This document shows, piece by piece, positions 1 to 64,000 of a DNA stretch of 64,000 bases. The DNA is from Clostridia bacterium (GTDB lineage: Bacteria; Bacillota; Clostridia; Oscillospirales; CAG-272). Below the pieces are notes generated by a model that saw only the letters and a program-made list of their open reading frames with translations, did no database searches and was not told where the DNA came from. Every line of letters begins with the position of its first letter. Position 1 is the first letter of the stretch. Position numbers and translations under genes: made by a program. The stretch is taken from positions 23,467-87,466 of the forward strand of contig JAFWTH010000140.1 in the NCBI GenBank assembly GCA_017518975.1. The letters are read 5' to 3'.

Positions 1-1
1 G

Positions 2-415
2 TCCTGCCGCGACGGAAGAGAACCGCTCCCCGATCTTTTCGGAAAATGCGAAAGGGTTCTGTGCGACGCGCCGTGTTCGGGGATCGGCGTTATCGGAAAG
101 AAACCCGAAATACGCTACAAAAAAAAGGAAGACTTCGAGAAACTCCCCGCCATACAGAAAGAATTGCTCGCCGCATCCGCGTCTTACGCCGCGCCGGGCG
201 GAGTTCTCGTTTACTCCACGTGTACGCTTAACCGGAAAGAAAATGAAGATGTCGCGGAGGCGCTTGTCTCCTCCCGGCCCGATTTTGAACCGCTCGATTT
301 TGAGCTGCCCGGGATCGGACAGAGTTCGGGCGGAATGATGACGCTTTTCCCGTCGGGAAGCGATTTCCCGAGGGACGGCTTCTTCATAGCCAGGTTCCGA
401 AGGAGATCCGAATGA
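2..415 (+). CDS. rsmB: 16S rRNA m5C methyltransferase RsmB/Sun, C-terminal part (5' end lies outside the window)
   Basis: Frame 2 is open from the window edge and reads ...RVLCDAPCSGIGVIGKKPEIRYK...APGGVLVYSTCTLNRKENE..., the PCSG and TCT/NE motifs of RsmB-type m5C RNA methyltransferases. It sits directly upstream of rlmN, as in many Firmicutes. Confidence 0.85.
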   Translation, partial: SCRDGREPLPDLFGKCERVLCDAPCSGIGVIGKKPEIRYKKKEDFEKLPAIQKELLAASASYAAPGGVLVYSTCTLNRKENEDVAEALVSSRPDFEPLDFELPGIGQSSGGMMTLFPSGSDFPRDGFFIARFRRRSE

Positions 416-1464
416 GTGATTTACCCGATCTTTTGTCTATGACCCGCGAAGAACTGCGGGACTTTGCCCTCTCGATCGGCGAGAAGCCGTACCGCGGAGA
501 TCAGATTTTCTCGTTCCTTTCGCGCGGCGTCGATTACGACGGGATGACGTCCCTTTCGCTCACCCTGCGCGAAAAGCTAAAGACAGAAACGGAATTCCGG
601 CTCCCTTCGGTACTTACAAAAAAACGCTCGCGCGACGGTCTGACCGAAAAATACCTTTTGTCGCTCATCGACGGCGAGTGCGTCGAATGCGTACTGATGC
701 GCCACGACTACGGCACCTCACTTTGCATATCGTCTCAGGTCGGATGCAGGATGGGATGTAAATTCTGCGCGTCAACGCTCGCGGGAAAAGTGCGTGATCT
801 TTACCCCTCGGAACTCCTCGGGCAGATCATAGCCGTCGGGAACGATTCGGGAGAGCGGATCGACAAACTCGTGATGATGGGTATAGGCGAGCCGCTCGAC
901 AACTATGCAAACACCGTGAAATTTCTCCGCATCCTGAACGACAAGGACGGGATCGGACTCGGTCTGAGAAATGTCTCTCTCTCAACGTGCGGGATAGTTC
1001 CCGGGATCGAAAAGCTCGCGGAGGAGGGACTTCCCGTCACGCTTTCCGTTTCCCTCCACGCGTATCGCGACGACGTAAGGCAAAAAATAATGCCGGTCGC
1101 AAACAAGTATTCCCTTGACGAGCTTCTCCGCGCTTGCCGTTTCTATTTCGACAAAACGGGAAGAAGAGTCTCGTTCGAATATACTCTCATCGCAGGAAAA
1201 AACGATTCACGGGAGGACGCGATTGGACTCTGCCGTCTTTTGAAAGAAAAGATGAGGGTCACCTCTCACGTGAATATCATTCCGCTGAACCGCGTCGAGG
1301 AGACGGGCTTCTCTCCTCCCGACCCCGCTTCCGCGGAACGGTTTGCGGCTATTCTGCGCACAGAGGGACAGAACGCGACCGTGAGGCGGAGTATGGGCGC
1401 GGACGTTGATGCGGCGTGCGGTCAACTCCGACGCTCTTTACAAAATCAGGTAAAAGAGTTATAA
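412..1464 (+). CDS. rlmN: 23S rRNA/tRNA adenine-C2 methyltransferase RlmN (radical SAM)
   Basis: 350-aa ORF whose start overlaps the rsmB stop (ATGA). It has the radical-SAM CxxxCxxC motif (SSQVGCRMGCKFCAS), MGIGEPLDN, and a C-terminal DVDAACGQL. Confidence 0.9.
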   Translation: MSDLPDLLSMTREELRDFALSIGEKPYRGDQIFSFLSRGVDYDGMTSLSLTLREKLKTETEFRLPSVLTKKRSRDGLTEKYLLSLIDGECVECVLMRHDYGTSLCISSQVGCRMGCKFCASTLAGKVRDLYPSELLGQIIAVGNDSGERIDKLVMMGIGEPLDNYANTVKFLRILNDKDGIGLGLRNVSLSTCGIVPGIEKLAEEGLPVTLSVSLHAYRDDVRQKIMPVANKYSLDELLRACRFYFDKTGRRVSFEYTLIAGKNDSREDAIGLCRLLKEKMRVTSHVNIIPLNRVEETGFSPPDPASAERFAAILRTEGQNATVRRSMGADVDAACGQLRRSLQNQVKEL

Positions 1465-1507
1465 TCAAGTCATCACGACGACCCAGTCCGAAGGCGAGGT
1501 GTTGGTT

Positions 1508-2302
1508 ATGGTATATTACGGAACGACGGACGTCGGCAAAAAGAGAACCGCCAATCAGGACACCTTTACCGTAAAGGAGTACCCGGGAGGCGTAACTCTC
1601 GCCGTCGTTTGCGACGGTATGGGCGGTGCAAACGGAGGAGCTACGGCGTCCTCTCTCGCCGTCTCGTCTTTTGTCGACCATATAGACGGATACGCCGACC
1701 TTCTCTCGGGAATGAGTCCGGAACCTGAAGGAACGAGGGAGAATGCAATCTCCATTCCCGCAGTTCTGGAAAACGCGGTCTCCGCCGCCAATCTTGCCGT
1801 TTACGCGAAAAGCGTTTCTGACCCCGAACTCGAGGGAATGGGCACGACACTCGTATCCGTCCTCGCAACCGACGAGTATATTTTCGCCGTCAACGTGGGC
1901 GACAGCAGGATGTATCTTATCGACAGAAACGGAATCAGACAGATCACGAGGGATCATTCGTACGTTCAGCACCTGATCGATCTCGGAAGGCTTTCGCCGA
2001 GAAAAGCGCGTACGGCGCGCAATAAAAACATCATAACCCGCGCCGTGGGAACGGAGGAGACCGTTCGCGCCGACGTTTTCAGGATCGAGAAGAAGTCCGC
2101 CGAGGACGGCGGACCGACATACGCGCTTCTCTGTACGGACGGCCTTTCAAATATGGCTGAACCGGAAGAAATAGCAGGTATCGTCGCCGTAAGAGAATCA
2201 GCAGACGTCGATTCTCTGAAAAAATCAGCGGAAGACCTTATCAAACTTGCAAACGACAGAGGCGGCGCGGACAACATCACAGCCGTAATCCTCGCATACT
2301 GA
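1508..2302 (+). CDS. stp: PP2C-family Ser/Thr protein phosphatase (Stp/PrpC type)
   Basis: Motifs TDVGKKRTANQD, VCDGMGG and GGADNITAV are present. ATG 1508 lies about 8 nt after GAGGTG; the longest ORF starts at GTG 1499. The gene is upstream of and nearly contiguous with the PASTA kinase gene. Confidence 0.85.
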   Translation: MVYYGTTDVGKKRTANQDTFTVKEYPGGVTLAVVCDGMGGANGGATASSLAVSSFVDHIDGYADLLSGMSPEPEGTRENAISIPAVLENAVSAANLAVYAKSVSDPELEGMGTTLVSVLATDEYIFAVNVGDSRMYLIDRNGIRQITRDHSYVQHLIDLGRLSPRKARTARNKNIITRAVGTEETVRADVFRIEKKSAEDGGPTYALLCTDGLSNMAEPEEIAGIVAVRESADVDSLKKSAEDLIKLANDRGGADNITAVILAY

Positions 2303-2321
2303 AAAAGGGGGTGGCTTTGAT

Positions 2322-4250
2322 ATGGATAATTACGAAAAATACGTCGGACAGATATTCGACAACAGATATAAAATAGAAAATCTCATCGGCGTTGGCGGAA
2401 TGGCGGTCGTTTACAAAGCGCTGGATATGCTCATGCGACGCGTCGTCGCGGTCAAGATCCTCAAAGACGATATGGCGACGGACGAGCCGTCGGTCATGCG
2501 GTTCATCAACGAATCGAAAGCGGTCGCTATGCTCTCTCATCCCAACATCGTCAACATCTACGACGTCTCCGTCAGGGATAACGTAAAATATATCGTGATG
2601 GAGTACATCGAGGGAATAACCTTAAAGAGTTATATCACCAGACGTCAGGTACTGAGTTTCAAAGAGGTCGTCGGTTATTCGATACAGATTCTCAAAGCGC
2701 TCGAACACGCGCACCAGAAGGGCATCGTCCACCGGGACATCAAACCGCAGAACATCATGCTGCTTAAAAGCGGCGTGATCAAAGTGATGGATTTCGGCAT
2801 CGCCAAGCTGCCCAACACGGACACCGTGACGATGTCGGATAAAGCGATAGGTACGGTCTACTATATCAGTCCCGAGCAGGCGAGCGGCGAGGCGATCGAC
2901 GCGCGATCCGATCTGTACTCTCTCGGCGCCATGATGTACGAGATGAGTACCGGATCCCTTCCTTTCGACGCAGAATCACCCGTCTCCGTCGCGCTTATGC
3001 AGGTTAATGACACTCCCGCCGCCCCGCGCGAGGTCAACTCGCATATTCCGCAGGGACTGGAGCAGATCATTCTGAAAGCCATGGAGAAAGATCCCTCCGT
3101 ACGCTATCAAAGCGCGTCGCAAATGCTCTCTCATCTTATAAAACTGAGAGAAAATCCGAATATAATCTTCAAACCCTCCCCCGGAGACAAGATCAAGAAG
3201 TTCTTCTCGTCGAAATCCCACAAAAACAAAAAAGGCCGCGCGATGTTCCCTATGATCATGGGCGTTTTTTCCGCCTTTCTGATCGTCTTCTTGCTCTCGG
3301 GTGCCTTTATTTTCCAAAACGTTTTCAACAGTTCCTCCCAAGTCGGTTATGAAACCATAACGGTCGATAGTTTCGTCAATTCGGATTATTCCGACGAGCT
3401 TAAAGAATGGTTCGAGAAATCGGAATACTACACGGTCGCCAACGTAGAGTACAAATACAGCGCGACCGTCCCTCAGGGAACCATAATCGAGCAGTCTCCG
3501 TCGGAAGGGGTCCGCAAGAAGGTCCAACGCGGTAAAAAACCTTGTAAAATCAAGCTTGTAGTAAGCGGGGGTGAGCAAAAACTCACCCTCGGGAATTTTT
3601 CCGTAAGAGATTACCGCCTTGCCGTATCCGAACTGCGTTCCATGGGTCTCGTCTGTTCCGTTGAAAAAGTGTATGACGACTCGATCGAGATCGGTTACGT
3701 TGTAACGACCGAGCCCGAATCGGGCACGATCGTCGAAAGCGGAGACAAAATCACCCTCCTCGTAAGCAAGGGCCCCGAGGAAGGCGATATCGAAGTCCCC
3801 GATTTCGTTGGAAAGACGGAAGCGGAGGTGCTGGTCCTTCTTGCAAAACTGAATCTTTCCCCGGGAAACGTGATCTATGAGCGCTCGGATAAAAAAGCCG
3901 GGACGATCACTTCCCAAAGTATCCTGCCGGAGGCAAAAGTCTCAGCCCGCACTCCGATAGATTTCAGCGTAAGCGGAGGACCGAAGTACGGCAAAGGCGC
4001 GGCTGACGATTCAGGAGATTCCGACAACAAAGGCAGCAAGTCGGACACTGACACGCCGATTACGCTTGATCCGATAAGCAAGATCACCGACAGTTCAAAA
4101 GTCGAAGATACGGCTCCCGAAAAGGAATCTTCCGAGTCCGAATCTGAAGAATCCGATTCCGAGAGTGAAAGCAAAATCGAATCGGAATCGGAGGAAAGCG
4201 GAAGCGAATCAGACGGGGAGGAATCCGCCCCCGAGCGTGACGACGGATGA
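2322..4250 (+). CDS. prkC: PASTA-domain Ser/Thr protein kinase (PrkC/PknB type) with an acidic Ser/Glu/Asp-rich C-terminal tail
   Basis: Hanks kinase motifs are present: GGMAVVYKA, HRDIKPQN, DFG, SPEQ. A TM segment (FPMIMGVFSAFLIVFLL) is followed by three PASTA-like repeats and a low-complexity tail (SESESEESDSESES). Confidence 0.9.
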   Translation: MDNYEKYVGQIFDNRYKIENLIGVGGMAVVYKALDMLMRRVVAVKILKDDMATDEPSVMRFINESKAVAMLSHPNIVNIYDVSVRDNVKYIVMEYIEGITLKSYITRRQVLSFKEVVGYSIQILKALEHAHQKGIVHRDIKPQNIMLLKSGVIKVMDFGIAKLPNTDTVTMSDKAIGTVYYISPEQASGEAIDARSDLYSLGAMMYEMSTGSLPFDAESPVSVALMQVNDTPAAPREVNSHIPQGLEQIILKAMEKDPSVRYQSASQMLSHLIKLRENPNIIFKPSPGDKIKKFFSSKSHKNKKGRAMFPMIMGVFSAFLIVFLLSGAFIFQNVFNSSSQVGYETITVDSFVNSDYSDELKEWFEKSEYYTVANVEYKYSATVPQGTIIEQSPSEGVRKKVQRGKKPCKIKLVVSGGEQKLTLGNFSVRDYRLAVSELRSMGLVCSVEKVYDDSIEIGYVVTTEPESGTIVESGDKITLLVSKGPEEGDIEVPDFVGKTEAEVLVLLAKLNLSPGNVIYERSDKKAGTITSQSILPEAKVSARTPIDFSVSGGPKYGKGAADDSGDSDNKGSKSDTDTPITLDPISKITDSSKVEDTAPEKESSESESEESDSESESKIESESEESGSESDGEESAPERDDG

Positions 4251-5287
4251 CGGGCGCTGATAAGAACGAATCATCCCGAGTGATCCGCGGAATGATAACG
4301 AAAGGAGTAGGCGGCCTTTACTCCGTCGCTCCGTTTCCCGGCGAGTCTGCGGAAGACGAGCTTCTCTGTTCCGCGCGCGGGAAATTCCGTCTTGACGGGA
4401 TAATCCCGCTTCCCGGCGACGACGTTACGGTAGAACCGGATACGGAAGCGGGCGTTGCTTCAGACGATCCCCGTTTTGTGATAACCAGTGTCAAAGAAAG
4501 AAAAAACGTTCTTATAAGACCGCCTCTTTCCAATCTGACTTATATGTTTGCGGTCATACCGTCATGCCGTCCGAGGCCTGATCTTCTGACAGCGGACAAA
4601 CTCCTCGCTATTCTTGAGCATGCGGGGATAGAGCCGATCGTTGTCGTTACCAAATCCGATCTTGACCCCGCGTCGGCGGAAGAACTCAGGCACATATACG
4701 CAACGGCGGGCTACCGGACGTTCGTCCTCAGCGCAGTGACCGGCGAGGGATGCGAAGACTTGACGGCTTTTCTTGCGGAAGTCGCCTCAGAAGCCGAAAA
4801 AGCGAATGGCTCGGTCCGAGCCGCTTTCGCGGGGGTTTCCGGGGCAGGAAAATCTACTTTGCTTTCAAAACTCTTCCCGACTCTATCCCTGAAAACGGGA
4901 TCGGTCAGCCGAAAGACCGAGCGCGGAAAGCATACGACAAGATGCACCGAGCTTTTCTCCGTCCCGGTGGGGGACAAGAACATATACCTTGCAGATACGC
5001 CCGGCTTTTCAATGCTCGACTTTACTCGTTTCGACTTCCTTCCGGAAAAAGATCTCCCAATGTGTTTCAGGGAGTTTTGTGACTGCCTTGGAAAGTGCAG
5101 ATACACGGGCTGTACCCACGTCCGGGAGGAAGGTTGCGCCGTCATCGAAAAAATCGGTCGCGGAGAGATTGCGAAAAGCCGCCACGACAACTACGTCGCG
5201 ATACGCGATGAGATCAAAAAAAAGCCGGCCTGGAAAAGAGATAAAGAAGAAAAAGAACGCACAAAAAGAAAAGAACCGCGTGTATAA
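4247..5287 (+). CDS. rsgA: Ribosome small-subunit biogenesis GTPase RsgA
   Basis: Circularly permuted GTPase motifs VVTKSDL and GVSGAGKSTL are present, with DTPG and the C-terminal zinc motif CRYTGCTHVREEGC. An alternative start is ATG 4292. Confidence 0.9.
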   Translation: MTGADKNESSRVIRGMITKGVGGLYSVAPFPGESAEDELLCSARGKFRLDGIIPLPGDDVTVEPDTEAGVASDDPRFVITSVKERKNVLIRPPLSNLTYMFAVIPSCRPRPDLLTADKLLAILEHAGIEPIVVVTKSDLDPASAEELRHIYATAGYRTFVLSAVTGEGCEDLTAFLAEVASEAEKANGSVRAAFAGVSGAGKSTLLSKLFPTLSLKTGSVSRKTERGKHTTRCTELFSVPVGDKNIYLADTPGFSMLDFTRFDFLPEKDLPMCFREFCDCLGKCRYTGCTHVREEGCAVIEKIGRGEIAKSRHDNYVAIRDEIKKKPAWKRDKEEKERTKRKEPRV

Positions 5288-5298
5288 TACGCGGTTCT
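5262..5298 (+). terminator. Rho-independent terminator of the rsgA operon
   Basis: A 10-bp stem (AAGAACCGCG / CGCGGTTCTT) with a 9-nt loop is followed by TTTTCGTCTTCTGTCTTTT. It overlaps the rsgA stop codon. Confidence 0.7.
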
Positions 5299-5454
5299 TT
5301 TCGTCTTCTGTCTTTTGAAACTGAATAAAGTATCGTGTGAGCGCAGGAAAACATAAAGCTATGTTTTCCTATGCGCATTGAATCCTTTCGGCGTGAAACG
5401 GCATTGAAGTCTTCACGTTTCATTCCTGCCGCGCCTGCGGCACGGGGGATTCGT

Positions 5455-5563
5455 CCGGTTGCTCGCGAAGCAACCGGGACAAAATACCGCGTGAAATGTC
5501 TGCTTGCTAAGCAAGCAGGATAAAGATTTCTTGAATGGGATGACCCATTTCAAGAAATCTTTA
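5455..5563. repeat. Three consecutive perfect or near-perfect hairpins in noncoding DNA
   Basis: H1 5455-5477 is CCGGTTGCT/AGCAACCGG. H2 5500-5518 is CTGCTTGC/GCAAGCAG. H3 5521-5563 is a 19-bp stem (TAAAGATTTCTTGAATGGG / CCCATTTCAAGAAATCTTTA) with one bulge. No convincing ORF covers them. Confidence 0.6.
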
Positions 5564-5671
5564 CGGAGTGTTCCGTGACGTTTTTCAGGAATATGAAATA
5601 TATTTCTTGCCGGATTTGCCGGGCACGTGGTATTTTACTGCGCACTTGGGGTCGTGTCGCGGTAACTTCAG

Positions 5672-5697
5672 GAATTTCGCGCTATCGCGCGAAATTC
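5672..5697. repeat. Palindrome GAATTTCGCGC-TATC-GCGCGAAATTC
   Basis: This is a perfect inverted repeat. Its half-site contains ATTTCGCG, the unit that is tandemly repeated at 12939-13000. Confidence 0.6.
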
Positions 5698-5747
5698 GGG
5701 CGGACAGCGGTAGCGAACGAATACGAAAACGACATACTGTCCGCACA

Positions 5748-5818
5748 GCTCCCTCGGTCACGGGGCGGTTCTGACAGTCCCCCGGACTGTCATTCATTTC
5801 CGCCCCGCTTCGAATCCC
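5748..5818. repeat. 71-bp direct repeat, copy 1 (internally structured)
   Basis: Identical to 5898-5968, with a 150-bp offset. It contains nested inverted repeats, GGGGCGG...CCGCCCC enclosing TGACAGTCC-CCCG-GACTGTCA, and ends in CTTCGAATCCC. Confidence 0.8.
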
Positions 5819-5897
5819 CTATCCTTTCATTGAGGATGGGATGGGATTCGATTCTCGGTCGCGCGGTGTCAGCCGTCGCAAAAATACGACGGCTGAC

Positions 5898-5968
5898 GCT
5901 CCCTCGGTCACGGGGCGGTTCTGACAGTCCCCCGGACTGTCATTCATTTCCGCCCCGCTTCGAATCCC
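5898..5968. repeat. 71-bp direct repeat, copy 2
   Basis: Identical to 5748-5818 by direct comparison. It is preceded by the hairpin 5868-5897 (GTCAGCCGTCG / CGACGGCTGAC). Confidence 0.8.
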
Positions 5969-5977
5969 ATTTTCAAT

Positions 5978-6031
5978 CTCTCCGAATAACAACAGCGGGC
6001 GATAACTCGCCCGCTGTTGTTATTCGGAGAG
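5978..6031 (-). terminator. 24-bp perfect hairpin immediately downstream of, and overlapping, the tRNA-Ser 3' end
   Basis: CTCTCCGAATAACAACAGCGGGCG / CGCCCGCTGTTGTTATTCGGAGAG with a 4-6 nt loop. Its right arm includes the acceptor-stem 3' strand of the tRNA fragment. There is no strong U-tract, so it may be a processing or terminator structure. Confidence 0.5.
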
Positions 6032-6077
6032 GATGGGATTCGAACCCATGTGGGGTTGCCCCCAAACGGTTTTCAAG
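6025..6077 (-). tRNA. Orphan 3' half of a tRNA-Ser(UGA) gene (anticodon loop to discriminator); the 5' half is absent
   Basis: The reverse complement reads CTTGAAA-ACCGT-TTGGGGGCAACCCCACA-TGGGTTCGAATCCCA-TCCTCTCC-G. That gives an anticodon loop with UGA, a long variable arm, a T-arm and the acceptor 3' strand. Sequence to the right of 6077 cannot form the anticodon stem, D-arm or GGAGAGG acceptor 5' strand. Confidence 0.6.
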
Positions 6078-6162
6078 AAACCTGGGGTTTGTCCAGGATA
6101 GTCCCTGTTAGTCACGTCGCATCGCCGATTTTACCACAAAATTGGCCATTTTTAAGCATTAT

Positions 6163-6206
6163 TGTGAAAAAGTGCGAGAAAATTGCGAGAAAAATGCGAG
6201 GAAAAT
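6163..6206. repeat. Tandem 11-12 bp repeats, TGCGAGAAAAT-like, 3-4 copies
   Basis: TGTGAAAAAG-TGCGAGAAAAT-TGCGAGAAAAAA-TGCGAGGAAAAT, about 90 bp inside the island boundary and 100 bp upstream of the excisionase-like gene. The position fits recombination-directionality or arm-type binding sites. Confidence 0.5.
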
Positions 6207-6304
6207 CACAGGACAGTTTCCAACCATAACAGACATAATTATTCCCCATATCGATGCCAAAGTATCTTCATCGGCAAATATATTAATTAAAGGATGAAAG
6301 TACT

Positions 6305-6574
6305 ATGACACGGGCTGAATTTATCAGAGAACTTGAAAGAATGCTGAAAAAGGCTCCTGAATTGATGACTCCTTCAAAAGTCAGCAAACACACCCCACTC
6401 GGGAAAAACCATGTATATGAGTTGATCAAGTCAGGCGAAATACGCTCTATAGTATTTCAAAACTCATACATAGTAGCTAAATCAGACGTAATTGAATATC
6501 TTGCTGATCATGCTAACGACAAAAACAAAAGGCACTTTGCCCTTACAGAAAAACAAGAAGGTGAATCAAAATGA
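6305..6574 (+). CDS. Excisionase-family helix-turn-helix DNA-binding protein
   Basis: 89-aa ORF with ...MTPSKVSKHTPLGKNHVYELIKSGEIRSIVFQNSYIVAKSDVIEYL..., an HTH_17/excisionase-like pattern. Its stop overlaps an ATGA start of a 5-codon ORF (MINQR*), where an integrase gene would normally follow. Confidence 0.6.
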   Translation: MTRAEFIRELERMLKKAPELMTPSKVSKHTPLGKNHVYELIKSGEIRSIVFQNSYIVAKSDVIEYLADHANDKNKRHFALTEKQEGESK

Positions 6575-6735
6575 TAAATCAGCGGTAATAAAAGAGTTTA
6601 GCACTCTAGCTTTTTATCAACAACAAACATAACAAGGTTACTTAACATAAGCCACGCATCGGTTTTCTCCATATATGAGACCCAATGCGTGGCTTTGCTA
6701 TTTGATATTGTATCCTGTATTATATAAACATTACA

Positions 6736-6978
6736 TTATATAAACATTACAAAGTAGTGCGGAAGTGTTATTTTGGCCCCAACCTTACTGTTTCTTCCTC
6801 CAATCAATTTGTACGCAAGTGACGGAGAAAATTCCTCGATAAATTTGTTCAGTGATGGAGTCGGATTATTCCCGGCTTTCACTTCAACCGGAATTACTTC
6901 GCCGTTTTTCTCAATAAGGAACTCAATTTCGTGTTCACTGTCCGGTTTGAAGTAATATAGCGTATATCCGCGGTTCAA
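6736..6978 (-). pseudogene. C-terminal fragment of a DUF4143-type AAA+ ATPase
   Basis: The 80 aa ...YYFKPDSEHEIEFLIEKNGEVIPVEVKAGNN...LPHYFVMFI match the C-terminal region of the intact paralog-type gene at 45349-46572 (YFYRDKDMNEIDLLIDDGGVLYPIEIKKH). The N-terminal part of roughly 330 aa is missing. Confidence 0.6.
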
Positions 6979-7259
6979 AAGACGATGTTATACATAAAAA
7001 TTGGGTTAATATCAAGCATTTTTTGCATAAAATTGGGGTATGTTTTTGATACCATTCGCATATTTTTTGGGTTTAATATCGCCGATGTGCAAGGGGAGGT
7101 AAGCCTCCAAAAAAATGGAGCAGTAATCTGCTCCATTCTATTAAAGTAATATCATTGTATCATTAGTTGCACATTCAGTTAAGAAAAAAGTAAATTAATT
7201 GCACTTTTCGGTGTTTGACAGAGGGACGCCGCCGATATTCCAAGTGAAAGACGCCATTA

Positions 7260-7735
7260 TTAAAACCCTTCATTTACAGACCAGTATCCGTTTTTATCAG
7301 AACCGTGTCGGATGATTACCCCCTCGCTTTTAAGCATTTGGGTGTTTCTTTCGACGGTTCTTTTTTTGACTCCTATTTGCAAAGCCATTTCTTCATTGGT
7401 ATATTTAGGATTCTTTTTTATCAAATCAATTATCTTATTTTGAGTTGAATTGAGTTTTACACCGACATTTACACCGACATTTACACCGACATTTTTGCCG
7501 ACAAACGCCGGATGAATCAGCAGCGTACTCGAGAAAGACAGCCGAGCGGGATCGGTCTCAAAAATCGGGTTTGGCGAACCGTTTTTTTCGAGCGCATTGA
7601 GTATTTTGCGAAAACCGGTGTTTCTGCCCTCTGTCAGATGCATCTCTTTCAGAAATTCGCCGATCCTGCGGTTGCGATAACGGCGATTGAAAACGTGAAA
7701 CGTTTTCAATCCTTCTTCCGTGACGGAACGATCAG
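7260..7735 (-). pseudogene. C-terminal fragment of an AlbA_2/HATPase_c_4-type ATP-dependent DNA-binding regulator with a wHTH tail
   Basis: ...YRNRRIGEFLKEMHLTEGRNTGFRKILNALEKNGSPNPIFETD... is followed by a (VGVN)x3 linker and a wHTH (IIDLIKKNPKYTNEEMALQIGVKKRTVERNTQMLKSEGVI). The N-terminal part of the 274-aa ORF has no recognisable domain and overlaps a + strand TnpV remnant. Confidence 0.5.
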
Positions 7736-7739
7736 CGCC

Positions 7740-8003
7740 GGGATGCAGACGGAGGGAACGCTGAACGCTCATCTCGAGCAGATCGACCGGGAGGCTACGG
7801 AATTGGGGCAGCGTCTCATCGCCCAAATCGCCGTATCCGAAGGCGTCACCGAGGAGCTCAAAAAACTCGATCAAATGGCACGGAATTAGGTTGATACCCC
7901 GACTACAGGTAGAAGCACCAACTGAAGCGGTAGCCGAGACCGGTGCGACGAACAACATCCGCGACCGGGTCAACGAGATTGTTCCGAACGAGGTGATTTT
8001 CGT
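7740..8003 (+). pseudogene. TnpV-like transposon protein remnant (N-terminally truncated, interrupted)
   Basis: ...GMQTEGTLNAHLEQIDREATELGQRLIAQIAVSEGVTEELKKLDQMARN* is followed in another frame by ...TNNIRDRVNEIVPNEVIFV*. This resembles the C-terminal half of clostridial TnpV proteins (...MEWVGRMNNIR...E.I). Confidence 0.45.
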
Positions 8004-8276
8004 ATGACGGCGTTGGAAGACTTGTGGTATGAGATCATCAACCCACATGAAACCTATTTGAGCGGCAACTGCCGGTTCAAACACCTGCTCTCCCCTATGG
8101 GCAAGAACTGGGACAAGCTAAGCAACACGCTCACCGAACAGCAAAAGGAGTCTTTCGAAAAGTATGGCAAAGCTCTCAACGAAATGTACTGCCTCGCCGA
8201 GCAAGTGACATTTCAGTATGAGTTCTCTCTTGGTGTCAAACTAATGATGGAATGGCGTTCATCAAACTCCCAATAG
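8004..8276 (+). CDS. Small conserved hypothetical protein (DUF6809-like)
   Basis: 90 aa, MTALEDLWYEIINPHE...LTEQQKESFEKYGKALNEMY...FSLGVKLMME. The pattern is recalled from small proteins that accompany TnpV-type cargo in Clostridia. The family assignment is from memory. Confidence 0.45.
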   Translation: MTALEDLWYEIINPHETYLSGNCRFKHLLSPMGKNWDKLSNTLTEQQKESFEKYGKALNEMYCLAEQVTFQYEFSLGVKLMMEWRSSNSQ

Positions 8277-8328
8277 AAAGCTAAAAATAGCGGAACCGGT
8301 TTATTGGCTGCGTTATTATTTTATAAAA

Positions 8329-8814
8329 TTAATCTTCTTTTGCAACTATTTCCATAAAATCATCATAAGAAATACATTTTACATCCAACTCTTCACAAAT
8401 ATTCGGTAACTGAGCCGAATGCAGTTTGTATTTTTCTGCTGTTACGACGATTCCGCCTAACGCTTTCGCTTTTGCAGCAATATAAGGATCGGCTGATGGA
8501 CGATTGTTTAAAATGTTTCTTGTGTGAATATTCTCCCTCATTTTTGGCTTTTCAAACAATGCTCGGATAATACAAGATTCATCGCTTGTTGGCGCAAGAA
8601 ACATGTCTTTATTACTTTTTAGCCATTGCATGTTTTCGTTTTTTTCATCATAATGAGCATTCAACTCATTATAACATTCGTCAACTGATTGATAAATTCC
8701 TTTTTTTATTCCATCCTCAAAAGCTTTCCATATTCGCTCGAAATACTCACCTTTTCTAGGAAGATGCTCAAGGATTTTTCGAAAAATGTTAGTGTCAATA
8801 ATATAAACCATCAT
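8329..8814 (-). CDS. DUF4411-family PIN-like nuclease (putative toxin/effector)
   Basis: 161 aa, starting YIIDTNIF..., with ...ADPYIAAKAKALGGIVVTAE.... Its start overlaps the stop of the upstream ImmA/IrrE gene by 4 nt. Confidence 0.7.
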   Translation of the reverse strand: MMVYIIDTNIFRKILEHLPRKGEYFERIWKAFEDGIKKGIYQSVDECYNELNAHYDEKNENMQWLKSNKDMFLAPTSDESCIIRALFEKPKMRENIHTRNILNNRPSADPYIAAKAKALGGIVVTAEKYKLHSAQLPNICEELDVKCISYDDFMEIVAKED

Positions 8815-9980
8815 TTAGTCCCCCTAAAGAAAGCAGTTTCTAATTGGGGTAGATGATCTACCTTGCTGTTCAACATTTCGCTTGCGCGAAAACTGTCTAT
8901 TTTTCCGGAATATAATTGCTTGAACACATCTCCTGTATATGTAGAACCTAAATATGAGAGTTTGGTAAAATAGTAATTTCCTCCAGAAGACTTTTCACCT
9001 TTCCTCTTTTTCAGATTCCTCAAAGCATCACCGTAGAATGTTTCTTTTAATGCTTCATAGTCATCAGAAGAGATAATTTGCATTTTCCATAGTTTGTACA
9101 TTATCGCTTCTTTACTGACCGAATACAAGACAGCCAGTTCAGAGATTCTATCTTCGTCTATTATCTTCTTTGACAGTTCGATCTTAAAATCATCAGTAGG
9201 AACTAAAAACTCGTTTGCAAACGTATCGCACTTCTTTTCTGCTGCAAATTGAGATCTATCAAGATAGATATAATAATCGTCTCGGACAATTTCCGCACCG
9301 CTGGTATTAGAAACCAAATGATAAAACTCGTGGAACAGCGTAAAAATCTGTCGTGCAAACGACATGGAATTATTTATGAGAATAACAGGAAAATAATTAT
9401 CATTTATACACAAACCGGAAACGTTGTCATCCTTAAACGAATCCTTGAAGACATAGATACCTAACTCGTAGAGTTTTTCTCTATAAATCTCAAAGACAAC
9501 TTTATAATTCTTGCGACCTTTTTGAGCAGCAATTGGGAAACCCATTATTGAGCGCAAATAATCGCATAGTTGCTTGGTATCAGAAGGAATAGCGTTTCTA
9601 TTCGCAAATATACAATTTGATGTGCCATATAGTTCCATCAAATTTAACTGATATGCCTTAGCCTTCTCAAGCTGTATCATTACATTTTTACTTAATCCGT
9701 CAATAACCGTATCTGTCAATGTGCGCAAGTCACCCTTTATTGGAGGAATATCCGGGAGTTCAGGAAAAAAGAATACCGCGCTTGGTTTGCGAAAAACATC
9801 ACTGATTTTCTTAAGTTTTGCATAAGTAGGGTATTCTGTTCCATTTTCCCAGTTTAAATAGCGAATGACATTGACACCGATCGCTTGTGCCGCATCACCG
9901 GGAGACATATTATAGAATTCACGTGCCCAGCGAATAATTTCACCATTCACACCGCTCAGTGTTTCAGCCAATAGGCTCAC
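8811..9980 (-). CDS. XRE-HTH / ImmA-IrrE family zinc metallopeptidase fusion
   Basis: An N-terminal HTH (IIRWAREFYNMSPGDAAQAIGVNVIRYLNWENG) is followed by the HExxH motif (FTLFHEFYHLV) typical of ImmA/IrrE. Confidence 0.8.
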   Translation of the reverse strand: MSLLAETLSGVNGEIIRWAREFYNMSPGDAAQAIGVNVIRYLNWENGTEYPTYAKLKKISDVFRKPSAVFFFPELPDIPPIKGDLRTLTDTVIDGLSKNVMIQLEKAKAYQLNLMELYGTSNCIFANRNAIPSDTKQLCDYLRSIMGFPIAAQKGRKNYKVVFEIYREKLYELGIYVFKDSFKDDNVSGLCINDNYFPVILINNSMSFARQIFTLFHEFYHLVSNTSGAEIVRDDYYIYLDRSQFAAEKKCDTFANEFLVPTDDFKIELSKKIIDEDRISELAVLYSVSKEAIMYKLWKMQIISSDDYEALKETFYGDALRNLKKRKGEKSSGGNYYFTKLSYLGSTYTGDVFKQLYSGKIDSFRASEMLNSKVDHLPQLETAFFRGTK

Positions 9981-10003
9981 CTCCTTTTTATGGTTATTGC
10001 ATA

Positions 10004-10696
10004 CTACTCAATGATTATCTTATTGCCGCCCGTTTCAATGGGTTCGACCCTAATCTTTGGGGCAGAATGAGTAGATAGCTTTTTGTCAACCAAAGCGTTA
10101 ATATCTTCTGTTGTAGCAACAGCGTGTTCCTTCATATATTTATCCAACATAGCCTCTAAAGAGGAATCCGTATCAATTCCGTCTGCTCTAACCCAACCAA
10201 TGGCAGGAAAGTCTTGGATGCACTTTTGTAGGGAAACAGCAACGTTAGCTTGTAAATTCTCTTTTGAAGAGTATCTTTTTATCATTCTGCTTGATGATAC
10301 TTTAGTTCGGAATTTTGTCAGAGCTTCTCTTCCTTCATCCATCTTTTCACATTTTTCGCTGGGTAGTTTGCCGATGTCTTCAACAATAAAACTCATGACA
10401 GGTATTCCGTTTGTGACAGCGTAGTCGTATTCCTTTTCTGTGTAGCCGACACCATCAGTAGGGTCAATGGAGCCATACCGTCCGGCCAAAATTAGAATAT
10501 AGTAGTCACACGTTTTCAGCATTTTCTTAATATAGTCCATTTGGCTCATACCGCTTGATGGAAACTGTTCCATCCCCACTGGAATACACCCTAAGTCAAG
10601 AAGCGTTTGGCTTACTGCTGCTCGTTCCTCTTTTAGATCCTCGTATGTAGAACTAATAAATACCTGATATTTTTTCTCTTTCATACCTTGTTCCAT
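10004..10696 (-). CDS. DUF4062-domain protein (TIR/NDT-like N-terminal domain plus an uncharacterised C-terminal ~90 aa)
   Basis: ...KYQVFISSTYEDLKEERAAV...DYYILILAGRYGS...YTEKEYDYA is the characteristic DUF4062 opening. ATG 10696 follows AAGAGG; the longest ORF starts at 10711. It lies 23 nt upstream of the ImmA gene on the same strand. Confidence 0.65.
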   Translation of the reverse strand: MEQGMKEKKYQVFISSTYEDLKEERAAVSQTLLDLGCIPVGMEQFPSSGMSQMDYIKKMLKTCDYYILILAGRYGSIDPTDGVGYTEKEYDYAVTNGIPVMSFIVEDIGKLPSEKCEKMDEGREALTKFRTKVSSSRMIKRYSSKENLQANVAVSLQKCIQDFPAIGWVRADGIDTDSSLEAMLDKYMKEHAVATTEDINALVDKKLSTHSAPKIRVEPIETGGNKIIIE

Positions 10697-11050
10697 AAAA
10701 ACCTCTTTCATAAAACCCGCTTTAGTAGCTCCACGACGCTCTTATCGGCAGAGTATTTGGTGTTTATCTCGCCCACAGAAAGTGCAGGTAAAAAATGAGT
10801 GTTTTTGCGCCTCAGCAGGTTAAGTCTGCTTTTTCTTCAAGTCGGGAAACCGTATCGTTGAAGCCCTTCACATCCTCCAACTGCATCAAGTGGATTGCTG
10901 CTTTGAGTGTTTGATCGAAGAGTTTAATATGTTCGGACTATTTCAGTTTCCATTGCTGAAAATTCCAGTGTCGAATATAAGCATTGTTGAAGGCCGCAAA
11001 CAAGTTTTCACATGAGCAGTTGTATTCCGTTCCCTAGTGGCACTTGTCCT

Positions 11051-12874
11051 TCAGTTTGTTTGTTGCAATGATTGTTTTACTGTCGCATTTTTTCCCCTGA
11101 ACGCGATTCCGACCTTTGTGATCTTTTTCACTCCTTGTGCGTTAAGCTCAGCTTCATACTTCTTTTCTTCGATCTGCGCGAGCGCCCTACTTGCGAGCGC
11201 ATTGAGGTCGTCGCTATCCTTGCCGGCATATTTGAACTCAAAAATGAAACCGGGATCCGATTTATCCATCGGGATGAGCGCGATATCAAAGCGTCCGTAC
11301 CCAGATTCGATATTCGATTTTATCCTGTACCGGTTGCTGAGCACGGCGCAGAGCCCGAGCATCATACCGTGATAGAAACTTTCGTTTGTTCCGTCGAAAA
11401 CTGAGACCGAGTTCAAAAGGAATTCTTCAAGCAGTTTTTGCAGTTTCCCCGTGTCGTTTGAGAACAGCGCCTGCTGAATGGAGATGGCGGCACTTGTTTT
11501 TCCGGTCCTGTTCAGTACTTCTTTGCTGTAAACGAAAGCGATTTCCTTGTTGGGAATCGCAACGTCGCACATATAATTGCCGTCGTGCTGCGGATACACC
11601 TTTGCGACCTTCAGATATCCGGCGATGAGCAGAAAACTGTAAATACTGTACGGATTTTTCTGTACCTCGGGATAAATGACGCCCGTGTCAACGTAGGACG
11701 TAACGGTCTCGCCGGAGAGCAGTTTATAGAGATTCTCCTTGATTTCGTCGTTCGCTGCGCCCACGATCTCACCGATAATATCGTTGCTGCCAGTAGATTG
11801 CCAGAACGCCTTGGGAAAGCAGTTTTCAGAAACGTAGTTGATGACCGACCAGGGGTTGAAGATCTCCGTACTGCCGAAAAGATAACCGTCATACCACTCG
11901 CAGACTTCATCGAATTTATCACCGTAGCCGTAGTATTCGAGCATCTGCCTGACTTCTTCTTTTGTAAAACCGAAGAAAGTACTGTACTGCTCGTCGAGGA
12001 TCGAATTGATCGTCAGGTTATTCAGTCCGCTGAAAATGCTTTCTTTCGCCACGCGCAAAATGCCGGTAAGAAAACCGAATGCGAGGTGCGAATTGTCTTT
12101 CAGACCGCCCGAGAAGAAATTGCGCATAAACGCAATGATTTCTTTGTAGAAGCCCATCGTATGACCCTGCTGGATCGGAGTGTCATACTCGTCAATAATG
12201 ATCACCGTTTCTTTGCCGTAATGCTTGTGTAGGAGCAGAGACAGGGTTTTGAGCGAGAGTTGATAATCCGCTGAATCCGCTTTGCCTTCCGAAAGTTGAG
12301 AATACTGCGTTTTTTCATACTCGCTCAGCCGATCGCTTTTTTCAAGTTCAGGGTGCCGTCTGAACTCTGCCGATATCAGCTTCGTTATTATTTCATTTGT
12401 TTCCTGCCAATCGGCGCATTTTACGTCCTTGAAGGACAGAAAAACGACAGGATACTGTCCCTGAAAGGAAGTGTACGCCTTGCCGTATGACCAGATCGCT
12501 TTGTCTGTAAAATAAGTTGAATTATCCTCTTCGGTCTTTTCAAAAAACACGCGCAACATATCCATGTTCAGCGTTTTGCCGAACCGGCGCGGGCGCGTGA
12601 AAAGAGAGACAAGAGGTTTCTTGTCCAAAAAGTCCTTGATTAGCATTGATTTATCGACGTAATAATACTCCGAAGACGCGATCTTATAATCGGAAATGCC
12701 GATGGGCAGCGGCTTTTTAATGTCGCCCTGATCGCGGACAGCGTTCTGAGGAACGAACCAACGCCGCCCCTCCTTCTTCGCGCCGGGTATTTCCCCTTTG
12801 GCGCACTTCTGTTGAAGTCTTCTGAGAGTTATATTCAGTTTCATTGCCGCATCGGCAGCAGAAATATATTTCAT
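11051..12874 (-). CDS. HTH - predicted AAA-ATPase (PF09820-like) - PD-(D/E)XK nuclease (PDDEXK_9-like) fusion protein
   Basis: The N-terminus is an excisionase-like HTH (AAMKLNITLRRLQQKCAKGEIPGAKKEGRRWFVP). The ATPase region reads ISDYKIASSEYYYVDKS...PRRFGKTLNMDML. The C-terminal nuclease core reads GYGRFDIALIP...FIFEFKY. Confidence 0.75.
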   Translation of the reverse strand: MKYISAADAAMKLNITLRRLQQKCAKGEIPGAKKEGRRWFVPQNAVRDQGDIKKPLPIGISDYKIASSEYYYVDKSMLIKDFLDKKPLVSLFTRPRRFGKTLNMDMLRVFFEKTEEDNSTYFTDKAIWSYGKAYTSFQGQYPVVFLSFKDVKCADWQETNEIITKLISAEFRRHPELEKSDRLSEYEKTQYSQLSEGKADSADYQLSLKTLSLLLHKHYGKETVIIIDEYDTPIQQGHTMGFYKEIIAFMRNFFSGGLKDNSHLAFGFLTGILRVAKESIFSGLNNLTINSILDEQYSTFFGFTKEEVRQMLEYYGYGDKFDEVCEWYDGYLFGSTEIFNPWSVINYVSENCFPKAFWQSTGSNDIIGEIVGAANDEIKENLYKLLSGETVTSYVDTGVIYPEVQKNPYSIYSFLLIAGYLKVAKVYPQHDGNYMCDVAIPNKEIAFVYSKEVLNRTGKTSAAISIQQALFSNDTGKLQKLLEEFLLNSVSVFDGTNESFYHGMMLGLCAVLSNRYRIKSNIESGYGRFDIALIPMDKSDPGFIFEFKYAGKDSDDLNALASRALAQIEEKKYEAELNAQGVKKITKVGIAFRGKNATVKQSLQQTN

Positions 12875-12938
12875 GAGAAACCTCCGAGTCTATCAGTACA
12901 GCGTCATTATACCGCACTAAACGAAATTTGTCAATGCC

Positions 12939-13000
12939 ATTTCGCGTAATTTCGCATTGATTTCGCATCTATTTCGCGTAATTTCGCATCGATTTCGCGG
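12939..13000. promoter_or_regulatory. Six tandem ATTTCGC(G/A) units with 10-11 bp phasing upstream of the HTH-AAA-ATPase gene
   Basis: ATTTCGCGTA ATTTCGCATTG ATTTCGCATCT ATTTCGCGTA ATTTCGCATCG ATTTCGCGG, 65-126 bp upstream of the start at 12874. The helical-turn periodicity suggests a phased protein-binding array. Confidence 0.5.
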
Positions 13001-13151
13001 ATGGCTTTGCTTGGTGAAATAACAAATTACGTAGGTGAGTTAAAATGTTTAAAACCTAAATATTAAAATGGTGTAGAGTAATATCAAACTATGACATTTC
13101 TTGATGTTGTTCAATCCCCCGTTAAGGAAATATATGAACTTTTGTAAAGCC

Positions 13152-13236
13152 GAATACCGTACCGCCACGGCAGATAGTAGCAAACACCATCTGCCGTTTT
13201 TTGTTACCCAAATATTCTCACAAAAGGAAAAAATGA
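13152..13236 (+). repeat. ~85-bp segment homologous to 15557-15645 (includes a terminator hairpin at 13167-13202)
   Basis: GAATACCGTACCGCCACGGCAGATAGT...ATCTGCCGTTTTTTGTTACCCAAAT...CTCACAAAAGGAAAAAATG aligns by eye, at roughly four positions in five, with the sequence preceding the first gene of the conjugative element. Confidence 0.65.
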
Positions 13237-13515
13237 TGTTTTCCGTCGCGCCGTGGAACTGCCAAGAAAGCGTGAGTGTTTCGTTGGTGCATCAGTATTG
13301 CATTTTGGCATGAGAAATCGTGATCGCAAGATCACGCAAAAACAAGAGGTATTCTTAAACAATAATTGTTATTATGTCATTATTTATTACTCGTTTGTAA
13401 TTATATCGCTCTGCTTAGTTGACGGTATTCTACTTAAACTGTATCATTATTGTATAGAAAACCCGCTATCGCTTTAAGCAATTGGGTTAAAAAATATCTC
13501 AAGGGAGTGAATGAA

Positions 13516-14487
13516 ATGAGAAAAACAATTTTGGTTATTATTGTTACTCTTCTGCTACTTGGGGACTTCTCTATGATTGCAAATGCCTCGGCGGGGACGA
13601 TCTATGAAACCGAAAGCAATAACACCCATTCAACAGCCGATGTAACGTACAACGACTATGATAACTATGGGAAAATAAGCTCATCGTCTGACATTGACTG
13701 GTGGAAGTTCACAACAGCGTATGAGGGTTGTTGTAATGTGTGGCTTGGAAGCATCCCTTCAGGGTGTGACTATGATTTATACTTATATTCCAGTAGCGGG
13801 ACAACTCTATTGGCTTCTTCAACAAAAAGAACCGGAAGTCAAGAATTGATCCGATTTCATTTATCTGCAAATACTCAGTATAAGGTTAAAATTCAGTCTT
13901 ACTCTGGATATTCGACGAGTAAGAACTACAAGTTCAGAGTTTTCAATTACCCGCTGACGCCTGCTCATACGAAGAACCTGCTTTGGAACATCGAGAGCAT
14001 TTATTATTATGTCGATTCATCTGCCTCAATCTATACGAGTACGATTGCTGATGCGGCATATAATTGGGTATATACTGGTTTCGGGTGGAACAACCTATAT
14101 CCAAACACACAAACTTCAAACATAAGTGACTCAGCGATTGATTTCTACTCATACTATTCCCCTCCAGTTAATATAGGAGGAGTTACTGTCACTCCATTAG
14201 GCGAGACTTCGCACTATGCCCGTGAGTATGGAACATACGGAACTCCATACATTGTAAATGCGGATACGGAAGATTGGTTGTTCAATGAAATTAGAATTAA
14301 CAATTATGCCTTCTCTAGTAACCCTTCCAGTAGTCTTGCAACTATTGTTCATGAATTTGGACACGCATTTGGCTTAGCACATAACAACGATAATGTAAAT
14401 AGCATAATGTGTCAAGACATTTATGATCGGGTAGTATCTACAGTTCAAGACGTTGATCATTGGGCATTTGTAAAAAAACATCCATAA
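13516..14487 (+). CDS. Secreted zinc metalloprotease with an N-terminal pre-peptidase (PPC-like) domain
   Basis: RBS AAGGGAG precedes ATG 13516. The signal peptide is MRKTILVIIVTLLLLGDFSMIANASA. ...SSSDIDWWKF... is bacterial pre-peptidase-like, and the C-terminal HEFGHAFGLAHN is a metzincin-type motif. Confidence 0.7.
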   Translation: MRKTILVIIVTLLLLGDFSMIANASAGTIYETESNNTHSTADVTYNDYDNYGKISSSSDIDWWKFTTAYEGCCNVWLGSIPSGCDYDLYLYSSSGTTLLASSTKRTGSQELIRFHLSANTQYKVKIQSYSGYSTSKNYKFRVFNYPLTPAHTKNLLWNIESIYYYVDSSASIYTSTIADAAYNWVYTGFGWNNLYPNTQTSNISDSAIDFYSYYSPPVNIGGVTVTPLGETSHYAREYGTYGTPYIVNADTEDWLFNEIRINNYAFSSNPSSSLATIVHEFGHAFGLAHNNDNVNSIMCQDIYDRVVSTVQDVDHWAFVKKHP

Positions 14488-14534
14488 TGTAATTTTTCAA
14501 GGAGAATATAAAGGAAACAAGGAGGTAGATAGTT

Positions 14535-15206
14535 GTGAAAAAAAGCATTGCGGTTTTATGCTCACTTTTATTGTGTGCGCTCTTGATCTCATGTTCTGAA
14601 AGGGTAACTCCCGAATATTTCGGGCTAGAGAAATCTGATGGAAAAAGTGTAGAAACCCAAGAGCTTATTGGAATCACCAAATCAGGCAGATCAGTCGACA
14701 GGGGCATAGTCGATTCCAATGAAGTGGAGGAATGGCTCTCGGGGTTTGCCTTAAGAGCAAAGTTCGTCAGAAACACAGGTACGCATATGGATCCCGATCT
14801 CAAGGCACCGGTTACCGAGGTAGAGTTCCGTGTATTGGAGGTATGTCAGGGCGAATTCGACGGGGACATTCTTGTAACAGAGTACAATGGAGGAACCGTA
14901 TCAATGAAAGATTACGCCGACGTTTACGGCAAGGATAGCGTAAAAAAACTTGGCTTCGGAGATTTGACAGACGAAGAACTCGAAAGTAAATCTTTCACCG
15001 ACCCTTATGAAGGGGAAGACAGATTTGATTTTGAGAAAAAGGATATCGATACCGAGTATCTAATTTTCGTTACAGTTAACACCGAAACAGGAAAGACGTG
15101 GCTTGGAGACAACGGATTGACATGCCTTGAGATAAAAGACGGGCTGGTCACAAATCCCTTCACAGGTGAAGCAATGACAGTTGACGATATGTTGAACAAG
15201 AATTAA
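14535..15206 (+). CDS. Lipoprotein of unknown function
   Basis: A GTG start follows AAGGAGG. The signal plus lipobox is MKKSIAVLCSLLLCALLISC. No recognisable domain. Confidence 0.6.
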   Translation: MKKSIAVLCSLLLCALLISCSERVTPEYFGLEKSDGKSVETQELIGITKSGRSVDRGIVDSNEVEEWLSGFALRAKFVRNTGTHMDPDLKAPVTEVEFRVLEVCQGEFDGDILVTEYNGGTVSMKDYADVYGKDSVKKLGFGDLTDEELESKSFTDPYEGEDRFDFEKKDIDTEYLIFVTVNTETGKTWLGDNGLTCLEIKDGLVTNPFTGEAMTVDDMLNKN

Positions 15207-15286
15207 AAAAAGAATGCTAATTACTGAAACAAGATCGTTGAAGCACACATGTTAAATACGGGGAAAAAAACAATATAGTCAGAATG

Positions 15287-15320
15287 CCACCCTGTTGTGA
15301 AGCGGCAGGGTGGTTTTCTT
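15287..15320 (+). terminator. Rho-independent terminator
   Basis: CCACCCTG / CAGGGTGG stem followed by TTTTCTT, downstream of the lipoprotein gene. Confidence 0.65.
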
Positions 15321-15528
15321 ACGTCGTGACAAGATGATAATCTGCTGGGACCATATATTCTATCCTAAGTTGCTGGCATTCATTATAGAGATTGTAATAA
15401 CAAATCGGATCTACATAACTTTCGAACGAGAGAGCTTCCCTCAGTACACTTGTGTGAATCTGCTCGTGCAGACTGTAAGTATCTCGCAAACTCATCACAG
15501 TAGATGTGCAGAAGCCAATTATTCTCAT
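15319..15528 (-). pseudogene. Possible C-terminal remnant of an IS3-family (rve) transposase
   Basis: The 69-aa ORF ends ...LREALSFESYVDPICYYNLYNECQQLRIEYMVPADY.... This is reminiscent of the ...YI.YYN..R....L...SP..Y tail of IS3-type transposases. It is degenerate and there is no upstream catalytic domain. Confidence 0.3.
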
Positions 15529-15556
15529 TGAACAAGAGTACGAACCCTAGAAAACA

Positions 15557-15645
15557 GAATACCGGTCCGTTACGGCAGATAGTAAAAAAGACTATCTGCC
15601 TTTTTTTGTTGCCCAAATCAACTCACATAAAGGAGAAAAAAGATG
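15557..15645 (+). repeat. ~85-bp segment homologous to 13152-13236 (includes a terminator hairpin at 15574-15607)
   Basis: GAATACCGGTCCGTTACGGCAGATAGTAAAAAAGACTATCTGCCTTTTTTTGTTGCCCAAATCAACTCACATAAAGGAGAAAAAAGATG. The stem is GGCAGATAGT / ACTATCTGCC followed by T7. Confidence 0.65.
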
Positions 15646-16344
15646 AATCATTCAGACTCACCCCGATTGAAATCAATCGAACAGATGATGACGTCAACCC
15701 CGGGATTCCATCCCAAAGGGAAAGGGATATTCGTATACCGTCACTTTGAGTACACGGCAAAAATGTGTGACTGCCGATACTGTCTGCATTATGGCAGAAA
15801 TAAAGAATGTACGGTTGACCGTTGCCCATACGTCGAAGAACGGATCATCGCCGGTGTGGCGAGCCGTCCCGAAGTCATGAACGAAACCATGAATAACATA
15901 CACAACGCCGCCTTCCGCGGACGGCTCAAACAATTCATAAAAGAAAGGGAGGAACTGCCAATGAATTTCAAAAACGAAAAACACAGGAAAGTATTTGACG
16001 AAGCGATCCGCAAACTCGACAGAAAGAACTATCCGCTGATGTCAGCGGTCTACCTGCTGACTGCAGAGCACAAGTTGTGGATGCTGATCAGGCACTGCGT
16101 GGAAAGAAATGAGATCAAATTTGACAACTTCAAGTTGAAGAACAGCACCGAAACCGGGTATACCCTTTTCTGTTGCGCCAAAGACCTCTATCTCGGAACA
16201 AAGCACATAACTATCGGAGATCTTGCTGATCGAGAAATTGTCTCTCCAAAAATGTTTTCCCTTGTCTGCAACGCTATGGCGATCCGCAGATTCGGTCTGG
16301 GCGCCATCCAATATATAAGCATAGGAAGGAATGCTCAGGTATGA
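15643..16344 (+). CDS. Conserved conjugative-element protein, Cys-rich N-terminus (function unknown)
   Basis: 233 aa with RBS AAGGAG. It has CDCRYCLHYGRNKECTVDRCPYVEE and then a helical region (NEKHRKVFDEAIRKLDRKNYPLMSAVYLLTAEHKLW) recalled from first genes of clostridial ICEs. Confidence 0.55.
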   Translation: MNHSDSPRLKSIEQMMTSTPGFHPKGKGIFVYRHFEYTAKMCDCRYCLHYGRNKECTVDRCPYVEERIIAGVASRPEVMNETMNNIHNAAFRGRLKQFIKEREELPMNFKNEKHRKVFDEAIRKLDRKNYPLMSAVYLLTAEHKLWMLIRHCVERNEIKFDNFKLKNSTETGYTLFCCAKDLYLGTKHITIGDLADREIVSPKMFSLVCNAMAIRRFGLGAIQYISIGRNAQV

Positions 16345-17495
16345 TCAAGATCAGAATCAGGAACGCCGATCACGAGATCGACGTACACTTCCCGATCAGC
16401 GAGAGTGAACTGTTTGCAAAGCTTGGTGAAATCCATGCTGTTGAAGGAAGGGACGCCGCACAGTCAGCCTATGTAACGGAGGTTTACTGGCCGGAGGAAT
16501 TCTCCGCCTTGAAAAACCGTTTCGCCAATCTGGATGAACTCAACTACCTTGCAAAGCGTATGGAAAGCTTCGATAATCTCGAATACGATCAATTCATCAT
16601 TGGGCTCTCCAAACTGGACAGCAAGGATGTGAAGGATCTCATCAATCTGACCTTCAATCTGAGTCATTTCACGCTGTGCCAGGACGTCAGCAGTTACGGA
16701 AAGATCGGCAGAGAGTATGTGCTGAACACAGAGGGAGCCGTTCCCACCCATGACGAGGATGATCCGAAATATGCCGCCATCGGTAAAGAACTCATCGATA
16801 AGGGCCTCGCACAGATCACAGAAAGAGGTCTCCTCATCTACAATCCCTTCGATACACTTGAGGAAGTATATGACGGTCATACCTTTCCCGAGTATTACTA
16901 CAAAAACAGCCTAATCAGTCTCAATGCTAAGTATGGGGATCGAACAGAGCTGCTCCAGCTTCCAGATGAATCCCTTGCAATCAAAAAAGCGATTGATCGG
17001 CTGGGAGCTCCTTCCGCCGAGGACTGTTCATACGAAATTACCTTTCACAACTTCAAGGGAGATGAGTGGCTGGATCGGGTTCAAGAGATCATCTCCAGAG
17101 AAGGGATTTACGAAGCAAATGCGATGCTAAAGGCGCTTGACTCCAAAGAGATGGATTGGAACAAACTGTCAGCCGTAGTTGAACTTGCAGGAGTTCAGAA
17201 AGCTTCAAACATTGTTTTTTTGACTGAGCACCTCGATGAGTTCTCCTTCATTCCTGAAGCCAAAACTGAAGAGGAAGTCGGGCACTACCTCGTGGATAAT
17301 ATAAGCGAATACCGGCTCAACCTTGAAATGGAAGACTATTTCGACTTCTCCGGCTTTGGAGAACACATTGCAGAGGAACACGATGGGCAGTTCGTAGATG
17401 GCGGCTTTGTCTACTACGACAGTTACGACAGCCTCGACGAACTCCTCGATGGGCTCGAGCCCGAGGACGAGGGCATAGATATGGGAGGAATGTGA
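16341..17495 (+). CDS. ArdA-like anti-restriction-type protein (acidic), ends ...DEGIDMGGM
   Basis: 384 aa and strongly acidic. The C-terminal region ...EEEVGHYLVDNISEYRLNLEMEDYFDFSGFGEHIAEEHDGQFVDGGFVYY resembles the ArdA C-terminal domain pattern. Confidence 0.5.
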   Translation: MIKIRIRNADHEIDVHFPISESELFAKLGEIHAVEGRDAAQSAYVTEVYWPEEFSALKNRFANLDELNYLAKRMESFDNLEYDQFIIGLSKLDSKDVKDLINLTFNLSHFTLCQDVSSYGKIGREYVLNTEGAVPTHDEDDPKYAAIGKELIDKGLAQITERGLLIYNPFDTLEEVYDGHTFPEYYYKNSLISLNAKYGDRTELLQLPDESLAIKKAIDRLGAPSAEDCSYEITFHNFKGDEWLDRVQEIISREGIYEANAMLKALDSKEMDWNKLSAVVELAGVQKASNIVFLTEHLDEFSFIPEAKTEEEVGHYLVDNISEYRLNLEMEDYFDFSGFGEHIAEEHDGQFVDGGFVYYDSYDSLDELLDGLEPEDEGIDMGGM

Positions 17496-17497
17496 GC

Positions 17498-18352
17498 ATG
17501 AAAATCAATGCGGTCATCGAAAGCAAAGACGGCGGCACACTTGTGCTCGACTTCCCGTGCGACATCTATGACGTGTATGAAAAACTCCAGTCCGTAGGCA
17601 TCAGAAAGTCTCCGCATCAGATCACACTTTCGGATGAAGACGGCGACGATGTGCGCGTTAAACTCTATTCCGAGAGCGACGTCGGGAAACACCTCCTCTT
17701 GACGCTCCATGCACAGAACTCGTTGGCGGACGCCAACATGCTGGCTTTTATGGTGGATAACGTCAAGCCTGACTTCCGCCTCAGGCTGGAACAGAATCTG
17801 ATTCACGATCAGTACGGCTCCATGCAGGAGGTTACGGACACCATCAAGCAAATGCTCTATGAATCCGGGCCTGTCAAGGCCGTGTTCTACTGTCCCCTCG
17901 TCGGAGAAATAATCGATAATGAAGGCTTCGGTTCTCCCGTCGACGGTCGTTTTCTCAGAAGCTATCAACGGGCAATTGAAGAAGCCCTGGAAGCAGATAC
18001 CGCTGACGATGGGACGGACATGGCTGAGTTCTTCGATATGGATGACGGAGTCAAGGCAAAGCTTGTGTCCGCCCAATGGAGCGTGGAATCCTATCGAGAG
18101 CGGCTTTTTGGAAAGATCGAATGCAGACTCAAGGAAGAACTCACCGACGCGGAAACTGATATCCTCACCGACTGGATCAACGGTCAGAACTCAGACGGCT
18201 ATGGAGAGCACTTTGAACAGCAACCGATTGGCACCGAGGACGGCGATCTGTATGTCTCCTTCTGGAACAGCGGCAACAACTATGCCATCATGACTCGTGA
18301 CGAGTTGGATGAGTATATAGATAATCAGAGCATGACGATGGGAGGGATGTGA
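17498..18352 (+). CDS. Acidic hypothetical protein, ends ...SMTMGGM
   Basis: ATG 17498 is 8 nt after GGGAGGA, which is embedded in the upstream gene's tail. The N-terminus resembles that of 16341-17495 (MKINAVIESKDGGTLVLDFPCDIYDVYEKL vs IKIRIRNADHEIDVHFPISESELFAKL). Confidence 0.6.
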   Translation: MKINAVIESKDGGTLVLDFPCDIYDVYEKLQSVGIRKSPHQITLSDEDGDDVRVKLYSESDVGKHLLLTLHAQNSLADANMLAFMVDNVKPDFRLRLEQNLIHDQYGSMQEVTDTIKQMLYESGPVKAVFYCPLVGEIIDNEGFGSPVDGRFLRSYQRAIEEALEADTADDGTDMAEFFDMDDGVKAKLVSAQWSVESYRERLFGKIECRLKEELTDAETDILTDWINGQNSDGYGEHFEQQPIGTEDGDLYVSFWNSGNNYAIMTRDELDEYIDNQSMTMGGM

Positions 18353-18355
18353 TAT

Positions 18356-18700
18356 ATGGCTGTGCTCTTCTCTGCGGTAAAACTTACCGCAAACAACAAT
18401 CAGGTGGAATTTCTCGCCTCGGGTATCCCAAGGGATGCGGACGATCTCGAGGGCTGGACTGCCTACGAGGACTTCATGGATAAACTGGATTCCGGTCAGG
18501 AAATCGGCGTCCATGTGGAGGCCTATCTCTATGGTGAGGGAGGAACCGTCAAAGCGACGACCGAGGAAGTTGCGTATTTCACTATGAGGGCAGGTGTGGA
18601 CGAAAAGTTTTTGCATGATCACTGCGACAACATCGAGGACGCCAACTTCACGATTCATCTGTCGCCTGACGAGATGTACGGGGTGAAGTTGGAGTTATGA
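18356..18700 (+). CDS. Hypothetical protein
   Basis: 114 aa, translationally coupled: GGGAGGG precedes ATG 18356. No recognisable domain. Confidence 0.5.
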   Translation: MAVLFSAVKLTANNNQVEFLASGIPRDADDLEGWTAYEDFMDKLDSGQEIGVHVEAYLYGEGGTVKATTEEVAYFTMRAGVDEKFLHDHCDNIEDANFTIHLSPDEMYGVKLEL

Positions 18701-19383
18701 CGATGACAGCAGAAAAGAAAGAGCGAAAGCTGCTTCAGATCAGGAACCTCGCCGATCTCAAGCGGCATATCAAACTTGGAACCGAGCTGGTGGCGACGGT
18801 GCACCAATATCACCCTGATATCGTCGGCCTCACCCGTGTGGTGACGAAGGTGCAGACAAACGGCTTCTACTCCAAAATCAAGGATCAGCCGGATCATAAA
18901 TGGTCGACCTGCAATCACGGAGCAGGCTTTTGGTCGCCCTACAACAAAGCCGGAGCCTATCGCTTCACCGGTACTTCCATTCAGGTGTTCGACACACGAA
19001 AGAACGACGGCAGCGTCCTTTACGAGATGGAACTATACGACGGCGAGCCAAGCATATCAGAACAGAACAAGGAGGTACACGATTTGAACGAATGGGAACG
19101 TCTATCCAGACAGGCACAGCGATACAAAGAAGCCTATCCCCCCGGATCGAGGATAGTGCTCATCAGCATGGGGAATGATCCGAATCCGGTGGAAAGCGGT
19201 ACGAGAGGAACGGTGAAGCACGTTGATGATATCGGCACTCTGCATTGTAGTTTCGATAACGGGAGGAGTCTCGGTGTTGTCCCCGGGGAAGACTCATTCC
19301 GGATGCTGACGGACGAGGAACTGGCTGAAGAACAATCCGCAGATATGGACGAGGACGAGAGCGGCCCCGTTATGGGAATGTGA
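18697..19383 (+). CDS. DUF4314-domain protein, ends ...SGPVMGM
   Basis: The C-terminal ...GSRIVLISMGNDPNPVESGTRGTVKHVDDIGTLHCSFDNGRSLGVVPGEDSF matches the DUF4314 pattern recalled from ICE and plasmid proteins. Confidence 0.55.
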   Translation: MTMTAEKKERKLLQIRNLADLKRHIKLGTELVATVHQYHPDIVGLTRVVTKVQTNGFYSKIKDQPDHKWSTCNHGAGFWSPYNKAGAYRFTGTSIQVFDTRKNDGSVLYEMELYDGEPSISEQNKEVHDLNEWERLSRQAQRYKEAYPPGSRIVLISMGNDPNPVESGTRGTVKHVDDIGTLHCSFDNGRSLGVVPGEDSFRMLTDEELAEEQSADMDEDESGPVMGM

Positions 19384-19390
19384 GACGCCT

Positions 19391-19534
19391 ATGAAAACGA
19401 AATACGAGATTGAAATTCCATCCCGGTTTGCAGAACGGCTTCTCCGGTTAGCTTCGGAAACGGAACTTCCGCTTACGGTCATTGTGGAAGCCGTTCTCAA
19501 AAACTATATGGAAAGGAGCAAGAACAATGCCTAA
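19391..19534 (+). CDS. Small ribbon-helix-helix-like protein (47 aa, below the ORF-track cutoff)
   Basis: Hand translation gives MKTKYEIEIPSRFAERLLRLASETELPLTVIVEAVLKNYMERSKNNA*, a beta-strand then two helices (CopG/RHH-like). Its 3' end overlaps the next start (ATG 19527). Confidence 0.4.
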   Translation: MKTKYEIEIPSRFAERLLRLASETELPLTVIVEAVLKNYMERSKNNA

Positions 19535-20042
19535 CGGCGAAAAGAAAGGAATTTCCGTACGTATCGACGCAGACCTTCACGCGGAGGTCAGTCAGTATCT
19601 GCGGGATCACGGTTTGACCACGGCAGAGTTCGTCACCCGGGCATTGGACGACGAACTCCACCCGAAAAATCAAATGAAAGAAGGAAACACTATGGAAAAT
19701 ATGAAAACCATCGCCGTGCAGGTACCGGAGGATCTGTTCCAGCGGATCAAGGACTACCTGCAGCGGAACAACATGACACAGAAACAGTTCCTCATCGGGC
19801 TTATCGAGGACGAACTGGAACGGGATCAGGCCGAGCGTGAAAGTCAGGACAATGCTGTCAGCGACGATCCCGACGAGGAGGATGACCCCGAGTTCGATGA
19901 AGACAATCCCGAACTTGATGAAGACGACTCCGAGTTCGACGAAGACGATAACGAATTCGACGAAGACGACCCCGAATTTGAACCCGACGATGAAGAAGAT
20001 GAGTCCGAGGATGAAACCCGGGGGGTCACTATGGGAATGTGA
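19527..20042 (+). CDS. Tandem RHH-like protein with an acidic heptad-repeat tail, ends ...RGVTMGM
   Basis: ATG 19527 follows GGAAAGGAG. There are two RHH-like units (GISVRIDADLHAEVSQYLRDHGLTTAEFVTRAL; IAVQVPEDLFQRIKDYLQRNNMTQKQFLIGLI) and then DDPEFDEDNPELDEDDSEFDEDDNEFDEDDPEFEPDDEEDESEDE. Confidence 0.6.
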   Translation: MPNGEKKGISVRIDADLHAEVSQYLRDHGLTTAEFVTRALDDELHPKNQMKEGNTMENMKTIAVQVPEDLFQRIKDYLQRNNMTQKQFLIGLIEDELERDQAERESQDNAVSDDPDEEDDPEFDEDNPELDEDDSEFDEDDNEFDEDDPEFEPDDEEDESEDETRGVTMGM

Positions 20043-20043
20043 T

Positions 20044-21183
20044 GTGACCAAAAACGCGGAACAAGTCGGATGCCGTACGGCAATCCGATTTTTTGATATG
20101 TTCGCCGGTATCGGCGGCTTCCGGTCTGGCTTGGAGGCCGTCGGAGGATTTGAATGCATTGGTCACTGTGAGATCGACAAACACACGAATATGGCGTATT
20201 GCGCCATCTACGATACGGAAGGAGAGTATTACTGTGATGATGCAAGAACAATCAACCCCAACGAAATGCCAGACTTTGACCTTCTCTGTGCCGGATTTCC
20301 TTGCCAAAGCTTCTCTGTTGCGGGAAAGCGGCTTGGATTCGAAGACACAAGAGGAACTCTGTTCTTTGAAGTTGCCCGAATCCTTGAGGCCAAACGGCCT
20401 GCATTTTTTCTTCTGGAAAACGTCCCGGGACTGTTATCGCATGACGGGGGCAAGACGCTTGAAACCATCTACGCCTCGCTTGTTGAAATGGGGTATCATT
20501 TTGAATGGTGTGTGCATAACAGCAGATTTTTCGGAGTCCCCCAACAGCGACGGCGCCTGTATATTGTCGGATATCTTGATCCCCGATGTGCCGGACAAAT
20601 ATTTCCTCTCAGCTGCCGCAATGCGGCGCATCTCCGGCAACTTATCGGCGGTCCCCAGGGACAGCGGGTTTACGATCCGGACGGAGTAGCTTGTACACAA
20701 GCGGCAACCAGCGGAGGATGGGGCGGAAAGACAGGTCTGTATTTCATAGACATGAATGCCGACCCCGCCGTTACCGACGTTGCCCGGTGCATAGCAGCAC
20801 GTCAGGATTCCGGAGTCAGCAAACACCGAGGCGAACGATCCGCCGTGCTGATTGAGGATGCGCCGAGAGCGATCCTGACACCCAATAAGGAAAAGGTGCG
20901 TCAGCAAGGAAGACGGATCAAGGAACCGAATGAGCCGATGTTCACGATCACCGCACAGGACAGACATGGAATCCTGCACAGAGGCAGAATCCGAAGATTG
21001 ATGCCAATTGAATGTTGGCGTCTGCAAGGATTTACCGACGAACAGTTCTATAGGGCGGCAGCCTGCGGACTAAAGGATGGTCCACTTTACAAAATGGCCG
21101 GCAACAGCGTGTCTGTGCCGGTCATTACTGTTATCGGGCAAAAGATCAAAACAGTCAACGAAAAGTACGAAATAGTGAGGTGA
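20044..21183 (+). CDS. dcm: DNA (cytosine-5)-methyltransferase, orphan
   Basis: Motif I is FDMFAGIGGF, IV is GFPCQSFS, VI is ENVPGL, VIII is QRRRLYIVG and X is GNSVSVPV. The start is uncertain. GTG 20044 is the first candidate after the upstream stop, and the ORF upstream of it is the mirror or alternate frame of the acidic-repeat gene. Confidence 0.85.
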   Translation: MTKNAEQVGCRTAIRFFDMFAGIGGFRSGLEAVGGFECIGHCEIDKHTNMAYCAIYDTEGEYYCDDARTINPNEMPDFDLLCAGFPCQSFSVAGKRLGFEDTRGTLFFEVARILEAKRPAFFLLENVPGLLSHDGGKTLETIYASLVEMGYHFEWCVHNSRFFGVPQQRRRLYIVGYLDPRCAGQIFPLSCRNAAHLRQLIGGPQGQRVYDPDGVACTQAATSGGWGGKTGLYFIDMNADPAVTDVARCIAARQDSGVSKHRGERSAVLIEDAPRAILTPNKEKVRQQGRRIKEPNEPMFTITAQDRHGILHRGRIRRLMPIECWRLQGFTDEQFYRAAACGLKDGPLYKMAGNSVSVPVITVIGQKIKTVNEKYEIVR

Positions 21184-22244
21184 ACAAAACAGTGCCAAAC
21201 CATGTTATGAACAGGGTTTCCATAATCGGCGATCAGGAAGCCATAAAAAAGCTGTTGGAATCCATTCAAACTGACAATACTGGTATTGGTTCGATTGATT
21301 TCAATAAGATCATTCCCATGCCTGAGAGCCTGAATATTGAGGCTGGCTCCAATACAGACAAGGGATTAAAAGCCTACACAGAGTTTATGCAGGTATACAC
21401 TCTTTCAGGCGCGAGAGAAGACACAAGTCCGGAAGATATACCGCAAGAAGCTGAGGACGCCTTCCTCCGTATGCGTACAGATATTTCGCCTGAACAGTGG
21501 TCGCTCGGCAGGGCGGCGTATGAGAACCAGAGCAAATACGGCGCGCCGACATGGTATGAATGGTCAATCAACAATTGGGGGACAAAGTGGAATGCTTATG
21601 AGAACATTCCGAGCAAACCAAACGACAATACTGCCAAACTATGTTTTCAAACGGCGTGGTCCGCGCCGCATCCTGTCTTCATGAGACTTGCGGAGCAATA
21701 TCCGGAACTGATCTTTTCGCATGAATGGGCTGATGAGGACATCGGCAGCAACTGCGGAAGACGAGAGTACAGGGATGGATGCTTTATGGAGGAGTACTAT
21801 CCCGAAGGCAACGAGGCCACCTCTTTTGCCTGCAAAATCTGGAATATAGAAGCCTTGTTTGATGATGTGCCAGAGACCAAAGAACTCAAGACACAAACCA
21901 TGACCGACGAAAAGTTTGAAGTGGTCGAAGTGCTCGGTCAGACCGCGCTGTTCACCAATGGCAAAGTCACGCAGAAGGAACTGCCGGACGGCCTTTACAA
22001 ATATGACCTGCGGGAGGGCGAGACAATCGCTTTTGCCACAATCGAGCCGAGCGTGGCTGTCAACCATGCCGGAACGATCATCACCAAAGAACCGATCATC
22101 TTCGGCGAGGAAGAATACATCGGGTTTGACGATGATTCCTCGCCCAATTTTCTCGGCGATGAGATGTCCATAGAGGAATTCCTCAACACGGATTTCAGCC
22201 AGGACGAAGATGAATCTCAAACGTTAGGAGAAATGCGGTTATGA
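21180..22244 (+). CDS. DUF1281 (Api92-like) domain protein with an LPD28-like C-terminal domain, ends ...TLGEMRL
   Basis: ...PNHVMNRVSIIG..., ...WYEWSINNWGTKWNAYE... and ...FQTAWSAPHPVF... fit the DUF1281 pattern. The C-terminal ...LFTNGKVTQKELPDGLYKYDLREGE... is recalled from large polyvalent protein-associated domains. Confidence 0.55.
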   Translation: MNKTVPNHVMNRVSIIGDQEAIKKLLESIQTDNTGIGSIDFNKIIPMPESLNIEAGSNTDKGLKAYTEFMQVYTLSGAREDTSPEDIPQEAEDAFLRMRTDISPEQWSLGRAAYENQSKYGAPTWYEWSINNWGTKWNAYENIPSKPNDNTAKLCFQTAWSAPHPVFMRLAEQYPELIFSHEWADEDIGSNCGRREYRDGCFMEEYYPEGNEATSFACKIWNIEALFDDVPETKELKTQTMTDEKFEVVEVLGQTALFTNGKVTQKELPDGLYKYDLREGETIAFATIEPSVAVNHAGTIITKEPIIFGEEEYIGFDDDSSPNFLGDEMSIEEFLNTDFSQDEDESQTLGEMRL

Positions 22245-22837
22245 GCGTTAAAACAATATCCAAAGATGAACTTCGTCGGATGGAAGATTCGGAAGGCTTG
22301 ATCCTTCAGGGTTGCGGCGGAAGCCTCGACGAGTGGGTGGACGGCGTCAATGACATGCTCACGGAGGACGGGATTCTTCAGGACGGAACTAAGTTCCACG
22401 ACTGTTCTGCTTTTGAGCATGACGGAGTGACCTGCCTTCTGTTCCCCTTCAAGGATGACGTCAAGCTCGACGTGGGCAAGCTTGCTATGTGGCGTCTCAG
22501 GACGTATGGACAGTTCGGCGGCACCTGGCTCTCGGACTACGTTCCGAACCGGCTCGGCTGCTTCATCCCAAAGGATCGGACCGAAGAAAAAGTGCAAAAG
22601 CCGGACTGCCCGCTCATAGGTCAGGACGGTAACATTTTCAATCTGATGGGTATCGCATCCCGCGCCCTGAGGGAGAACGGTCTCGGGGACCGGGTAAAGG
22701 AGATGTGCGACCGAATACGTGAGTCCGGCGACTACTACAAGGCCCTGGGCGTTATCGGAGAATACGTCAACATTACCTCAGTTGATGACGCTCCGGGTGA
22801 GAGCGAAGACGCTGAGGAAGGGATGGTGATGTCATGA
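22241..22837 (+). CDS. Hypothetical conjugative-element protein, ends ...EEGMVMS
   Basis: 198 aa. The C-terminal segment CPLIGQDGNIFNLMGIASRALRENGLGDRVKEMCDRIRESGDYYKALGVIGEYV is a motif recalled from phage and ICE proteins of unknown function. Confidence 0.55.
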   Translation: MSVKTISKDELRRMEDSEGLILQGCGGSLDEWVDGVNDMLTEDGILQDGTKFHDCSAFEHDGVTCLLFPFKDDVKLDVGKLAMWRLRTYGQFGGTWLSDYVPNRLGCFIPKDRTEEKVQKPDCPLIGQDGNIFNLMGIASRALRENGLGDRVKEMCDRIRESGDYYKALGVIGEYVNITSVDDAPGESEDAEEGMVMS

Positions 22838-22977
22838 ACGAATTTCTCTGGTTTCTCGTCGGACTTTTTCTCGGCGGTATTGTGACAACACTGCTGTTGT
22901 GCTGTCTCCAGATCAACCGCATGAACGACTACGAAGCAGAACTTCGAAAGCTCCGTTCAGAACTGAAAAACAGATAG
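22834..22977 (+). CDS. Small single-pass membrane protein (47 aa, below the ORF-track cutoff)
   Basis: Hand translation gives MNEFLWFLVGLFLGGIVTTLLLCCLQINRMNDYEAELRKLRSELKNR*. The ATGA start overlaps the upstream stop, and a terminator follows. Confidence 0.45.
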   Translation: MNEFLWFLVGLFLGGIVTTLLLCCLQINRMNDYEAELRKLRSELKNR

Positions 22978-22990
22978 GATAAAACTCGGT

Positions 22991-23024
22991 GGTATCAATC
23001 GCACAGCGTTTGATACCGTTTTTT
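22991..23024 (+). terminator. Rho-independent terminator
   Basis: GGTATCAA / TTGATACC stem followed by G-TTTTTT. This argues that the dam CDS starts downstream (GTG 23052) rather than at 22989. Confidence 0.65.
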
Positions 23025-23051
23025 GTGCGATTGGTCCCCCGTGAAAGCGAG

Positions 23052-24038
23052 GTGATCAACATCAAAACCCCTGTATCCCGTGTAGGAAACAAGACGCCCA
23101 TCCTGCACATTCTTTACGCACTGTTTCCGCTGAAATACGGACGCTTTATCGACGTATTCGGCGGCAGCGGAAGCGTTCTTCTCGGAAAGCCCGCCGTTGA
23201 CCCCTTTGAGGTGTACAACGACTATGACCGGAACCTTGTCAATCTCTTCCACTGCATGAAGGACAGAACAATGGCGACGATCCGGGAACTCGGTTTCTGT
23301 AATCTCAACTCCCGCGAGGACTTCATTGCGATAAAGAAGTTCTTCGAGCACGAACGGTTCGATGACAGTTACCTGACGGAAGAACTTCATCTTACAGAAA
23401 TACTGCTTCCGCCGCTCAACGCGTCTGAACTGAAGGAGATCCGTCTCAGGATCACGGAGGACTACGACGTCCGCCGCGCCGCCATGTTTTTGAAGCTCCT
23501 GAGGAACAGCTATTCCAGCAGCATGAAGTCCTTTGCGTCACAGCCGTTCGACATCCGGAAACTTTTCAGTTTGATTCAGGAACTGGAGAACCGTATGGCG
23601 AACGTGGTCATTGAGAATCAGGACTTCGAAACGCTGATACGCCACTATGACCGTCCCGACTCGTTCTTTTACGCAGATCCTCCGTACTTTACCTCGGAAG
23701 ATATGTATCAGATCGACTTCGGCTGGGATGATCACGTGCGGCTCAGAGAGACCCTTGGAAAGGTTAAGGGAAAGTTCCTTCTGTCATATAACGACTGCGG
23801 CGAGATCAGGGAACTGTATGACGGATTCAGCCTTTTCGATTTTTCAAGATCCCACTCCATGGTACAGCGGTATGAAGCAGGGAGAGAGTTCAAGGAGCTC
23901 CTCATAGCGAATTACGATCTGTATGAACGGGAGAGAGAAAGGCCGAAACAGCTGACGCTCTTTGACGTTTACGGCGACGAGGATTACGACTATGAGAAAA
24001 TCCTGAAAGAGAGTATCATCTCATGCAGAATAAGGTAA
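23052..24038 (+). CDS. dam: DNA adenine (N6) methyltransferase, Dam/D12 class, orphan
   Basis: ...SRVGNKTPIL..., FIDVFGGSGSVLL (FxGxG) and FFYADPPYF (DPPY) are present. No adjacent restriction endonuclease is recognisable. Confidence 0.8.
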   Translation: MINIKTPVSRVGNKTPILHILYALFPLKYGRFIDVFGGSGSVLLGKPAVDPFEVYNDYDRNLVNLFHCMKDRTMATIRELGFCNLNSREDFIAIKKFFEHERFDDSYLTEELHLTEILLPPLNASELKEIRLRITEDYDVRRAAMFLKLLRNSYSSSMKSFASQPFDIRKLFSLIQELENRMANVVIENQDFETLIRHYDRPDSFFYADPPYFTSEDMYQIDFGWDDHVRLRETLGKVKGKFLLSYNDCGEIRELYDGFSLFDFSRSHSMVQRYEAGREFKELLIANYDLYERERERPKQLTLFDVYGDEDYDYEKILKESIISCRIR

Positions 24039-24292
24039 GAGAAAAAAGTTGGGGTCAGATACCGGTTCCCCGCGAATTGTTGGCAGAAGCCGGAATTGAT
24101 GAGAACAGCGTTCTTCAGATGTACGTCAGCGGCAGCAAGCTTGTTATCGAATCAGTTCGCGACGCGGACGGATACCGCTGTGATCTCGACTGCGAGAGAT
24201 GTCCCGTAACAAACGAATGTAAAAGTGAGGTCAAAAATGAAACAAATACTCCGAATACTCGGAAAACACGGACGGATAACCATTCCGTTTGA
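24023..24292 (+). CDS. AbrB/SpoVT-type DNA-binding protein with a Cys-rich tail
   Basis: ...GQIPVPRELLAEAGIDENSVLQMYVSGSKLVIE... is a SpoVT-AbrB fold pattern, followed by CDLDCERCPVTNEC. Confidence 0.5.
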   Translation: MQNKVREKSWGQIPVPRELLAEAGIDENSVLQMYVSGSKLVIESVRDADGYRCDLDCERCPVTNECKSEVKNETNTPNTRKTRTDNHSV

Positions 24293-24548
24293 AATGCGTA
24301 AGCGTATGGGCTTTTCATACAATGACGTTTTGTCTTTCGCCGAATCTCCGGACGGCAGATCGGTGATAGTGAAACGCGAGAAGATCTGTGACGATTGCAC
24401 ACCGGAGAAAAGTCAGGCAGCAGACACGCAAGATACGATAACCCTCTTCGATTTCCTGAACGGACTATCCGGCGAACAGCAAAAAGCGGCTTTTGTCCAT
24501 CTGAAACTTAAATGGGACCGTGAGAGCGGAGGTGACAGTCTTGCCTGA
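24237..24548 (+). CDS. AbrB/SpoVT-type DNA-binding protein (second copy)
   Basis: ATG 24237 follows GTGAGGT. The sequence is MKQILRILGKHGRITIPFEMRKRMGFSYNDVLSFAESPDGRSVIVK and then CDDC. It overlaps the previous ORF by 56 nt, so one of the two ends is uncertain. Confidence 0.5.
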   Translation: MKQILRILGKHGRITIPFEMRKRMGFSYNDVLSFAESPDGRSVIVKREKICDDCTPEKSQAADTQDTITLFDFLNGLSGEQQKAAFVHLKLKWDRESGGDSLA

Positions 24549-25269
24549 GTTTCCGCCCATTTACCGATGGTCTCTCATGGACGCGGTCGAGCACAATGAG
24601 ATGCGTGAATGGCGTGACAGTTACCGTGAGAACTGCGCCTGTGCCAGAGCCATCGAGAGAGCGATCAACGATCATTACCGCGACGACCGTCTCGACCGCT
24701 GTGTCGACAGGATCATCAGTCAGTACGGCTTTGACCGGACAAACTACGTTCTCGCCAATACTATCATGCAGAAGGAAGACGACGGACGGTTCTCGGACGA
24801 TAACAAGAAGTGGGCAAGGAAAATCCATATCCCGAAAGACGAGGTGCGATGGCACTTCTGCGTGGAATCACACCCCGGACTGACCAATCTGTTTGTCTGT
24901 CAGATGCGAGAGGCGTGGCGATCCCTCGGCCTTTTTGATCACACCAACTGTATATCTGAAAAGGACGGTGAGATCGATTTCAAAGGCAAGGTTCTGGTTC
25001 TTGATCCGAAGGTTTTGAAGGAACAGAGCAGGACTCCCTCCAACCAGTTGTTTCTTGCCGAAGGAGGGTTCGGATGCTCGGCAAATTCACGCGGCCGGAA
25101 GGTATTCGGCCGGTTTCTGAATGACGGTGAGAAAACCCATTTCGGCCGGGAGGATTTTCTGGGAGCCATAAAGGACGAGGATCTCCCGGAGTGGGCGTCC
25201 CAAAAACTTGACGAGATCCGGTCCGCCGGAACGGATGAATCGGAAGGCATATCGATGGGAGGTATGTAG
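24520..25269 (+). CDS. DUF3849-domain protein, ends ...EGISMGGM
   Basis: ...IYRWSLMDAVEHNEMREWRDSYRENCACARAIERAINDHY...YGFDRTNYVLANTIMQKEDDGRFSDDNKKWA matches the DUF3849 pattern. The start is ambiguous (GTG 24520, GTG 24532 or TTG 24541). Confidence 0.6.
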   Translation: MRAEVTVLPEFPPIYRWSLMDAVEHNEMREWRDSYRENCACARAIERAINDHYRDDRLDRCVDRIISQYGFDRTNYVLANTIMQKEDDGRFSDDNKKWARKIHIPKDEVRWHFCVESHPGLTNLFVCQMREAWRSLGLFDHTNCISEKDGEIDFKGKVLVLDPKVLKEQSRTPSNQLFLAEGGFGCSANSRGRKVFGRFLNDGEKTHFGREDFLGAIKDEDLPEWASQKLDEIRSAGTDESEGISMGGM

Positions 25270-25270
25270 C

Positions 25271-25954
25271 ATGAGAACAAAGATCTATCAGATAAATCCT
25301 GACAGGGACAAAAACCGTGTAAAGTTCATGAGCATGGACCGTCTCAAAGAACAGCAGGAATCGTCTGACGTTGACTCCTCAATCTATGACGAGGTGTTCA
25401 ACGCCGAAATAGACGAAACGGATCTCGAAGCAATCTATCGGAGATTCAATACGGTTGGGCATCCACTGCACCGCGGTCATTCACTTTCCGTATCAGACGT
25501 TGTGGTAAATGATAACGGCGCTTTCTTCTGCGATAACGTGGGATTCCGAAAGATCACTTTCGATGAGTCTCTGACTCAGAAGCCGGACAATCTGATGCGG
25601 GTAGTCTATGTAGAACCGCATAAAACCCCTTATGTCGCGGAAATCGCCGATACGCTCGAAGCGGAGCAGAAAGCGGTCGGAGACGGGCTGATCGAACCGC
25701 TGTACAACGATGACGGGACTTGTTTCGTCGGCAACGAGGAATCGAAACTCATAGGAATGGACGGCAACCGCAGAATATGGAACGGATCTTCCATAATAGC
25801 AGGTCCGTTTTTTGTTTGCGGCGTGTCTGGGGACAGCTTCAGAGGTCTTACCGATGACGAGGTGAGAAGATATATGGAACTGTTCGCAGAACCCGAGGAT
25901 ATATCCCGGGAAGAAGTGGAGTCCGATCTGGGCTTCACAATATTTACCATGTAA
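25271..25954 (+). CDS. YodL-like / DUF3846 fusion protein, ends ...GFTIFTM
   Basis: ATG 25271 follows GGGAGG. The YodL-like part is IYQINPDRD...GHSLSVSDVVVNDNGAFFCDNVGF. The DUF3846-like part is VVYVEPHKTPYVAEI...GNEESKLIGMDGNRRI...IIAGPFFVCG...LTDDEV. Confidence 0.6.
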   Translation: MRTKIYQINPDRDKNRVKFMSMDRLKEQQESSDVDSSIYDEVFNAEIDETDLEAIYRRFNTVGHPLHRGHSLSVSDVVVNDNGAFFCDNVGFRKITFDESLTQKPDNLMRVVYVEPHKTPYVAEIADTLEAEQKAVGDGLIEPLYNDDGTCFVGNEESKLIGMDGNRRIWNGSSIIAGPFFVCGVSGDSFRGLTDDEVRRYMELFAEPEDISREEVESDLGFTIFTM

Positions 25955-25973
25955 GAAAAAGGAGAAAGAAATT

Positions 25974-26387
25974 ATGGCAAACAAGAAAACAACCGACAGA
26001 GTTCCCGAAAAGGAACAGAAAAGAAACAGCGCGGCCGTATCGGCTCGTATCGACCGCCTCGTGGACTATGAGAACTCCAAAGTCAAGGCGATTGCCAGCG
26101 TTAACATCGGGGGCGCTTTCGCCGTTCACGGACTGAAAGTCATCGATTCACAGAAGGGTCTGTTCGTTCAGATGCCGCAGAATTCTTTTCAGAAGAACGG
26201 CAAAACGGAATATATGGACGTGTTCCATCCGGTAACGTCCGACGCCAGAGGTGAACTGAACGACAAGGTTCTGGAAGCATACGATCAGAAGCTCGCAGAA
26301 AACGAGTCCGAAGATGAGGGAATAGGCGAGGGCGACGATCCCGACGAGGAGGACGAGGAGTCACATTCTATGGTCCAAAGTATGTAA
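25974..26387 (+). CDS. SpoVG-family protein with an acidic tail, ends ...HSMVQSM
   Basis: ...KAIASVNIGGAFAVHGLKVIDSQKGLFVQMPQNSFQKNGKTEYMDVFHPVTSDARGELNDKVLEAY matches the SpoVG fold pattern. Confidence 0.65.
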   Translation: MANKKTTDRVPEKEQKRNSAAVSARIDRLVDYENSKVKAIASVNIGGAFAVHGLKVIDSQKGLFVQMPQNSFQKNGKTEYMDVFHPVTSDARGELNDKVLEAYDQKLAENESEDEGIGEGDDPDEEDEESHSMVQSM

Positions 26388-26462
26388 TTTTCAAACTTTT
26401 TTCGATTCTCGCTGGACTTTTCCGGTTTGTTCGGTATCCTTTATGGTCAAGAGGTGATCAAA

Positions 26463-27188
26463 ATGAAAACAAAAATCTTGACCGTAAGCGTAATTGTCAC
26501 GCTTGTGTCCCTGCTCCCGGGATGTCAGACAAAATCGGTTCCGCATCGACTTCCCGTCAGGGAGAGTGTCGCGTCGGTCTGCGAATCGGAGATTCCGATT
26601 CTGGATGATGAAACAACAGAGCCGGTGACGGAAACAGAAAAGTGTACCGAACCTGCGGAGATTACTGCAGAACAGGAAACAGTTCCCGAGGAAACCGTCG
26701 TGACGCCGTCCTTTGACGTCATCCAAAACGATGATATCCTTCCGGAAAGCGATCCTGCAGAATCCGTGGTAATACCGCAAGTGATACCGCCGGAAACACG
26801 GGAAACTCCTGCCCCTGCGACAGAGACAAAAGAGATACTCTGTCCCGAGCCCACTGCATTACCCGACACGGAAGAACCCGTTACGGAAGATCCGCCCCGG
26901 GAAGCCGAACAACCGAGTGAAACTGAGACAGTTGCCCCGGAGTTCGACATAGACTACTGGATCTCGTTCGCCCGTAACTACGCCGTGGGTGTTGGCCTCC
27001 ATCTGGATGACAGCGCGACTGACTGTTGGGACAACCCGCTGATCGCGGGCAGTCAAAGCAAATACCTCGAGAGAGATATCTCGGGTCTTCTCGACAAATA
27101 CAGCAGGGACGAGGACATAACCGACGTGTGGATCTGGGCTGAACCTAGAAGCGACGGAAACTATGATCTGTTTATCGGATACGCATAA
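26463..27188 (+). CDS. Lipoprotein with a Pro/Glu/Thr-rich linker
   Basis: ATG 26463 follows AGAGGTGA. The signal/lipobox is MKTKILTVSVIVTLVSLLPGC. A low-complexity linker is followed by a globular C-terminal domain (FDIDYWISFARNYAVGVGL...). Confidence 0.6.
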   Translation: MKTKILTVSVIVTLVSLLPGCQTKSVPHRLPVRESVASVCESEIPILDDETTEPVTETEKCTEPAEITAEQETVPEETVVTPSFDVIQNDDILPESDPAESVVIPQVIPPETRETPAPATETKEILCPEPTALPDTEEPVTEDPPREAEQPSETETVAPEFDIDYWISFARNYAVGVGLHLDDSATDCWDNPLIAGSQSKYLERDISGLLDKYSRDEDITDVWIWAEPRSDGNYDLFIGYA

Positions 27189-27253
27189 AACAATGTATAA
27201 CGGGAAGGGCGAGTCTGGAACGGCTCGTCCTTTTTCGCTTAAGGAGGAAATGT

Positions 27254-30200
27254 ATGAAATCAAAAACTGTAATGAAACTTGTGGCAATGATCCTTTCGAT
27301 TGCCATGTGCTGTCCAGTACTTGCCGGCGTCTGCGGGATGGCATATGCCGCGGACGTGACCGGAAACGTATACTTGACAGCATTCCCCCGCGCGGGAGAT
27401 GACCATCTTGATTATTCAGGAATATGGGGACACGATGACCTGACATTCAAAAACGGATGGCATGCAGGTAAGGCGATCTTCACCACGGTACGTACCGTCG
27501 GAGCGCAGAACGGAAACGTTTGTTACTGCATCGAACCGGGCGCGGACCTCGGAGTTGGAGATACACTGATCAGAAAAGGAGAGGATTTCTGGATCAACTA
27601 TCCCTCAGATTACAACGACGTTATCGAGCCCGTTGAAATAAAGCAGTTTATCGGACGCATTTTTCAGTACGGGTATACCGGTAACGTGGACGATTCATGG
27701 AGATCTCAGAATGAGGGAGCGGACAAGCTTGCAAACGTTGTTGCGACTCAGCTTCTCGTATGGGAAACCGTCGTCGGAGAAAGAGACTCTGAATTTAATC
27801 ATGTGAGCTCCGGCGGGTACAGCGCGGTGCTCGATACGGTAAGCCCCGCACATCCTCTTCGCGCAAAGATCCTTGCCCATTACAGCAGGATCGAAACGTC
27901 GGTAAAGAATCATACCGTCGTTCCTTCCTTCTGCTCGAGATCCCAGGGGAAAGCCGGTACCGTGGATCTGACGTGGGACGGAAGCAAATACGTCGCCAAG
28001 CTTACCGATTCCAAAAACGTACTGAACAGCTATTCTTTTTCCGCGGACGTATCGGGAGTATCCTTCAGCGTCAGCGGGAACCAGTTGACAGTTACGGTGA
28101 AAAACGCTCCTGACAAGGATATTTTGATTACCGCGGACAAAAAGACGTCCAAACGGCGCGGAGTCATAACATGGTCGGACGGGACGGTCGGATTTGCAAA
28201 CGGGACCCAGGATCTTGCGACTTTTGCCGAAGAAGTGAGCGACCCTGTCAAGGGATATGTAAAACTAAAGGTGTCGCAGGGCTCCGCAAAGCTCATTAAA
28301 AAGTCTGAGGACGGAAAAGTATCGGGCATAAGGTTCACCGTCAAGGGAAACGGATATGAGAAGACGTTCGTAACGGATTCGTCGGGAACGTTTGTGGCAG
28401 ACAACCTGAATCCCGGAGAATACACGGTTACGGAACAATCATACGACAATTACGAACCGCAACAGTCGCAGACAGTGACTGTCGTGAGCGGTCAGACTGC
28501 GACCGTAACCTTTCAGAACAAACTGAAAAGAGGGAATCTAAAGGTTACAAAAACCGCAGAGGACGGACTCGTCAGCGGAGTCAGATTCCACCTTTATGGG
28601 ACATCCGGCAGCGGAACACCTGTGGACGAGTATGCAGTGACCGATTCGAGCGGCATAGCGACCTTCAGCAATATTCTCATCGGCACGGGATATATGCTCG
28701 AGGAGGTGGGAACACCCGACCGATATGTAGTTCCTACAAAACAAACGGCGGCTGTTGAGTGGAATAAGGTCACAAACAAGAGCGTCGACAACGTTCTGAA
28801 GAAGTGGTCCCTCACAGTGACCAAGGTTGACGGAGAGAACGGTACCGCACAGGGCGACGCGTCTCTGGCAGGAGCAAGATACGGCGTCTTTAAGGGTGAT
28901 GAACTCGTCGACACTTACGTCACCGACGCGGACGGAAAGTTCACCACAAAGGAATACGTCTGCGGGAACGACTGGTCGATTAAGGAACTGGAAAGCAGCG
29001 AAGGATACCTTGTCACCTCCGGCAGCGTCCGGATAGGAGTTGCCCCCGGGAATTACTCGGCAGAGTACAACAGCGAAGCTATGACGCAGTACGAGCAGGT
29101 CAAGAAAGGCAATATCGCCATCATCAAACACACCGATGACGGCGAGACGCAGATCGAGACTCCCGAGGTTGGCGCAGAGTTCGCTGTGTATCTCAAGAGC
29201 GCAGGTTCCTATGACAACGCAAAGGACTCCGAGCGTGATTATCTGATCTGCGACGAGAACGGCTTTGCTCAGACGAAGGATCTTCCCTACGGCAGATATA
29301 CCGTCCAGCAGATCAAGGGCTTGGAAGGCCGCGAGCTGCTGGGGCCCTTCGACGTGTTCGTCAGCGAGGACGGTGAGATCTATCGCTATCTGATCAACAA
29401 CGCCAACTTCTTCTCCTATGTGAAGGTGGTTAAGGTGGACAGCACCACCGGAAAGACAATCCCGTGCTCCGGGATCGGATTCAATATCTACGATCCTTCC
29501 GGCAACAAGGTGGAGATGACATTCACCTATCCGACTGTCACCACCATCGACACCTTCTATACGGGTGGCGACGGTATGCTGATCACTCCCGAAAAGCTGG
29601 AATACGGCAAGGGATACTCGCTGGTCGAGGTGTCAGCCCCCTATGGATACGTCCTTGACAGCGACCCCGTGTATTTCGACATCACCGAGGAAAACTCCAC
29701 GGAGGAAAGCGCCGTGACCGTGGTCGTTGTAACAAAGGAAAACTCACCTCAGATGGGGGTCATCACTGTTGAGAAAACAGGCGAATATTTTGCTTCCGTC
29801 ATGGACGCTGAAAACAGCACGCGTCCGGTTTATGCGACGAGCGGTATGGCGGGAGCCGAATACACCGTTACCGCCGCGGAAGATATCTTTACCCCGGACG
29901 GAACTCAGCGTTACGCCAAGGACGAAATCGTTGCCACTCTTGTCACGGGAAGTGACGGTAAAGCGGCGACCGAACCCCTGTTCCTGGGCAGGTTCAACGT
30001 CGCTGAAACGAAAGCTCCCTACGGAATGACTCTCGATCCTGCGGTCCGGACTGTGGAACTGACCTATGCGGGTCAGGAAGTGGATATCACCGGAACTTCC
30101 GTTGGCTTCTTCAATGAGCGTCAGAAGATCGTGATCGATCTGCACAAGGTTATGGAGCAGAACAGCGTCTTTGGTGTCGGCTTTGGTGGGGAAACCACTT

Positions 30201-32011
30201 CCGTGAACTTCGGTCTGTTTGCCGACGAGGACATCGTTGCTGCGGACGGCAGCAGTATTCCCGCGGGCCGGATGCTCGAAGCAGTCTCATGTGATGAGAA
30301 CGGTTACGCGGCATTCAGCACCGATCTTCCCGTAGGAGCAAAGATCTACGTCAGAGAGATCGGCGCCGACTGTCATTACGTTCTCTCTGACAGGGAGTAC
30401 CCTGTGGTATTCGAGTATGAAGGTCAGGAAGTCGCAACCGTACACATTACCGTGAACGACGGCGAAGATATTGCGAACAGATTGATCTATGGGGTAGTGA
30501 AGGGATATAAGGTGGACAGAGAAACCGGCGCGAGGATTCCCGGAGCTCTGTTTGGTCTCTTCCGCGCGGATGAAACTGACTTCACCGAGGGCAACGCTCT
30601 GCTGACCGCGGAATCTGACTCGGACGGCGTCTTTTCTTTTGAAAACGTAGTTTACGGAAACTATGTCGTGTATGAGCTCCGCCCCGCGGAGGGCTATCTT
30701 GAAAACGAAACGGTCTATCCCGTGACGGTCACCGAGAACGGCGACGTGATTGAAATCACAGCAGTCAACGATCTGATTCCTGAGATAAACACTGCCGCCT
30801 CCGTCGACGGCGAAAAAGAAGTATGCGCCACCGAGGTCTTTACACTTACCGATACTGTCGAGTACAGTCACCTTGTTCCCGGCAGGGAGTATACCGTCAA
30901 AGGAATCCTTATGGACAAGGCGACCGGCGAACCGTTCCTCCAGAACGGAGAGCAGATCACTTCCGAGGTAACCTTCGTCCCTGAAGCGCCTTCCGGCAGC
31001 GTGGAGGTGCTGTTCACCTTCGACGCCAAGCTCATCAAGACGGACACGAGCATCGTCGTGTTCGAGAGCCTTTACAGCGACAGCAAGGAACTGACCGTTC
31101 ATGCGGACATTGAGGACGAGGATCAGACCGTAACGGTCGTTGTCCCCGAAATCAGGACCGAAGCGTCTGCTGACGGAAGGAAGGAAACGACCGTCGGAGG
31201 CGATATAGCAATTGAGGATACCGTTTCCTATCGCAACATTACTCCCAACAGAGAATACGTTATCCGCGGTACACTCATGAACAAGGCCACGGGCGAACCT
31301 ATTACCGCAAACGGAGAACCGGTTGTGGCTGAAACCGCCTTTACACCCGAAAGCAGAAACGGCGAGATCATGGTGAAGTTTACCTTTGATTCCCACGTCA
31401 TTACCGAAAAGACGGATGTGGTAGTGTTCGAAGCCCTCTGGCTGGAAGACGTCGAAATCGCAGTCCATGCTAACATCGGGGATGAAGGTCAGACGGTGAT
31501 CGTCTATGTTCCCGAAATCAAGACCACCGCATCCATCGACGGCGAGAAGGAAGTCACAACTGCCGGAAAGGTAACTGTTGAGGACGTGGTATCATACCGC
31601 GATCTCATTCCCGGCACAAAATATACCCTTCACGGTATCCTGATGAACAAGGCGACCGGCGAGGAATTCACGGTAAACGGTGAAAAGATCGTCGCAGAGG
31701 TCAGTTTTACTCCCGAGCACAGGAACGGGGAGGTCAAGGTGACGTTCACCTTTGACACTCACGGTCTCACCACAAGCACAATGCTGGTCGTGTTTGAAAA
31801 ACTGTATCGCGATGACGTTGAGATTACCGCTCACGCCGACATCGATGATGAGGATCAGACTGTGACGGTCACACCTCCGCCTGAGGTACCGCAGACAGGG
31901 GACAACAGCAAACTCGGCTTGTGGATCGGTCTCGGCGCAGTCGCTGTCGGAGGCGCCATCGCATGCGTCATTATGTATTTCAGAAAAAAAGACGATGACG
32001 AAACCCAGTAA
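27254..32011 (+). CDS. Sortase-anchored surface adhesin: N-terminal thioester domain, SpaA/CnaB-type Ig-like repeats, four VaFE-type repeats, VPQTG sorting signal
   Basis: A signal peptide is followed by the thioester-domain motifs NVCYCIEPG and VATQLLVWE. There are many ...GA.F.LY/...VTE...GY CnaB-like units. Four ~115-aa repeats (VPEI.T.AS.DG.KE...G.LM.KATGEP...VVFE.L...H.DI.DE.QTV) span about 30775-31875. The C-terminus is PPEVPQTG plus a TM segment plus RKKDDD. Confidence 0.85.
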   Translation: MKSKTVMKLVAMILSIAMCCPVLAGVCGMAYAADVTGNVYLTAFPRAGDDHLDYSGIWGHDDLTFKNGWHAGKAIFTTVRTVGAQNGNVCYCIEPGADLGVGDTLIRKGEDFWINYPSDYNDVIEPVEIKQFIGRIFQYGYTGNVDDSWRSQNEGADKLANVVATQLLVWETVVGERDSEFNHVSSGGYSAVLDTVSPAHPLRAKILAHYSRIETSVKNHTVVPSFCSRSQGKAGTVDLTWDGSKYVAKLTDSKNVLNSYSFSADVSGVSFSVSGNQLTVTVKNAPDKDILITADKKTSKRRGVITWSDGTVGFANGTQDLATFAEEVSDPVKGYVKLKVSQGSAKLIKKSEDGKVSGIRFTVKGNGYEKTFVTDSSGTFVADNLNPGEYTVTEQSYDNYEPQQSQTVTVVSGQTATVTFQNKLKRGNLKVTKTAEDGLVSGVRFHLYGTSGSGTPVDEYAVTDSSGIATFSNILIGTGYMLEEVGTPDRYVVPTKQTAAVEWNKVTNKSVDNVLKKWSLTVTKVDGENGTAQGDASLAGARYGVFKGDELVDTYVTDADGKFTTKEYVCGNDWSIKELESSEGYLVTSGSVRIGVAPGNYSAEYNSEAMTQYEQVKKGNIAIIKHTDDGETQIETPEVGAEFAVYLKSAGSYDNAKDSERDYLICDENGFAQTKDLPYGRYTVQQIKGLEGRELLGPFDVFVSEDGEIYRYLINNANFFSYVKVVKVDSTTGKTIPCSGIGFNIYDPSGNKVEMTFTYPTVTTIDTFYTGGDGMLITPEKLEYGKGYSLVEVSAPYGYVLDSDPVYFDITEENSTEESAVTVVVVTKENSPQMGVITVEKTGEYFASVMDAENSTRPVYATSGMAGAEYTVTAAEDIFTPDGTQRYAKDEIVATLVTGSDGKAATEPLFLGRFNVAETKAPYGMTLDPAVRTVELTYAGQEVDITGTSVGFFNERQKIVIDLHKVMEQNSVFGVGFGGETTSVNFGLFADEDIVAADGSSIPAGRMLEAVSCDENGYAAFSTDLPVGAKIYVREIGADCHYVLSDREYPVVFEYEGQEVATVHITVNDGEDIANRLIYGVVKGYKVDRETGARIPGALFGLFRADETDFTEGNALLTAESDSDGVFSFENVVYGNYVVYELRPAEGYLENETVYPVTVTENGDVIEITAVNDLIPEINTAASVDGEKEVCATEVFTLTDTVEYSHLVPGREYTVKGILMDKATGEPFLQNGEQITSEVTFVPEAPSGSVEVLFTFDAKLIKTDTSIVVFESLYSDSKELTVHADIEDEDQTVTVVVPEIRTEASADGRKETTVGGDIAIEDTVSYRNITPNREYVIRGTLMNKATGEPITANGEPVVAETAFTPESRNGEIMVKFTFDSHVITEKTDVVVFEALWLEDVEIAVHANIGDEGQTVIVYVPEIKTTASIDGEKEVTTAGKVTVEDVVSYRDLIPGTKYTLHGILMNKATGEEFTVNGEKIVAEVSFTPEHRNGEVKVTFTFDTHGLTTSTMLVVFEKLYRDDVEITAHADIDDEDQTVTVTPPPEVPQTGDNSKLGLWIGLGAVAVGGAIACVIMYFRKKDDDETQ

Positions 32012-32041
32012 TGTCAAATTTGTATCAGGAGGATAACGCAT

Positions 32042-32374
32042 ATGAAAAAGAAACACCTTAGGATCATTCTTTCCATCGCGATATGTCTGGCGGTCATCGC
32101 CGTACTCAGTGTGACCGCGTTTGCGGCAGGTGACGTATCAGGAGCTATTGAGAACACCTGGAACTCGGCTAAGTCTCAGGTGCAGACCGTTGTCAACAAC
32201 GTGGTCTTCCCCGTGATAGATATGATCCTTGCCATCCTGTTCTTCGTCAAGGTCGGCACCTCGTATTTCGAGTATCGAAAGCACGGTCAGTTTGAGTTCG
32301 CCGCGCCATGTATTCTTTTCGCTTGCCTCATCTTCACGCTGACCGCGCCCTTGTATATCTGGTCGATCCTGTAA
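32042..32374 (+). CDS. Small membrane protein, VirB2/TrbC-like pilin candidate
   Basis: 110 aa with a signal-like N-terminus (AICLAVIAVLSVTAFAAG) and two further hydrophobic helices. It sits immediately upstream of the VirB6-like gene. Confidence 0.45.
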   Translation: MKKKHLRIILSIAICLAVIAVLSVTAFAAGDVSGAIENTWNSAKSQVQTVVNNVVFPVIDMILAILFFVKVGTSYFEYRKHGQFEFAAPCILFACLIFTLTAPLYIWSIL

Positions 32375-32448
32375 AACACTCCACGCCATGACGTCAAGGC
32401 AAGAAGGCTGCGCACGCAGCCTCTTGCCGGAAAGGACGGTGAAAGCCA

Positions 32449-33384
32449 ATGTTTGACTGGCTTGGAGATATTTTATCCGGTATCGGCGAGGTAATAGGCG
32501 ACGTTTTCGGATTCGTCGGTTCGTCAATCGCCGATACAGTGTTCGACTCGATTCTGCAGTGGCTTTATGAGATAGTCTACAACGCCGCCGCCGACTTCTT
32601 TGAGATGATCGGCAATATGGGAGCCGAGATATTTGACCTTTCGTGGGTCCAGGCCACGGTAAGATTGTTCACCCTGTTCGGATGGGCTCTTTTCGCGGCC
32701 GGAACAGTTGTGGCTATTTTTGACGTGGCGATAGAATATCAGTCCGGGAGAGCCAACATCAAAACCGCAAGTATAAACATCCTCAAAGGATTCTTTGCCT
32801 GCAGTATGATCGGGGTCGTCCCGATTGAACTGTACAAGTTCTGCATCACTCTGCAAAACACGTTTTCTCACGATCTGGTCATAATGGCCGCCGGAGGAAT
32901 CAACGAAAATCTTGCATCGACAGGACTCAGAATACTTGTCGGGTCATTCTCGCCCGGAGCCTTTGCAAACTTCGGACTGCTCGGTCTTCTGTGTTTGATA
33001 GCGTTTGCCTACTGTGTCGTAAAGATATTTTTCCAGAACATCAAGCGCGGCGGTATTCTTCTCGTTCAGATGGCAGTCGGTAGTCTGTATATGTTCAGCG
33101 TCCCACGCGGATACTCTGACGGGTTCAATCAGTGGTGCAAACAGGTTGCGGCCATTTGCCTGACCGCTTTCATGCAGACAACTCTTCTCTTCCTCGGCCT
33201 GATGACGTTCCCGAACAACATGCTCCTTGGACTCGGAATCATGCTTGCGGCAAACGAAGTGCCCAGGATCGCTCAGCAGTTCGGTCTCGACAGTTCCGTC
33301 AAAGTCAACATGATGAGCGTCGTTCATGCGACTACCACCGCAATCAATCTGACCCGAAGCGTTGCAAGAGCGACGGGGAAATGA
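32449..33384 (+). CDS. Polytopic membrane protein, VirB6/TrbL-like
   Basis: 311 aa with at least 5 predicted TM helices. The position and size are typical of the VirB6 analogue of Firmicute T4SS. Confidence 0.55.
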   Translation: MFDWLGDILSGIGEVIGDVFGFVGSSIADTVFDSILQWLYEIVYNAAADFFEMIGNMGAEIFDLSWVQATVRLFTLFGWALFAAGTVVAIFDVAIEYQSGRANIKTASINILKGFFACSMIGVVPIELYKFCITLQNTFSHDLVIMAAGGINENLASTGLRILVGSFSPGAFANFGLLGLLCLIAFAYCVVKIFFQNIKRGGILLVQMAVGSLYMFSVPRGYSDGFNQWCKQVAAICLTAFMQTTLLFLGLMTFPNNMLLGLGIMLAANEVPRIAQQFGLDSSVKVNMMSVVHATTTAINLTRSVARATGK

Positions 33385-33422
33385 GACGAGCAACAGGCTT
33401 TTATGAATTTGTTCAAAACCCC

Positions 33423-33451
33423 TTGATATTACTTCGGTCTTTCGATACAAT
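33423..33451 (+). promoter_or_regulatory. Near-consensus sigma-70-type promoter (TTGATA-N17-TACAAT)
   Basis: -35 TTGATA at 33423-33428, a 17-nt spacer, -10 TACAAT at 33446-33451. It lies upstream of the MNT gene. Confidence 0.6.
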
Positions 33452-33527
33452 TAACGGGAGGATGATGATCAAGATGATAATCTGCAGGAGGAACAAGGCA
33501 TAACAAAGTACAGTCCGAGGAGTTGTC

Positions 33528-33878
33528 ATGATGAGAAAAGAAGTGAAAGATGATTTGGAAATCATCTGCCGGATGATTCGAGATGCGGTCGATGTAAGTG
33601 CAATATACCTTTTTGGTTCCTATGCTTACGGCCTCCCGAACAAAGACAGCGATTACGATTTGTGCGTTGTTATTCCCGACTCTGATATGCGCCCGGTGGA
33701 TGCGATAAAGAAAATACGACGCGCAATATATCCCGTGCAATCCAAGCCGATGGACGTTGTCGTGTATCACAGAAGCAGGTTTATGGAGCGGCAGCGCTCA
33801 GCTTCGCTGGAACGAAAAATAGCAAGAGAAGGGGTGCTTCTGTTTGAACAGGAAGAACTTGAACCACGAATGGTTTAA
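33528..33878 (+). CDS. Minimal nucleotidyltransferase (MNT-type, Pol-beta superfamily), orphan with no HEPN partner
   Basis: LFGSYAYGLPNKDSDYDLCVV is the GS...DxD NTase motif. 116 aa with RBS GAGGAG. The usual downstream HEPN gene is absent. Confidence 0.7.
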   Translation: MMRKEVKDDLEIICRMIRDAVDVSAIYLFGSYAYGLPNKDSDYDLCVVIPDSDMRPVDAIKKIRRAIYPVQSKPMDVVVYHRSRFMERQRSASLERKIAREGVLLFEQEELEPRMV

Positions 33879-33927
33879 GGTGCTGAATAGGATCGGAAGC
33901 TCATGCCATGAACAGTATTTCAGAAAA

Positions 33928-33965
33928 AGCGACTCCACATAAGACAGTGGTGTCGCTTTTGCTTT
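33928..33965 (+). terminator. Rho-independent terminator after the MNT gene
   Basis: AGCGACTCCAC / GTGGTGTCGCT (one mismatch) followed by TTTTGCTTTG. Confidence 0.55.
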
Positions 33966-33990
33966 GCAAGAGCGGCGGGGAAATAACCTA

Positions 33991-34019
33991 TTGACATTTG
34001 CGCGGATATAGGTTACAAT
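33991..34019 (+). promoter_or_regulatory. Consensus sigma-70-type promoter (TTGACA-N17-TACAAT)
   Basis: -35 TTGACA at 33991-33996, a 17-nt spacer, -10 TACAAT at 34014-34019, then GGAGG and ATG 34054. Confidence 0.65.
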
Positions 34020-34053
34020 ATAGAAAAAGCATCAGTATCGGAGGCGACCCGAA

Positions 34054-35445
34054 ATGCAGACCGCAACGGAACGAATGAAGCAGATCGAAAAAGAACTCGC
34101 AGGATTGCCGATCGGATATATATCGAAGAAGACGATCAACGGCAAAGAACGGTTTTACCTTCAGTGGATGGAGAACGGGAAACTGAAAAGCAAATATATC
34201 AAAGCAACCGAATATGACGAGGTATTACGTCAGGTGGAAAAACGAAAGAACCTTCAGGCTGAGCTCAAAGAGTTGAAGGGGACTCCGGAAGGAGTTCGCG
34301 AAACGAACCTCAGAAGAAAGGCGGTGAGGAACATGACGAGTATTACCGGGGCAGTTATGTCGGAAGACCGGGTGGTAGCGACCGTCAAAAACGGAGATAT
34401 CATCGAGAGCGACGACAGGCTGCTCCCGCTTTACCTGAAAAGAACAAGAAACGTCGAAGGATGGCTCGCATCCCGCGCCATCGATGAGCACAGGACCAAT
34501 TCGCGTCTTCTGAAAAAAGCTCTGCGTCTCCGCACCGCCGACAATGCACAGACTGCGCTGGCGGTCAACGCCGCCACCGTGACGGACAGATACTGGTTCA
34601 GACCTGAGGGATCGACCGCAAAATACGACGATATCCGGTTCCGTGAAAACTACTTTGACACCCTCGCTCTTCGCGGAGATCCCAACGGATTCTCCCATAA
34701 ACCGTCGCGTACCCCCGAGCTGACCAACACCGGAAGCTTTGAAAAGTGCTGGCGGCTGATCGACGGGGAGTGGTGGATGTACAAGAGCGGGAACCGGGAC
34801 GAGTATTTTTCCGAGCTCTTCATCTGCCGACTCGGAGAAAAGCTCGGGCTCGATATGGCTCACTATGAAATGGACGACGGGTACATCCGGTCGAAGAACT
34901 TCGTCGGAGGAACGGATTTAAACTTTGAGCCCATCTCCTCCATCATGGGCGATAACGATGATCTCGACGACTGCTTCAGGGCTATATCGGGTCTTTCGCC
35001 CGAGCTCGCCGTACAGTATTTGATGATCGTCTGGATGGATACCATATGCTACAACATGGACCGGCACACCGAAAACTTCGGATTCCTGCGTGACGTTCAC
35101 AGCGGAGAGATAGTCAAGATGGCTCCGAACTACGACAACAACATCGCGCTGATCTCAAGAGGGTATCCCGCAGACGTCTCCCGGGAACACGACGGGCTGA
35201 TCCGTTTCTTCCGGGAGTTCCTGCAAGGTGATCCGGATGCGGCGAAAATGTACAGAGAAATGAATCTCCCTGAGATAACTGAAAGCATTATCGATGAGTG
35301 TATTAACGAGATCCCCATAGAGTGCGACGGAGAGTTCGTGAAAAACTTCATCCTGAACGGGCAGAGGATCGTCGGCGATATAATCAGGATGAGCGATTCC
35401 CCGGAGATCGAGGGCGAGGACCAAACGTTCAATCTGACGATGTAG
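34054..35445 (+). CDS. HipA-like Ser/Thr kinase-fold protein with a novel N-terminal region, ends ...QTFNLTM
   Basis: The C-terminal half has ...CYNMDRHTENFGFL... (HipA_C D-x-H-x-x-N catalytic loop) and ...MAPNYDNN... (the counterpart of the HipA aPaYD motif). No HipB-like gene is adjacent. Confidence 0.6.
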   Translation: MQTATERMKQIEKELAGLPIGYISKKTINGKERFYLQWMENGKLKSKYIKATEYDEVLRQVEKRKNLQAELKELKGTPEGVRETNLRRKAVRNMTSITGAVMSEDRVVATVKNGDIIESDDRLLPLYLKRTRNVEGWLASRAIDEHRTNSRLLKKALRLRTADNAQTALAVNAATVTDRYWFRPEGSTAKYDDIRFRENYFDTLALRGDPNGFSHKPSRTPELTNTGSFEKCWRLIDGEWWMYKSGNRDEYFSELFICRLGEKLGLDMAHYEMDDGYIRSKNFVGGTDLNFEPISSIMGDNDDLDDCFRAISGLSPELAVQYLMIVWMDTICYNMDRHTENFGFLRDVHSGEIVKMAPNYDNNIALISRGYPADVSREHDGLIRFFREFLQGDPDAAKMYREMNLPEITESIIDECINEIPIECDGEFVKNFILNGQRIVGDIIRMSDSPEIEGEDQTFNLTM

Positions 35446-35470
35446 GACCGGAGATGCCCATAAGCTTATC

Positions 35471-35509
35471 ACGGACGTTGTGAGATATCACAGCGTCCGT
35501 TTTTGTTTT
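35471..35509 (+). terminator. Rho-independent terminator after the HipA-like gene
   Basis: 13-bp stem ACGGACGTTGTGA / TCACAGCGTCCGT (one G-U pair) followed by TTTTTGTTTT. Confidence 0.65.
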
Positions 35510-35520
35510 GGAGGATTATT

Positions 35521-35781
35521 ATGACACGATATATTTATCCGCAGAATCTCAAGGCCACGGCAAACCTGTGGCTCTGGAGTCTGCGGGATTTCGCTATTAT
35601 GGGCGTCGCCGCCCTTCTCTCCATAGTGGTTCTGGTGGAACTGCATCTGTTGATCCCCGCGGCCGCCACGCTCTGCTATGGATTTCTTACGATCCGGATG
35701 GATGATACGACGATTCTCGATTTTATCCGATATGCGGGTCGGTATTTCATTACTACACAACAGTATTACGAATGGAGGTGA
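35521..35781 (+). CDS. PrgI/VirB3-like small membrane protein
   Basis: ATG 35521 follows GGAGG. 86 aa with a central hydrophobic hairpin (FAIMGVAALLSIVVLVELHLLIPAAATLCYGFL). It sits upstream of the VirB4-type genes. Confidence 0.55.
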   Translation: MTRYIYPQNLKATANLWLWSLRDFAIMGVAALLSIVVLVELHLLIPAAATLCYGFLTIRMDDTTILDFIRYAGRYFITTQQYYEWR

Positions 35782-36422
35782 TCATCGTGCCCAAAATGGA
35801 CAAGCAGTTGAAACAGCCTGAACAGAGTAAGCGGCAGAAAAAAAGAAAAGGGCGGTCTGTCCAGGAGTTCATCGGCGTGAAAACGTTTACCAAATATGGT
35901 CTCATGACTCAAAAGGGAGAGCTCCTTCTCTATCTTGTCAGCCCGACCAATATCTCGGTACTGTCCCACGTCAACATCGAGATCAAGATCCGCCATCTTA
36001 TGATGGTTCTGTCTTCGATCCCCGATATTGAGATCACCTGTACGGACTCCTCCGAATGCTTTGACGATAACAAAGAGTATCTCCGCAAAAGACTTGACTG
36101 CGAGCAGAATCCGAAGGTCAGAAAACTCCTTAAAAAGGATATAGAGTTCCTTGATAACGTGCAGGTTGAAATGGCGACCGCCCGTCAGTTCCTCTTTGTT
36201 GCCAGAGTCAAAGCCTCCAAGGATAAGCAGGTCTTTGACATGGCCAACCGCGTGGAAAAGATCATCTCCGAACAGGGCTTCGAGGTCAGGAGAATGCGGA
36301 AGGGGGATATAAAGCGATTCCTCGCTTTGTATTTCGAGGCAAGCATGAACGGAGAGCAGATGCCAGACGTCGACGGTGAACAGTTCTTTGAGGTGGACGA
36401 AGATGAAGAAAGCGAAGAATAA
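35772..36422 (+). CDS. Stand-alone protein resembling the N-terminal (non-ATPase) domain of Firmicute VirB4/PrgJ-type proteins
   Basis: ...SVQEFIGVKTFTKYGLMTQKGELLLYLVSPTNISVLSHVNIEIKIRHLMMVLSSIPDIEITCTDS...ARQFLFVARV... follows the pattern of VirB4 N-domains. There are no Walker motifs. Confidence 0.45.
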   Translation: MEVIIVPKMDKQLKQPEQSKRQKKRKGRSVQEFIGVKTFTKYGLMTQKGELLLYLVSPTNISVLSHVNIEIKIRHLMMVLSSIPDIEITCTDSSECFDDNKEYLRKRLDCEQNPKVRKLLKKDIEFLDNVQVEMATARQFLFVARVKASKDKQVFDMANRVEKIISEQGFEVRRMRKGDIKRFLALYFEASMNGEQMPDVDGEQFFEVDEDEESEE

Positions 36423-37389
36423 CCGGAGGCGTTTTCTTGTCATTCTCTGTTTTCTGCTGTTGGCGGCAGCGGTTTTCTGCGGAATTGAAATCCTTCGGGA
36501 GCATAACAGCCGCAAAAAGGATATAGAGAATTTCGCCGAGCTTTCGAAACTGGCAGAAATACCGGATTCGGGTGAATCGAGGTATATCGCGGATAAAGAA
36601 ACGAAAAGCGAAGATGACGCCGATGCGAACAAGTCGGAGGGATCCGGAGTCCATTCAGGCTCGATTTTCCATGACGTCCCTCTTCTTATCAGTATGAACA
36701 GCGACTGTATTGGATGGCTCTCTATCGAGAAAACCACTGTGAACTACCCGGTTATGTGCACACCGGGGTGGCCTCAGAAGTATCTTCGAATGAATTTCTA
36801 TCAGCAGTGCAGTGACTCAGGCGTCCCGTTTCTGGATTCCCGCTGTACTCCCGACAGCGACAACCTCATTATCTATGGGCACAACATGAAAAACGGAACC
36901 ATGTTCTCCTCTCTCGTGGAGTATGTGAATGAGGGACGCATTCCTTCAACCCGGCGGATCCTGTTCGAAACTGAAGACGGAGCGCATGAATTCGAGATCA
37001 TTGCGGTCACTGTCGTTGATAAGTCGGACTCATGGTACAGTTTTATCAACGCGGGATCGGAAGACGGATTCAATGAAACTGTGCAAAGGATTATCAGTAA
37101 AGCAAGTATCTGGAACGGTGAGGCCCCCCATTACGGCGACCGTCTTCTGACACTGTCCACATGTTATGGCAGCAGGAACAGTCGCCTGATTATCATTGCA
37201 AAGGAGGTAAACGCAATTGGCATTCGGCAAACCGAAAATGATGACTCCTGCACAGATGGAGAAGATCAGGGCGAAGGATTTCTTCGACATGATCCTGCCC
37301 GGGTCCGTGAAGTTTTTATCCGACCACTATGTTGTTGGAGACAGTTACCGATCCGTGTGGGTCATCCGGGAATATCCCCCGTCCACTGA
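36403..37389 (+). CDS. srtB: Class B sortase (the C-terminal ~60 aa probably read through into duplicated virB4 sequence)
   Basis: ATG 36403 follows GAGGTGGA. The N-terminal TM anchor is followed by ...IIYGHNMKNGTMF... (catalytic His) and ...LLTLSTCYGS... (catalytic Cys). The homology-like part ends near IIIAKEV (about 37210), and the frame then stays open to 37389. Confidence 0.7.
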   Translation: MKKAKNNRRRFLVILCFLLLAAAVFCGIEILREHNSRKKDIENFAELSKLAEIPDSGESRYIADKETKSEDDADANKSEGSGVHSGSIFHDVPLLISMNSDCIGWLSIEKTTVNYPVMCTPGWPQKYLRMNFYQQCSDSGVPFLDSRCTPDSDNLIIYGHNMKNGTMFSSLVEYVNEGRIPSTRRILFETEDGAHEFEIIAVTVVDKSDSWYSFINAGSEDGFNETVQRIISKASIWNGEAPHYGDRLLTLSTCYGSRNSRLIIIAKEVNAIGIRQTENDDSCTDGEDQGEGFLRHDPARVREVFIRPLCCWRQLPIRVGHPGISPVH

Positions 37390-37435
37390 AGAACAGGCCA
37401 TTCTGTCACAGCTCACTACATGTACAGCCATATAG
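37217..37435 (+). pseudogene. Truncated duplicate of the virB4 5' end (72 codons)
   Basis: A TTG start follows AAGGAGG. MAFGKPKMMTPAQMEKIRAKDFFDMILPGSVKFLSDHYVVGDSYRSVWVIREYPPSTEEQAILSQL is almost identical to residues 1-65 of the intact VirB4 at 38044. 37234-37414 duplicates 38061-38241. Confidence 0.75.
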
Positions 37436-37441
37436 AAAAGG

Positions 37442-37469
37442 TTGACAAACGAATCAAACTTGGTACAAT
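37442..37469 (+). promoter_or_regulatory. Consensus extended -10 sigma-70-type promoter (TTGACA-N16-TGgTACAAT)
   Basis: -35 TTGACA at 37442-37447, TG at 37461-37462, -10 TACAAT at 37464-37469. It lies inside the 37420 ORF, so the real NTase CDS must start downstream. Confidence 0.65.
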
Positions 37470-37503
37470 AGATGTAGATACAGAAGATAGGGGGGTGACA
37501 ATC

Positions 37504-37905
37504 TTGAAGACAACAGTGTCAGCCGAGAAAAAGACGCGCGTGTTTCCCGTTGTAACAAGTGGAGATGACACAATAAAGTATGTCTTTCCTACTAAGCAAA
37601 GAGCTGCGCAGAAGGCGATTGATCTTGCAAAAGAAGATGAACGAATAAAGAGATTGATTGTCTTTGGCAGTGCAGTGACAATGCGTTGCGGTATGATAAG
37701 CGATATTGATATTGCCATTGATGCCCCTGATATAAGCGAAGATGAGTTTATGAAAATGGCTCGGAGATTTTACCGGGAGATCGACTCCGAAGTAAACGTG
37801 ATCCACTACAACGACATCCACAACAAACTCTTGCTGAAGGAGATAGACGAGAAAGGCGTAAATATCTATATTTGCGAAAATGAAGGCCCGCAGATGACTA
37901 TGTAA
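37504..37905 (+). CDS. Minimal nucleotidyltransferase (second MNT-type copy), ends ...EGPQMTM
   Basis: TTG 37504 (or GTG 37495) follows AGGGGGG. VFGSAVTMRCGMISDIDIAIDAPD is the GS...DxD NTase motif. Confidence 0.6.
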   Translation: MKTTVSAEKKTRVFPVVTSGDDTIKYVFPTKQRAAQKAIDLAKEDERIKRLIVFGSAVTMRCGMISDIDIAIDAPDISEDEFMKMARRFYREIDSEVNVIHYNDIHNKLLLKEIDEKGVNIYICENEGPQMTM

Positions 37906-37930
37906 AATCTAAAGACAAAAATGAATATCG

Positions 37931-37967
37931 GCCGCTTTGTTTCAAAACGCAAAGCGGCTGTTTTTTT
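37931..37967 (+). terminator. Rho-independent terminator after the second NTase gene
   Basis: GCCGCTTTG / CAAAGCGGC stem followed by TG-TTTTTTT. Confidence 0.7.
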
Positions 37968-37975
37968 GCCCTTCT

Positions 37976-38027
37976 GCATCGCAGAATTGCATCGCAGAAT
38001 TGCATCGCAGAATGGCATCGCAGAACG
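37976..38027 (+). repeat. Four tandem 13-bp repeats, GCATCGCAGAA(T/C)(T/G)
   Basis: GCATCGCAGAATT x2, then GCATCGCAGAATG and GCATCGCAGAACG, ending 8 nt before the GAAGGAGGG RBS of virB4. Confidence 0.8.
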
Positions 38028-38043
38028 GCAGAAGGAGGGAAAA

Positions 38044-39876
38044 ATGTTTAAACCTAAAGTGAAAATGATGACTCCGGCACAGATGGAGAAAATCCGAACG
38101 AAAGATTTCTTCGATATGATCCTGCCCGGGTCCGTGAAGTTTTTATCCGACCACTATGTTGTTGGAGACAGCTACCGATCCGTGTGGGTCATCCGGGAAT
38201 ATCCCCCGTCCACTGAAGAACAGGCCATTCTGTCTCAGCTCGCAGACAGAAGCGGCGTGACGCTCCGTATCTACCACCGTCTGGTGGAGAGCATGGAGCA
38301 AAGGAAAATAATACAGAACGCTACCAGGAGAAACAAGCTCAAAAGCGGAGGAAATGACGTCAACGAGACCATTGAAGCCGAAGGAAACCTTCAGGATGTG
38401 ATCGAACTTCTCGCCAACCTTCGCAAAAACAAAGAACCGCTTCTGCACTGCAGTGTGTTCATTGAACTGAAAGCGAGAAATATGGACGCGCTGAGAGAAC
38501 TGCAAAGCGATATCGCGATGGAACTGACAAGATCAAAGATCTCCGTCGACAGACTGACCTTGCGTCAGAAAGAGGGATTTTTGTCCGTAATACCGACGGG
38601 ATATAACCAGTTCGGGGCGCAGTATGAACGAGTTCTTCCCGCGTCCAGTGTGGCAAACCTTTATCCGTTCAACTTCTCAGGAAAGACTGACCCCCAGGGA
38701 TTGTATATCGGAAGAGACAAGTACGGGACGAACATCCTCGTTGACTTTGACCGCCGTGCGGAGGACAAGACCACAAGCAACGTTCTGATTCTCGGAAACA
38801 GCGGTCAGGGTAAGAGTTATCTCCTGAAACTGATCCTGACCAACATCCGCGAATCGGGCAAAGCAATCATCTGCCTTGACCCTGAGTCAGAGTATGAAGA
38901 ACTCTGTAACGCTCTCGGCGGTTGCTACATCGATTTCATGAGCGGCGAGTATACCATCAACCCGCTGGAACCGAAAGCGTGGACAGACGTCGTCGAGGAT
39001 ATCGACGCCACCACGCCGGAAGCATTCAAAAAAGTCACAAGGTTGTCACAGCACATCGCATTTCTTAAAGATTTCTTTCGCAGCTATAAGGACTTTTCCG
39101 ATACGCAGATCGATACCATCGAGATTCTTCTCTCCAAACTGTACGCACGGTTCGGTATTACAGACACTACCGACTACAGCACGAAGAAACCCACGGACTT
39201 CCCCATCATGGAAGACTTCTACAAACTGTGCGAAGAAGAGTTCTACAGTTATGACAGACAGAGGAAGTATCTCTACACGGAAGACACTCTGCAGGACGTA
39301 TGCCTCGGAATCCACTCCATGTGCGTCGGGGCCGAGTCCAAATATTTCAACGGACACACCAACATCACGGACAGCCATTTCCTTGTGTTCGGCGTGAAAG
39401 GCCTGATGGATACAAACAAGCGGCTCAAGGACGCCATGCTATTCAACATTCTGTCCTTCATGAGCAATCAGCTTCTCGGGCAGGGCAACACAGCCGCGAG
39501 CATCGACGAGCTCTATCTGTTTCTTACCAATATGACGGCAATCGAATATATCAGGAACGCAATGAAGCGCGTCCGTAAAAAAGACTCCTCGATAATTCTG
39601 GCAAGCCAGAACATCGAGGATTTTTTGATTCCGTCCATCCGGGAATTCACGAAGCCGCTGTTCAGCATTCCTACTCATCAGTTCCTGTTCAACCCTGGCC
39701 AGATAAATCCGAAGGAATATATGGACGCTCTGCAGGTCGAGCCGTCAGAGTTCGAACTCATCAAATACCCCGAAAGAGGTACATGCCTGTTCCGGTGCGG
39801 TAACGAGAGATATCTTCTGCAGGTCATCGCCCCCGACTACAAGGCCGCCCTGTTCGGGAAAGCCGGAGGTCGGTGA
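38044..39876 (+). CDS. virB4: VirB4-family conjugation ATPase
   Basis: ATG 38044 follows GAAGGAGGG. The ORF-track extension to 37921 runs through a terminator and the tandem repeats. Walker A is LILGNSGQGKSY, the Walker B-like motif is IDELYLF, and ...IILASQN... is present. The N-domain pattern is FFDMILPGSVKFLSDHYVVGDSYRSVWVIREYPP. Confidence 0.85.
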   Translation: MFKPKVKMMTPAQMEKIRTKDFFDMILPGSVKFLSDHYVVGDSYRSVWVIREYPPSTEEQAILSQLADRSGVTLRIYHRLVESMEQRKIIQNATRRNKLKSGGNDVNETIEAEGNLQDVIELLANLRKNKEPLLHCSVFIELKARNMDALRELQSDIAMELTRSKISVDRLTLRQKEGFLSVIPTGYNQFGAQYERVLPASSVANLYPFNFSGKTDPQGLYIGRDKYGTNILVDFDRRAEDKTTSNVLILGNSGQGKSYLLKLILTNIRESGKAIICLDPESEYEELCNALGGCYIDFMSGEYTINPLEPKAWTDVVEDIDATTPEAFKKVTRLSQHIAFLKDFFRSYKDFSDTQIDTIEILLSKLYARFGITDTTDYSTKKPTDFPIMEDFYKLCEEEFYSYDRQRKYLYTEDTLQDVCLGIHSMCVGAESKYFNGHTNITDSHFLVFGVKGLMDTNKRLKDAMLFNILSFMSNQLLGQGNTAASIDELYLFLTNMTAIEYIRNAMKRVRKKDSSIILASQNIEDFLIPSIREFTKPLFSIPTHQFLFNPGQINPKEYMDALQVEPSEFELIKYPERGTCLFRCGNERYLLQVIAPDYKAALFGKAGGR

Positions 39877-41417
39877 TGAGTGCAACAGTTGCCGCGGCGC
39901 TCAAGAAGATCGCCGTTACGGTAGCGACAAACAAGAAGCTGAGAAACAAGGCGATAATGATCATCCTCATTGTTCTGTTTATCATTCTGTTTCCCTTTAT
40001 GGCAATCATTGCTATTTCCAAAGGGGACGTCTCCATCGATACAAACCGTCTTCAGGCGCTTGTTATTCAGAACTTGTCAGAGGAAGAAACAGCACGACTT
40101 CAGCACGTCGAAGATACTATGTATGCAATCGAAGACGAAATGACAGAGGCCGGTTTTGACAGCCAACGTGTCAAAGAGGCGCAAGTGCTATACGTGCTTG
40201 CGCTTTCTCATTTCTCGGAGGAAGATGGGTTCGTTGACAAACTGGTCGGGTGTTTTGAAAAAGATCAGTCGGATGCGGAACTCATCTCTGCCGTGAACGA
40301 ATCCTTCGGTACGGATCTTTCCGACAAAGATTTCACTAACCTTATGAATTCGATTCGTGCTGTGGAAATATCGACCGAAGGATATATTGATCCCTACACC
40401 AAGAACAACCTTGATCTGGTGATATGGGCGAAGAACGCGTACTCCAAAGAATGGGGATATGTTTGCGGAACATTCGGACAGGTGTTGACCCGAAGTCTGT
40501 TTAAGGCAAAAGTCGAACAATACCCTGACGGAGTCGGTCAGTACGCGGAATTCATAGAAAAGCATTGGCTTGGAAGACGGACGGCTGACTGCATCGGGCT
40601 GATCAAAGGGTACAGTTGGTTCGACCCCGAGACAGGCGAGATCGAGTATATAACAAACGGGATGCCGGACATAAGCGTGGAGGCTATGTTTGAGAATGCC
40701 ATCGAAAAAGGAACCATTGACTCCATGCCGGAAATACCCGGTCTTGCTGTTTGGCAGGAAGGACATATCGGAATCTATATAGGCGACGGTCAGGTCGTCC
40801 ATGCAAGTCAGACCGAAGTGGGTATTCTACAAACGCCTATCAACGAAGGGGCGTGGACCCACTGGCTTAAGATCCCGTATATCACCTATTACGAAGACGA
40901 TCTGAATGAGTCTCCGGATGAGAAGCACATATGGAATGTTCTTCTGGAAGAGATCAACAACCCATACGGTGTGGCCGGTCTGATGGGGAATCTGTATGCC
41001 GAAAGCGGACTGCGTGCAAACAACCTTGAAGACGGATATGAGGAAACACTCGGATTTACCGACGCTTCCTACACGAAAGCAGTTGATAAAGGAAACTATT
41101 CTGATTTCGGAACGGACAGCGCAGGATACGGCCTAGCGCAGTGGACGGTTGAAAGCCGGAAGACTCCTCTGCTCGCTTATGCGAAAAAGAAGGAGAAGTC
41201 CGTCGGTGATCTGGATATGCAGCTTGCTTTTCTGTGTGACGAACTTGAAACAAAATTCCCCGACGTTCTGTCAGCTCTTAAAAAGGCGAAGTCAGTTCGT
41301 GAGGCGTCAGATTACGTTCTGATCCATTTTGAAGCTCCTCTGGATCAGAGTGAAACAGTCAGAATCCGGAGAGCGGCAAACGGAAGTGCGTATTTCAATC
41401 GCTACGGGAAACAGTAA
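39873..41417 (+). CDS. T4SS cell-wall hydrolase: TM anchor, NlpC/P60 (C40) endopeptidase and lysozyme-like domain
   Basis: The N-terminal TM segment is followed by ...RRTADCIGLIKGY...GHIGIYIGDGQVVHA (NlpC/P60 Cys/His). The C-terminal part is NPYGVAGLMGNLYAESGL...GYGLAQWT... (phage-tail-lysozyme-like). Confidence 0.8.
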   Translation: MMSATVAAALKKIAVTVATNKKLRNKAIMIILIVLFIILFPFMAIIAISKGDVSIDTNRLQALVIQNLSEEETARLQHVEDTMYAIEDEMTEAGFDSQRVKEAQVLYVLALSHFSEEDGFVDKLVGCFEKDQSDAELISAVNESFGTDLSDKDFTNLMNSIRAVEISTEGYIDPYTKNNLDLVIWAKNAYSKEWGYVCGTFGQVLTRSLFKAKVEQYPDGVGQYAEFIEKHWLGRRTADCIGLIKGYSWFDPETGEIEYITNGMPDISVEAMFENAIEKGTIDSMPEIPGLAVWQEGHIGIYIGDGQVVHASQTEVGILQTPINEGAWTHWLKIPYITYYEDDLNESPDEKHIWNVLLEEINNPYGVAGLMGNLYAESGLRANNLEDGYEETLGFTDASYTKAVDKGNYSDFGTDSAGYGLAQWTVESRKTPLLAYAKKKEKSVGDLDMQLAFLCDELETKFPDVLSALKKAKSVREASDYVLIHFEAPLDQSETVRIRRAANGSAYFNRYGKQ

Positions 41418-41437
41418 AAAACTTGGAGGAAACCACT

Positions 41438-41857
41438 ATGGACAAAGAAAAAGAAACAGGGACTATGACGGGAACACCTATGACCGTCAATGTTCAGTTG
41501 AGGAATAAGCAGGAAACTATCAGAACGGAATGTTGTGAGATCGCATGTGTAGTAGAACTCTCAAATGCGGAGTTCTGTAATTTCAGGAGACGTCCGCTTT
41601 CTGACCGTGATTTCATAAAAGATCATTTGCAAGAGTTGAAATCCGATAAACTCAATCCCATACCATGTATGCTTGTTCTCGGTGAAGGGGTTGATGACGG
41701 AATACTTGTCGATCCGGAAGGATATGACTATGCTCGCTACACAGCGTACATCCCTATGGCGCGGCAGCTCTTTCAGAATGAGCAGATTGAATGTGAGGAC
41801 GAAGCTTCCAAGGAAGATGGTCTGGAAGAAGAACCCTTTCAAGGGATGACCATGTGA
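41438..41857 (+). CDS. Conserved conjugative-element hypothetical protein, ends ...PFQGMTM
   Basis: ATG 41438 follows GGAGGAAA. ...MLVLGEGVDDGILVDPEGYDYARYTAYIPMARQLF is a motif recalled from clostridial ICE proteins. Confidence 0.55.
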   Translation: MDKEKETGTMTGTPMTVNVQLRNKQETIRTECCEIACVVELSNAEFCNFRRRPLSDRDFIKDHLQELKSDKLNPIPCMLVLGEGVDDGILVDPEGYDYARYTAYIPMARQLFQNEQIECEDEASKEDGLEEEPFQGMTM

Positions 41858-41868
41858 GGTGATGATCT

Positions 41869-42135
41869 GTGGCGCACGGAAAAATGAAATCGGTGTACGG
41901 AATATATAGGAAGCACGGCCGCGATCAGTTCCTTGACGCGGCCGGTTACTATTCCTGTCACGTCCATCCCGACAGCATCGAAAAAACCATTGATGAAATG
42001 GAGTCCCGATGGTACGACGCAAAGCACAGGCAGACCGAGGCCGAGAAAATGGTCGAGGACTACAACAACGGACTCACAATTCTCAACGACGCCTCACTCG
42101 CTTGCGTCGATACCGGATTCGGAATGACTATGTAA
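41869..42135 (+). CDS. Hypothetical protein, ends ...DTGFGMTM
   Basis: GTG 41869 follows GAGGTGATGA. 88 aa with no recognisable domain. Confidence 0.45.
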   Translation: MAHGKMKSVYGIYRKHGRDQFLDAAGYYSCHVHPDSIEKTIDEMESRWYDAKHRQTEAEKMVEDYNNGLTILNDASLACVDTGFGMTM

Positions 42136-42148
42136 GGAGATGAGTCAA

Positions 42149-42403
42149 ATGAAAAAGATCTCAGTCAGCGTATCCTACGATGAAGAAAAACTCTCCACCC
42201 TCAGACTGTACCTTGAACAGAAAGGGGTACTGGTCGAGGACGAGCTGACCAAATCGCTGGATACGCTCTATGCAAAGAACGTACCCGCTGGCGTCAGAGA
42301 GTTCCTATGTCTGCGCTCCGGTAATGCGGAGCCTCCCGCTCCGAAGGTGCGGAAGCAGAAAGCAGAGCCGAGACCGACCGCGGAGGTGACCGATCATGAC
42401 TGA
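42149..42403 (+). CDS. DUF6103-like small protein
   Basis: MKKISVSVSYDEEKLSTLRLYLEQKGVLVEDELTKSLDTLYAKNVPAGVREFL. ATG 42149 is better spaced from TAAGGAG than ATG 42140. Confidence 0.5.
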   Translation: MKKISVSVSYDEEKLSTLRLYLEQKGVLVEDELTKSLDTLYAKNVPAGVREFLCLRSGNAEPPAPKVRKQKAEPRPTAEVTDHD

Positions 42404-43070
42404 CGAAGAACTCGTTTTGTATTTCAACGAACACAAGCTCACAAAGCTGGAAAGTTATCTGCTGAAGGAAGGAAGCAGCGTTGAACACGAGCTCCAGAAT
42501 CTGCTCGACCGTTTCTATGAGCAGACAGTACCCGAGCATGAGCGCATGGAGGTGGAAGCGCAGATCGAGTTGGAGAGAGAACGTGAAGCTGCTGTGCGGG
42601 AAGCCGCGCGTCGTTTTGCAGTCGTTCATTTCCATGAAGGAGATGACGACTTTTTCTTTACCTCGGAACTGCGCAACAGCTTTTACAGTATCGCCAACCT
42701 GTACCGCTCCACTCTGAAAGACGAGATCGGGAAATACACGCTGGACAGTATTGCGCAGAGCAACTTCAGCGGATGCCAGCCGATCAACGATGTGACGTTC
42801 TCTGTTCTGTGCAACGCCATGCCGAATGATCCGAGGATCACCGCGCTCGTAGAGTTTGACTTCAGCCACAACACCGTGAGCGTCTGCGAGAGCAGCGACA
42901 ATGCGTGGTGGACGTACAACCTCAAAGATGTGTCGACGGCGATGTATAAGGCGGAGCGCAAAGAAGGCTTGTCCCTGGACGCCAGGCACGAAATCTTTGC
43001 CACCGCTCTCGAGGGAAAAGAGATCACCTTCGATGAGGGCGAAGACGAGAGTCCCGGTCTGCAGATGTAG
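42396..43070 (+). CDS. Hypothetical protein with a DUF6103-like N-terminus, ends ...ESPGLQM
   Basis: The N-terminus (LVLYFNEHKLTKLESYLLKEGSSVEHELQNLLDRFYEQTVPEHER) parallels the preceding small protein. 224 aa. Confidence 0.5.
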   Translation: MTDEELVLYFNEHKLTKLESYLLKEGSSVEHELQNLLDRFYEQTVPEHERMEVEAQIELEREREAAVREAARRFAVVHFHEGDDDFFFTSELRNSFYSIANLYRSTLKDEIGKYTLDSIAQSNFSGCQPINDVTFSVLCNAMPNDPRITALVEFDFSHNTVSVCESSDNAWWTYNLKDVSTAMYKAERKEGLSLDARHEIFATALEGKEITFDEGEDESPGLQM

Positions 43071-43204
43071 CCCACCGTGGGAGCCGTGAACCCCCTGTGT
43101 CGGCTTTTTGGGCGCAGGACAGCCAGCAACCCGCTGCGAGAGTTAAAACCGAATTTGAGGCGGTTTCGGGCAGACGTTCAGAGCCGCGATGATACCCATT
43201 CGGA

Positions 43205-43440
43205 GGATTTTCGACAGGGTCGAAAATCAAGCGGGAGAAAGAGGTGGTGCCGTAATACGGCTTCCTCCTCAGCTTACAGCGGACGGCAATGCCGACCGCA
43301 CAAGGGTTTTTGACGGTTTTGCCCCGCAAAGAATAACGGTGCCGTATTTCACACCTTGACGCTGGGATACGGTGCCGTAATTCCCGAAACCGCCGATTTC
43401 ACAAGGATATTCTACGGTGCCGTGAACGGTGCCGCCCAAG
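43205..43440 (+). promoter_or_regulatory. Candidate oriT / relaxosome-binding region
   Basis: This is a 388-bp noncoding gap upstream of the accessory and relaxase genes. It has five copies of GGTGCCG(T/C) (43246, 43338, 43371, 43416, 43428). It also has the palindrome GCCGTAATACGGC and the hairpin GATTTTCGAC-AGG-GTCGAAAATC (43205-43229). Confidence 0.45.
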
Positions 43441-43457
43441 GAACAGGAGTGATACCG

Positions 43458-43883
43458 ATGAATGACGAGAATACGCCGAAAGAGAAGGAAGTGAAGCGCA
43501 GGTTTCAGTCCTGGCTCCGACCATCGACGATCAAGCTTATGGATCGCTTGTACGAAGATGACAACTGCAGAAGCAGATCTGAATTCATAGAAAAAGCCAT
43601 TCGCTTCTACGCCGGATACCTCTCCACACAGAACGCAAGAGAGTATCTCCCAAACGTGGTGATCTCTACGCTGAAAAGTATTGTCGCGGAAAGCGATAAC
43701 CGACAGAACAGAATGATGTTCAAGCTGGCCGTGGAGATTGCGATCATGCAGAATCTCGTTGCGCTCCAGCAGGACGTCGATCCGCTGTCGCTCGAAAGAT
43801 TGCGCGGCGACTGCGTCAAAGAAGTCAAACGACTCAACGGCTCCTTCTCTTTTGAAGATGCGGTCAACTGGCAGAAAGACTAA
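43458..43883 (+). CDS. Relaxosome accessory protein (RHH/MobC-like)
   Basis: ATG 43458 follows ACAGGAGTGA. ...RRFQSWLRPSTIKLMDRLYEDDNCRSRSEFIEKAIRFY... is RHH-like. It lies immediately upstream of the relaxase. Confidence 0.55.
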   Translation: MNDENTPKEKEVKRRFQSWLRPSTIKLMDRLYEDDNCRSRSEFIEKAIRFYAGYLSTQNAREYLPNVVISTLKSIVAESDNRQNRMMFKLAVEIAIMQNLVALQQDVDPLSLERLRGDCVKEVKRLNGSFSFEDAVNWQKD

Positions 43884-43886
43884 CGG

Positions 43887-45266
43887 ATGGCAAAACTCAT
43901 TACCAAATTCAAATATCTGAAACCGTCCGCAAGGCAGAGCGTCGGCGGCTATGCAAAATATATTGCAACCCGTGAAGGCGTGGAGAAAGTCGATGACACC
44001 TTCAAAACTGATCCTCCTACGGAGAAACAAAAGAAGCTGATCGAAAGAATCCTTCGGGACTTCAAGGACAGCAAAGACATGTTGGAGTACGAAGACTATC
44101 TCAAGGAACCTACGCTTGGGAACGCTTCGGAATTCATCACTCGTGCCCTGGAGGACAACGCCCATGAAGCCTCCGGAGTAAAAACATACGCAGACTACAT
44201 CGCAACTCGTCCGAGAGTGGAACGTTTTGGCTCTCACGGTTTGTTCACTGACGATGGCGTCCGTGTAAAACTCGAAGATGTGTCCAAAGAACTGAATAAG
44301 TACGAAGGCAACGTGTGGACGGTGATCATTTCGCTTCGCCGTGAAGATGCGGAGCGACTCGGTTTCAATTCGGGTAAACGCTGGCGGGATATGCTTCGAA
44401 CTCAAACGGAAACGATTGCAAAGAGTTTCAAAATTCCTGTGGGAGATCTGAAATGGTACGCCGCCTTCCACAATGAGAGCCACCATCCTCACGTTCATCT
44501 CATGGTCTACTCCTCCGAACAGGCGAAGCCATATCTCACACAGAAAGGCATTATGAATCTGCGCTCCTCATTTGCCAAAGATATTTTTGCGGATGATCTG
44601 TTTTCTGTTTATGAAAAGCAGACGGAACATCGAAATGCACTTCGTGCGCAGAGTCGGGAGATGATCGCCGGAATCGTTTCTCGGATCAACAACGGAACCT
44701 ATGACAATCCTGTTGTTGAAAACAAACTGCTTGAACTTGCCGAACGGCTGTCAAAAACGAGAGGTAAAAAACAATACGGGTATCTGAAAGCGGACGTCAA
44801 AGCTATCGTGAACGGAATTGTATCCGAGCTCGCCTCCGATGAACGGATCGCTGCTCTTTATGATCTTTGGTATGAGCAGCGGGAAGAAGTTATTCGCACT
44901 TACACCGAAGAATTGCCTGATCGCATTCCATTGGTGGACAACCCGGAATTCAAACCGATCAAAAACGCAGTCATTCGGGAAGCCCTGAAAATCTTGGGAG
45001 GCAGTTTGACAGACAACAAACAGGACGAACAGAAAAGTTACGTTGCAAACAACGGGCCGGAGTTGATCGACCGATCATTACAAGAAGAACATTCTGGTCG
45101 AGAACGGGATGTTGTTCTCAGCACCGCCCGTCTTTTTCATTACCTCAGCAAGATGATACAGAATCAAATTGATTCCGGAACTCAGGGTACAATGAAGACT
45201 ACTGACCGGAAACTGAAGCGCAGAATAAATGAGAAGAAATATGCGCATGGTCTCAAGCAGGGATAA
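43887..45266 (+). CDS. Relaxase (MOBP/MobL-type)
   Basis: The N-terminal ...GGYAKYIATREGVE...YADYIATRPRVERFGSHGLF and the histidine cluster FHNESHHPHVHLMVYS are typical of this relaxase class. Confidence 0.75.
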   Translation: MAKLITKFKYLKPSARQSVGGYAKYIATREGVEKVDDTFKTDPPTEKQKKLIERILRDFKDSKDMLEYEDYLKEPTLGNASEFITRALEDNAHEASGVKTYADYIATRPRVERFGSHGLFTDDGVRVKLEDVSKELNKYEGNVWTVIISLRREDAERLGFNSGKRWRDMLRTQTETIAKSFKIPVGDLKWYAAFHNESHHPHVHLMVYSSEQAKPYLTQKGIMNLRSSFAKDIFADDLFSVYEKQTEHRNALRAQSREMIAGIVSRINNGTYDNPVVENKLLELAERLSKTRGKKQYGYLKADVKAIVNGIVSELASDERIAALYDLWYEQREEVIRTYTEELPDRIPLVDNPEFKPIKNAVIREALKILGGSLTDNKQDEQKSYVANNGPELIDRSLQEEHSGRERDVVLSTARLFHYLSKMIQNQIDSGTQGTMKTTDRKLKRRINEKKYAHGLKQG

Positions 45267-45348
45267 AAACACCGCCCGTGGTTTTGAATGTCCACAGGCG
45301 GCTTGATTATGATTTGAGGAGCTTCTAATTTCTTTATTGTGGAAGTCA

Positions 45349-46572
45349 TCACAGATAATTGACCGGAATGGCGTGATCTTTTCCGCGCAGGGTGACAAGA
45401 TTGTCATACAGACAAATAACTCCTCCCGGCCCACGTTTGACGCCGGTCAATTTATCAAGCACGGAAAAGGCATCGAGATCACGTTTCTGCGGATCGGCGT
45501 GCTTTTTTATCTCTATAGGATAAAGGACACCTCCGTCGTCAATAAGCAAGTCGATCTCGTTCATGTCTTTATCGCGGTAGAAATACAGCGGCGGCTCAAG
45601 GATCCCCTTGTTGTAGTAACTCTTGATGACCTCTGAAACAACAAAGCTTTCAAAGAATGCTCCAGCCATCGCTCCGTTTTTCAAAACGTCAACAGTATTC
45701 CATTTCGTTAAATACGTTGCAAGCCCTGTGTCAAGGAAATAAAGTTTCGGAGTTTTGATCGCACGTTTTGTGATGTTGTTGGAATACGGGTGCAGGAGAT
45801 ACACAAGGTTAGACGCAACAAGAATCGACATCCAGCGATCGGCAGTAGGTTGACTGATTCCAACGTCCCGGGCAAGCGAGGCAAGGTTTAAAAGTTGCCC
45901 GGTGGTTGCGGCTGCTGCGGTCATAAACTTTGTGAATTTGACCGTGTCACCGATCTCGGTTAAATCTCTGACGTCACGCTCAATGTAAGTTCTGACGTAG
46001 GCGCCATAAAACATTTGCCAATCAAAATCTGGGTTCTCACAAAGCTCAGGCATGCTGCCTCGATGGATTGCTTCCCAAACCTCATCGTATGGAATAGATG
46101 CAAGGTGCCTTTTCCTTTCGGAGAAGTAATCGTCCGTCGGAAGGAAAGGCAAATCAAAGTCGACACTGTGCGTCTCGCGCAGAGAAAAGCCAAGCAGAGT
46201 GATAAGCCCGATTCTCCCGGCAAGAGACTCACTGACATTCTTCATCATCTTGAATTGCTGAGAACCGCACATGAAGAACTGCCCCTTCTTGTGATCTCTA
46301 TCAAGAATCATTTTGATTTGCGGGAACAGTTCAGGCGCCTTTTGTATCTCATCAACAAAAACAGGCGGCGGATTGTCCATGAAGAAAGTCCCGCTTTCCT
46401 CCCGGGCGCTTGTAAGCATAACCATGTCGTCCATAGTGGTATAGTTGATACCATTTGTTATCTTTTTCAGCATAGTTGTCTTTCCAACCTGCCTCGGCCC
46501 GGCAACAAGTACGGCACCAAACATTTTGGAAAGTTGCTCAACTGCCGGTTCAGCATGACGTGGGATATACAT
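45349..46572 (-). CDS. AAA+ ATPase with a DUF4143 C-terminal domain (cargo gene on the opposite strand)
   Basis: ATG 46572 follows GGAGGTC. Walker A is LVAGPRQVGKTT, Walker B-like is PVFVDEIQ, and the C-terminal part is ...FYRDKDMNEIDLLIDDGGVLYPIEIKKH. The ORF-track N-terminal extension to 46815 has no support. Confidence 0.75.
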   Translation of the reverse strand: MYIPRHAEPAVEQLSKMFGAVLVAGPRQVGKTTMLKKITNGINYTTMDDMVMLTSAREESGTFFMDNPPPVFVDEIQKAPELFPQIKMILDRDHKKGQFFMCGSQQFKMMKNVSESLAGRIGLITLLGFSLRETHSVDFDLPFLPTDDYFSERKRHLASIPYDEVWEAIHRGSMPELCENPDFDWQMFYGAYVRTYIERDVRDLTEIGDTVKFTKFMTAAAATTGQLLNLASLARDVGISQPTADRWMSILVASNLVYLLHPYSNNITKRAIKTPKLYFLDTGLATYLTKWNTVDVLKNGAMAGAFFESFVVSEVIKSYYNKGILEPPLYFYRDKDMNEIDLLIDDGGVLYPIEIKKHADPQKRDLDAFSVLDKLTGVKRGPGGVICLYDNLVTLRGKDHAIPVNYL

Positions 46573-46798
46573 CAGGAAGACCTCCTCGTCCAATTTAATA
46601 TCCGATATTATTATAGCCGATATGAGGCAATATATCAAGCCATTTTTGAAAAAACATAAACGTAAATCTAAAAAAATGACGTGCGTAGTATAGATTTTTG
46701 CAACTATTGACATTTTTCTATAATAGAATGGAACATAACTCACGAACAGATAAGTAATTGAACGACAACAATACACGAAATCCGAAGAAGGAGGTTTT

Positions 46799-47728
46799 AT
46801 GCCAACGAAGTACATTCATTTCACGGACGAGCAAAGAGAACGCGCTCGTCAAAGAGACATCTGCGACCTGCTCCGTTCGCAGGGAGAAACGCTCAAGCGA
46901 TCAGGGTCAGAATACGAGTGGGGGGATGGATCGCAGAAAGTCACCATCCGCGGGAACCTGTGGTTTCATCAGTACGATCAGCAGGGCGGGGACGCCATTG
47001 ACTTCGTCCGAAGGTTCTATGGCAAAGATTACCCGGAAGCGGTTGCATTTTTGCTTAACAGCTCTGATGGAACGCTGGCTATATCGCCTCCTGTTGAGAG
47101 CAAGCCGAAAAAGCCGTTTGAACTCCCACCCCGAAACGATAACAACCGAAGGGTACTCGCTTACCTTCTGTCAAAGCGCGGGCTCGACCGAGAAGTCGTG
47201 TATGCTTTTGTGCACAATCAAATGATCTATGAGTCGGCTCAATACCACAACGCTGTGTTCGTAGGTTGTGATCCGAAAGGTATTCCCCGCCATGCAAATC
47301 TGCGTGGGACAGGCAGCAGAAGCACATTCAAGGGAAACGCCGACAGCAGTATGCCGGAGTACAGCTTTCACTGGACCGGGAAAAGCAAGTATGTATTCCT
47401 CTTTGAGGCGCCGATAGACATGCTCTCTTTTATTTCTATGCATAAGGAGAATTGGCGAGACCACAGCTATGCTGCCTCCTGTTCTGTGTCGGACAGAGTA
47501 CTGGTCCAGATGTTGAAGGATAATCCTCAGATAACTGAGGTGTTCATCTGCTTTGACAGCGATGAGCCGGGACAGATAGCTGCAAAGCGGATCAGCGACA
47601 GGCTGTTCACACAAGGAATAACTTCAAAAATCCTCGTTCCGGAGCATAAGGACTGGAACGAGGACGTTTTATCTACGAATCAAGAAGAAAGCGAGGTGAA
47701 GAAACCGTGTCAGGTATTCGGACTTTGA
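46799..47728 (+). CDS. DUF3991/Toprim-domain protein (primase-like)
   Basis: RBS GAAGGAGG. The Toprim acidic motifs LFEAPIDMLS and ICFDSDEPGQ are present. It sits upstream of the T4CP, as in many Firmicute ICEs. Confidence 0.7.
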   Translation: MPTKYIHFTDEQRERARQRDICDLLRSQGETLKRSGSEYEWGDGSQKVTIRGNLWFHQYDQQGGDAIDFVRRFYGKDYPEAVAFLLNSSDGTLAISPPVESKPKKPFELPPRNDNNRRVLAYLLSKRGLDREVVYAFVHNQMIYESAQYHNAVFVGCDPKGIPRHANLRGTGSRSTFKGNADSSMPEYSFHWTGKSKYVFLFEAPIDMLSFISMHKENWRDHSYAASCSVSDRVLVQMLKDNPQITEVFICFDSDEPGQIAAKRISDRLFTQGITSKILVPEHKDWNEDVLSTNQEESEVKKPCQVFGL

Positions 47729-49545
47729 TTATCGTCGGCGTTGTTATGTTCAGCGTCCTCGGAGGGATCACTCTGCTTGCGTACGTTTACAGTCTCAACA
47801 ACATCAAATCAAAAACGGTCGGCGACGGACAACACGGAACAGCACGCTGGATGACCAAGGGCGAACAGCGGAGAGTGTATAGGCATATCCCGTTTACTCC
47901 AAAGAAATGGCGGGAACAAGCCAAGAATGGTAAGATTCCTACAGACGAAGACGGCAAACCTCTTCCTCAGGGAATCGTTGTCGGATGCTCAGGAAATACC
48001 ACAGCGATGGTAGATACCGGTGACGTCCACGTGCTCATGATCGGTGCGGCAGGAGTGGGCAAAACTGCTTTCTGGCTGTATCCTTGTATCGAGTACGCAT
48101 GCGCCAGCGGGATGAGTTTCCTCTCCACAGATACCAAAGGCGACGTCATGCGCAACTACGGAAACATTGCAAAAGGTTATGGGTACAATGTCTCTGTGAT
48201 AGATCTGCGTAATCCCACCCGATCCAACGGGAACAACCTTCTGCATCTCGTCAACAAATATATGGATCTGTATCAATCGAATCCTGATATGCTGGTGTAT
48301 AAGGCGAAAGCTGAGAAGTATGCGAAGATCATCTCAAAAACCATCATCCTATCCGGCATGGATGCGGCGAGCTTCGGTCAGAACGCTTACTTCTACGACG
48401 CAGCGGAAGGTCTCCTGACAGCAACGATCCTGCTTGTGGCAGAGTTCTGCAGGCCGGAGGAACGGCACATCGTGTCGGTATTTAAAATAATACAGGAACT
48501 GTTGGCTCCCTCAGGTAAGAAAGGAAAGAATCAATTTCAGCAGCTCATGGAGATGCTCCCGAGTGATCATAAAGCCAAATGGTTCGCCGGAGCCGCTCTG
48601 AACACCGCCGAGCAGAGTATGGCGTCTGTAATGTCCACGGCATTGTCCCGTCTTAACTCCTTCCTGGACTCAGAGTTGGAACAACTCCTGTGCTTCGATA
48701 CAGAGATCGACGCCGAGAAGTTCTGCTGTGAAAAGTCTGCTATCTTTATCATTATGCCGGAGGAAGATCCCACCACCTTCTTTATGATCTCTCTTATCAT
48801 CCAACAACTATACCGTGAGATCCTTGCAGTAGCAGATGAAAACGGCGGTCAGCTCAAAAACCGCTGCGTGTTCTTCTGCGATGAGTTCGGAACTCTCCCG
48901 AAGATCGAATCTGCGGAGATGATGTTCAGCGCGTCCAGATCCAGACGTCTGCAGATCGTCCCGATCATTCAGTCCTTTGCCCAACTCGAAAGGAATTACG
49001 GCAAAGAAGGAGCGGAAATAATAGTCGACAATACGCAGATCACTCTGTTCGGCGGGTTTGCGCCCAACAGTTCGTCTGCAGATACTCTATCCAAAGCCTT
49101 AGGAAGTCGTACTGTCATGTCCGGATCGGTCTCCAGAAGCAAATCCGATCCCTCGGAATCTCTGCAGATGATGGAACGCCCGCTCCTTACTCCAGACGAG
49201 TTGAAATCATTACCAAAGGGAGAGTTCATTGTGATGAAAACAGGTGTTCATCCAATGCGCGTCCGTCTTAAACTGTTTTTCAAGTGGGGAATTGATTTTG
49301 ACAAGGACAGTCCATATACTGTGGCGGAGAATGGCAATCGCAAAGTTCAATATGCCAGCAAAGCGGAATTGATGGACAAGATAGCGAGAAAGTATATGCC
49401 GGAAGTACTCTATGAATATGACGGTGAAAGTGAAAGCGGTGGTATGCCCGGGCCGGTACAAAAAGAGACAAACACCCATAAGTCTTCGATGAAGAATCAA
49501 AGAAGAAACAGACAACCGAAGCCTCTTCCTCTTCATGACTATTAA
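47707..49545 (+). CDS. virD4: Type IV coupling protein (VirD4/TraG family)
   Basis: The N-terminal TM helix is followed by Walker A MIGAAGVGKTA and Walker B VFFCDEF, with ...SRRLQIVPIIQSFAQL.... The GTG start follows GAGGTGA. Confidence 0.85.
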   Translation: MSGIRTLIIVGVVMFSVLGGITLLAYVYSLNNIKSKTVGDGQHGTARWMTKGEQRRVYRHIPFTPKKWREQAKNGKIPTDEDGKPLPQGIVVGCSGNTTAMVDTGDVHVLMIGAAGVGKTAFWLYPCIEYACASGMSFLSTDTKGDVMRNYGNIAKGYGYNVSVIDLRNPTRSNGNNLLHLVNKYMDLYQSNPDMLVYKAKAEKYAKIISKTIILSGMDAASFGQNAYFYDAAEGLLTATILLVAEFCRPEERHIVSVFKIIQELLAPSGKKGKNQFQQLMEMLPSDHKAKWFAGAALNTAEQSMASVMSTALSRLNSFLDSELEQLLCFDTEIDAEKFCCEKSAIFIIMPEEDPTTFFMISLIIQQLYREILAVADENGGQLKNRCVFFCDEFGTLPKIESAEMMFSASRSRRLQIVPIIQSFAQLERNYGKEGAEIIVDNTQITLFGGFAPNSSSADTLSKALGSRTVMSGSVSRSKSDPSESLQMMERPLLTPDELKSLPKGEFIVMKTGVHPMRVRLKLFFKWGIDFDKDSPYTVAENGNRKVQYASKAELMDKIARKYMPEVLYEYDGESESGGMPGPVQKETNTHKSSMKNQRRNRQPKPLPLHDY

Positions 49546-49572
49546 CTGGATAATCTGTTCCCTATACAGGAG

Positions 49573-49848
49573 GTGGAAACAACGAGCAAACTTGATTCAA
49601 TATACCATTCAGATCTTCCGCACCGAGCTGTCACGGTGTATGCGTACCTTGCAGATCGGGCTAATAAGGATGGAGAGTGCTGGCCGGCGATTCCCACCAT
49701 AGCTCGTGAATTGAAGTTGTCACAATCCACCGTCCGGCGTGCTCTACAGGATCTCAGAAAAGAAGGATTTATTCAAACAGAACAACGATACCGAGAACAT
49801 GGCGGCAAAAGCAGTCTGTTGTTCATATTGAGGAACGATCGAAAATAG
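49573..49848 (+). CDS. Helix-turn-helix (HTH_36-like) DNA-binding protein
   Basis: ...IYHSDLPHRAVTVYAYLADRANKDGECWPAIPTIARELKLSQSTVRRALQDLRKEGFI.... The start codon is uncertain because GTG 49573 abuts the AGGAGG. Confidence 0.6.
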   Translation: METTSKLDSIYHSDLPHRAVTVYAYLADRANKDGECWPAIPTIARELKLSQSTVRRALQDLRKEGFIQTEQRYREHGGKSSLLFILRNDRK

Positions 49849-50003
49849 TCCCCTCCGCCAAGAGGGGACTATGCCTATTTGCTGACAGGTGCCACCTGTC
49901 ACTGTGCAAGGACAAGGTGAATAACCCATTTGAAAAGATAAACAGCAGAAATAGTAGGAATAATAAAACTCGCACAAATCATTAAAGTGTCTAAATGCTC
50001 CGG

Positions 50004-51188
50004 TTAATCAGAATCCTGTCTATATCCAGTTGAGTTTGGCGCATAGTCAACCTTTTTCATATCATCAGAAAAACCCAAGTGAAATAACACATTCTCACAT
50101 CGTTTAACGTTATCAAATTCATGTAAAAAAACAGGATTCGATATATAAAACGCTTTTGACAAAACGGAACAAAACGGAAAAGCATCAGATAACTGTTCTC
50201 CGCTTGTCGGGAATACATAATTGAACCCCATTTCTGAAGCTTTAACTGATGCACATGAAAAATATCGAATACCAATCAGCCTATCCTTTCCTTTATTCCT
50301 GTTTGGGTAGAGACTAGCTTCATATCTTACCCATTGCATCAGTAATTGAGGAATAATGTACTCCGGAGCAAACGGATCACTTTTATTGCATCTTATAAAT
50401 GAGCAAGCAGCAATCAGTGGATACCATAATAAATATGACGATTTAATCCCAGAGTTATGAGAAAGCTGGTTTTTAATATGCCTATAACGTTCTTTATCTC
50501 TGTTGTCGTCAATGGAGGTCTCCAAAAAGTCCTGTGGCTTTATCCCAAGTTCAATGACTTTTATATATGTATTGGAATCATTTATTGATCGATCAATTTT
50601 GAATAGCGATGCCAAAGCAAAACTATTGTTGTTTTTGACATTGATTTCTTCACAACACAACTCCAGTGACGTACCTAAGTAAAGACTTGGGAAACCGGCG
50701 ATACTATATCTGCTCGTTGATACTTTTGATCTCAGGGTATATGGCGTGTGAAAAACTCTACTTCTTGGATACGGTTTATTATCGTCAACTTTAACAACGC
50801 GATACAGACTCAAAGGGTCATTATATCGGTGATGTTTGAAGTGTTCAAGTACACTTTTATTATAAACTTTCAAAGGGTTCGCTTCAAATATTCTCATTGC
50901 TTTTGTAAATGCATCAAAAGCAGAATGCGGGAATCCGCTCAAGTAATGGTTAACAGACTCAATAAGGAATTGAGTTACACTCTCAACTTTGTCTAAATCG
51001 AAACTTAACAGTTTAGAAGAATTGTCAATCTGGGGATTATCCCGTACATACTTAAGGAGGGACAAATAATAATCAAGTTTATCTTTAAGAGTGTTTTTAA
51101 AGTCAATACCATCCCAGCGAAATGGTAAAAACAGTTTGTCGTCATTCATGATTCTTCTAAATAGTTCATGGGAAATATCAATTATCAT
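50004..51188 (-). CDS. RES-domain protein with a long N-terminal extension
   Basis: ...RSRVFHTPYTLRSKVSTSRYSIAGFPSLYLGTSLELCCEEI... fits the R...S(R)Y/F..G.P.LYL..S...(A/C).E pattern of RES domains. No Xre-type partner gene is adjacent. Confidence 0.45.
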   Translation of the reverse strand: MIIDISHELFRRIMNDDKLFLPFRWDGIDFKNTLKDKLDYYLSLLKYVRDNPQIDNSSKLLSFDLDKVESVTQFLIESVNHYLSGFPHSAFDAFTKAMRIFEANPLKVYNKSVLEHFKHHRYNDPLSLYRVVKVDDNKPYPRSRVFHTPYTLRSKVSTSRYSIAGFPSLYLGTSLELCCEEINVKNNNSFALASLFKIDRSINDSNTYIKVIELGIKPQDFLETSIDDNRDKERYRHIKNQLSHNSGIKSSYLLWYPLIAACSFIRCNKSDPFAPEYIIPQLLMQWVRYEASLYPNRNKGKDRLIGIRYFSCASVKASEMGFNYVFPTSGEQLSDAFPFCSVLSKAFYISNPVFLHEFDNVKRCENVLFHLGFSDDMKKVDYAPNSTGYRQDSD

Positions 51189-51268
51189 CTTATTTTTCGC
51201 GCTTGATAATTACTGCGCCTACCCCTTCTTTTATGTTACTTTTTAACTCATTCAGTAGAAAATACATT

Positions 51269-51308
51269 ATTCATATGGACCTCTCAAATATGAGAGGTCC
51301 ATATGAAT
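51269..51308 (-). terminator. 18-bp perfect hairpin between the SLH gene and the RES gene
   Basis: ATTCATATGGACCTCTCA-AATA-TGAGAGGTCCATATGAAT. It lies downstream of the 51332 stop in the direction of transcription. Confidence 0.55.
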
Positions 51309-51331
51309 CCATTATCTGAATAACTTCTTTT

Positions 51332-52171
51332 TCACTTATTCAAATAATCAATAAATCTTTCAAGCATAACCGCATATTCAGCTCGAGTTACGAATTCGTA
51401 CGGTCGAAGAGATCCGTCAGGGTAGCCTTTAAGTATTCCGTTGGCGACAGCCCATGAGAGATAATCGCGGATGTGTGTTTCCTCAAACTCTCTCGTGTCG
51501 GTTCTTCTGTATGCTATATCATTGACCGGATATAAGTCAGACCAGTTTCTGTCAGTTATATTGTCGTAATCGGAAAAATCGGGTATCTCAGCTTGAGGGC
51601 TCGTGTCTTTCCCCGCGTATTCAACGTAGAAAAACATACTGATAATTACGTCCCCTCTCCTCATACCCCGATACGATGGGTAATGTTCGCCGTTGCCGAT
51701 ATCTTCATACCATTTGCCCGCGGCGAAATACATATTATTATCCTTTTTGGGGAACGCTCTCGTGACCGCGCTCATAACCGGCACACTGCTGTCAGACAGT
51801 TCGACTATCCCGTTCTCGACGGACCAAATTGCGCTGTCATAATACCAATCCCCAGGTGCCGAATCAGAACCTGTCCATCCTATGTTAGCTACAGTATACT
51901 GTTCCCATGTTTTTTCGGTTTTTGGGCACCCTGCAAGACGGTAAAGCGTCTCACCCATTTCCGCGACGCGAAGATAACCGGACGGATTGAATTTTCCGTT
52001 GCCGACCCCTTTAAACAAACCGCTTGAATGAAGGTTTTCGACCGACTCTTTAGCCCATCCATATCCATCGAGATCAGAAAACGGTTCAAAGGCGACCGCT
52101 GAGGATACGGTGGCAGGAAGTAACAATATGACTACAAGTAATCCTATGATTATCCCTTTGATTATTTTCAT
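51332..52171 (-). CDS. Secreted SLH-domain protein
   Basis: A signal peptide is followed by an N-terminal SLH repeat (FSDLDGYGWAKESVENLHSSGLFKGVGNGKFNPSGYLRVAEM) and a C-terminal SLH repeat (IRDYLSWAVANGILKGYPDGSLRPYEFVTRAEYAVML). Confidence 0.7.
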   Translation of the reverse strand: MKIIKGIIIGLLVVILLLPATVSSAVAFEPFSDLDGYGWAKESVENLHSSGLFKGVGNGKFNPSGYLRVAEMGETLYRLAGCPKTEKTWEQYTVANIGWTGSDSAPGDWYYDSAIWSVENGIVELSDSSVPVMSAVTRAFPKKDNNMYFAAGKWYEDIGNGEHYPSYRGMRRGDVIISMFFYVEYAGKDTSPQAEIPDFSDYDNITDRNWSDLYPVNDIAYRRTDTREFEETHIRDYLSWAVANGILKGYPDGSLRPYEFVTRAEYAVMLERFIDYLNK

Positions 52172-52187
52172 TTATGCCTCCATTTGG

Positions 52188-54146
52188 TTAATCGTTATCA
52201 GGCACATATTGTTTCGACAGTCTCACGGAATTTTCGTTTATCTCAAATTCAATACGACTGTTATTTACAACAACATCAACACTTTCAAATATTTCCGCGG
52301 AAGTTGTCTTGTCGCAGTTGTAAATTGTTACTGATTGTATTTGATCAACTCCGGATATAGATATTTTTTCTTTTTCTCTTTGAAGCAAAGCACAGCCTGA
52401 GGTAGTGCCCTTAATTCCAATCATCTTTTTTAACGAAGAATCGGTTGCAGAAATAATCTCTATCACGCTCTCGTTTTCAGAGTTCACTTCAATGGATGAT
52501 TCAGAGAAAACAACAGAATGGATTTCTTTCCCTTCAATCACTGAAAATCGATTATTAGCAGCAAAGGTTATTTCTCCTCGAAATACGTTATCATTGCTTT
52601 CAAATTTAAATGAAGAACTTTCGGGAACCGTAATTACAATTTCAGCAGGCGATTCGGGTCCATTTGCAACAAATGATTTTGAAATGACCTCCATATCACC
52701 TGTTATACTATTTCCGTTAATGGTCAGCGTCTGTTTTTCCTCGTTTATAATTGAGTAACAACCACGCATAGTAATTGTGAATGTCGCTCCATTATTATTT
52801 GCTATATTGCTATTTCCGGTACTATTTTGCGAATTGCCCGCTCCAAAGTCATTATATTCGAAATCGAGGTCATACTGATTATGAAGGGTATAAAATAAAG
52901 ATGAGGTTGCATTTATCGAGCCATATTTACATGTTCCGTTATTGGGGTCGAAAGTCAGTTTAATGTTTGAAGATGTACTGTTGGGATCGTATATCAAAAA
53001 ATCTGTCTTCCCATTAGAAAGGAGAACGTATTTATACGCAAGAACAGCATGTGCTTTTGTTTCATTTTCAACCGGATCATACCACGCAAAAGCTATTGCC
53101 GTCGGGCCATTAGTATCAATGCAATTCTTTATCGAGTTTATGTACCCTGACGTTATGGCAGAATAAGAATTCCCGCTGAAAAACACACTCTGAATTAATT
53201 GATAATAATTGATTGCACTTCTCAAAGAACTGCTGGATGAAAGATTATAAATGTTTTTTACACTGTTCCCGCCAAAATTCCCTGGAAAATTAATCTTTCC
53301 ATTTAATTGGAGCAAAGACGTCAGCGCCATACCACCGCATGAACCTTTCCAAGGCTTGTTTATTTTTGTTAATACGGTATTATATAATGACTGGTTGTTA
53401 TAAAGGGAACAGTAATAATTAAGTATTCCAAGATGATAGGCGTTGATATGGTATCCATCAGTAAAATACGTCGGGTTATTTATAAAACTATAATTGTCTT
53501 TGCCCCATCTAAACTTATCAATCCTTAAATGATACCTACGCATAAGTATCGCAACATGTTCTCTGATAAAATAACTTTGTGGAGATAAGGTTGTAGGCGA
53601 AGTACCTGTAATAAGACCATGAGTTACAGCCCATTTCATCGGTGTTCTTGCGTATGAATGAATCTGATATGCATCATTATACCCAATTAGTGCATTGTTG
53701 TCTATAGTATTAAGTGTTTCCGACCCACGATACATTGCATATCTGTACAGTACGGTGCAGAGGTCTTCTCTTGTGATCGAATTATTAGGCGCGAACAAGG
53801 TGGCAGACACTCCATTAATAATATTGTTGTTATAAGCCCATGTAACAGCCTTAGCGTATTTGGAAGGAACATCAGTGAATGGATGGTTCGTGCTGGATGA
53901 ATTGGTCCCATCGTAACGATAAAGCATAAGTACAACGTCCCCCCTTTTCATATCAGTGTTCGGGGAGAATAGAGTATTCGATGTCGGATCAATATAACCT
54001 CGATCAGTTACATAATTCAAATTATCGCGGTATGGGTTTGAAATAGCTATATCGGAATAATACTTTGCGCTAACACTGATCGAATTTGAAACGATAAAAA
54101 AAGTTATAAGTATAACTGCAAGTAGTCTTAATCCTTTTGCTTTCAT
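52188..54146 (-). CDS. Secreted protein: three SLH repeats, a papain-like Cys/His domain and a C-terminal beta-rich region
   Basis: A signal peptide is followed by three SLH units (...FSPNTDMKRGDVVLMLYRY; ...FAPNNSITREDLCTVLYRY; ...LSPQSYFIREHVAILMRRY). Then come KPWKGSCGGMALTS and ETKAHAVLAYKY, which resemble the Cys and His motifs of papain/C39-like peptidases. Confidence 0.6.
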   Translation of the reverse strand: MKAKGLRLLAVILITFFIVSNSISVSAKYYSDIAISNPYRDNLNYVTDRGYIDPTSNTLFSPNTDMKRGDVVLMLYRYDGTNSSSTNHPFTDVPSKYAKAVTWAYNNNIINGVSATLFAPNNSITREDLCTVLYRYAMYRGSETLNTIDNNALIGYNDAYQIHSYARTPMKWAVTHGLITGTSPTTLSPQSYFIREHVAILMRRYHLRIDKFRWGKDNYSFINNPTYFTDGYHINAYHLGILNYYCSLYNNQSLYNTVLTKINKPWKGSCGGMALTSLLQLNGKINFPGNFGGNSVKNIYNLSSSSSLRSAINYYQLIQSVFFSGNSYSAITSGYINSIKNCIDTNGPTAIAFAWYDPVENETKAHAVLAYKYVLLSNGKTDFLIYDPNSTSSNIKLTFDPNNGTCKYGSINATSSLFYTLHNQYDLDFEYNDFGAGNSQNSTGNSNIANNNGATFTITMRGCYSIINEEKQTLTINGNSITGDMEVISKSFVANGPESPAEIVITVPESSSFKFESNDNVFRGEITFAANNRFSVIEGKEIHSVVFSESSIEVNSENESVIEIISATDSSLKKMIGIKGTTSGCALLQREKEKISISGVDQIQSVTIYNCDKTTSAEIFESVDVVVNNSRIEFEINENSVRLSKQYVPDND

Positions 54147-54159
54147 TTGTTCATCTCCT

Positions 54160-55557
54160 TTAGTTATTTATGTCATCTGTAATTTCGACAAATAACGACT
54201 CTTCTAAAAATGGTTGAGATCCGTTAGGTAGATACGGTGTGCTGTTGTATAATCCATCAGCATCGTATTTAAAATATTGATTTGAATCCGAATTCTTTTG
54301 AATGGAATCAAGATACGCATAATGAAAACCGCCTAACTCATCATAGTATTCTATCCAAACGTATTTTTCTTGATTTGAAACCTTGTAAGTGACAAGTTCC
54401 GTATGAGTCCACTCAGGATGATCTGGAGTATAGAACGATGCTGAGTAACCATTAGTCTCTTTTAGTCCGTCATACAAAATACTTGGTATTTTTTCTGACC
54501 CGAAGTTAAATATAACAAGACACAAACCCTGTTCTATGGTCTTATTACAAGCATCACTTGCCCCAGAATACAAATTATTACCCGAACTTGTTGCCATCAC
54601 ATTAGGTATATATTGTGTCAATTCGTAGAAACTAATTACACTTCTCAAAGTCGCATTATCTTGAGTGTCATCAAGATCGTAAACACTTTCTGCACCGTTT
54701 TGATATGCTTTAAGATTCAGTTTTCCGACCTTATCAAGATATGCGGCAGCAGCCAGCCCAAAGCTGTTACTTTGACATGTATACCTCAAATTATTTAATT
54801 GAGAGATTACAGCATTCTTGTCATTTCCCGTATAGTATGTATTAACAAAATATATCAGATTGCTATAATCGCCAGAATTAATGCCAAAGTCATTGCTGCT
54901 GGAAAAAGAGTAATTATCTCGTCCAGCTTTAACTCCTTCAACTTTTTTTGAATATGTGGAAATCATATTGGCACAAGTTACTCTATTAATATTGGATAAT
55001 GGATTCAAATTGTTATTTTCAGGAATAACGATTTTTCTGTAAATTCCCCACTTCATTGCATTGGCCGCGTAATTCGATACCGAATTGCCATCGCTATAGG
55101 AACTCAGATCAACGCCCGTATAATATGTGCCGCATTGGAAATGCGAAGCAAATCTATATAAACAAACGACAAAGTCTTGCTTTGTAATGTCTTGATTGAC
55201 ACCGAACGTTGTTTGAGTTACGCCGTTCATTATTCCATTTTCTTTGAGCCATTTGGTTGCTTTATAATATTGGGAAGACGTTGGTATGTCAGTAAAAATA
55301 GCCGTCGTAATTGCGACATAAGGTTCCCCTGCAAAGCGGTATAAAAGTATAGCTATATGGCTCCTTTTCATAATTGAAGCCGGATTAAACTGTTGCCCAG
55401 ATGTATGGGACATATACCCGTTGTCAAGAACATAGTTGATATCGTACAAGTTAGCATTATTAGGACCAATATCACTTGAATACATTCCAAATGTTACTGT
55501 GGATGTTAATATGCATATACATATTGCCATTGAAATAGCAATTATTATTTTCTTCAT
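54160..55557 (-). CDS. Secreted SLH-domain paralog of 52188-54146 with substituted putative catalytic residues
   Basis: The architecture is the same: signal peptide, SLH repeats, then RDNYSF.... The aligned nucleophile motif reads CQSNSFGLAA where the paralog has KGSCGGMAL, and the AHAV His motif is not conserved. Confidence 0.6.
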   Translation of the reverse strand: MKKIIIAISMAICICILTSTVTFGMYSSDIGPNNANLYDINYVLDNGYMSHTSGQQFNPASIMKRSHIAILLYRFAGEPYVAITTAIFTDIPTSSQYYKATKWLKENGIMNGVTQTTFGVNQDITKQDFVVCLYRFASHFQCGTYYTGVDLSSYSDGNSVSNYAANAMKWGIYRKIVIPENNNLNPLSNINRVTCANMISTYSKKVEGVKAGRDNYSFSSSNDFGINSGDYSNLIYFVNTYYTGNDKNAVISQLNNLRYTCQSNSFGLAAAAYLDKVGKLNLKAYQNGAESVYDLDDTQDNATLRSVISFYELTQYIPNVMATSSGNNLYSGASDACNKTIEQGLCLVIFNFGSEKIPSILYDGLKETNGYSASFYTPDHPEWTHTELVTYKVSNQEKYVWIEYYDELGGFHYAYLDSIQKNSDSNQYFKYDADGLYNSTPYLPNGSQPFLEESLFVEITDDINN

Positions 55558-56007
55558 TTGTATTTCCTTTCTTGTCTTTTTATGAGTTTTTCATTTTCCC
55601 TTTATGCAGAAGTCATCTATTCTTTAACAACTACATATTATCCATACTGGTTCCTCCAAAAGAGAAACCAACATGAGAAAACCATTTGAAAAAGAACAAA
55701 GTAGAGTCTCCTTTAGATAAGCCAAAAAACTTTTTGTTTCTGTACTTATTATTTTCCCATCATTATCATTGAACGTTCTAAATATATCGTCATCCCATTT
55801 TTTGAGTTCCCAATAAATCTTCAATACGATTTCAGCAACTCCTCTGTAAATGTCACAATAGCATATCGGAGCGTGGAAAACTGAGCCAGTATGCGATACA
55901 GAAGTGTGTGAGCATTAGTTTGAGTGTTTTCTTTACTCTCATTTTCTTTCTCTCCTTTGTATGGTTGAATTATGCTTTTGATTTGTTTTCTATATGATTT
56001 GGATTGA

Positions 56008-57009
56008 TTAAATACTGACTGATCCCGAAAGATCAATAATAAAACTCTTTATAACTCCTTTCTCAATCTGAAAAATCTCATCAAACAAATTACAAATTCT
56101 ACTTATCTCATTCTTATCTTTGTCGATGTTGTACTTTAGAGAAAGAGAAAAAATACTGCAGGATTTTTCGTAGACAGTAGTAAATGGAGCAATATAATTC
56201 TCAGCAAGTCTTTGCAATAATTTTGCACAAAGAAGAACCATTCTTTTATGCTCCATAAACGCGCGTGTATATCTGTCATCAATTCTTCTTCGATTACTGG
56301 CAATGGCGAATTTTTGAATATACTCTTTTAGTTTTTCGTTTGCCTCAAATCCGTAAAGCGCTTTTTCTCGTTTCCCATATGAAGTTGTTGAATTATAATA
56401 ATCTGTGAAGCAAGTTCGAATCCTCGGAATATTGATACTGAACTCATATTCGGAATTGTATTTCCATATTTCAAAAGATTTCTTTGGCTGAAGATTATCA
56501 TCTATCGCGCACGAAAAATCGACATATTTTATTTTAAAAGGGACATACTTTCTTTGACTAAGATAACCTATTGAGTACAACACACTTTCATAGTCATCGT
56601 AACCATAAATCAGATAATCATGATGATAATCATATTTGCCAAATGCACTTTTCCCGGGGATATACTTCTCATTAAATCCGCCTGAAACATAACAGCCGTT
56701 TTTTATCATATGTTTAACAATATCAAGGGGAGTTGCATTTAACGATTTGATCAACTCAGGCAAAAAATCCATACACTGGTGTATTAGCACTCCTTCTTCC
56801 CACCCCCACCAATCGTCAATACAGATTCCATAATCATTCCCCGGGCTATTGGTATAGTAAACGCAATTCAAATATTTTCCAATCATCCATGAAGTACAGT
56901 CTTTACCAATTGACTTTGAACATCCTTGGATAATACTCAGCGGGAATGCCATATTGTGGTAACAACATATGGCGGGTTTTTCTTCTATTGGTAAAACTAC
57001 TTTATTCAT
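56008..57009 (-). CDS. Uncharacterised protein, BtrH-N/C39-like papain-fold candidate (paralog A)
   Basis: ATG 57009 follows GGAGAG and aligns with the paralog's start (MNKVVLPIEEKPAICCYHN vs MKYVLPFDNKPYICQYVD). Conserved IC... and ...YHHDYLIYGYDD motifs suggest a Cys/His dyad. The family call is tentative. Confidence 0.45.
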   Translation of the reverse strand: MNKVVLPIEEKPAICCYHNMAFPLSIIQGCSKSIGKDCTSWMIGKYLNCVYYTNSPGNDYGICIDDWWGWEEGVLIHQCMDFLPELIKSLNATPLDIVKHMIKNGCYVSGGFNEKYIPGKSAFGKYDYHHDYLIYGYDDYESVLYSIGYLSQRKYVPFKIKYVDFSCAIDDNLQPKKSFEIWKYNSEYEFSINIPRIRTCFTDYYNSTTSYGKREKALYGFEANEKLKEYIQKFAIASNRRRIDDRYTRAFMEHKRMVLLCAKLLQRLAENYIAPFTTVYEKSCSIFSLSLKYNIDKDKNEISRICNLFDEIFQIEKGVIKSFIIDLSGSVSI

Positions 57010-57181
57010 TTCTCTCCATCCTTTTTTGATACTATCTTTATGATGCATCTTTATCGCGTGAGCAAAAATTGACAAGATGATTACATCAAAATGTATTAAG
57101 TAACGTTTTTCGTCAGTTTTATAAGTCTTGACCGCTTTCCGCATATTTTTGAGTCGGAGGAAATTTACTAAGACTATTGAA

Positions 57182-57430
57182 TTAGAGATCGGAATTTTTT
57201 TGACTTTTTTCTGCATCGATTATGAGTTTATCATCAATTCCACCTATAACTCGAGATAAAAACAATATTTCCACATCTTCGTTATTCGTCCTAATGGGTG
57301 GAAATAGTTTTTTTAATTCTTCATCAGTTGGAAGGCGTTCGTCTTCGCGGCGACAGAATTCCTCAAATCCTTTTCTAATAAGCATATCAAATTCTTTTTT
57401 CTTCCTCTTCTTCATTTGTTTCCACCTCAA
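57182..57430 (-). CDS. Small charged hypothetical protein
   Basis: 82-aa ORF between the two paralogs on the same strand, with no recognisable domain. Coding status is uncertain. Confidence 0.3.
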   Translation of the reverse strand: MRWKQMKKRKKKEFDMLIRKGFEEFCRREDERLPTDEELKKLFPPIRTNNEDVEILFLSRVIGGIDDKLIIDAEKSQKNSDL

Positions 57431-57492
57431 GCAATGTGTCTGTATGACCCTTATGTGATTGAATCCCGTTTTCTGAGTAATATAACTCGGTG

Positions 57493-58554
57493 TTATACCT
57501 TTACAAAAGGTCCCAAATAGGTATTGTCCGGAAAGTGAACTGTATTCTTTAATGAGTCTATTAATTCGGGCAAATATCCTTTTTCAATCTCAATTATTCT
57601 GTCGAATGAATCGTTTATTTTTGTTATCACTTTCCTGTCTTTGCTATTATTGAACATAAGCCCAAAATAATGAATTCTTTCAGATATCTCTTTTACTTGA
57701 TTTGCCTTCATAATCCAGCCGTTATCTTTCAAAGAAAAGTTTTTAATAAGATATGGTAATGATTTGCATATCAGCTTTTTTGAATCAGAAAACGCTCTTG
57801 AGTATCGGTAATCAAAATAATTGCCCTCAGTCTTGAGAATAGAATAATGATCGGACAATGCTTTAACTGCATTGATTCCAAATATCCAGTCGCCTTGTTC
57901 TGTCATACTGATTGTGTTTGTTGATTCAAGATAATCTTCAAATGATCGGATAATCCTTTCATAATTGAACAAAACCTTTTTCTCTTTGTTATATTTATAA
58001 AGCGTTATATCTATTGATTCTTCGTTTGATTTTTCTAATGCTTGAATTAAATCATTGGTTTTGATCAAATAGGGAGAATATCTACCAGATCTCAAAAATC
58101 CGGAAGAATAAAACACCTCTTGCGAATCATCAAATCCATAAATTATAAAAGGATGAGTGAATTCGTACTTTTTGAAAGCCGCCATCTGAGGTATATACAT
58201 CTCATTAAAATACCCCATTATGTAATATCCGCATCTAATACAATCGGATATCCAATTCAATAAAACCTCAGGATAGTCAGATTTAATTATATCTTTATCC
58301 GTAATCATGTGAAGCTTCCACAGAAAGTTATCATTAAGAGCAAAAGTGTCGAATGTATTCACTGAAAACTGACAGTTAATCAGTACTTTTTGATCTCCAA
58401 TATAAAATGCGCAATTATTGTATTTACTCGCAAGCCAAGGTAATAAGTCCGTCCCATTTTGGGTTGCGTTGGCTTGAATAATTCCCAAGGAATACACTTC
58501 ATCGACGTATTGACAAATATATGGTTTATTATCAAAAGGCAGTACATATTTCAT
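57493..58554 (-). CDS. Uncharacterised protein, BtrH-N/C39-like papain-fold candidate (paralog B)
   Basis: 353 aa and collinear with paralog A (...YIPQMAAFKKYEFTHPFIIYGFDD... vs ...YIPGKSAFGKYDYHHDYLIYGYDD...). Confidence 0.45.
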   Translation of the reverse strand: MKYVLPFDNKPYICQYVDEVYSLGIIQANATQNGTDLLPWLASKYNNCAFYIGDQKVLINCQFSVNTFDTFALNDNFLWKLHMITDKDIIKSDYPEVLLNWISDCIRCGYYIMGYFNEMYIPQMAAFKKYEFTHPFIIYGFDDSQEVFYSSGFLRSGRYSPYLIKTNDLIQALEKSNEESIDITLYKYNKEKKVLFNYERIIRSFEDYLESTNTISMTEQGDWIFGINAVKALSDHYSILKTEGNYFDYRYSRAFSDSKKLICKSLPYLIKNFSLKDNGWIMKANQVKEISERIHYFGLMFNNSKDRKVITKINDSFDRIIEIEKGYLPELIDSLKNTVHFPDNTYLGPFVKV

Positions 58555-58596
58555 TATTGTGGAATTAGTCCCGTCACCCCCTTTTAAAAGTATTCC

Positions 58597-60411
58597 TTAG
58601 TTTTTATCTCTATAATGTTCAGCCTGCTTATTAAACAAATCATAGTATCGCCCTCGTAATTGCATTAATTCTTTGTGAGATCCATATTCAATACTTCTAC
58701 CATTTTCTATCACTAATATCCTATTTGCGGTGGTTGCAGCAGAGAGACGATGAGTAACATAAATGACACACTTGTTCTCTCCAAGCTGTTTCATCTTCTC
58801 AAAAAGATTTCTCTCAGCTTCAGGATCAAGCGCGGAGTTGGGTTCGTCAAATAGCATAAGAGATGATTGCTTAAAAAACGCTTGAGCAATAGCTATTTTT
58901 TGCCAATTCCCTCCAGACAACTCAAGTCCGTCAGGGTCAAACGTTTTCCCTAAATACGTATCTATCCCATTTTGTAATGAGTCGATATCAACGTTCAATT
59001 CGGCGTTATTGCATGCTTTTACTATATTTGAGTCTTCTTCAACTCTCTCAATATCTGTAAGAGCAACTGTTTCCCTAATCTTTAAATCATATCTGGCAAA
59101 ATCCTGAAAAACAGCACCGATACATTTATGGTAACTCTTTATTTCATATTCTTTTAGATTTGTTCCGTTTATGAGAATTTCTCCATCATCTGGTTCATAT
59201 AGCCTCAACAAAAGCTTAACAATCGTTGTTTTTCCAGCTCCGTTCAAACCAACAAGCGCTAAACTCTGGTTTTTACATATTTTAAAAGAAATATTATCGA
59301 GAACTATCCTATCAGTATTTGGGTATGTAAAACAGATGTTCTTGAATTCAATTGTATCTATTTCAGTTATTGCCTTTTTCCCGGTATTAAGTACAAGTGG
59401 CTCAAGTTTCAGAAAATCTGCGTATTTGTTCAGACGCATCTCGCTTTCATAACTTTGATTAATTACTCCAGTGAATGTTACAACTGAAGTAAGAAGTTGA
59501 GAGGCTGCACCTCCGAAAAGAGAATAGTCACCGAGAGTATTGGTGCCATTAACAATGCCCAATCCGACCCATACTAAAACAATTGCAGTCGATAGTAATG
59601 GTAAAATTGAAGAAAGAAATGGCAATATCATCTTTAGTTTTTCTATTTTTTTCTTTTCAAGATACCACTCTTTCCACATTTTAACATATTTAGTCTTGAA
59701 GTATTCTTGAATTTCAAATACCCTGATATCTTTGGCATAGCTTTTACCTTGAAGAATTCCTTTAAGATATCCTACCTTTCTATCATCTCTTGCTCTTTTC
59801 AGTTGCCAGTCGTATTTTCTTTTAGCAACATATTTATCAGAAATAATTCCGGGGATACAGCATAAAACAATAATTCCAGGAATAAAAAGGTTGAGTCTTG
59901 CCATAATGATAAGATGAGAAATAAGCTGAACTATGCTCTTAATCATTAGTAATGAAGTCCAAGTAAGCGATTGAAGGGACCCCGAATCTCTAATAGCGTT
60001 CTGTATATTGTCGTAGAATTCTGGATTATCAAAATATGAAATATCAAGTTTGTTCACCTGCTGAATTATTTCATTATCGATTCGGTGACTGATCCGATCT
60101 CCATGAAGAGTTGATAAATATGTATTTAATCTTCCGAGGAGTGAGCTGATAAATTGAAGCAATACGGTTAATACCGTGAACACTAAAAAATCTGTCAATT
60201 TCGATTCATAATCAATTGCCCCAAGAATATTGATGATTGAACGGGACAAAAATAAAGATATTATCGGTATGCCAACAGTTAATAGTTCATAAAAAACCCT
60301 AAAAATGAATAAGGGCGGCGATGCCTTCCACGATATAACAAAACTCCGTTTGTAATGAAGAAATAGTTTTTTTGTTCTTTTGAAAACTGTCTGTTTGATC
60401 TGTTTTCGCAT
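58597..60411 (-). CDS. ABC exporter, fused permease-ATPase (MsbA/MdlB type, no N-terminal C39 domain)
   Basis: A six-TM N-terminal half is followed by Walker A GLNGAGKTT, signature LSGGNWQK and Walker B LMLFDEP. Confidence 0.8.
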   Translation of the reverse strand: MRKQIKQTVFKRTKKLFLHYKRSFVISWKASPPLFIFRVFYELLTVGIPIISLFLSRSIINILGAIDYESKLTDFLVFTVLTVLLQFISSLLGRLNTYLSTLHGDRISHRIDNEIIQQVNKLDISYFDNPEFYDNIQNAIRDSGSLQSLTWTSLLMIKSIVQLISHLIIMARLNLFIPGIIVLCCIPGIISDKYVAKRKYDWQLKRARDDRKVGYLKGILQGKSYAKDIRVFEIQEYFKTKYVKMWKEWYLEKKKIEKLKMILPFLSSILPLLSTAIVLVWVGLGIVNGTNTLGDYSLFGGAASQLLTSVVTFTGVINQSYESEMRLNKYADFLKLEPLVLNTGKKAITEIDTIEFKNICFTYPNTDRIVLDNISFKICKNQSLALVGLNGAGKTTIVKLLLRLYEPDDGEILINGTNLKEYEIKSYHKCIGAVFQDFARYDLKIRETVALTDIERVEEDSNIVKACNNAELNVDIDSLQNGIDTYLGKTFDPDGLELSGGNWQKIAIAQAFFKQSSLMLFDEPNSALDPEAERNLFEKMKQLGENKCVIYVTHRLSAATTANRILVIENGRSIEYGSHKELMQLRGRYYDLFNKQAEHYRDKN

Positions 60412-60519
60412 TTACTGACTCTCCATCATTTGCATATTTAGGATAGCTACAAAAGGATTCTGCAATAACAAACCTGTTTTAAATCTTTTAACCATAAAGA
60501 ATACAGTGGTTTCTCCTTT

Positions 60520-61290
60520 TTATCGCATTCCCTGAAACCTTTCTGCCCACTCCACCTCTGAATAAATTTTTATCATAGAGACAATGCATCTCAATTTTCC
60601 TTGAAGCTGAGATGGCAAAGCATATTTCTCTCCATTTTTTTCGCATATATCCTCTGCAATTGTGTGTAGGTCCGAAGTAATTGTAGACCTATTTGCACTA
60701 CAAATAAAAGCTGGGTTTCCGGCATTGTCAAATACTAATACTGATACATCGATATTTAAGGATTCAGGAGGAGATACACATTTCATAGCAGATTTAAAAA
60801 TCACATCGTCTAAATAATCTTGAGGACAAGGTTCTGTAAACATTTCAGCATGAACCTCTGTACTGAATTCCCAGCAAACTGAGTAGCTCTTAGCATTTAC
60901 ATCAATAAGTCTAACTTCGTATGTAAAAATGTCAAATTTGATGCCGGGATCAAAGAAAAAATAATTACTATCGTCCGCAGAAAAATTGTAGAACTGCTTC
61001 CTCTCTTCTTTTACAACATTACCGTCATTTTTTTTGAATGATCCGTTGATTTCTATTGAACAATTTTTCCCTGTAACATTTTCTACTCTCATAACTATCA
61101 AGTCGCCTTCACCGAACGAGTATTTTTTTTCTCTAATTGTAAAATGCCCGTCAATTCCCTCGAATCCTACATCCTCAACGAGATCATACTCACTAATTAT
61201 GTCATCTTCTTTAAAACTGGCAGGTCTATTGGAACACCCGCTAAGAATAGACAATACAACACAAAATATAATTATTCTTTTTATTTTCAT
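60520..61290 (-). CDS. Lipoprotein of unknown function
   Basis: The signal/lipobox is MKIKRIIIFCVVLSILSGC. 256 aa, lying between the peptide gene and the ABC exporter. Confidence 0.6.
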   Translation of the reverse strand: MKIKRIIIFCVVLSILSGCSNRPASFKEDDIISEYDLVEDVGFEGIDGHFTIREKKYSFGEGDLIVMRVENVTGKNCSIEINGSFKKNDGNVVKEERKQFYNFSADDSNYFFFDPGIKFDIFTYEVRLIDVNAKSYSVCWEFSTEVHAEMFTEPCPQDYLDDVIFKSAMKCVSPPESLNIDVSVLVFDNAGNPAFICSANRSTITSDLHTIAEDICEKNGEKYALPSQLQGKLRCIVSMIKIYSEVEWAERFQGMR

Positions 61291-61437
61291 AACAAAACCT
61301 CATTGGATTATAATAATATCTCATTTTATCATACTTTTTTGATTTGTTTTATAAAAAACAACGAGCAAGAAATAAGTTGAAGGGGTAATGCTTTTTTCTA
61401 AGAAAAAACCTTCTTAGTAAGAACCTCGCATAAAGGA

Positions 61438-61680
61438 TTAGTCGTAATCATATCCTCCTGTAAAGCAAGGAACCGTATCATATCCAGTCCCACAATAATC
61501 GTGTGAACTATTGATACAAGCGGCCAAATCCTTAATCTTACAGACATCTGTTGAGTATACATCACAGTGTGCGTAATCTTTGGCCACGGGGCAGGTATCA
61601 GTTACACATCCTTTGCTTGAACGTACAAGATACCCACTGTGCTCATCGTTTATCAGTTTTATTCTTTTCTTTATTTTCAT
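61438..61680 (-). CDS. 80-aa cysteine-rich peptide (candidate bacteriocin/RiPP precursor)
   Basis: MKIKKRIKLINDEHSGYLVRSSKG-CVTDTCPVAKDYAHCDVYSTDVCKIKDLAACINSSHDYCGTGYDTVPCFTGGYDYD. A basic leader-like N-terminus is followed by a 56-aa core with 7 Cys and many Asp/Tyr. ABC transporter genes flank it. Confidence 0.5.
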   Translation of the reverse strand: MKIKKRIKLINDEHSGYLVRSSKGCVTDTCPVAKDYAHCDVYSTDVCKIKDLAACINSSHDYCGTGYDTVPCFTGGYDYD

Positions 61681-61811
61681 TTTAAACCTCTTTTCTTAAC
61701 GTAAGTCGAACATGATTTTATTTCTTGCTCGTTGTTCTTGGTGGCGAAATAATCAAAAGTAAACAAGATTTGGTGTTTCTCACGATTCTAATAAAAATTA
61801 TCTGGTCAACA

Positions 61812-62687
61812 TTATCTTTTCAAACCTCCCAAAACGTCAATATATGCATCTTCAAGCGTCGGAATTGCACTTCGAGAAGTCTCGAGTACAGGTTTGTCGG
61901 CGACGTATCTAACGTGAGCGATACCCTCAACATACGAAACGGAAACCACAACGGCAGATTGACGCAGTTTGACATCGTCCTCGGCCGTACCTTCGTGCTC
62001 AAATATCCGCCCCTCAAGTGACTCTACGAATGCTTCTTTGTCTCCGATATACTTTACATGACCTTGCTCAAGAATGCATATTTTTCGGCATAGAAGTTCT
62101 ATATCAGACGTGATATGCGTTGAGAAGATGATAGTTCGATCTTGAGCAATACGCGAGAGAAGATTAAGGAAATATATCCTTTCCTCCGGGTCGAGCCCAG
62201 TCGTTGGTTCGTCTATTATGAGTACCTTTGGATCGCCGATTACAGCTTGTGCAATTCCTGCACGTCTAAGCATACCGCCAGAGTAGTTCTTCAGCAGTTT
62301 CTTCTCCTCTCCAACAAGACCCACCGTTTCAATTACGGACGTGATCTTGTCGCGGCGCTCCTTTTGGTCTTTCAGCCCCCTCATAACGCAGATATAGTCG
62401 AGAAATTCGACGATATTTAAACGCGGCATAAGACGCGTCGACTGAGGGAGATATCCGAGAGATTTACGAAATTCATGCTTACATTTCTTCAGGTCGACTC
62501 CATCAATTAAGATATCTCCCTCAGTCTGATCCATGACGGTAGCGATTATACGCATCAGCGTCGTTTTCCCTGCCCCGTTTCGACCAATTAGACCAAATAT
62601 CCCATTTGGGATATCAATGTTAATTGAGTCAAGGGCTTTCTTTTTTCCACGAAGGTAAACTTTCGTAAGATGTCTTATTTCAATCAT
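61812..62687 (-). CDS. ABC transporter ATP-binding protein (ABC-2 / immunity type)
   Basis: Walker A GRNGAGKTT, signature YSGGMLRR and Walker B LIIDEP. Confidence 0.85.
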   Translation of the reverse strand: MIEIRHLTKVYLRGKKKALDSINIDIPNGIFGLIGRNGAGKTTLMRIIATVMDQTEGDILIDGVDLKKCKHEFRKSLGYLPQSTRLMPRLNIVEFLDYICVMRGLKDQKERRDKITSVIETVGLVGEEKKLLKNYSGGMLRRAGIAQAVIGDPKVLIIDEPTTGLDPEERIYFLNLLSRIAQDRTIIFSTHITSDIELLCRKICILEQGHVKYIGDKEAFVESLEGRIFEHEGTAEDDVKLRQSAVVVSVSYVEGIAHVRYVADKPVLETSRSAIPTLEDAYIDVLGGLKR

Positions 62688-62710
62688 TTGTAACAGTTCC
62701 TTTCATTAAC

Positions 62711-63469
62711 TTATTCACCAATTATCTTGTGTAGATTATCGCGGCGAAGAATGATAATTGAAATAACAATTAACGCAAACGTAAGAATTAGAAAAAAGAT
62801 GCGATTATATAACCATGCATTTTTTAGAATGTTTAAATTAGAATAATTATCTGACAATGAGTTCGGTACAGTATTTCCAACAAAGTAAACGGTAATAAAC
62901 GGATCGAAAAAACACATTCTGATGTCTGTCAGTCCTCTCCTCAATTCATCGTTAAAATTGAATAATGCGATCAAAATACCAATATCAATAAACACTGGAA
63001 AAAAACAATTCTTTACTAATAACCGTATAACAAAAAATAATGAGGAGAAGAAAGAAATTGTAACAAACACGGATATGCACATAAATAATTTATAGTTGTT
63101 TGGAACATAGACTGGGATTGCAGTGGAAAAACCACTTTCTATGTCAAATGGTTTATATTGGTAGAAGATAACGGCCAAAATGGATATTATCAAAGTATAA
63201 ATATATATTGGAAATGCTTTGGTCAAAGCAAGTTTTACGGTTCTATATCCATTTACAAGTCCCAATTCAATTTCATATTTGTTTGGTAAAATAAATGAAA
63301 AAAATGCAATGAGTAGAACCGCCAATGAGTACTCTAAATATAATACAAATCCGCTATACGGAGGCGGTGCAATAAGATAATCGGCGTTCCAAATGTGCGT
63401 TGCCACAAGGATCAAGCCAATTGTTATGGGTACTACATATAGCGTTGATTTGAATGTTTTCTTGAACAT
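62711..63469 (-). CDS. ABC-2-type transporter permease
   Basis: ATG 63469 follows GGAGGA. About 6 hydrophobic helices. It lies immediately upstream of the ATPase gene. Confidence 0.6.
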   Translation of the reverse strand: MFKKTFKSTLYVVPITIGLILVATHIWNADYLIAPPPYSGFVLYLEYSLAVLLIAFFSFILPNKYEIELGLVNGYRTVKLALTKAFPIYIYTLIISILAVIFYQYKPFDIESGFSTAIPVYVPNNYKLFMCISVFVTISFFSSLFFVIRLLVKNCFFPVFIDIGILIALFNFNDELRRGLTDIRMCFFDPFITVYFVGNTVPNSLSDNYSNLNILKNAWLYNRIFFLILTFALIVISIIILRRDNLHKIIGE

Positions 63470-63485
63470 AACAACCTTGTCCTCC

Positions 63486-64000
63486 TTACGTTTTTCTTTG
63501 CTTAATACACAAATAAGAGATAGCAACAAACACTGCTGCAATTAAATATAGACACCCAAGACTCGTTATCATCTGTACTATTGTAAATGGATTGTGTATC
63601 TCCTTTTCAAAAAACCACTCTGTGTCGTAATAAGTCCAGTACTGATATAATTTTACTGGTGTCGGACTTATATAATCGTGATAGAATGCAGGCAATTTCC
63701 CGGATATATAAAACTCTGCTAAGAACTTAAAAAGAACTATAACAAATCCAAATATTGAACCTCCAAAACCGCTGTGGGTTATACTACTTGCAAAAAAGAC
63801 TGCACTTACAAATATGAGAATCCCAGGGAAAACTGCCATAAAGAAAACACGCAAAACACGAATTGTCGAATCAAAAACATAAAACAGTGGTGAAGAAATG
63901 GAGGGAACGCCACCGCGCGTGAGAATATATGTATGAAAGGCAACAAAAGATGCAAACAACGATAATAGTGTTGAAAAGAAAAGAACAGAAGAAAACTTGC
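63486..64000 (-). CDS. Second membrane permease (5' end beyond the window)
   Basis: A polytopic hydrophobic ORF. The reading frame stays open upstream of the annotated TTG through the window edge. Confidence 0.5.
   Translation of the reverse strand, partial: KFSSVLFFSTLLSLFASFVAFHTYILTRGGVPSISSPLFYVFDSTIRVLRVFFMAVFPGILIFVSAVFFASSITHSGFGGSIFGFVIVLFKFLAEFYISGKLPAFYHDYISPTPVKLYQYWTYYDTEWFFEKEIHNPFTIVQMITSLGCLYLIAAVFVAISYLCIKQRKT

Follow-up and report, generated by a model that had tools for sequence, protein, structure and literature searches.

A recurrent acidic C-terminal tail on unrelated soluble proteins of a conjugative element from gut Clostridia

The window, a 64,000-nt stretch of a Clostridia bacterium contig, holds a conjugative element of gut Clostridia in which about 15 unrelated soluble proteins end in the same short, predictedly disordered tail (Table 1). 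All 14 ORFs to which the sequence-only reading had assigned such a tail translate as given, and the recurrence is stronger than it stated, with 12 of its 12 listed ORFs ending in Met (binomial P ~7e-11, computed at a Met background of 2.6%). The two ORFs that it set apart as near-variants (21180-22244 and 22241-22837) do have variant ends, but the ends of their families make them full members of the class, and the DUF3991/Toprim primase was missing from its list.

Table 1. Tail-bearing genes of the element and selected tail-less genes, with positions in the window.
Product	Position	Strand	C-terminal end	Family and remarks
ArdA-domain protein, 384 aa	16341..17495	+	tail ...EPEDEGIDMGGM	tail codons 17457-17492; internal GGAGG serves next gene at 17498; family 2 ends MGGM / GGMQL / GMVMSL
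Soluble protein, 284 aa	17498..18352	+	tail ...YIDNQSMTMGGM	family 14, Met end in 19/25
114-aa protein	18356..18700	+	end ...SPDEMYGVKLEL	uncertain further tail variant, may be an additional class member; family 18 ends ...DELFGMEME, ...DELYGVELEL
DUF4314 protein, 228 aa	18697..19383	+	tail ...MDEDESGPVMGM	families 13 and 57
Ribbon-helix-helix (RepB_reg-like) protein	19527..20042	+	tail ...SEDETRGVTMGM	C-half long, acidic, low-complexity
DUF1281_C + LPD28 protein, 354 aa	21180..22244	+	variant tail ...QDEDESQTLGEMRL	ends ...QTLGEMRL; family 17 ends GGMQL / GEMRL / MGGM
198-aa protein	22241..22837	+	variant tail ...ESEDAEEGMVMS	ends ...EEGMVMS; family 4 ends GMDMDL / GQGMSL / GMVM
DUF3849 protein, 249 aa	24520..25269	+	tail ...TDESEGISMGGM	
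YodL + DUF3846 protein, 227 aa	25271..25954	+	tail ...EEVESDLGFTIFTM	
SpoVG-like protein, 137 aa	25974..26387	+	tail ...EDEESHSMVQSM	24-aa acidic extension past SpoVG domain; no close start downstream; family 3, Met end in 44/53
TrbL_5/VirB6-like membrane protein, machinery	32449..33384	+	no tail	
HipA_C-like protein, 463 aa	34054..35445	+	tail ...IEGEDQTFNLTM	
Pol-beta-type nucleotidyltransferase	37504..37905	+	tail ...ICENEGPQMTM	short acidic run
VirB4-like ATPase, machinery	37921..39876	+	...FGKAGGR, no tail	
DUF6329 protein	41438..41857	+	tail ...LEEEPFQGMTM	
88-aa protein	41869..42135	+	tail ...CVDTGFGMTM	hardly acidic; family 38 ends GMTM / GMTL / AMVM
DUF6103 protein, 224 aa	42396..43070	+	tail ...DEGEDESPGLQM	family 6, Met end in 33/35
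Relaxase	43887..45266	+	...EKKQAHGLKQG, no acidic tail	Pfam MobL, NCBIfam MobP3; basic end conserved
DUF3991/Toprim (DnaG-type) primase	46799..47728	+	variant tail ...EESEVKKPCQVFGL	family ends ...EEPCQVLQL, ...SMAMQQ, ...ICIQTM
VirD4-type coupling protein	47707..49545	+	no tail	NCBIfam CD1115 family, at threshold

Across the families, the motif consists of an acidic run free of Lys and Arg followed by Phi-x-Phi-x(1-2)-[Met/Leu]-COOH, position -1 being Gly, Ser or Thr in 73% of tails. It is degenerate, with M, L, Q, S and F all occurring as the end residue, and the acidic run is weak in the 88-aa protein and the nucleotidyltransferase. The earlier description of an acidic stretch ending in Met-x-Met captured a shared tail but defined it too narrowly, given that only five of the 12 listed Met-ending tails are M-x-M and that the HipA-like homologs end mostly in Leu (97/120, with Met in 15/120). 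Leu is as good an end residue as Met, making 'terminal Met' too narrow a name for the motif. No prior description of such a tail was found in the literature.

The tail is confined to soluble proteins of one element lineage: no transmembrane segment is predicted in any of the 14 tail proteins, and all nine proteins with such segments lack the tail. As first reported from the sequence, it is absent from the relaxase, the coupling protein, both DNA methyltransferases, the VirB4-like and VirB6-like proteins and the genes outside the element. Its absence from the relaxase, the sole certain substrate, counts against a translocation signal, as does its absence from the methyltransferases, whose activity would likewise benefit a recipient.

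Met ends occur in 12 of about 36-38 element genes in the window, as against none of the 37 other ORFs. The proposed enrichment over background also holds in 160 related loci, where, with ORFs called by a crude longest-ORF heuristic, 245 of 1262 and 128 of 1055 element-strand ORFs end in Met (12-19%), compared with 15 of 726 opposite-strand ORFs (~2%) and 6 of 235 ORFs of other Clostridial replicons (2.6%). The strict motif is present in 163 and 88 of these element-strand ORFs and in none of the 726 opposite-strand ORFs or the 235 from other Clostridial replicons. The distinct Met-tails number 223, in 49 sequence families.

The tail is strictly C-terminal and is conserved in hundreds of relatives. 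At the C-terminus, the strict motif occurs 64-70 times as often as elsewhere in the same proteins, and in DUF3849-DUF3846 fusions the internal linker and MGGM are gone, with the terminal ...DMGITFISM alone being kept. Conservation in orthologs, suggested earlier as a check, extends to the tail whatever gene lies downstream: 90 of 120 DUF3849 homologs end in Met, and 112 of 120 HipA-like homologs end in an acidic run and S-Phi-G-L-T-[L/M]. Position-wise entropy is ~0-1.8 bits over the last ~5 residues and ~2-3 bits in the preceding linker. The tail is predicted to be disordered, the AF2 model of the DUF3849 protein having pLDDT below 50 for its last 12 residues (238-249) and above 90 for the adjoining fold.

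Part of this pattern had been attributed to Shine-Dalgarno sequences embedded in three tails, ending at 17495, 18352 and 25269. This is correct for these tails and applies more broadly, as the MGM tails ending at 19383 and 20042 also precede close starts (a 47-aa ORF at 19391, 8 nt downstream, and, by direct reading of the sequence, an adjoining GTG at 20044); after all of these tails a start follows within 1-8 nt. The next start is at most 15 nt away in 45 of 53 distinct ...GGM tails, and GGA encodes the Gly at -2 in 54 of 56 tails and that at -1 in 68 of 97, where GGC is never used. The Gly codons of the MGGM/MGM subtype (GGA GGN) also serve the next cistron as its ribosome-binding site, placing two signals in one DNA. 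That the tails in general are by-products of Shine-Dalgarno and start/stop coupling signals that happen to encode Met-Gly-Gly-Met-like peptides is extremely improbable, because for 100 of the 223 distinct Met-tails no ORF starts in the 40 nt that follow, and Shine-Dalgarno-like DNA is present in only 10 of these 100 and lacking in 90. In the Ser, Thr, Gln and Pro subtypes every synonymous codon is used, Ser at -1 drawing on both of its codon boxes (AGY 33, TCN 46), and the tails share no DNA repeat of more than 13 nt. The acidic run and the absence of Lys and Arg have no nucleotide-level rationale, and the internal tail copy is lost in the fusions. The Shine-Dalgarno reading accounts for the codon choice of one subtype, not for the motif, and the uncoupled tails and free synonymous codon use refute it as a general explanation. 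Codon usage indicates that the tail is under selection at the level of the peptide.

In a by-eye comparison of one to two elements per lineage, the tail appears to be replaced by other shared tails (basic...ER, ...DMEL, ...RR) on homologous cargo in other Clostridial lineages of conjugative elements, with coupling proteins that share 23-25% identity with that of the window. Monoglobus and Cohnella elements have ...K-x-x-E-R on ParA, ParB, relaxase, primase, PcfB, SNF2 and DUF3846 proteins, Vescimonas has ...DMEL, ...EIEL and ...GVEL, and seven consecutive cargo proteins of R. albus pRUMAL02 end in ...RR or ...KR. Among 150 DUF3846 representatives, the acidic-GF-Phi class coexists with 29 Arg-enders, many of them ...[KR]-x-[DE]-R. 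Plasmid CP141730.1, which has the closest out-group coupling protein (36% identity), carries no shared tail, indicating that such systems do not in general need a tail. The receptor of the tail is probably encoded by the element itself.

These comparisons bear on the alternative of a C-terminal degron, by which a protease of the host or of the element (ClpXP, ClpCP, Lon or FtsH with an adaptor) would recognise the hydrophobic end and keep establishment proteins short-lived. The degrons known from bacteria are short, non-polar peptides at the C-terminus, the tail is disordered, exposed and non-polar at its extreme C-terminus, and transient action would fit anti-defence proteins. A degron is nevertheless quite improbable, since tail type tracks element lineage rather than host: Oscillospiraceae, Ruminococcus and one Subdoligranulum strain have both types, the last harbouring an acidic-tail and an Arg-tail element together. 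The strict tail is absent from all host-like ORFs counted above, no protease or adaptor gene is evident in the element, and the HipA toxin-type kinase has the tail, yet the antitoxin is usually the labile partner of toxin-antitoxin pairs.

It is also possible, though unlikely, that the tail docks its bearers to one hub which the element encodes and which is not the secretion channel, such as the relaxosome, the primase, a chaperone or adaptor, or a condensate-like assembly on incoming or outgoing DNA. The proteins would then work jointly in the donor, or in the recipient once expressed there in the ordinary way, without being translocated. Whatever speaks for an element-encoded receptor that is shared and lineage-specific fits a hub equally, several conserved small tail-less proteins are interspersed among the tail genes, and an acidic tail with a hydrophobic tip serves as a docking handle elsewhere, as at the C-terminal tip of SSB and in the TraD tail that TraM binds. 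However, the cargo is functionally mixed (anti-restriction, kinase-like, NTase, SpoVG-like, RHH and primase), which a shared route explains more easily than a shared complex, and the tail of the Arg-tail lineage is also found on ParA, ParB, relaxase and primase, classes that F-type systems have been shown to translocate (PMC8406263).

We favour, with moderate confidence, the reading of the tail as a lineage-specific docking/translocation signal addressed to the type IV machinery of the element itself. When this was suggested from the sequence, recognition by the coupling protein was put forward as a possibility; a peptide-level, C-terminal, lineage-specific shared motif was borne out, whereas the receptor and transfer to the recipient are inferred. 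The properties of the tail are those expected of such a signal. It would be a short linear docking motif, with a flexible, acidic, base-free linker and Phi-x-Phi-x(1-2)-[Met/Leu]-COOH, carried by soluble proteins for establishment, anti-defence and replication in one Clostridial conjugative lineage, and all its bearers would bind one element-encoded receptor. The candidate receptor, most probably, is the VirD4-type coupling protein or a partner in its complex; this protein has a lineage-specific basic cluster (K184-K211), its conservation assessed in an in-group that is itself shallow (70-91% identity). Basic patches of DotM, in the coupling complex of Legionella, bind acidic Glu-rich C-terminal signals, such as that of CegC3 (...EEENEESSRFTM-COOH), which the element tail closely parallels (PMC5802825). 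Many proteins are translocated by F-plasmid systems through C-terminal or internal signals (PMC11288057).

The tail cargo includes ArdA, YodL, LPD28, pol-beta NTase and DnaG-type primase, domains for which delivery alongside the DNA has been predicted in conjugative elements (PMC5512222). The receptor would feed the tail proteins into the type IV channel, and they would reach the recipient with the single-stranded DNA, or just before it. If this is true, anti-defence, establishment and replication proteins would enter the recipient together with the DNA.

Translation of the 14 ORFs listed in the sequence-only reading returned every C-terminus given there, and 12 of them end in Met. These account for 12 of about 36-38 genes of the element and for none of the 37 other ORFs of the window (binomial P = 7e-11, with a Met background of 2.6%). 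The two near-variants (21180-22244 and 22241-22837) proved to be ordinary members of the tail class, and the Toprim primase, absent from the original list, is an additional member. The tail is borne by unrelated Pfam families, namely ArdA, DUF4314, RepB_reg-like ribbon-helix-helix, DUF3849, YodL+DUF3846, SpoVG, HipA_C, pol-beta nucleotidyltransferase, DUF6329, DUF6103 and DUF1281_C+LPD28, together with four proteins lacking any Pfam match, and is present on about 40% of the soluble proteins of the element. No membrane segment is predicted in any of the 14 tail proteins, and all nine window proteins for which one is predicted are tail-less. The relaxase and the two DNA methyltransferases lack the acidic tail, as had been stated from sequence inspection.

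The genes around the tail ORFs constitute a Gram-positive conjugative element, encoding a TQ/SpaA adhesin with sortase, TrbL_5, a VirB4-like ATPase, a lysozyme/NlpC hydrolase, a relaxase (Pfam MobL, NCBIfam MobP3), a DUF3991/Toprim primase and a VirD4-like coupling protein, which passes the NCBIfam CD1115 cut-off of 250 bits with a score of 251.8. The element that carries the tail genes thus also encodes a complete type IV system and its coupling protein, as is expected of type IV substrates in general. The sole minus-strand gene within the element, a 488-aa AAA_14 + DUF4143 ATPase, lies between the relaxase and the primase, and two plus-strand ORFs beneath it, considered as a basic adaptor beside the coupling protein, are very probably spurious. 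A 47-aa ORF (MKTKYEIEIPSRFAERLLRLASETELPLTVIVEAVLKNYMERSKNNA) starts 8 nt past the stop of the DUF4314 gene and overlaps the start of the following ribbon-helix-helix gene; it has no Pfam match and resembles a small ribbon-helix-helix protein. The first nucleotidyltransferase and a 216-aa type IV-module protein have acidic ends without a hydrophobic terminus. The host flank is the Firmicutes operon rlmN-PP2C-PASTA kinase-rsgA, with a GC content of 51-55%, like the element, and is flanked by low-GC stretches (33-44%); those on the left contain HTH/IrrE (Peptidase_M78), DUF4411, DUF4062 and AAA-ATPase/PDDEXK_9 genes, and those on the right encode ABC transporters and three SLH-domain proteins. 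A search of the window for an integrase found none.

Features of the window and of the comparison loci, with coordinates and C-terminal ends.
Feature	Sequence	Coordinates (strand)	C-terminal end	Proteins bearing it
Left flank (host operon and low-GC stretches)	window	1-16000		
Host operon	window	412-5287		
47-aa ORF	window	19391-19534 (+)		
First nucleotidyltransferase	window	33528-33878 (+)	...EQEELEPRMV	
216-aa type IV-module protein	window	35772-36422 (+)	...FFEVDEDEESEE	
Relaxase	window	43887-45266 (+)	...EKKQAHGLKQG, basic	
AAA_14 + DUF4143 ATPase	window	45349-46815 (-)		
Probably spurious ORFs	window	45337-45636 (+), 46015-46659 (+)		
Coupling protein	window	47707-49545 (+)	...RRNRQPKPLPLHDY	
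Right flank (low-GC stretches)	window	50000-64000		
Vescimonas fastidiosa pMM35_01 (L083), CD1115/CD1112/CD1110 type	NZ_AP023416.1, 606-630 kb	locus coordinates 8807-29198	...KSKTHDMEL, ...KLKGKDMEL, ...KKHKGEIEL, ...KTKDRGVEL	DUF3849, MutS-like, ArdA, PcfB
Ruminococcus albus 7 pRUMAL02 (L084)	NC_014825.1	1501-21614	...SNRR, ...SKKR, ...KFRR, ...GGAR, ...HRGR, ...KPKR	6/7 consecutive cargo proteins
Monoglobus pectinilyticus element (L165)	NZ_OY725736.1	12334-35621	...K-x-x-E-R or other ...R	12/26 proteins: ParA, ParB, SNF2, primase, DUF3846, relaxase, PcfB
Cohnella herbarum plasmid, Bacilli (L168)	NZ_CP051681.1	6041-26761	Arg-terminal	several proteins
Subdoligranulum variabile, window-type fragment (L169)	OY725859.1	8 kb	...NETWQMML, ...APGLSL, ...DFEPQM	
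Subdoligranulum variabile, Monoglobus-type element (L166)	OY725878.1		...PDRVR, ...RNDAR	ParA, ParB
'UNVERIFIED Bacteriophage sp.' (L167)	MT835617.1	24.6 kb	...QMGGM, ...GMSL, ...MTMTL, ...LEMM	

Conservation of the tail in relatives is illustrated by two of its families. Among DUF3849 homologs (n = 120, 55-96% identical), 90 end in Met, most commonly as ...E-x-E-G-[IM]-T-M-G-G-M, with the variants ...PGMMM and ...TMGGI. The HipA-like homologs end in an acidic run followed by S-Phi-[GND]-[LM]-[TM]-[LM] in 112/120 cases, the last residue being Leu in 97/120 and Met in 15/120. As these ends are mostly Leu, the motif is defined here as an acidic run free of Lys and Arg followed by Phi-x-Phi-x(1-2)-[Met/Leu]-COOH; the shared acidic C-terminal motif of the sequence-only reading is retained, and its Met-x-Met form gives way to this wider pattern.

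Two locus sets were compared with control ORFs, comprising 80 genomic loci around DUF3849 homologs (set 1), all from Clostridia and chiefly from Oscillospiraceae, Acutalibacteraceae and Ruminococcus, and 80 metagenomic loci around relaxase homologs (set 2). A first, loose regular expression matched 5-6% of internal sequence windows, and a strict definition was used instead. The enrichment of terminal Met in the element over background that had been anticipated is evident in both sets, and the strict motif is found in 0/961 control ORFs. A terminal M, L or Q was also considered as a trait of individual elements and rejected, the terminal residues being mixed inside each locus.

Terminal Met and strict tail motif in element and control ORFs.
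ORFs	Met-ending	Strict motif
Element strand, locus set 1	245/1262	163
Element strand, locus set 2	128/1055	88
Opposite strand, both sets	15/726	0
Six stretches of other Clostridial replicons	6/235	0

Gene calls in these loci follow a longest-ORF heuristic and families were formed by single-linkage BLAST; the loci inside each set are related, so that ORF counts are not independent events, and the safer figures are the 49 sequence families into which the 223 distinct Met-tails of loci L001-L080 and the window fall, together with the comparisons with opposite-strand, internal and other-replicon controls. In the 223 Met-tails, Asp and Glu make up 30-59% of positions -6 to -15 against a background of 14%, Lys and Arg make up 1-4% against 10.5%, the residue just before the terminal one (position -1) is Gly, Ser or Thr in 73%, and positions -2 to -4 are about 45% hydrophobic. 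At the C-terminus the strict motif occurs 64-70 times more often than internally in the same proteins, and this holds within the acidic tail-bearing proteins alone. Chance or composition was rejected as the origin of the tail on this terminal enrichment and on the binomial P for the window.

A further possible origin lies in the DNA, the tail being a by-product of Shine-Dalgarno sequences and translational coupling to the following gene. This accounts for the subtype ending in MGGM or MGM: 45/53 distinct ...GGM tails lie within 15 nt of a following start, the Gly codon at -2 is GGA in 54/56 tails, Gly at -1 is never encoded by GGC, and the two MGM tails of the window have close starts downstream (the 47-aa ORF at 19391 and a GTG at 20044). 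The bases of these tails double as the ribosome-binding site of the following gene. As a general cause the by-product is refuted, since 100/223 distinct tails are not followed by an ORF start within 40 nt, 90 of these 100 being without Shine-Dalgarno-like DNA as well, and Ser at -1 is encoded from both codon boxes (AGY 33, TCN 46) and every synonymous codon is in use at the Thr, Gln and Pro positions. The partial nucleotide-level explanation offered from inspection of the window is therefore kept for MGGM/MGM and abandoned for the remaining tails, and as an account of the whole class its probability is close to nil. Two other DNA-level candidates were rejected: a DNA repeat or recombination linker at gene ends, the longest string shared among the 15 window tails being only 13 nt and fully explained by Met and Gly codons, and a GTG start overlapping an ATG-TGA end, the stops being TGA, TAA and TAG and the Shine-Dalgarno spacing at the first tail suiting the ATG at 17498 rather than the GTG at 17492. 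Free synonymous codon use, uncoupled tails and the lack of a long DNA repeat together indicate that selection on the tail is at the level of the peptide.

The position of the tail also appears constrained within the protein. In natural DUF3849-DUF3846 fusions the acidic linker and MGGM that would be internal are lost, and the terminal ...DMGITFISM alone is kept. The Pfam domains of the tail proteins stop 11-116 residues short of the C-terminus, the SpoVG-like protein has a 24-residue extension past the canonical SpoVG profile, and in an AlphaFold2 model of the DUF3849 protein the mean pLDDT is 88, with tail residues 238-249 below 50.

Different shared C-terminal tails were found on homologous cargo of other conjugative lineages of Clostridia and Bacilli, whose coupling proteins are 23-25% identical to that of the window in Vescimonas, R. 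albus, Monoglobus and Cohnella. The Vescimonas locus encodes VirD4 CD1115, VirB6 CD1112, VirB4 CD1110, PcfB and Maff2. At the C-termini of its DUF3849 (629 aa), MutS-like (397 aa), ArdA (590 aa) and PcfB proteins, a basic run precedes [D/G]-[M/I/V]-E-L-COOH. On pRUMAL02 all seven consecutive cargo or polyvalent-type proteins are basic-tailed, comprising a topoisomerase, a 2936-aa SNF2 protein, three DUF3848 proteins, a 1424-aa YodL protein and one hypothetical protein; the topoisomerase is the one that is not Arg-terminal, ending ...RRRKPKEE. The tailed primase of Monoglobus is of the Toprim type, and the Cohnella plasmid, which has Arg-terminal tails, encodes a coupling protein 63% identical to that of Monoglobus. 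On an Oscillospiraceae plasmid with a coupling protein 36% identical to that of the window, no common tail was found. The best 150 cluster representatives of the YodL/DUF3846 family include two discrete classes of C-terminus, ...EEVEAD[MT]GF-Phi... and ...[KR]-x-[DE]-R, the latter among 29/150 Arg-ending representatives. One Subdoligranulum variabile strain assembly contains both a window-type fragment with acidic tails (coupling protein 63% identical) and an Arg-tailed Monoglobus-type element, so two tail types coexist in one host. Four tail types are thus seen on homologous cargo in four lineages, the signal type co-varying with the secretion-system lineage (one or two elements each, compared by eye). 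As the tail tracks element lineage and not cargo domain or host, the most likely source of its receptor is the element itself.

This distribution bears on the possibility that the tail is a degron. An ssrA-like degron is likewise a short, exposed, non-polar peptide at the C-terminus of proteins that are otherwise unrelated, and the exposed non-polar end of the tail would suit such a role, but the tail differs from these degrons in its long acidic run, in lacking an ending of the Ala-Ala type and in being specific to the element lineage. The tail type follows the element rather than the host, differing between elements in related hosts and within one host, and the zero counts of the strict tail in both control groups argue against a host receptor. 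A degron is consequently considered quite improbable.

The tail is probably a peptide docking motif for a common element-encoded partner. Acidic flexible docking handles are known in the tail of TraD bound by TraM (F-like plasmids) and in the SSB tip ...DDDIPF, which end in a hydrophobic residue and have the free carboxylate as part of recognition. The window tail shares the acidic flexible segment with a hydrophobic end; in contrast to TraD and SSB, where the tail of one protein binds one or many partners and the end is Phe or Pro-Phe, many proteins here bear one tail, ending in G/S/T-Met/Leu. In the proposed mechanism the tail would be a disordered peptide that docks its bearer to the type IV machinery of the element itself, most probably to the VirD4-type coupling protein, and would mark soluble proteins for entry into the recipient alongside DNA. 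Indirect support comes from the nature of the cargo, from protein transfer by F-type systems, from the acidic signal of Legionella effectors and from transferred plasmid primases, all described below. Such a translocation signal is the reading favoured here, if only slightly beyond even confidence. The same comparative data fit an assembly handle for another element-encoded hub, with no role in export, and this alternative is considered unlikely.

In the coupling protein, 17 basic positions are conserved and lineage-specific, and six of them (K184, K199, K201, K204, K207 and K211) cluster in an insertion relative to CD1115-type out-groups, where coupling proteins have the all-alpha domain. The K184-K211 cluster is a putative tail-binding site, a weak lead given the shallow in-group. 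Relatives of the coupling protein mostly end ...PQEVSDGQT/A; the end of the window copy is given in the table. The relaxase family (loci L085-L164) has a conserved basic C-terminus, ...[KR]KI[DE]EKKQAHGLKQG (variant ...QGLKM), which may provide the DNA-linked substrate with a terminal signal of its own. The window relaxase is 459 aa long, and the median in relatives is 730 aa.

The closest putative analogue in function is the C-terminal signal of Legionella effectors, which is acidic and Glu-rich and is bound by basic patches of DotM in the DotL/DotM/DotN coupling complex; the best-binding peptide, from the effector CegC3, has the terminus ...EEKEEENEESSRFTM-COOH, and the signal depends on a low pI (PMC5802825). 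Like this type IVB E-block, the tail is unstructured and lies within the last 20-30 residues, with an acidic, low-pI stretch some 6-17 residues before the terminus that few or no Lys and Arg neutralise and with a small or hydrophobic extreme end, and it is common to many unrelated proteins. It differs in its sharper hydrophobic end (Phi-x-Phi-x-[M/L]-COOH), and the Dot/Icm system is Gram-negative and injects eukaryotic cells, whereas the host of the window is Gram-positive. No Pfam match to DotL, DotM or IcmS/IcmW was found among the scanned element proteins (the scans covered part of the small ORFs, and NCBIfam was applied to 10 proteins). With a VirD4-like coupling protein of CD1115 type and no DotL/DotM match, the tail does not belong to the Dot/Icm family and would at most resemble the E-block signal in its working.

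An Arg-rich, positively charged C-terminal signal is present on Agrobacterium VirE2, VirE3 and VirF and on the tails of Bartonella effectors. Signals of VirB/VirD4 substrates are C-terminal, charge-based and read by a VirD4-type coupling protein (PMC11288057). The window tails are likewise C-terminal, unstructured and charge-based, but they are strongly acidic, with almost no Lys or Arg, where the VirB/VirD4 signal is net positive with Arg in the last ~20 residues, and they have a defined hydrophobic terminus and belong to a Gram-positive system with a bacterial recipient as target. It is the ...ER, ...RR and ...DMEL tails of the other Clostridial lineages that resemble the Arg-rich signal.

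Plasmid primases (Sog, TraC) are classical transferred proteins. F-type systems (the F/pED208 'conjutome') also translocate ParA, ParB, SSB and PsiB (PMC8406263), using C-terminal or internal signals (PMC11288057), so that the proteins known to accompany the DNA have establishment, anti-SOS, partition and priming roles. In the window it is the primase and the anti-restriction proteins that bear the tail. No consensus motif emerged in the F system; here the hosts are Gram-positive and a single sharp motif recurs. Iyer, Burroughs, Anand, de Souza and Aravind (2017) predicted that polyvalent-protein domains are delivered with DNA via the conjugation apparatus, making no mention of a C-terminal tail on such proteins (PMC5512222). 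The same repertoire (ArdA, YodL, LPD28, pol-beta NTase and DnaG primase) is present by Pfam beside the type IV genes, but as separate small proteins, each tailed, and not as domains fused in one giant polypeptide; giant polyvalent proteins ending in the tail were absent from these loci except for one 694-aa fusion. Phage homologs without the tail were also sought, and the only 'phage' matches were unverified faecal contigs. One of these that was examined (L167) bears similar tails: it encodes an ArdA-like protein and a series of proteins whose tails are rich in Gln/Glu, and although filed in GenBank as a phage it looks more like a fragment of a conjugative element.

These comparisons suggest, tentatively and with somewhat less than even confidence, that Gram-positive (Clostridial) conjugative elements use lineage-specific C-terminal 'postcodes', acidic-Phi-x-Phi-x-Met/Leu in the window lineage and basic...E-R, basic...D-M-E-L or basic...R-R in others, each of which would be read by its cognate coupling protein and would define a whole co-transferred set of anti-defence, regulatory, kinase, nucleotidyltransferase and primase proteins. 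To our knowledge, the substrates recognised by Gram-positive conjugation machines beyond the relaxase are essentially unknown. Neither a description of such a tail, in agreement with the sequence-only reading, nor a consensus substrate signal for these machines was found in the literature, for which full-text coverage is incomplete, and both the motif and its lineage-specific pattern appear to be undescribed.

A tail readable from sequence would give a predicted list of the proteins co-transferred by elements that are very common in gut Clostridia, making the hypothesis that anti-restriction and polyvalent-type proteins are delivered with DNA directly testable, and would offer a handle on how anti-defence proteins work before incoming DNA is expressed. 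It could also supply a tag of 15-25 residues for protein delivery into hard-to-transform anaerobes, and the four lineage-specific tail types suggest a co-evolution of signal and receptor that can be mapped. If the postcode reading is true, type IV substrates could be read straight from sequence across gut Firmicutes, and the small separate proteins that stand in for giant polyvalent proteins would be explained. Should the tail instead be a degron or an assembly handle, it would still be an undescribed short linear motif organising some 40% of the soluble proteins that these elements encode.

Follow-up and report, generated by a model that had tools for sequence, protein, structure and literature searches.

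A solo MNT-type nucleotidyltransferase and a duplicated virB4 5′ end at the sortase-virB4 junction of a gut Clostridia conjugative element

ICEs are known to carry cargo hotspots and to show mosaicism between elements. Among the genes relevant here are the antitoxins of type VII HEPN-MNT systems, in which the GSX10DXD motif of the nucleotidyltransferase (NTase) is required for antitoxin activity; toxin-antitoxin status is unvalidated for the class of HEPN proteins without the RX4-6H motif (PMC7641770). Conjugative elements are enriched in orphan antitoxins, for which a role in counter-defence has been proposed (Samuel et al., 2024; PMC11541004). The locus described here lies in a 64-kb stretch of Clostridia DNA, called the window below, and the evidence supports a cargo insertion at the sortase-virB4 junction of a conjugative element in gut Clostridia. 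We regard the resulting scar as a clear but fairly ordinary example of cargo acquisition by such elements.

The 5′ end of virB4 is present twice in the window. In an ungapped local alignment, 37234-37414 and 38061-38241 are direct repeats of 181 nt with 9 mismatches, as an earlier note on this DNA had claimed, and a wider match (37229-37414 against 38056-38241) reaches 186 nt at 94% identity. Given this length and identity, the repeat cannot be a product of chance. The mismatches, at offsets 15, 30, 34, 36, 37, 42, 54, 111 and 174, are skewed, with 7 in the first 55 nt and 2 in the last 126 (Fisher p = 0.0037), which bears out the description of a diverged first ~50 bp and a near-identical distal ~130 bp. 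The duplicated stretch comprises virB4 nucleotides 18-198. The left copy (37234..37414, + strand) equals virB4 codons 6 to 66, and belongs to a truncated relic (37217..37435, +) with the SD AAGGAGG, a TTG start, 66 VirB4 codons and 6 filler codons, that is, the 72-codon ORF given both in the note and in the ORF listing. The right copy (38061..38241, +) starts the working gene, which encodes an intact VirB4-like conjugation ATPase of 610 aa with an ATG start (38044..39876, +; Pfam P-loop_TraG, AAA_10 and DUF87). NCBIfam VirB4-like models match at E = 1.3e-91 and 4.4e-50, below their equivalog cut-offs, and the gene is assigned to the VirB4 family by its ATPase domain and by a conjugation context that includes a TrbL-like protein, a cell-wall hydrolase, a MobL relaxase and a T4SS coupling protein. 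Between the repeats, 646 nt carry a near-consensus promoter and the gene for a 133-aa NTase, then a terminator, four 13-nt repeats, and an RBS and ATG that are new to virB4.

The locus was compared with 80 species-level relatives, whose VirB4 proteins are 85-98% identical to that of the window. None of the 80 has the NTase or a second virB4 5′ copy, and in most of them the sortase-virB4 junction is uninterrupted. One relative without the cassette, L103, matches the two flanks at 93.2% and 95.8% identity; its uninterrupted junction has the same RBS and TTG GCA TTC GGC start as the left copy, there serving an intact virB4, and the upstream junction of the left copy is identical to it. The uninterrupted junction that the earlier note expected relatives to reveal is therefore found, and these comparisons show the E-type junction, in which sortase and virB4 overlap (L001 and, by its junction sequence, L103), to be ancestral and the cassette to be derived. 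At contig level, no derivative was seen of the proposed cassette loss by recombination between the 181-bp repeats, and L103 does not have the appearance of one. One further carrier, L093, diverges from the window by 4% in DNA and keeps every joint. Four left-copy changes are common to the window and L093, and all four are synonymous in the virB4 frame and non-synonymous in the sortase frame; the probability of this pattern is about 0.006 at a generous synonymous fraction of 28%, the measured fraction being 17%. Such changes suggest two alleles of virB4, and hence illegitimate recombination between two related elements. At offsets 15-54 the right copy resembles the single copy of L103, and the left copy shares 86% identity with the virB4 5′ end in the closest relatives, L001-3.

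The same synonymous pattern could be read as a sign that the left copy is itself a functional small gene, a 72-aa VirB4 N-terminal peptide acting, for example, as a T4SS regulator or assembly factor, for which the duplication was kept. Its native SD and TTG are retained, and its ORF is intact in both sublineages. However, the left copies have changed at about 2 synonymous and 2 non-synonymous sites since the split of the window and L093, a ratio that looks near neutral, the ORF ends with 6 arbitrary filler codons, none of the 80 relatives has a free-standing homolog, and an allelic origin accounts equally well for the synonymous pattern. We therefore consider a functional left copy unlikely, even though it survives better than the other alternatives.

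Upstream, a class-B-like sortase ORF occupies 36403..37389 (36376-37389 in the ORF listing, +; Pfam Sortase PF04203, E = 7e-14), with an NCBIfam srtB-like score of 97.5 bits, below the cut-off. Its catalytic domain ends near 37213, and its final 58 codons cross the left repeat copy out of frame with virB4. Thus, of the claim that the left copy keeps its original RBS and TTG start directly behind the sortase gene, the first part holds, as the intact virB4 of L103 uses the same SD and start, and the second does not, as no sortase stop precedes the left copy. It might be supposed that selection favoured the duplication, since the sortase and virB4 frames both stay whole only if an insertion repeats the overlap: the overlap is present also in L001-3, L103 carries the same junction sequence as the left copy, the virB4 SD of the left copy sits within the sortase coding sequence, and the duplicated segment ends 25 nt past the sortase stop. 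Against this, the whole sortase domain lies ahead of the overlap (the Pfam match spans residues 115-278 of the 280 tested), most relatives end their sortase at the virB4 start, and all overlap differences are non-synonymous in the sortase frame, so that the sortase tail is unconstrained. Selection on the overlap is thus improbable, slightly more so than a functional left copy.

The insert itself is composite. Homology to the right copy stops at 37414, homology to a chromosomal HEPN-MNT locus (L090) starts at 37441, and between them lies a 26-nt filler (37415..37440, +), for which a short-query blastn search gave chance matches only. The next 429 nt (37441..37869, +) derive from a HEPN-MNT operon, comprising promoter, 5′ UTR and MNT codons 1-122, and are 78.6% identical in DNA to L090 positions 5903-6330, which lie upstream of and within an MNT gene followed by a HEPN gene; HEPN is absent from the segment in the window. 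The proposed extended -10 promoter, TTGACA-N16-TGgTACAAT (37442..37469, +), is a near-consensus sigma-70-type promoter with 11 of 12 positions matched and the extended -10 TG present, as stated earlier; L090 keeps it as TTGACA-N16-TGaTATAAT. Downstream of it, a TTG-started gene (37504..37905, +) encodes a solo MNT-type minimal NTase of 133 aa (Polbeta PF18765, E = 1.6e-11), which scores 34.4 bits in NCBIfam MntA_antitoxin, the curated equivalog cut-off of 60 not being reached. Its AlphaFold2 model (pLDDT 90.1) is predicted to have the minimal pol-beta NTase/MNT fold, and the top Foldseek PDB matches are the MNT antitoxins 8xeo, 8xeh and 6m6v (E = 2e-5 to 1e-3; TM-score 0.81-0.83, normalised to the target; rmsd 1.6-1.7 Å to 8xeo). 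The GSX10DXD signature is intact in the translation, FGSAVTMRCGMISDIDIA. The third acidic motif, h[DE]h, has N for D (SEVNVI, aligned with DVDLV of the SO_3165 MNT), a position that holds D in at least 90% of 51 aligned homologs. This third acidic residue has a catalytic role in the active site of pol-beta NTases, so that catalysis may be impaired.

In total, 68 NTase homologs were found, the closest of which precede HEPN genes: the three nearest are 84%, 75% and 74% identical, each followed by an overlapping HEPN gene, and the partners belong to PF05168 and have no conserved RX4-6H motif. The ORF in the window is followed by a terminator and no adjacent HEPN toxin gene, and a tblastn search with three partner HEPN proteins found no cognate HEPN in the 64 kb (best E = 0.77). 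Relative to L093 the NTase has 6 synonymous changes and 1 non-synonymous change, and as judged from the alignment it is under purifying selection. The protein ends in an 11-codon chimeric tail, ICENEGPQMTM plus stop (37870..37905, +), in place of the usual ...VKR end, every other homolog ending in ...YVKR or similar; model confidence is low here (pLDDT <50, residues 128-133). The earlier note took the MTM tail to be element-specific. It is better described as one form of a family-wide tail: accessory proteins of these elements typically end in acidic, Met-rich stretches of this kind. At the DNA level the tail comes closest to the 3′ end of a cargo gene in L012 for a HipA_C-like protein, which reads IAEDYGPKMTM, and the ICE-borne HEPN genes of L092 and L094 end in ...DEPQMDL and ...DAPKMTIQA; its source could be a HipA-like gene, or else a HEPN gene carried by an ICE and shortened by internal deletion.

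The NTase is probably an orphan antitoxin for counter-defence. Constitutively promoted, the solo MNT would be kept by selection, and it would most likely neutralise HEPN partners encoded by the host, by the recipient or by competing elements.

The 3′ part of the insert is homologous to the leader in front of virB4 in B-type relatives, which consists of a terminator hairpin, an anti-SD, an SD, an ATG and 5 codons. The 5′ half of this family leader matches 37918..37975 (+; nhmmer, E = 2.4e-5, with a profile built from 18 relatives). Within it, terminator scan and folding predict a hairpin at 37929-37960 followed by a U-tract at 37961-37967 (+): a stem of 12 pairs, 7 of them G-C, closes a loop of 8 nt and is trailed by seven T, and the hairpin appears in both the minimum-energy and the centroid folds; the terminator given earlier at 37931-37967 is thus supported, by prediction, as a GC-rich hairpin with a U-tract. 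The anti-SD CCCTTCTGC (37969-37977, +) begins in the same leader half. It is followed by the tandem repeats reported before the new RBS, present as 3.9 copies of the 13-nt unit TGCATCGCAGAAT at 37975..38025 (+; TRF score 95, 97% matches), which occupy the place of the leader hairpin loop and 3′ strand in relatives and are absent from B-type relatives. Copy number is equal in all nine same-element contigs, and the aligned L093 likewise has four units. The new SD (AGAAGGAGGG) and the ATG of intact virB4, read from the sequence at 38030..38046 (+), are homologous to ...GGCAGAAGGAGGAAAAATG of the leader-carrying relatives.

The leader stands upstream of virB4 in 23 of the 80 relatives, so that a terminator before virB4 is a norm in this family. 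It was earlier seen as a problem made by the cargo, to be solved by read-through or by a promoter among the 13-nt repeats; it is instead the 5′ half of a conserved leader, and the scan gave no sigma-70-like promoter in the repeat region. The leader combines the terminator hairpin with an anti-SD/SD hairpin and has a mutually exclusive long-range helix backed by covariation; searches for a ligand, a leader peptide or an Rfam family gave no match. In the window it is altered by a perfected terminator stem and by the 13-nt repeats. Before the insertion, virB4 would have been translationally coupled to the sortase; it would now be expressed through the B-type leader, by read-through of a conditional terminator. 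Thermodynamic modelling favours the terminator and SD-sequestered state of the window leader by about 11.6 kcal/mol, so that the strength of virB4 expression is uncertain, and this counts against the explanation preferred below.

The insert is a chimera of filler, MNT fragment with its own promoter, borrowed 11-codon tail and borrowed virB4 leader. A recombination scar formed from related elements, with the solo MNT kept as a likely orphan antitoxin, is in our opinion the best overall explanation, and a fairly probable one. The ancestral lineage had overlapping sortase and virB4, a junction that L103 appears to retain; two related elements residing together would most likely have recombined illegitimately or unequally, perhaps through serial template switching, leaving the 646-nt chimeric insert flanked by the virB4 5′ duplication. 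Indeed, one MAG holds both an E-type (L001) and a B-type (L011) element, which gives an opportunity for such recombination, and the flanks of the window are mosaic relative to L001-3, VirB4 being 98% and the sortase only 62-65% identical. The idea of a cargo insertion that involved recombination with a related element is upheld by the L103 junction, by the right junction (terminator, leader, SD, ATG and 5 codons), which is B-type as in 23 of the 80 relatives, and by the synonymous left-copy changes; that of a self-contained cassette is not, as there are at least four parts. The nearest MNT source has only 79% DNA identity, which counts against naming donors.

An insert flanked by direct repeats, in a slot where relatives carry other cargo (HipA_C-like genes in L011, L012 and L015; a protein of 634 aa in L071), may also suggest a dedicated mobile mechanism, such as a transposon, an integron-like cassette or the Campbell insertion of a small circle. 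Transposons are recognised by a duplication of 2-15 bp, terminal inverted repeats and a transposase, and target duplications made by transposases are far shorter than 181 bp; integron-like cassettes are recognised by an integrase and by an attC-like site repeated where cassettes meet. Here, terminal inverted repeats are absent, 37415-38060 contains no transposase ORF, and there is no recombinase in or beside the insert. The sole conserved motif that could pass for a boundary is the virB4 leader; each locus has one, always in front of virB4, so that there is no repeated cassette boundary, and an 827-bp circle of such content would need a pre-existing duplicated structure. Transposition and site-specific recombination do not fit as the origin, and a mobile mechanism is very unlikely. 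Least probable is that the duplication arose in assembly or binning, as a chimeric contig joining two related elements: although short-read assemblies break at the repeat (the left copy contains the ends of L099 and L100 and the start of L087) and related elements co-occur in single genomes, the identical arrangement with the same 8-9 inter-copy differences recurs in independent assemblies from 8 ENA samples and in 2 NCBI assemblies, more than one assembler seems to have been used, to judge by contig names, and all joints persist in the carrier with 4% divergence.

The scar from recombining elements can be placed beside several described systems. With the MntA/MNT antitoxins of type VII HEPN-MNT systems (HepT/MntA; 8xeo, 6m6v; PMC7641770), the NTase shares the fold and GSX10DXD, and its close homologs lie immediately 5′ of overlapping HEPN genes. 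It differs in being without a HEPN partner in the cassette or in the 64-kb window, in its N for the third D, its extra 11-residue element-type tail and its sub-cut-off NCBIfam score, and in that its homologs' partners are PF05168 HEPNs without conserved RX4-6H. Like orphan antitoxins of conjugative elements and phages (PMC11541004; phage anti-DarTG1, PMC11825919), the NTase is toxin-less and mobile and has its own strong promoter. Unlike them, it is embedded in a type IV secretion operon, flanked by sortase and virB4, rather than in a demonstrated leading region, and it is fused to a tail common to the element's other accessory proteins. As in ICE cargo hotspots, one slot holds different accessory genes across relatives and flank identity is mosaic; here, however, the 5′ end of an essential gene is duplicated over 181 bp and the insert is a multi-part chimera, whereas clean homologous replacement would leave neither. 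Finally, the virB4 leader pairs a terminator with an anti-SD/SD hairpin, as do Gram-positive transcription attenuators and RBS-sequestering leaders, but its alternative pairing partner lies downstream of the terminator, not upstream.

The 646 nt at 37415-38060, between two copies of the virB4 5' end, form a well-resolved recombination scar with two contributions, a solo antitoxin-like gene as cargo and an exchanged leader of virB4. A repeat search paired 37229-37414 with 38056-38241 (186 nt, 94%), and an ungapped local alignment paired 37234-37414 with 38061-38241 over 181 nt. The aligned copies differ at 9 offsets (15, 30, 34, 36, 37, 42, 54, 111 and 174), seven of them among the first 55 nt and two across the remaining 126 (Fisher p=0.0037). 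Thus, the direct repeat with a more diverged 5' portion reported in the earlier note is upheld by re-alignment, and the four parts which it placed between the copies were all located. The promoter (TTGACA-N16-TGgTACAAT, 37442-37469) matches at 11/12 positions. It is followed by the nucleotidyltransferase (NTase) ORF of 133 aa with a TTG start (37504 to 37905; Polbeta PF18765, E=1.6e-11), a terminator with a 12-pair stem (37929-37960) and seven T, and 3.9 copies of TGCATCGCAGAAT (37975-38025). The SD AGAAGGAGGG then precedes the ATG at 38044, the start of a VirB4-like ATPase of 610 aa.

Other occurrences of the cassette were found through exact-protein look-ups. The same arrangement is present at 99.3% DNA identity or more in 8 ENA samples, the copy-to-copy differences recur in those same-element contigs open to comparison, and four 13-nt repeat units are found in 9/9 same-element contigs. 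A variant of the same element, L093 (NCBI GCA_016295045), keeps every joint at 4% DNA divergence, and the gene order of the window is also that of a 27.9-kb contig in GCA_016648615. The cassette arrangement is no artefact and is fixed in a lineage. Short-read assemblies tend to break at repeated sequence, and 2 of the 11 contigs encoding an identical upstream 211-aa protein break inside the repeat; no cassette-less version was found among the 11. In the PLSDB plasmids, the closest VirB4 is 47% identical (Clostridium estertheticum), and no close relative is annotated there. The virB4 start behind the leader is TTG, not ATG, in L093 (at about position 835, equivalent to window 38044), and codons 2 to 4 also differ from the window.

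The comparison set consisted of 80 species-representative relatives whose VirB4 is 85-98% identical in amino acids. The NTase is missing from all 80, and the virB4 5' end is duplicated in none of them. Their junctions belong to two classes, for which we coined the labels E-type and B-type. In the E-type, virB4 begins where the preceding gene (sortase or 211-aa protein) stops, or already within it, and in the B-type, found at 23/80 loci, a conserved leader of ~95 nt stands before virB4. JGI metagenomes were also scanned with a pattern matchable only by a cassette-less junction, which returned L103, a relative sharing 93.2% identity with window 35502-37414 and 95.8% with 38061-39285. Its junction is uninterrupted, as had been predicted for related elements. 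The initiation region of its virB4 reads AAGGAGG-N9-TTG GCA TTC GGC, identical to the left copy, which therefore still has the start region native to virB4 in this sublineage. The earlier note was right about the original RBS and TTG start of the left copy, but not in placing them directly behind a finished sortase gene: no stop codon closes the sortase ORF ahead of the left copy, which it overlaps in another frame, open to 37389. The same overlap is present in the closest relatives (L001-3), and the L103 junction sequence is that of the window overlap. The sortase of this sublineage (window 36403-37389; near 5139-6161 in L001-3; near 1715 in L103) overprints the first ~57 virB4 codons; in most relatives, sortase stops at the virB4 ATG (TAATG).

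The insert itself can be divided into segments of different source. The first 26 nt (37415-37440) are filler, for which the sequence search for an origin gave chance matches only. The next segment (37441-37869) derives from a HEPN-MNT operon, with 78.6% identity to the chromosomal locus L090, and the match takes in the promoter, which reads TTGACA-N16-TGaTATAAT in L090. The MNT homology stops at ...KGVNIY, and the C-terminal tail ICENEGPQMTM follows (37870-37905). The last segment (37918-38060) is a B-type leader together with its SD, ATG and five codons (MFKPKV) (nhmmer E=2.4e-5), and it meets E-type virB4 at AAA/ATGATG. Both flanks of the insert are E-type, and the two copies have lineage-specific characters in common, such as AAAATGATGACTCC where the relatives have AAAGTGCTGACGCC. 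Four left-copy differences are common to the window and L093 (offsets 30, 34, 42 and 54; the left-copy allele has AGG at offset 34). Read in the virB4 frame, every one of them is synonymous, and read in the sortase frame, every one is non-synonymous. As 17% of the possible single changes there are synonymous, four in a row would be expected by chance at most at ~0.006. Synonymy in the virB4 frame argues for an origin of these differences in a functional virB4 allele rather than in a copy under decay. Since then, the left copies (window vs L093) have gained lineage-specific changes, about 2 synonymous and 2 non-synonymous.

The duplication most likely came about when two related elements recombined unequally or illegitimately. 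One element would have given the sortase and virB4 nucleotides 1-198, and the other the cassette, the leader and the remainder of virB4. The interpretation in the earlier note is upheld in part; its view that cargo was inserted through recombination with a related element is supported by the two junction types and the allelic synonymous differences. With four novel joints within 646 nt, serial template switching is compatible as well. Gene conversion may also have acted between the two copies, judging from their sequences: both L093 copies have GGATCC, while both window copies and L103 have GGGTCC, and L093 lacks four of the mismatches of the window (offsets 15, 30, 111 and 174). The possibility that L103 lost a cassette by crossing-over between the two copies was rejected; its upstream junction is left-type and its single copy equals the right copy at all 7 sites of offsets 15-54, so that the exchange would have had to take place, improbably, inside the initial 15 nt of the homology. 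A transposon or integron origin was rejected because inverted repeats, a recombinase or transposase and an attC-like site are all lacking; the boundary motif, the leader, occurs once per locus.

Related elements do reside together. One MAG holds both E-type L001 (contig CAMMMX010000009) and B-type L011 (CAMMMX010000011), and at least 5 copies are present in a strain in culture, Acutalibacter caecimuris M00118 (L041, L046, L059, L063 and L064). Such co-residence gives ample opportunity for inter-element recombination. The scar offers a case, with ancestral state and partial donors at hand, of how cargo can be gained inside an essential operon without loss of function, through sloppy inter-element recombination that duplicates the 5' end of an essential gene and exchanges its translation-initiation region.

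Two leads, the leader RNA and the motif of the tail, are more novel than the scar itself. A terminator does stand before virB4, but it is not a consequence of the cargo, as the earlier note had it: it is part of the B-type leader, so that in much of the family virB4 normally has a terminator in front of it. Two mutually exclusive folds are found for this leader (L011 5906-6006 and 22 other loci; window 37918-38043). The invariant 5' strand GUCGUUUUGC can pair with a proximal strand to form the terminator (93% of cells paired), or alternatively with the distal strand UCUGCAAAACGAC, which adjoins the SD. The second, long-range helix has 13 pairs, 96.8% paired, with 12 compensatory cells at 4 pairs, and none of 500 shuffles reached its score; its strands in a B-type relative are GUCGUUUUGCAGA and UCUGCAAAACGAC. 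In the predicted first state, the terminator is accompanied by an anti-SD/SD hairpin that sequesters the SD, and in the second, the long-range helix leaves the SD free. The two states are predicted to lie within ~8 kcal/mol in four tested relatives, and the long-range fold is the computed minimum-energy structure in 2 of 7 folded. Rfam gave no family for the leader or the repeats, only sub-threshold chance matches (Fluoride riboswitch, E=0.29; mir-244, E=0.16).

The window leader is a derived one: its terminator stem has become perfect through T-to-C changes, and its distal-strand region is enlarged by the 13-nt repeats. Folding predicts that its terminator/sequestered state is favoured by ~11.6 kcal/mol. 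The idea that the repeats act as decoys freeing the virB4 SD found no support, with a predicted accessibility of 0.23 for 1 to 4 units and 0.28 with none. The earlier note had virB4 expressed by read-through or from a promoter in the repeat region. The latter falls away, as a scan reports no promoter on the + strand from 37906 to 38043; the best repeat-derived promoter-like pair, found by eye, is TTGCAT-N15-CAGAAT (~7/12 positions). Expression of virB4 probably depends on read-through, possibly aided by the strong promoter of the MNT gene, which lies 560 nt upstream. The two-state leader 5' of virB4, with its covariation, is a testable feature of the whole family and bears on the regulation of Gram-positive conjugation.

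The tail is the second such feature. The other 67 NTase homologs end in ...YVKR or similar, except P0001, which is of the same element. The nearest match to the window tail, IAEDYGPKMTM, comes from L012, where a HipA_C-like gene with this 3' end occupies the slot between sortase and virB4, directly 5' of the leader. Similar ends are found in two HEPN partners of MNT homologs, L092 (...DEPQMDL; ICE-like gene context) and L094 (...DAPKMTIQA; 2.2-kb contig), and not in the chromosomal L090 partner, so that an internal HEPN deletion in an ICE-borne MNT-HEPN pair is an equally simple source. The MTM tail had been taken as specific to this element, which does not hold, as the same tail type occurs across the 80 related loci. 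Of the 31 + strand genes of the element, 15 encode proteins that close with an acidic stretch and then a short Met-rich terminus, which is lacking from VirB4, the VirB6-like protein, the relaxase, the coupling protein and the hydrolase. Examples are the ORFs that end at 17495, 18352, 19383, 25269, 26387, 35445, 37905, 41857, 42135 and 43070. In the window and the 80 loci, [ML][STQEN][ML]-COOH ends 110 of 2466 + strand ORFs vs 5 of 3041 on the − strand, and the 17 residues before it are 29% acidic vs 10% in the background. Tails such as …IDMGGM, …GPVMGM, …FQGMTM, …GFGMTM and …SPGLQM are seen in about half of the accessory proteins (window 13450-49545; L001-L080).

The NTase tail has low confidence in the predicted structure, and no description of the motif was found in a paper on polyvalent proteins, nor anything specific among the papers listed by a search on T4SS signals. 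A role as secretion-substrate signal is speculative, and would explain the in-frame retention of the tail on the MNT if true. It is improbable, though conceivable, that the tail is a T4SS substrate signal whose fusion made a formerly cytoplasmic MNT antitoxin into an effector injected into recipients ahead of or with the DNA, disarming HEPN-type defence. As a family-wide feature of accessory proteins, the tail is testable and bears on what the Gram-positive conjugation secretion system may export.

The NTase is assigned to the MNT half of a HEPN-MNT pair because its closest homologs precede overlapping HEPN genes; this is so in each of the three looked up in context (84%, 75% and 74% aa identity; PF05168). 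Its predicted structure (pLDDT 90) has 8xeo, 8xeh and 6m6v, of the MNT antitoxin fold, as best PDB matches, and its NCBIfam MntA score is under the cut-off. Of the changes that separate the gene from its L093 counterpart, 6 are synonymous and 1 is non-synonymous. The near-invariant Asp of the third motif (SEVDVIHYN), D in at least 90% of homologs, is Asn at residue 98 (window 37795-37797), as also in the variant lineage of P0001 and L093; N or H is found in only few of 68 homologs. The NTase may, from this residue, be catalytically impaired. The three partner HEPNs (L092 6335-6763; L094 991-1425; L090 6329-6730) have no conserved RX4-6H motif among them, and the toxin-antitoxin status of their class is unvalidated in PMC7641770. 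A second MNT-like NTase (33528-33878; 116 aa; NCBIfam MntA 45.6 bits; ending in …EPRMV) sits upstream of DUF6788 and a HipA_C-like kinase (34054-35445; 463 aa; ending in …FNLTM). In L011, L012 and L015, a HipA_C-like gene is in the sortase-virB4 slot instead.

No HEPN gene was found in the 64-kb window. The GSX10DXD motif, which is required for antitoxin activity in MntA (PMC7641770), is intact in the NTase. By analogy and from its modelled fold, the NTase would be a solo MNT-type antitoxin and a candidate counter-defence gene, open to testing in gut Clostridia. Orphan antitoxins are over-represented on conjugative elements, where they are proposed to counter toxin-antitoxin systems of hosts or rivals (PMC11541004), and the same orphan-antitoxin strategy is known in phages (PMC11825919).
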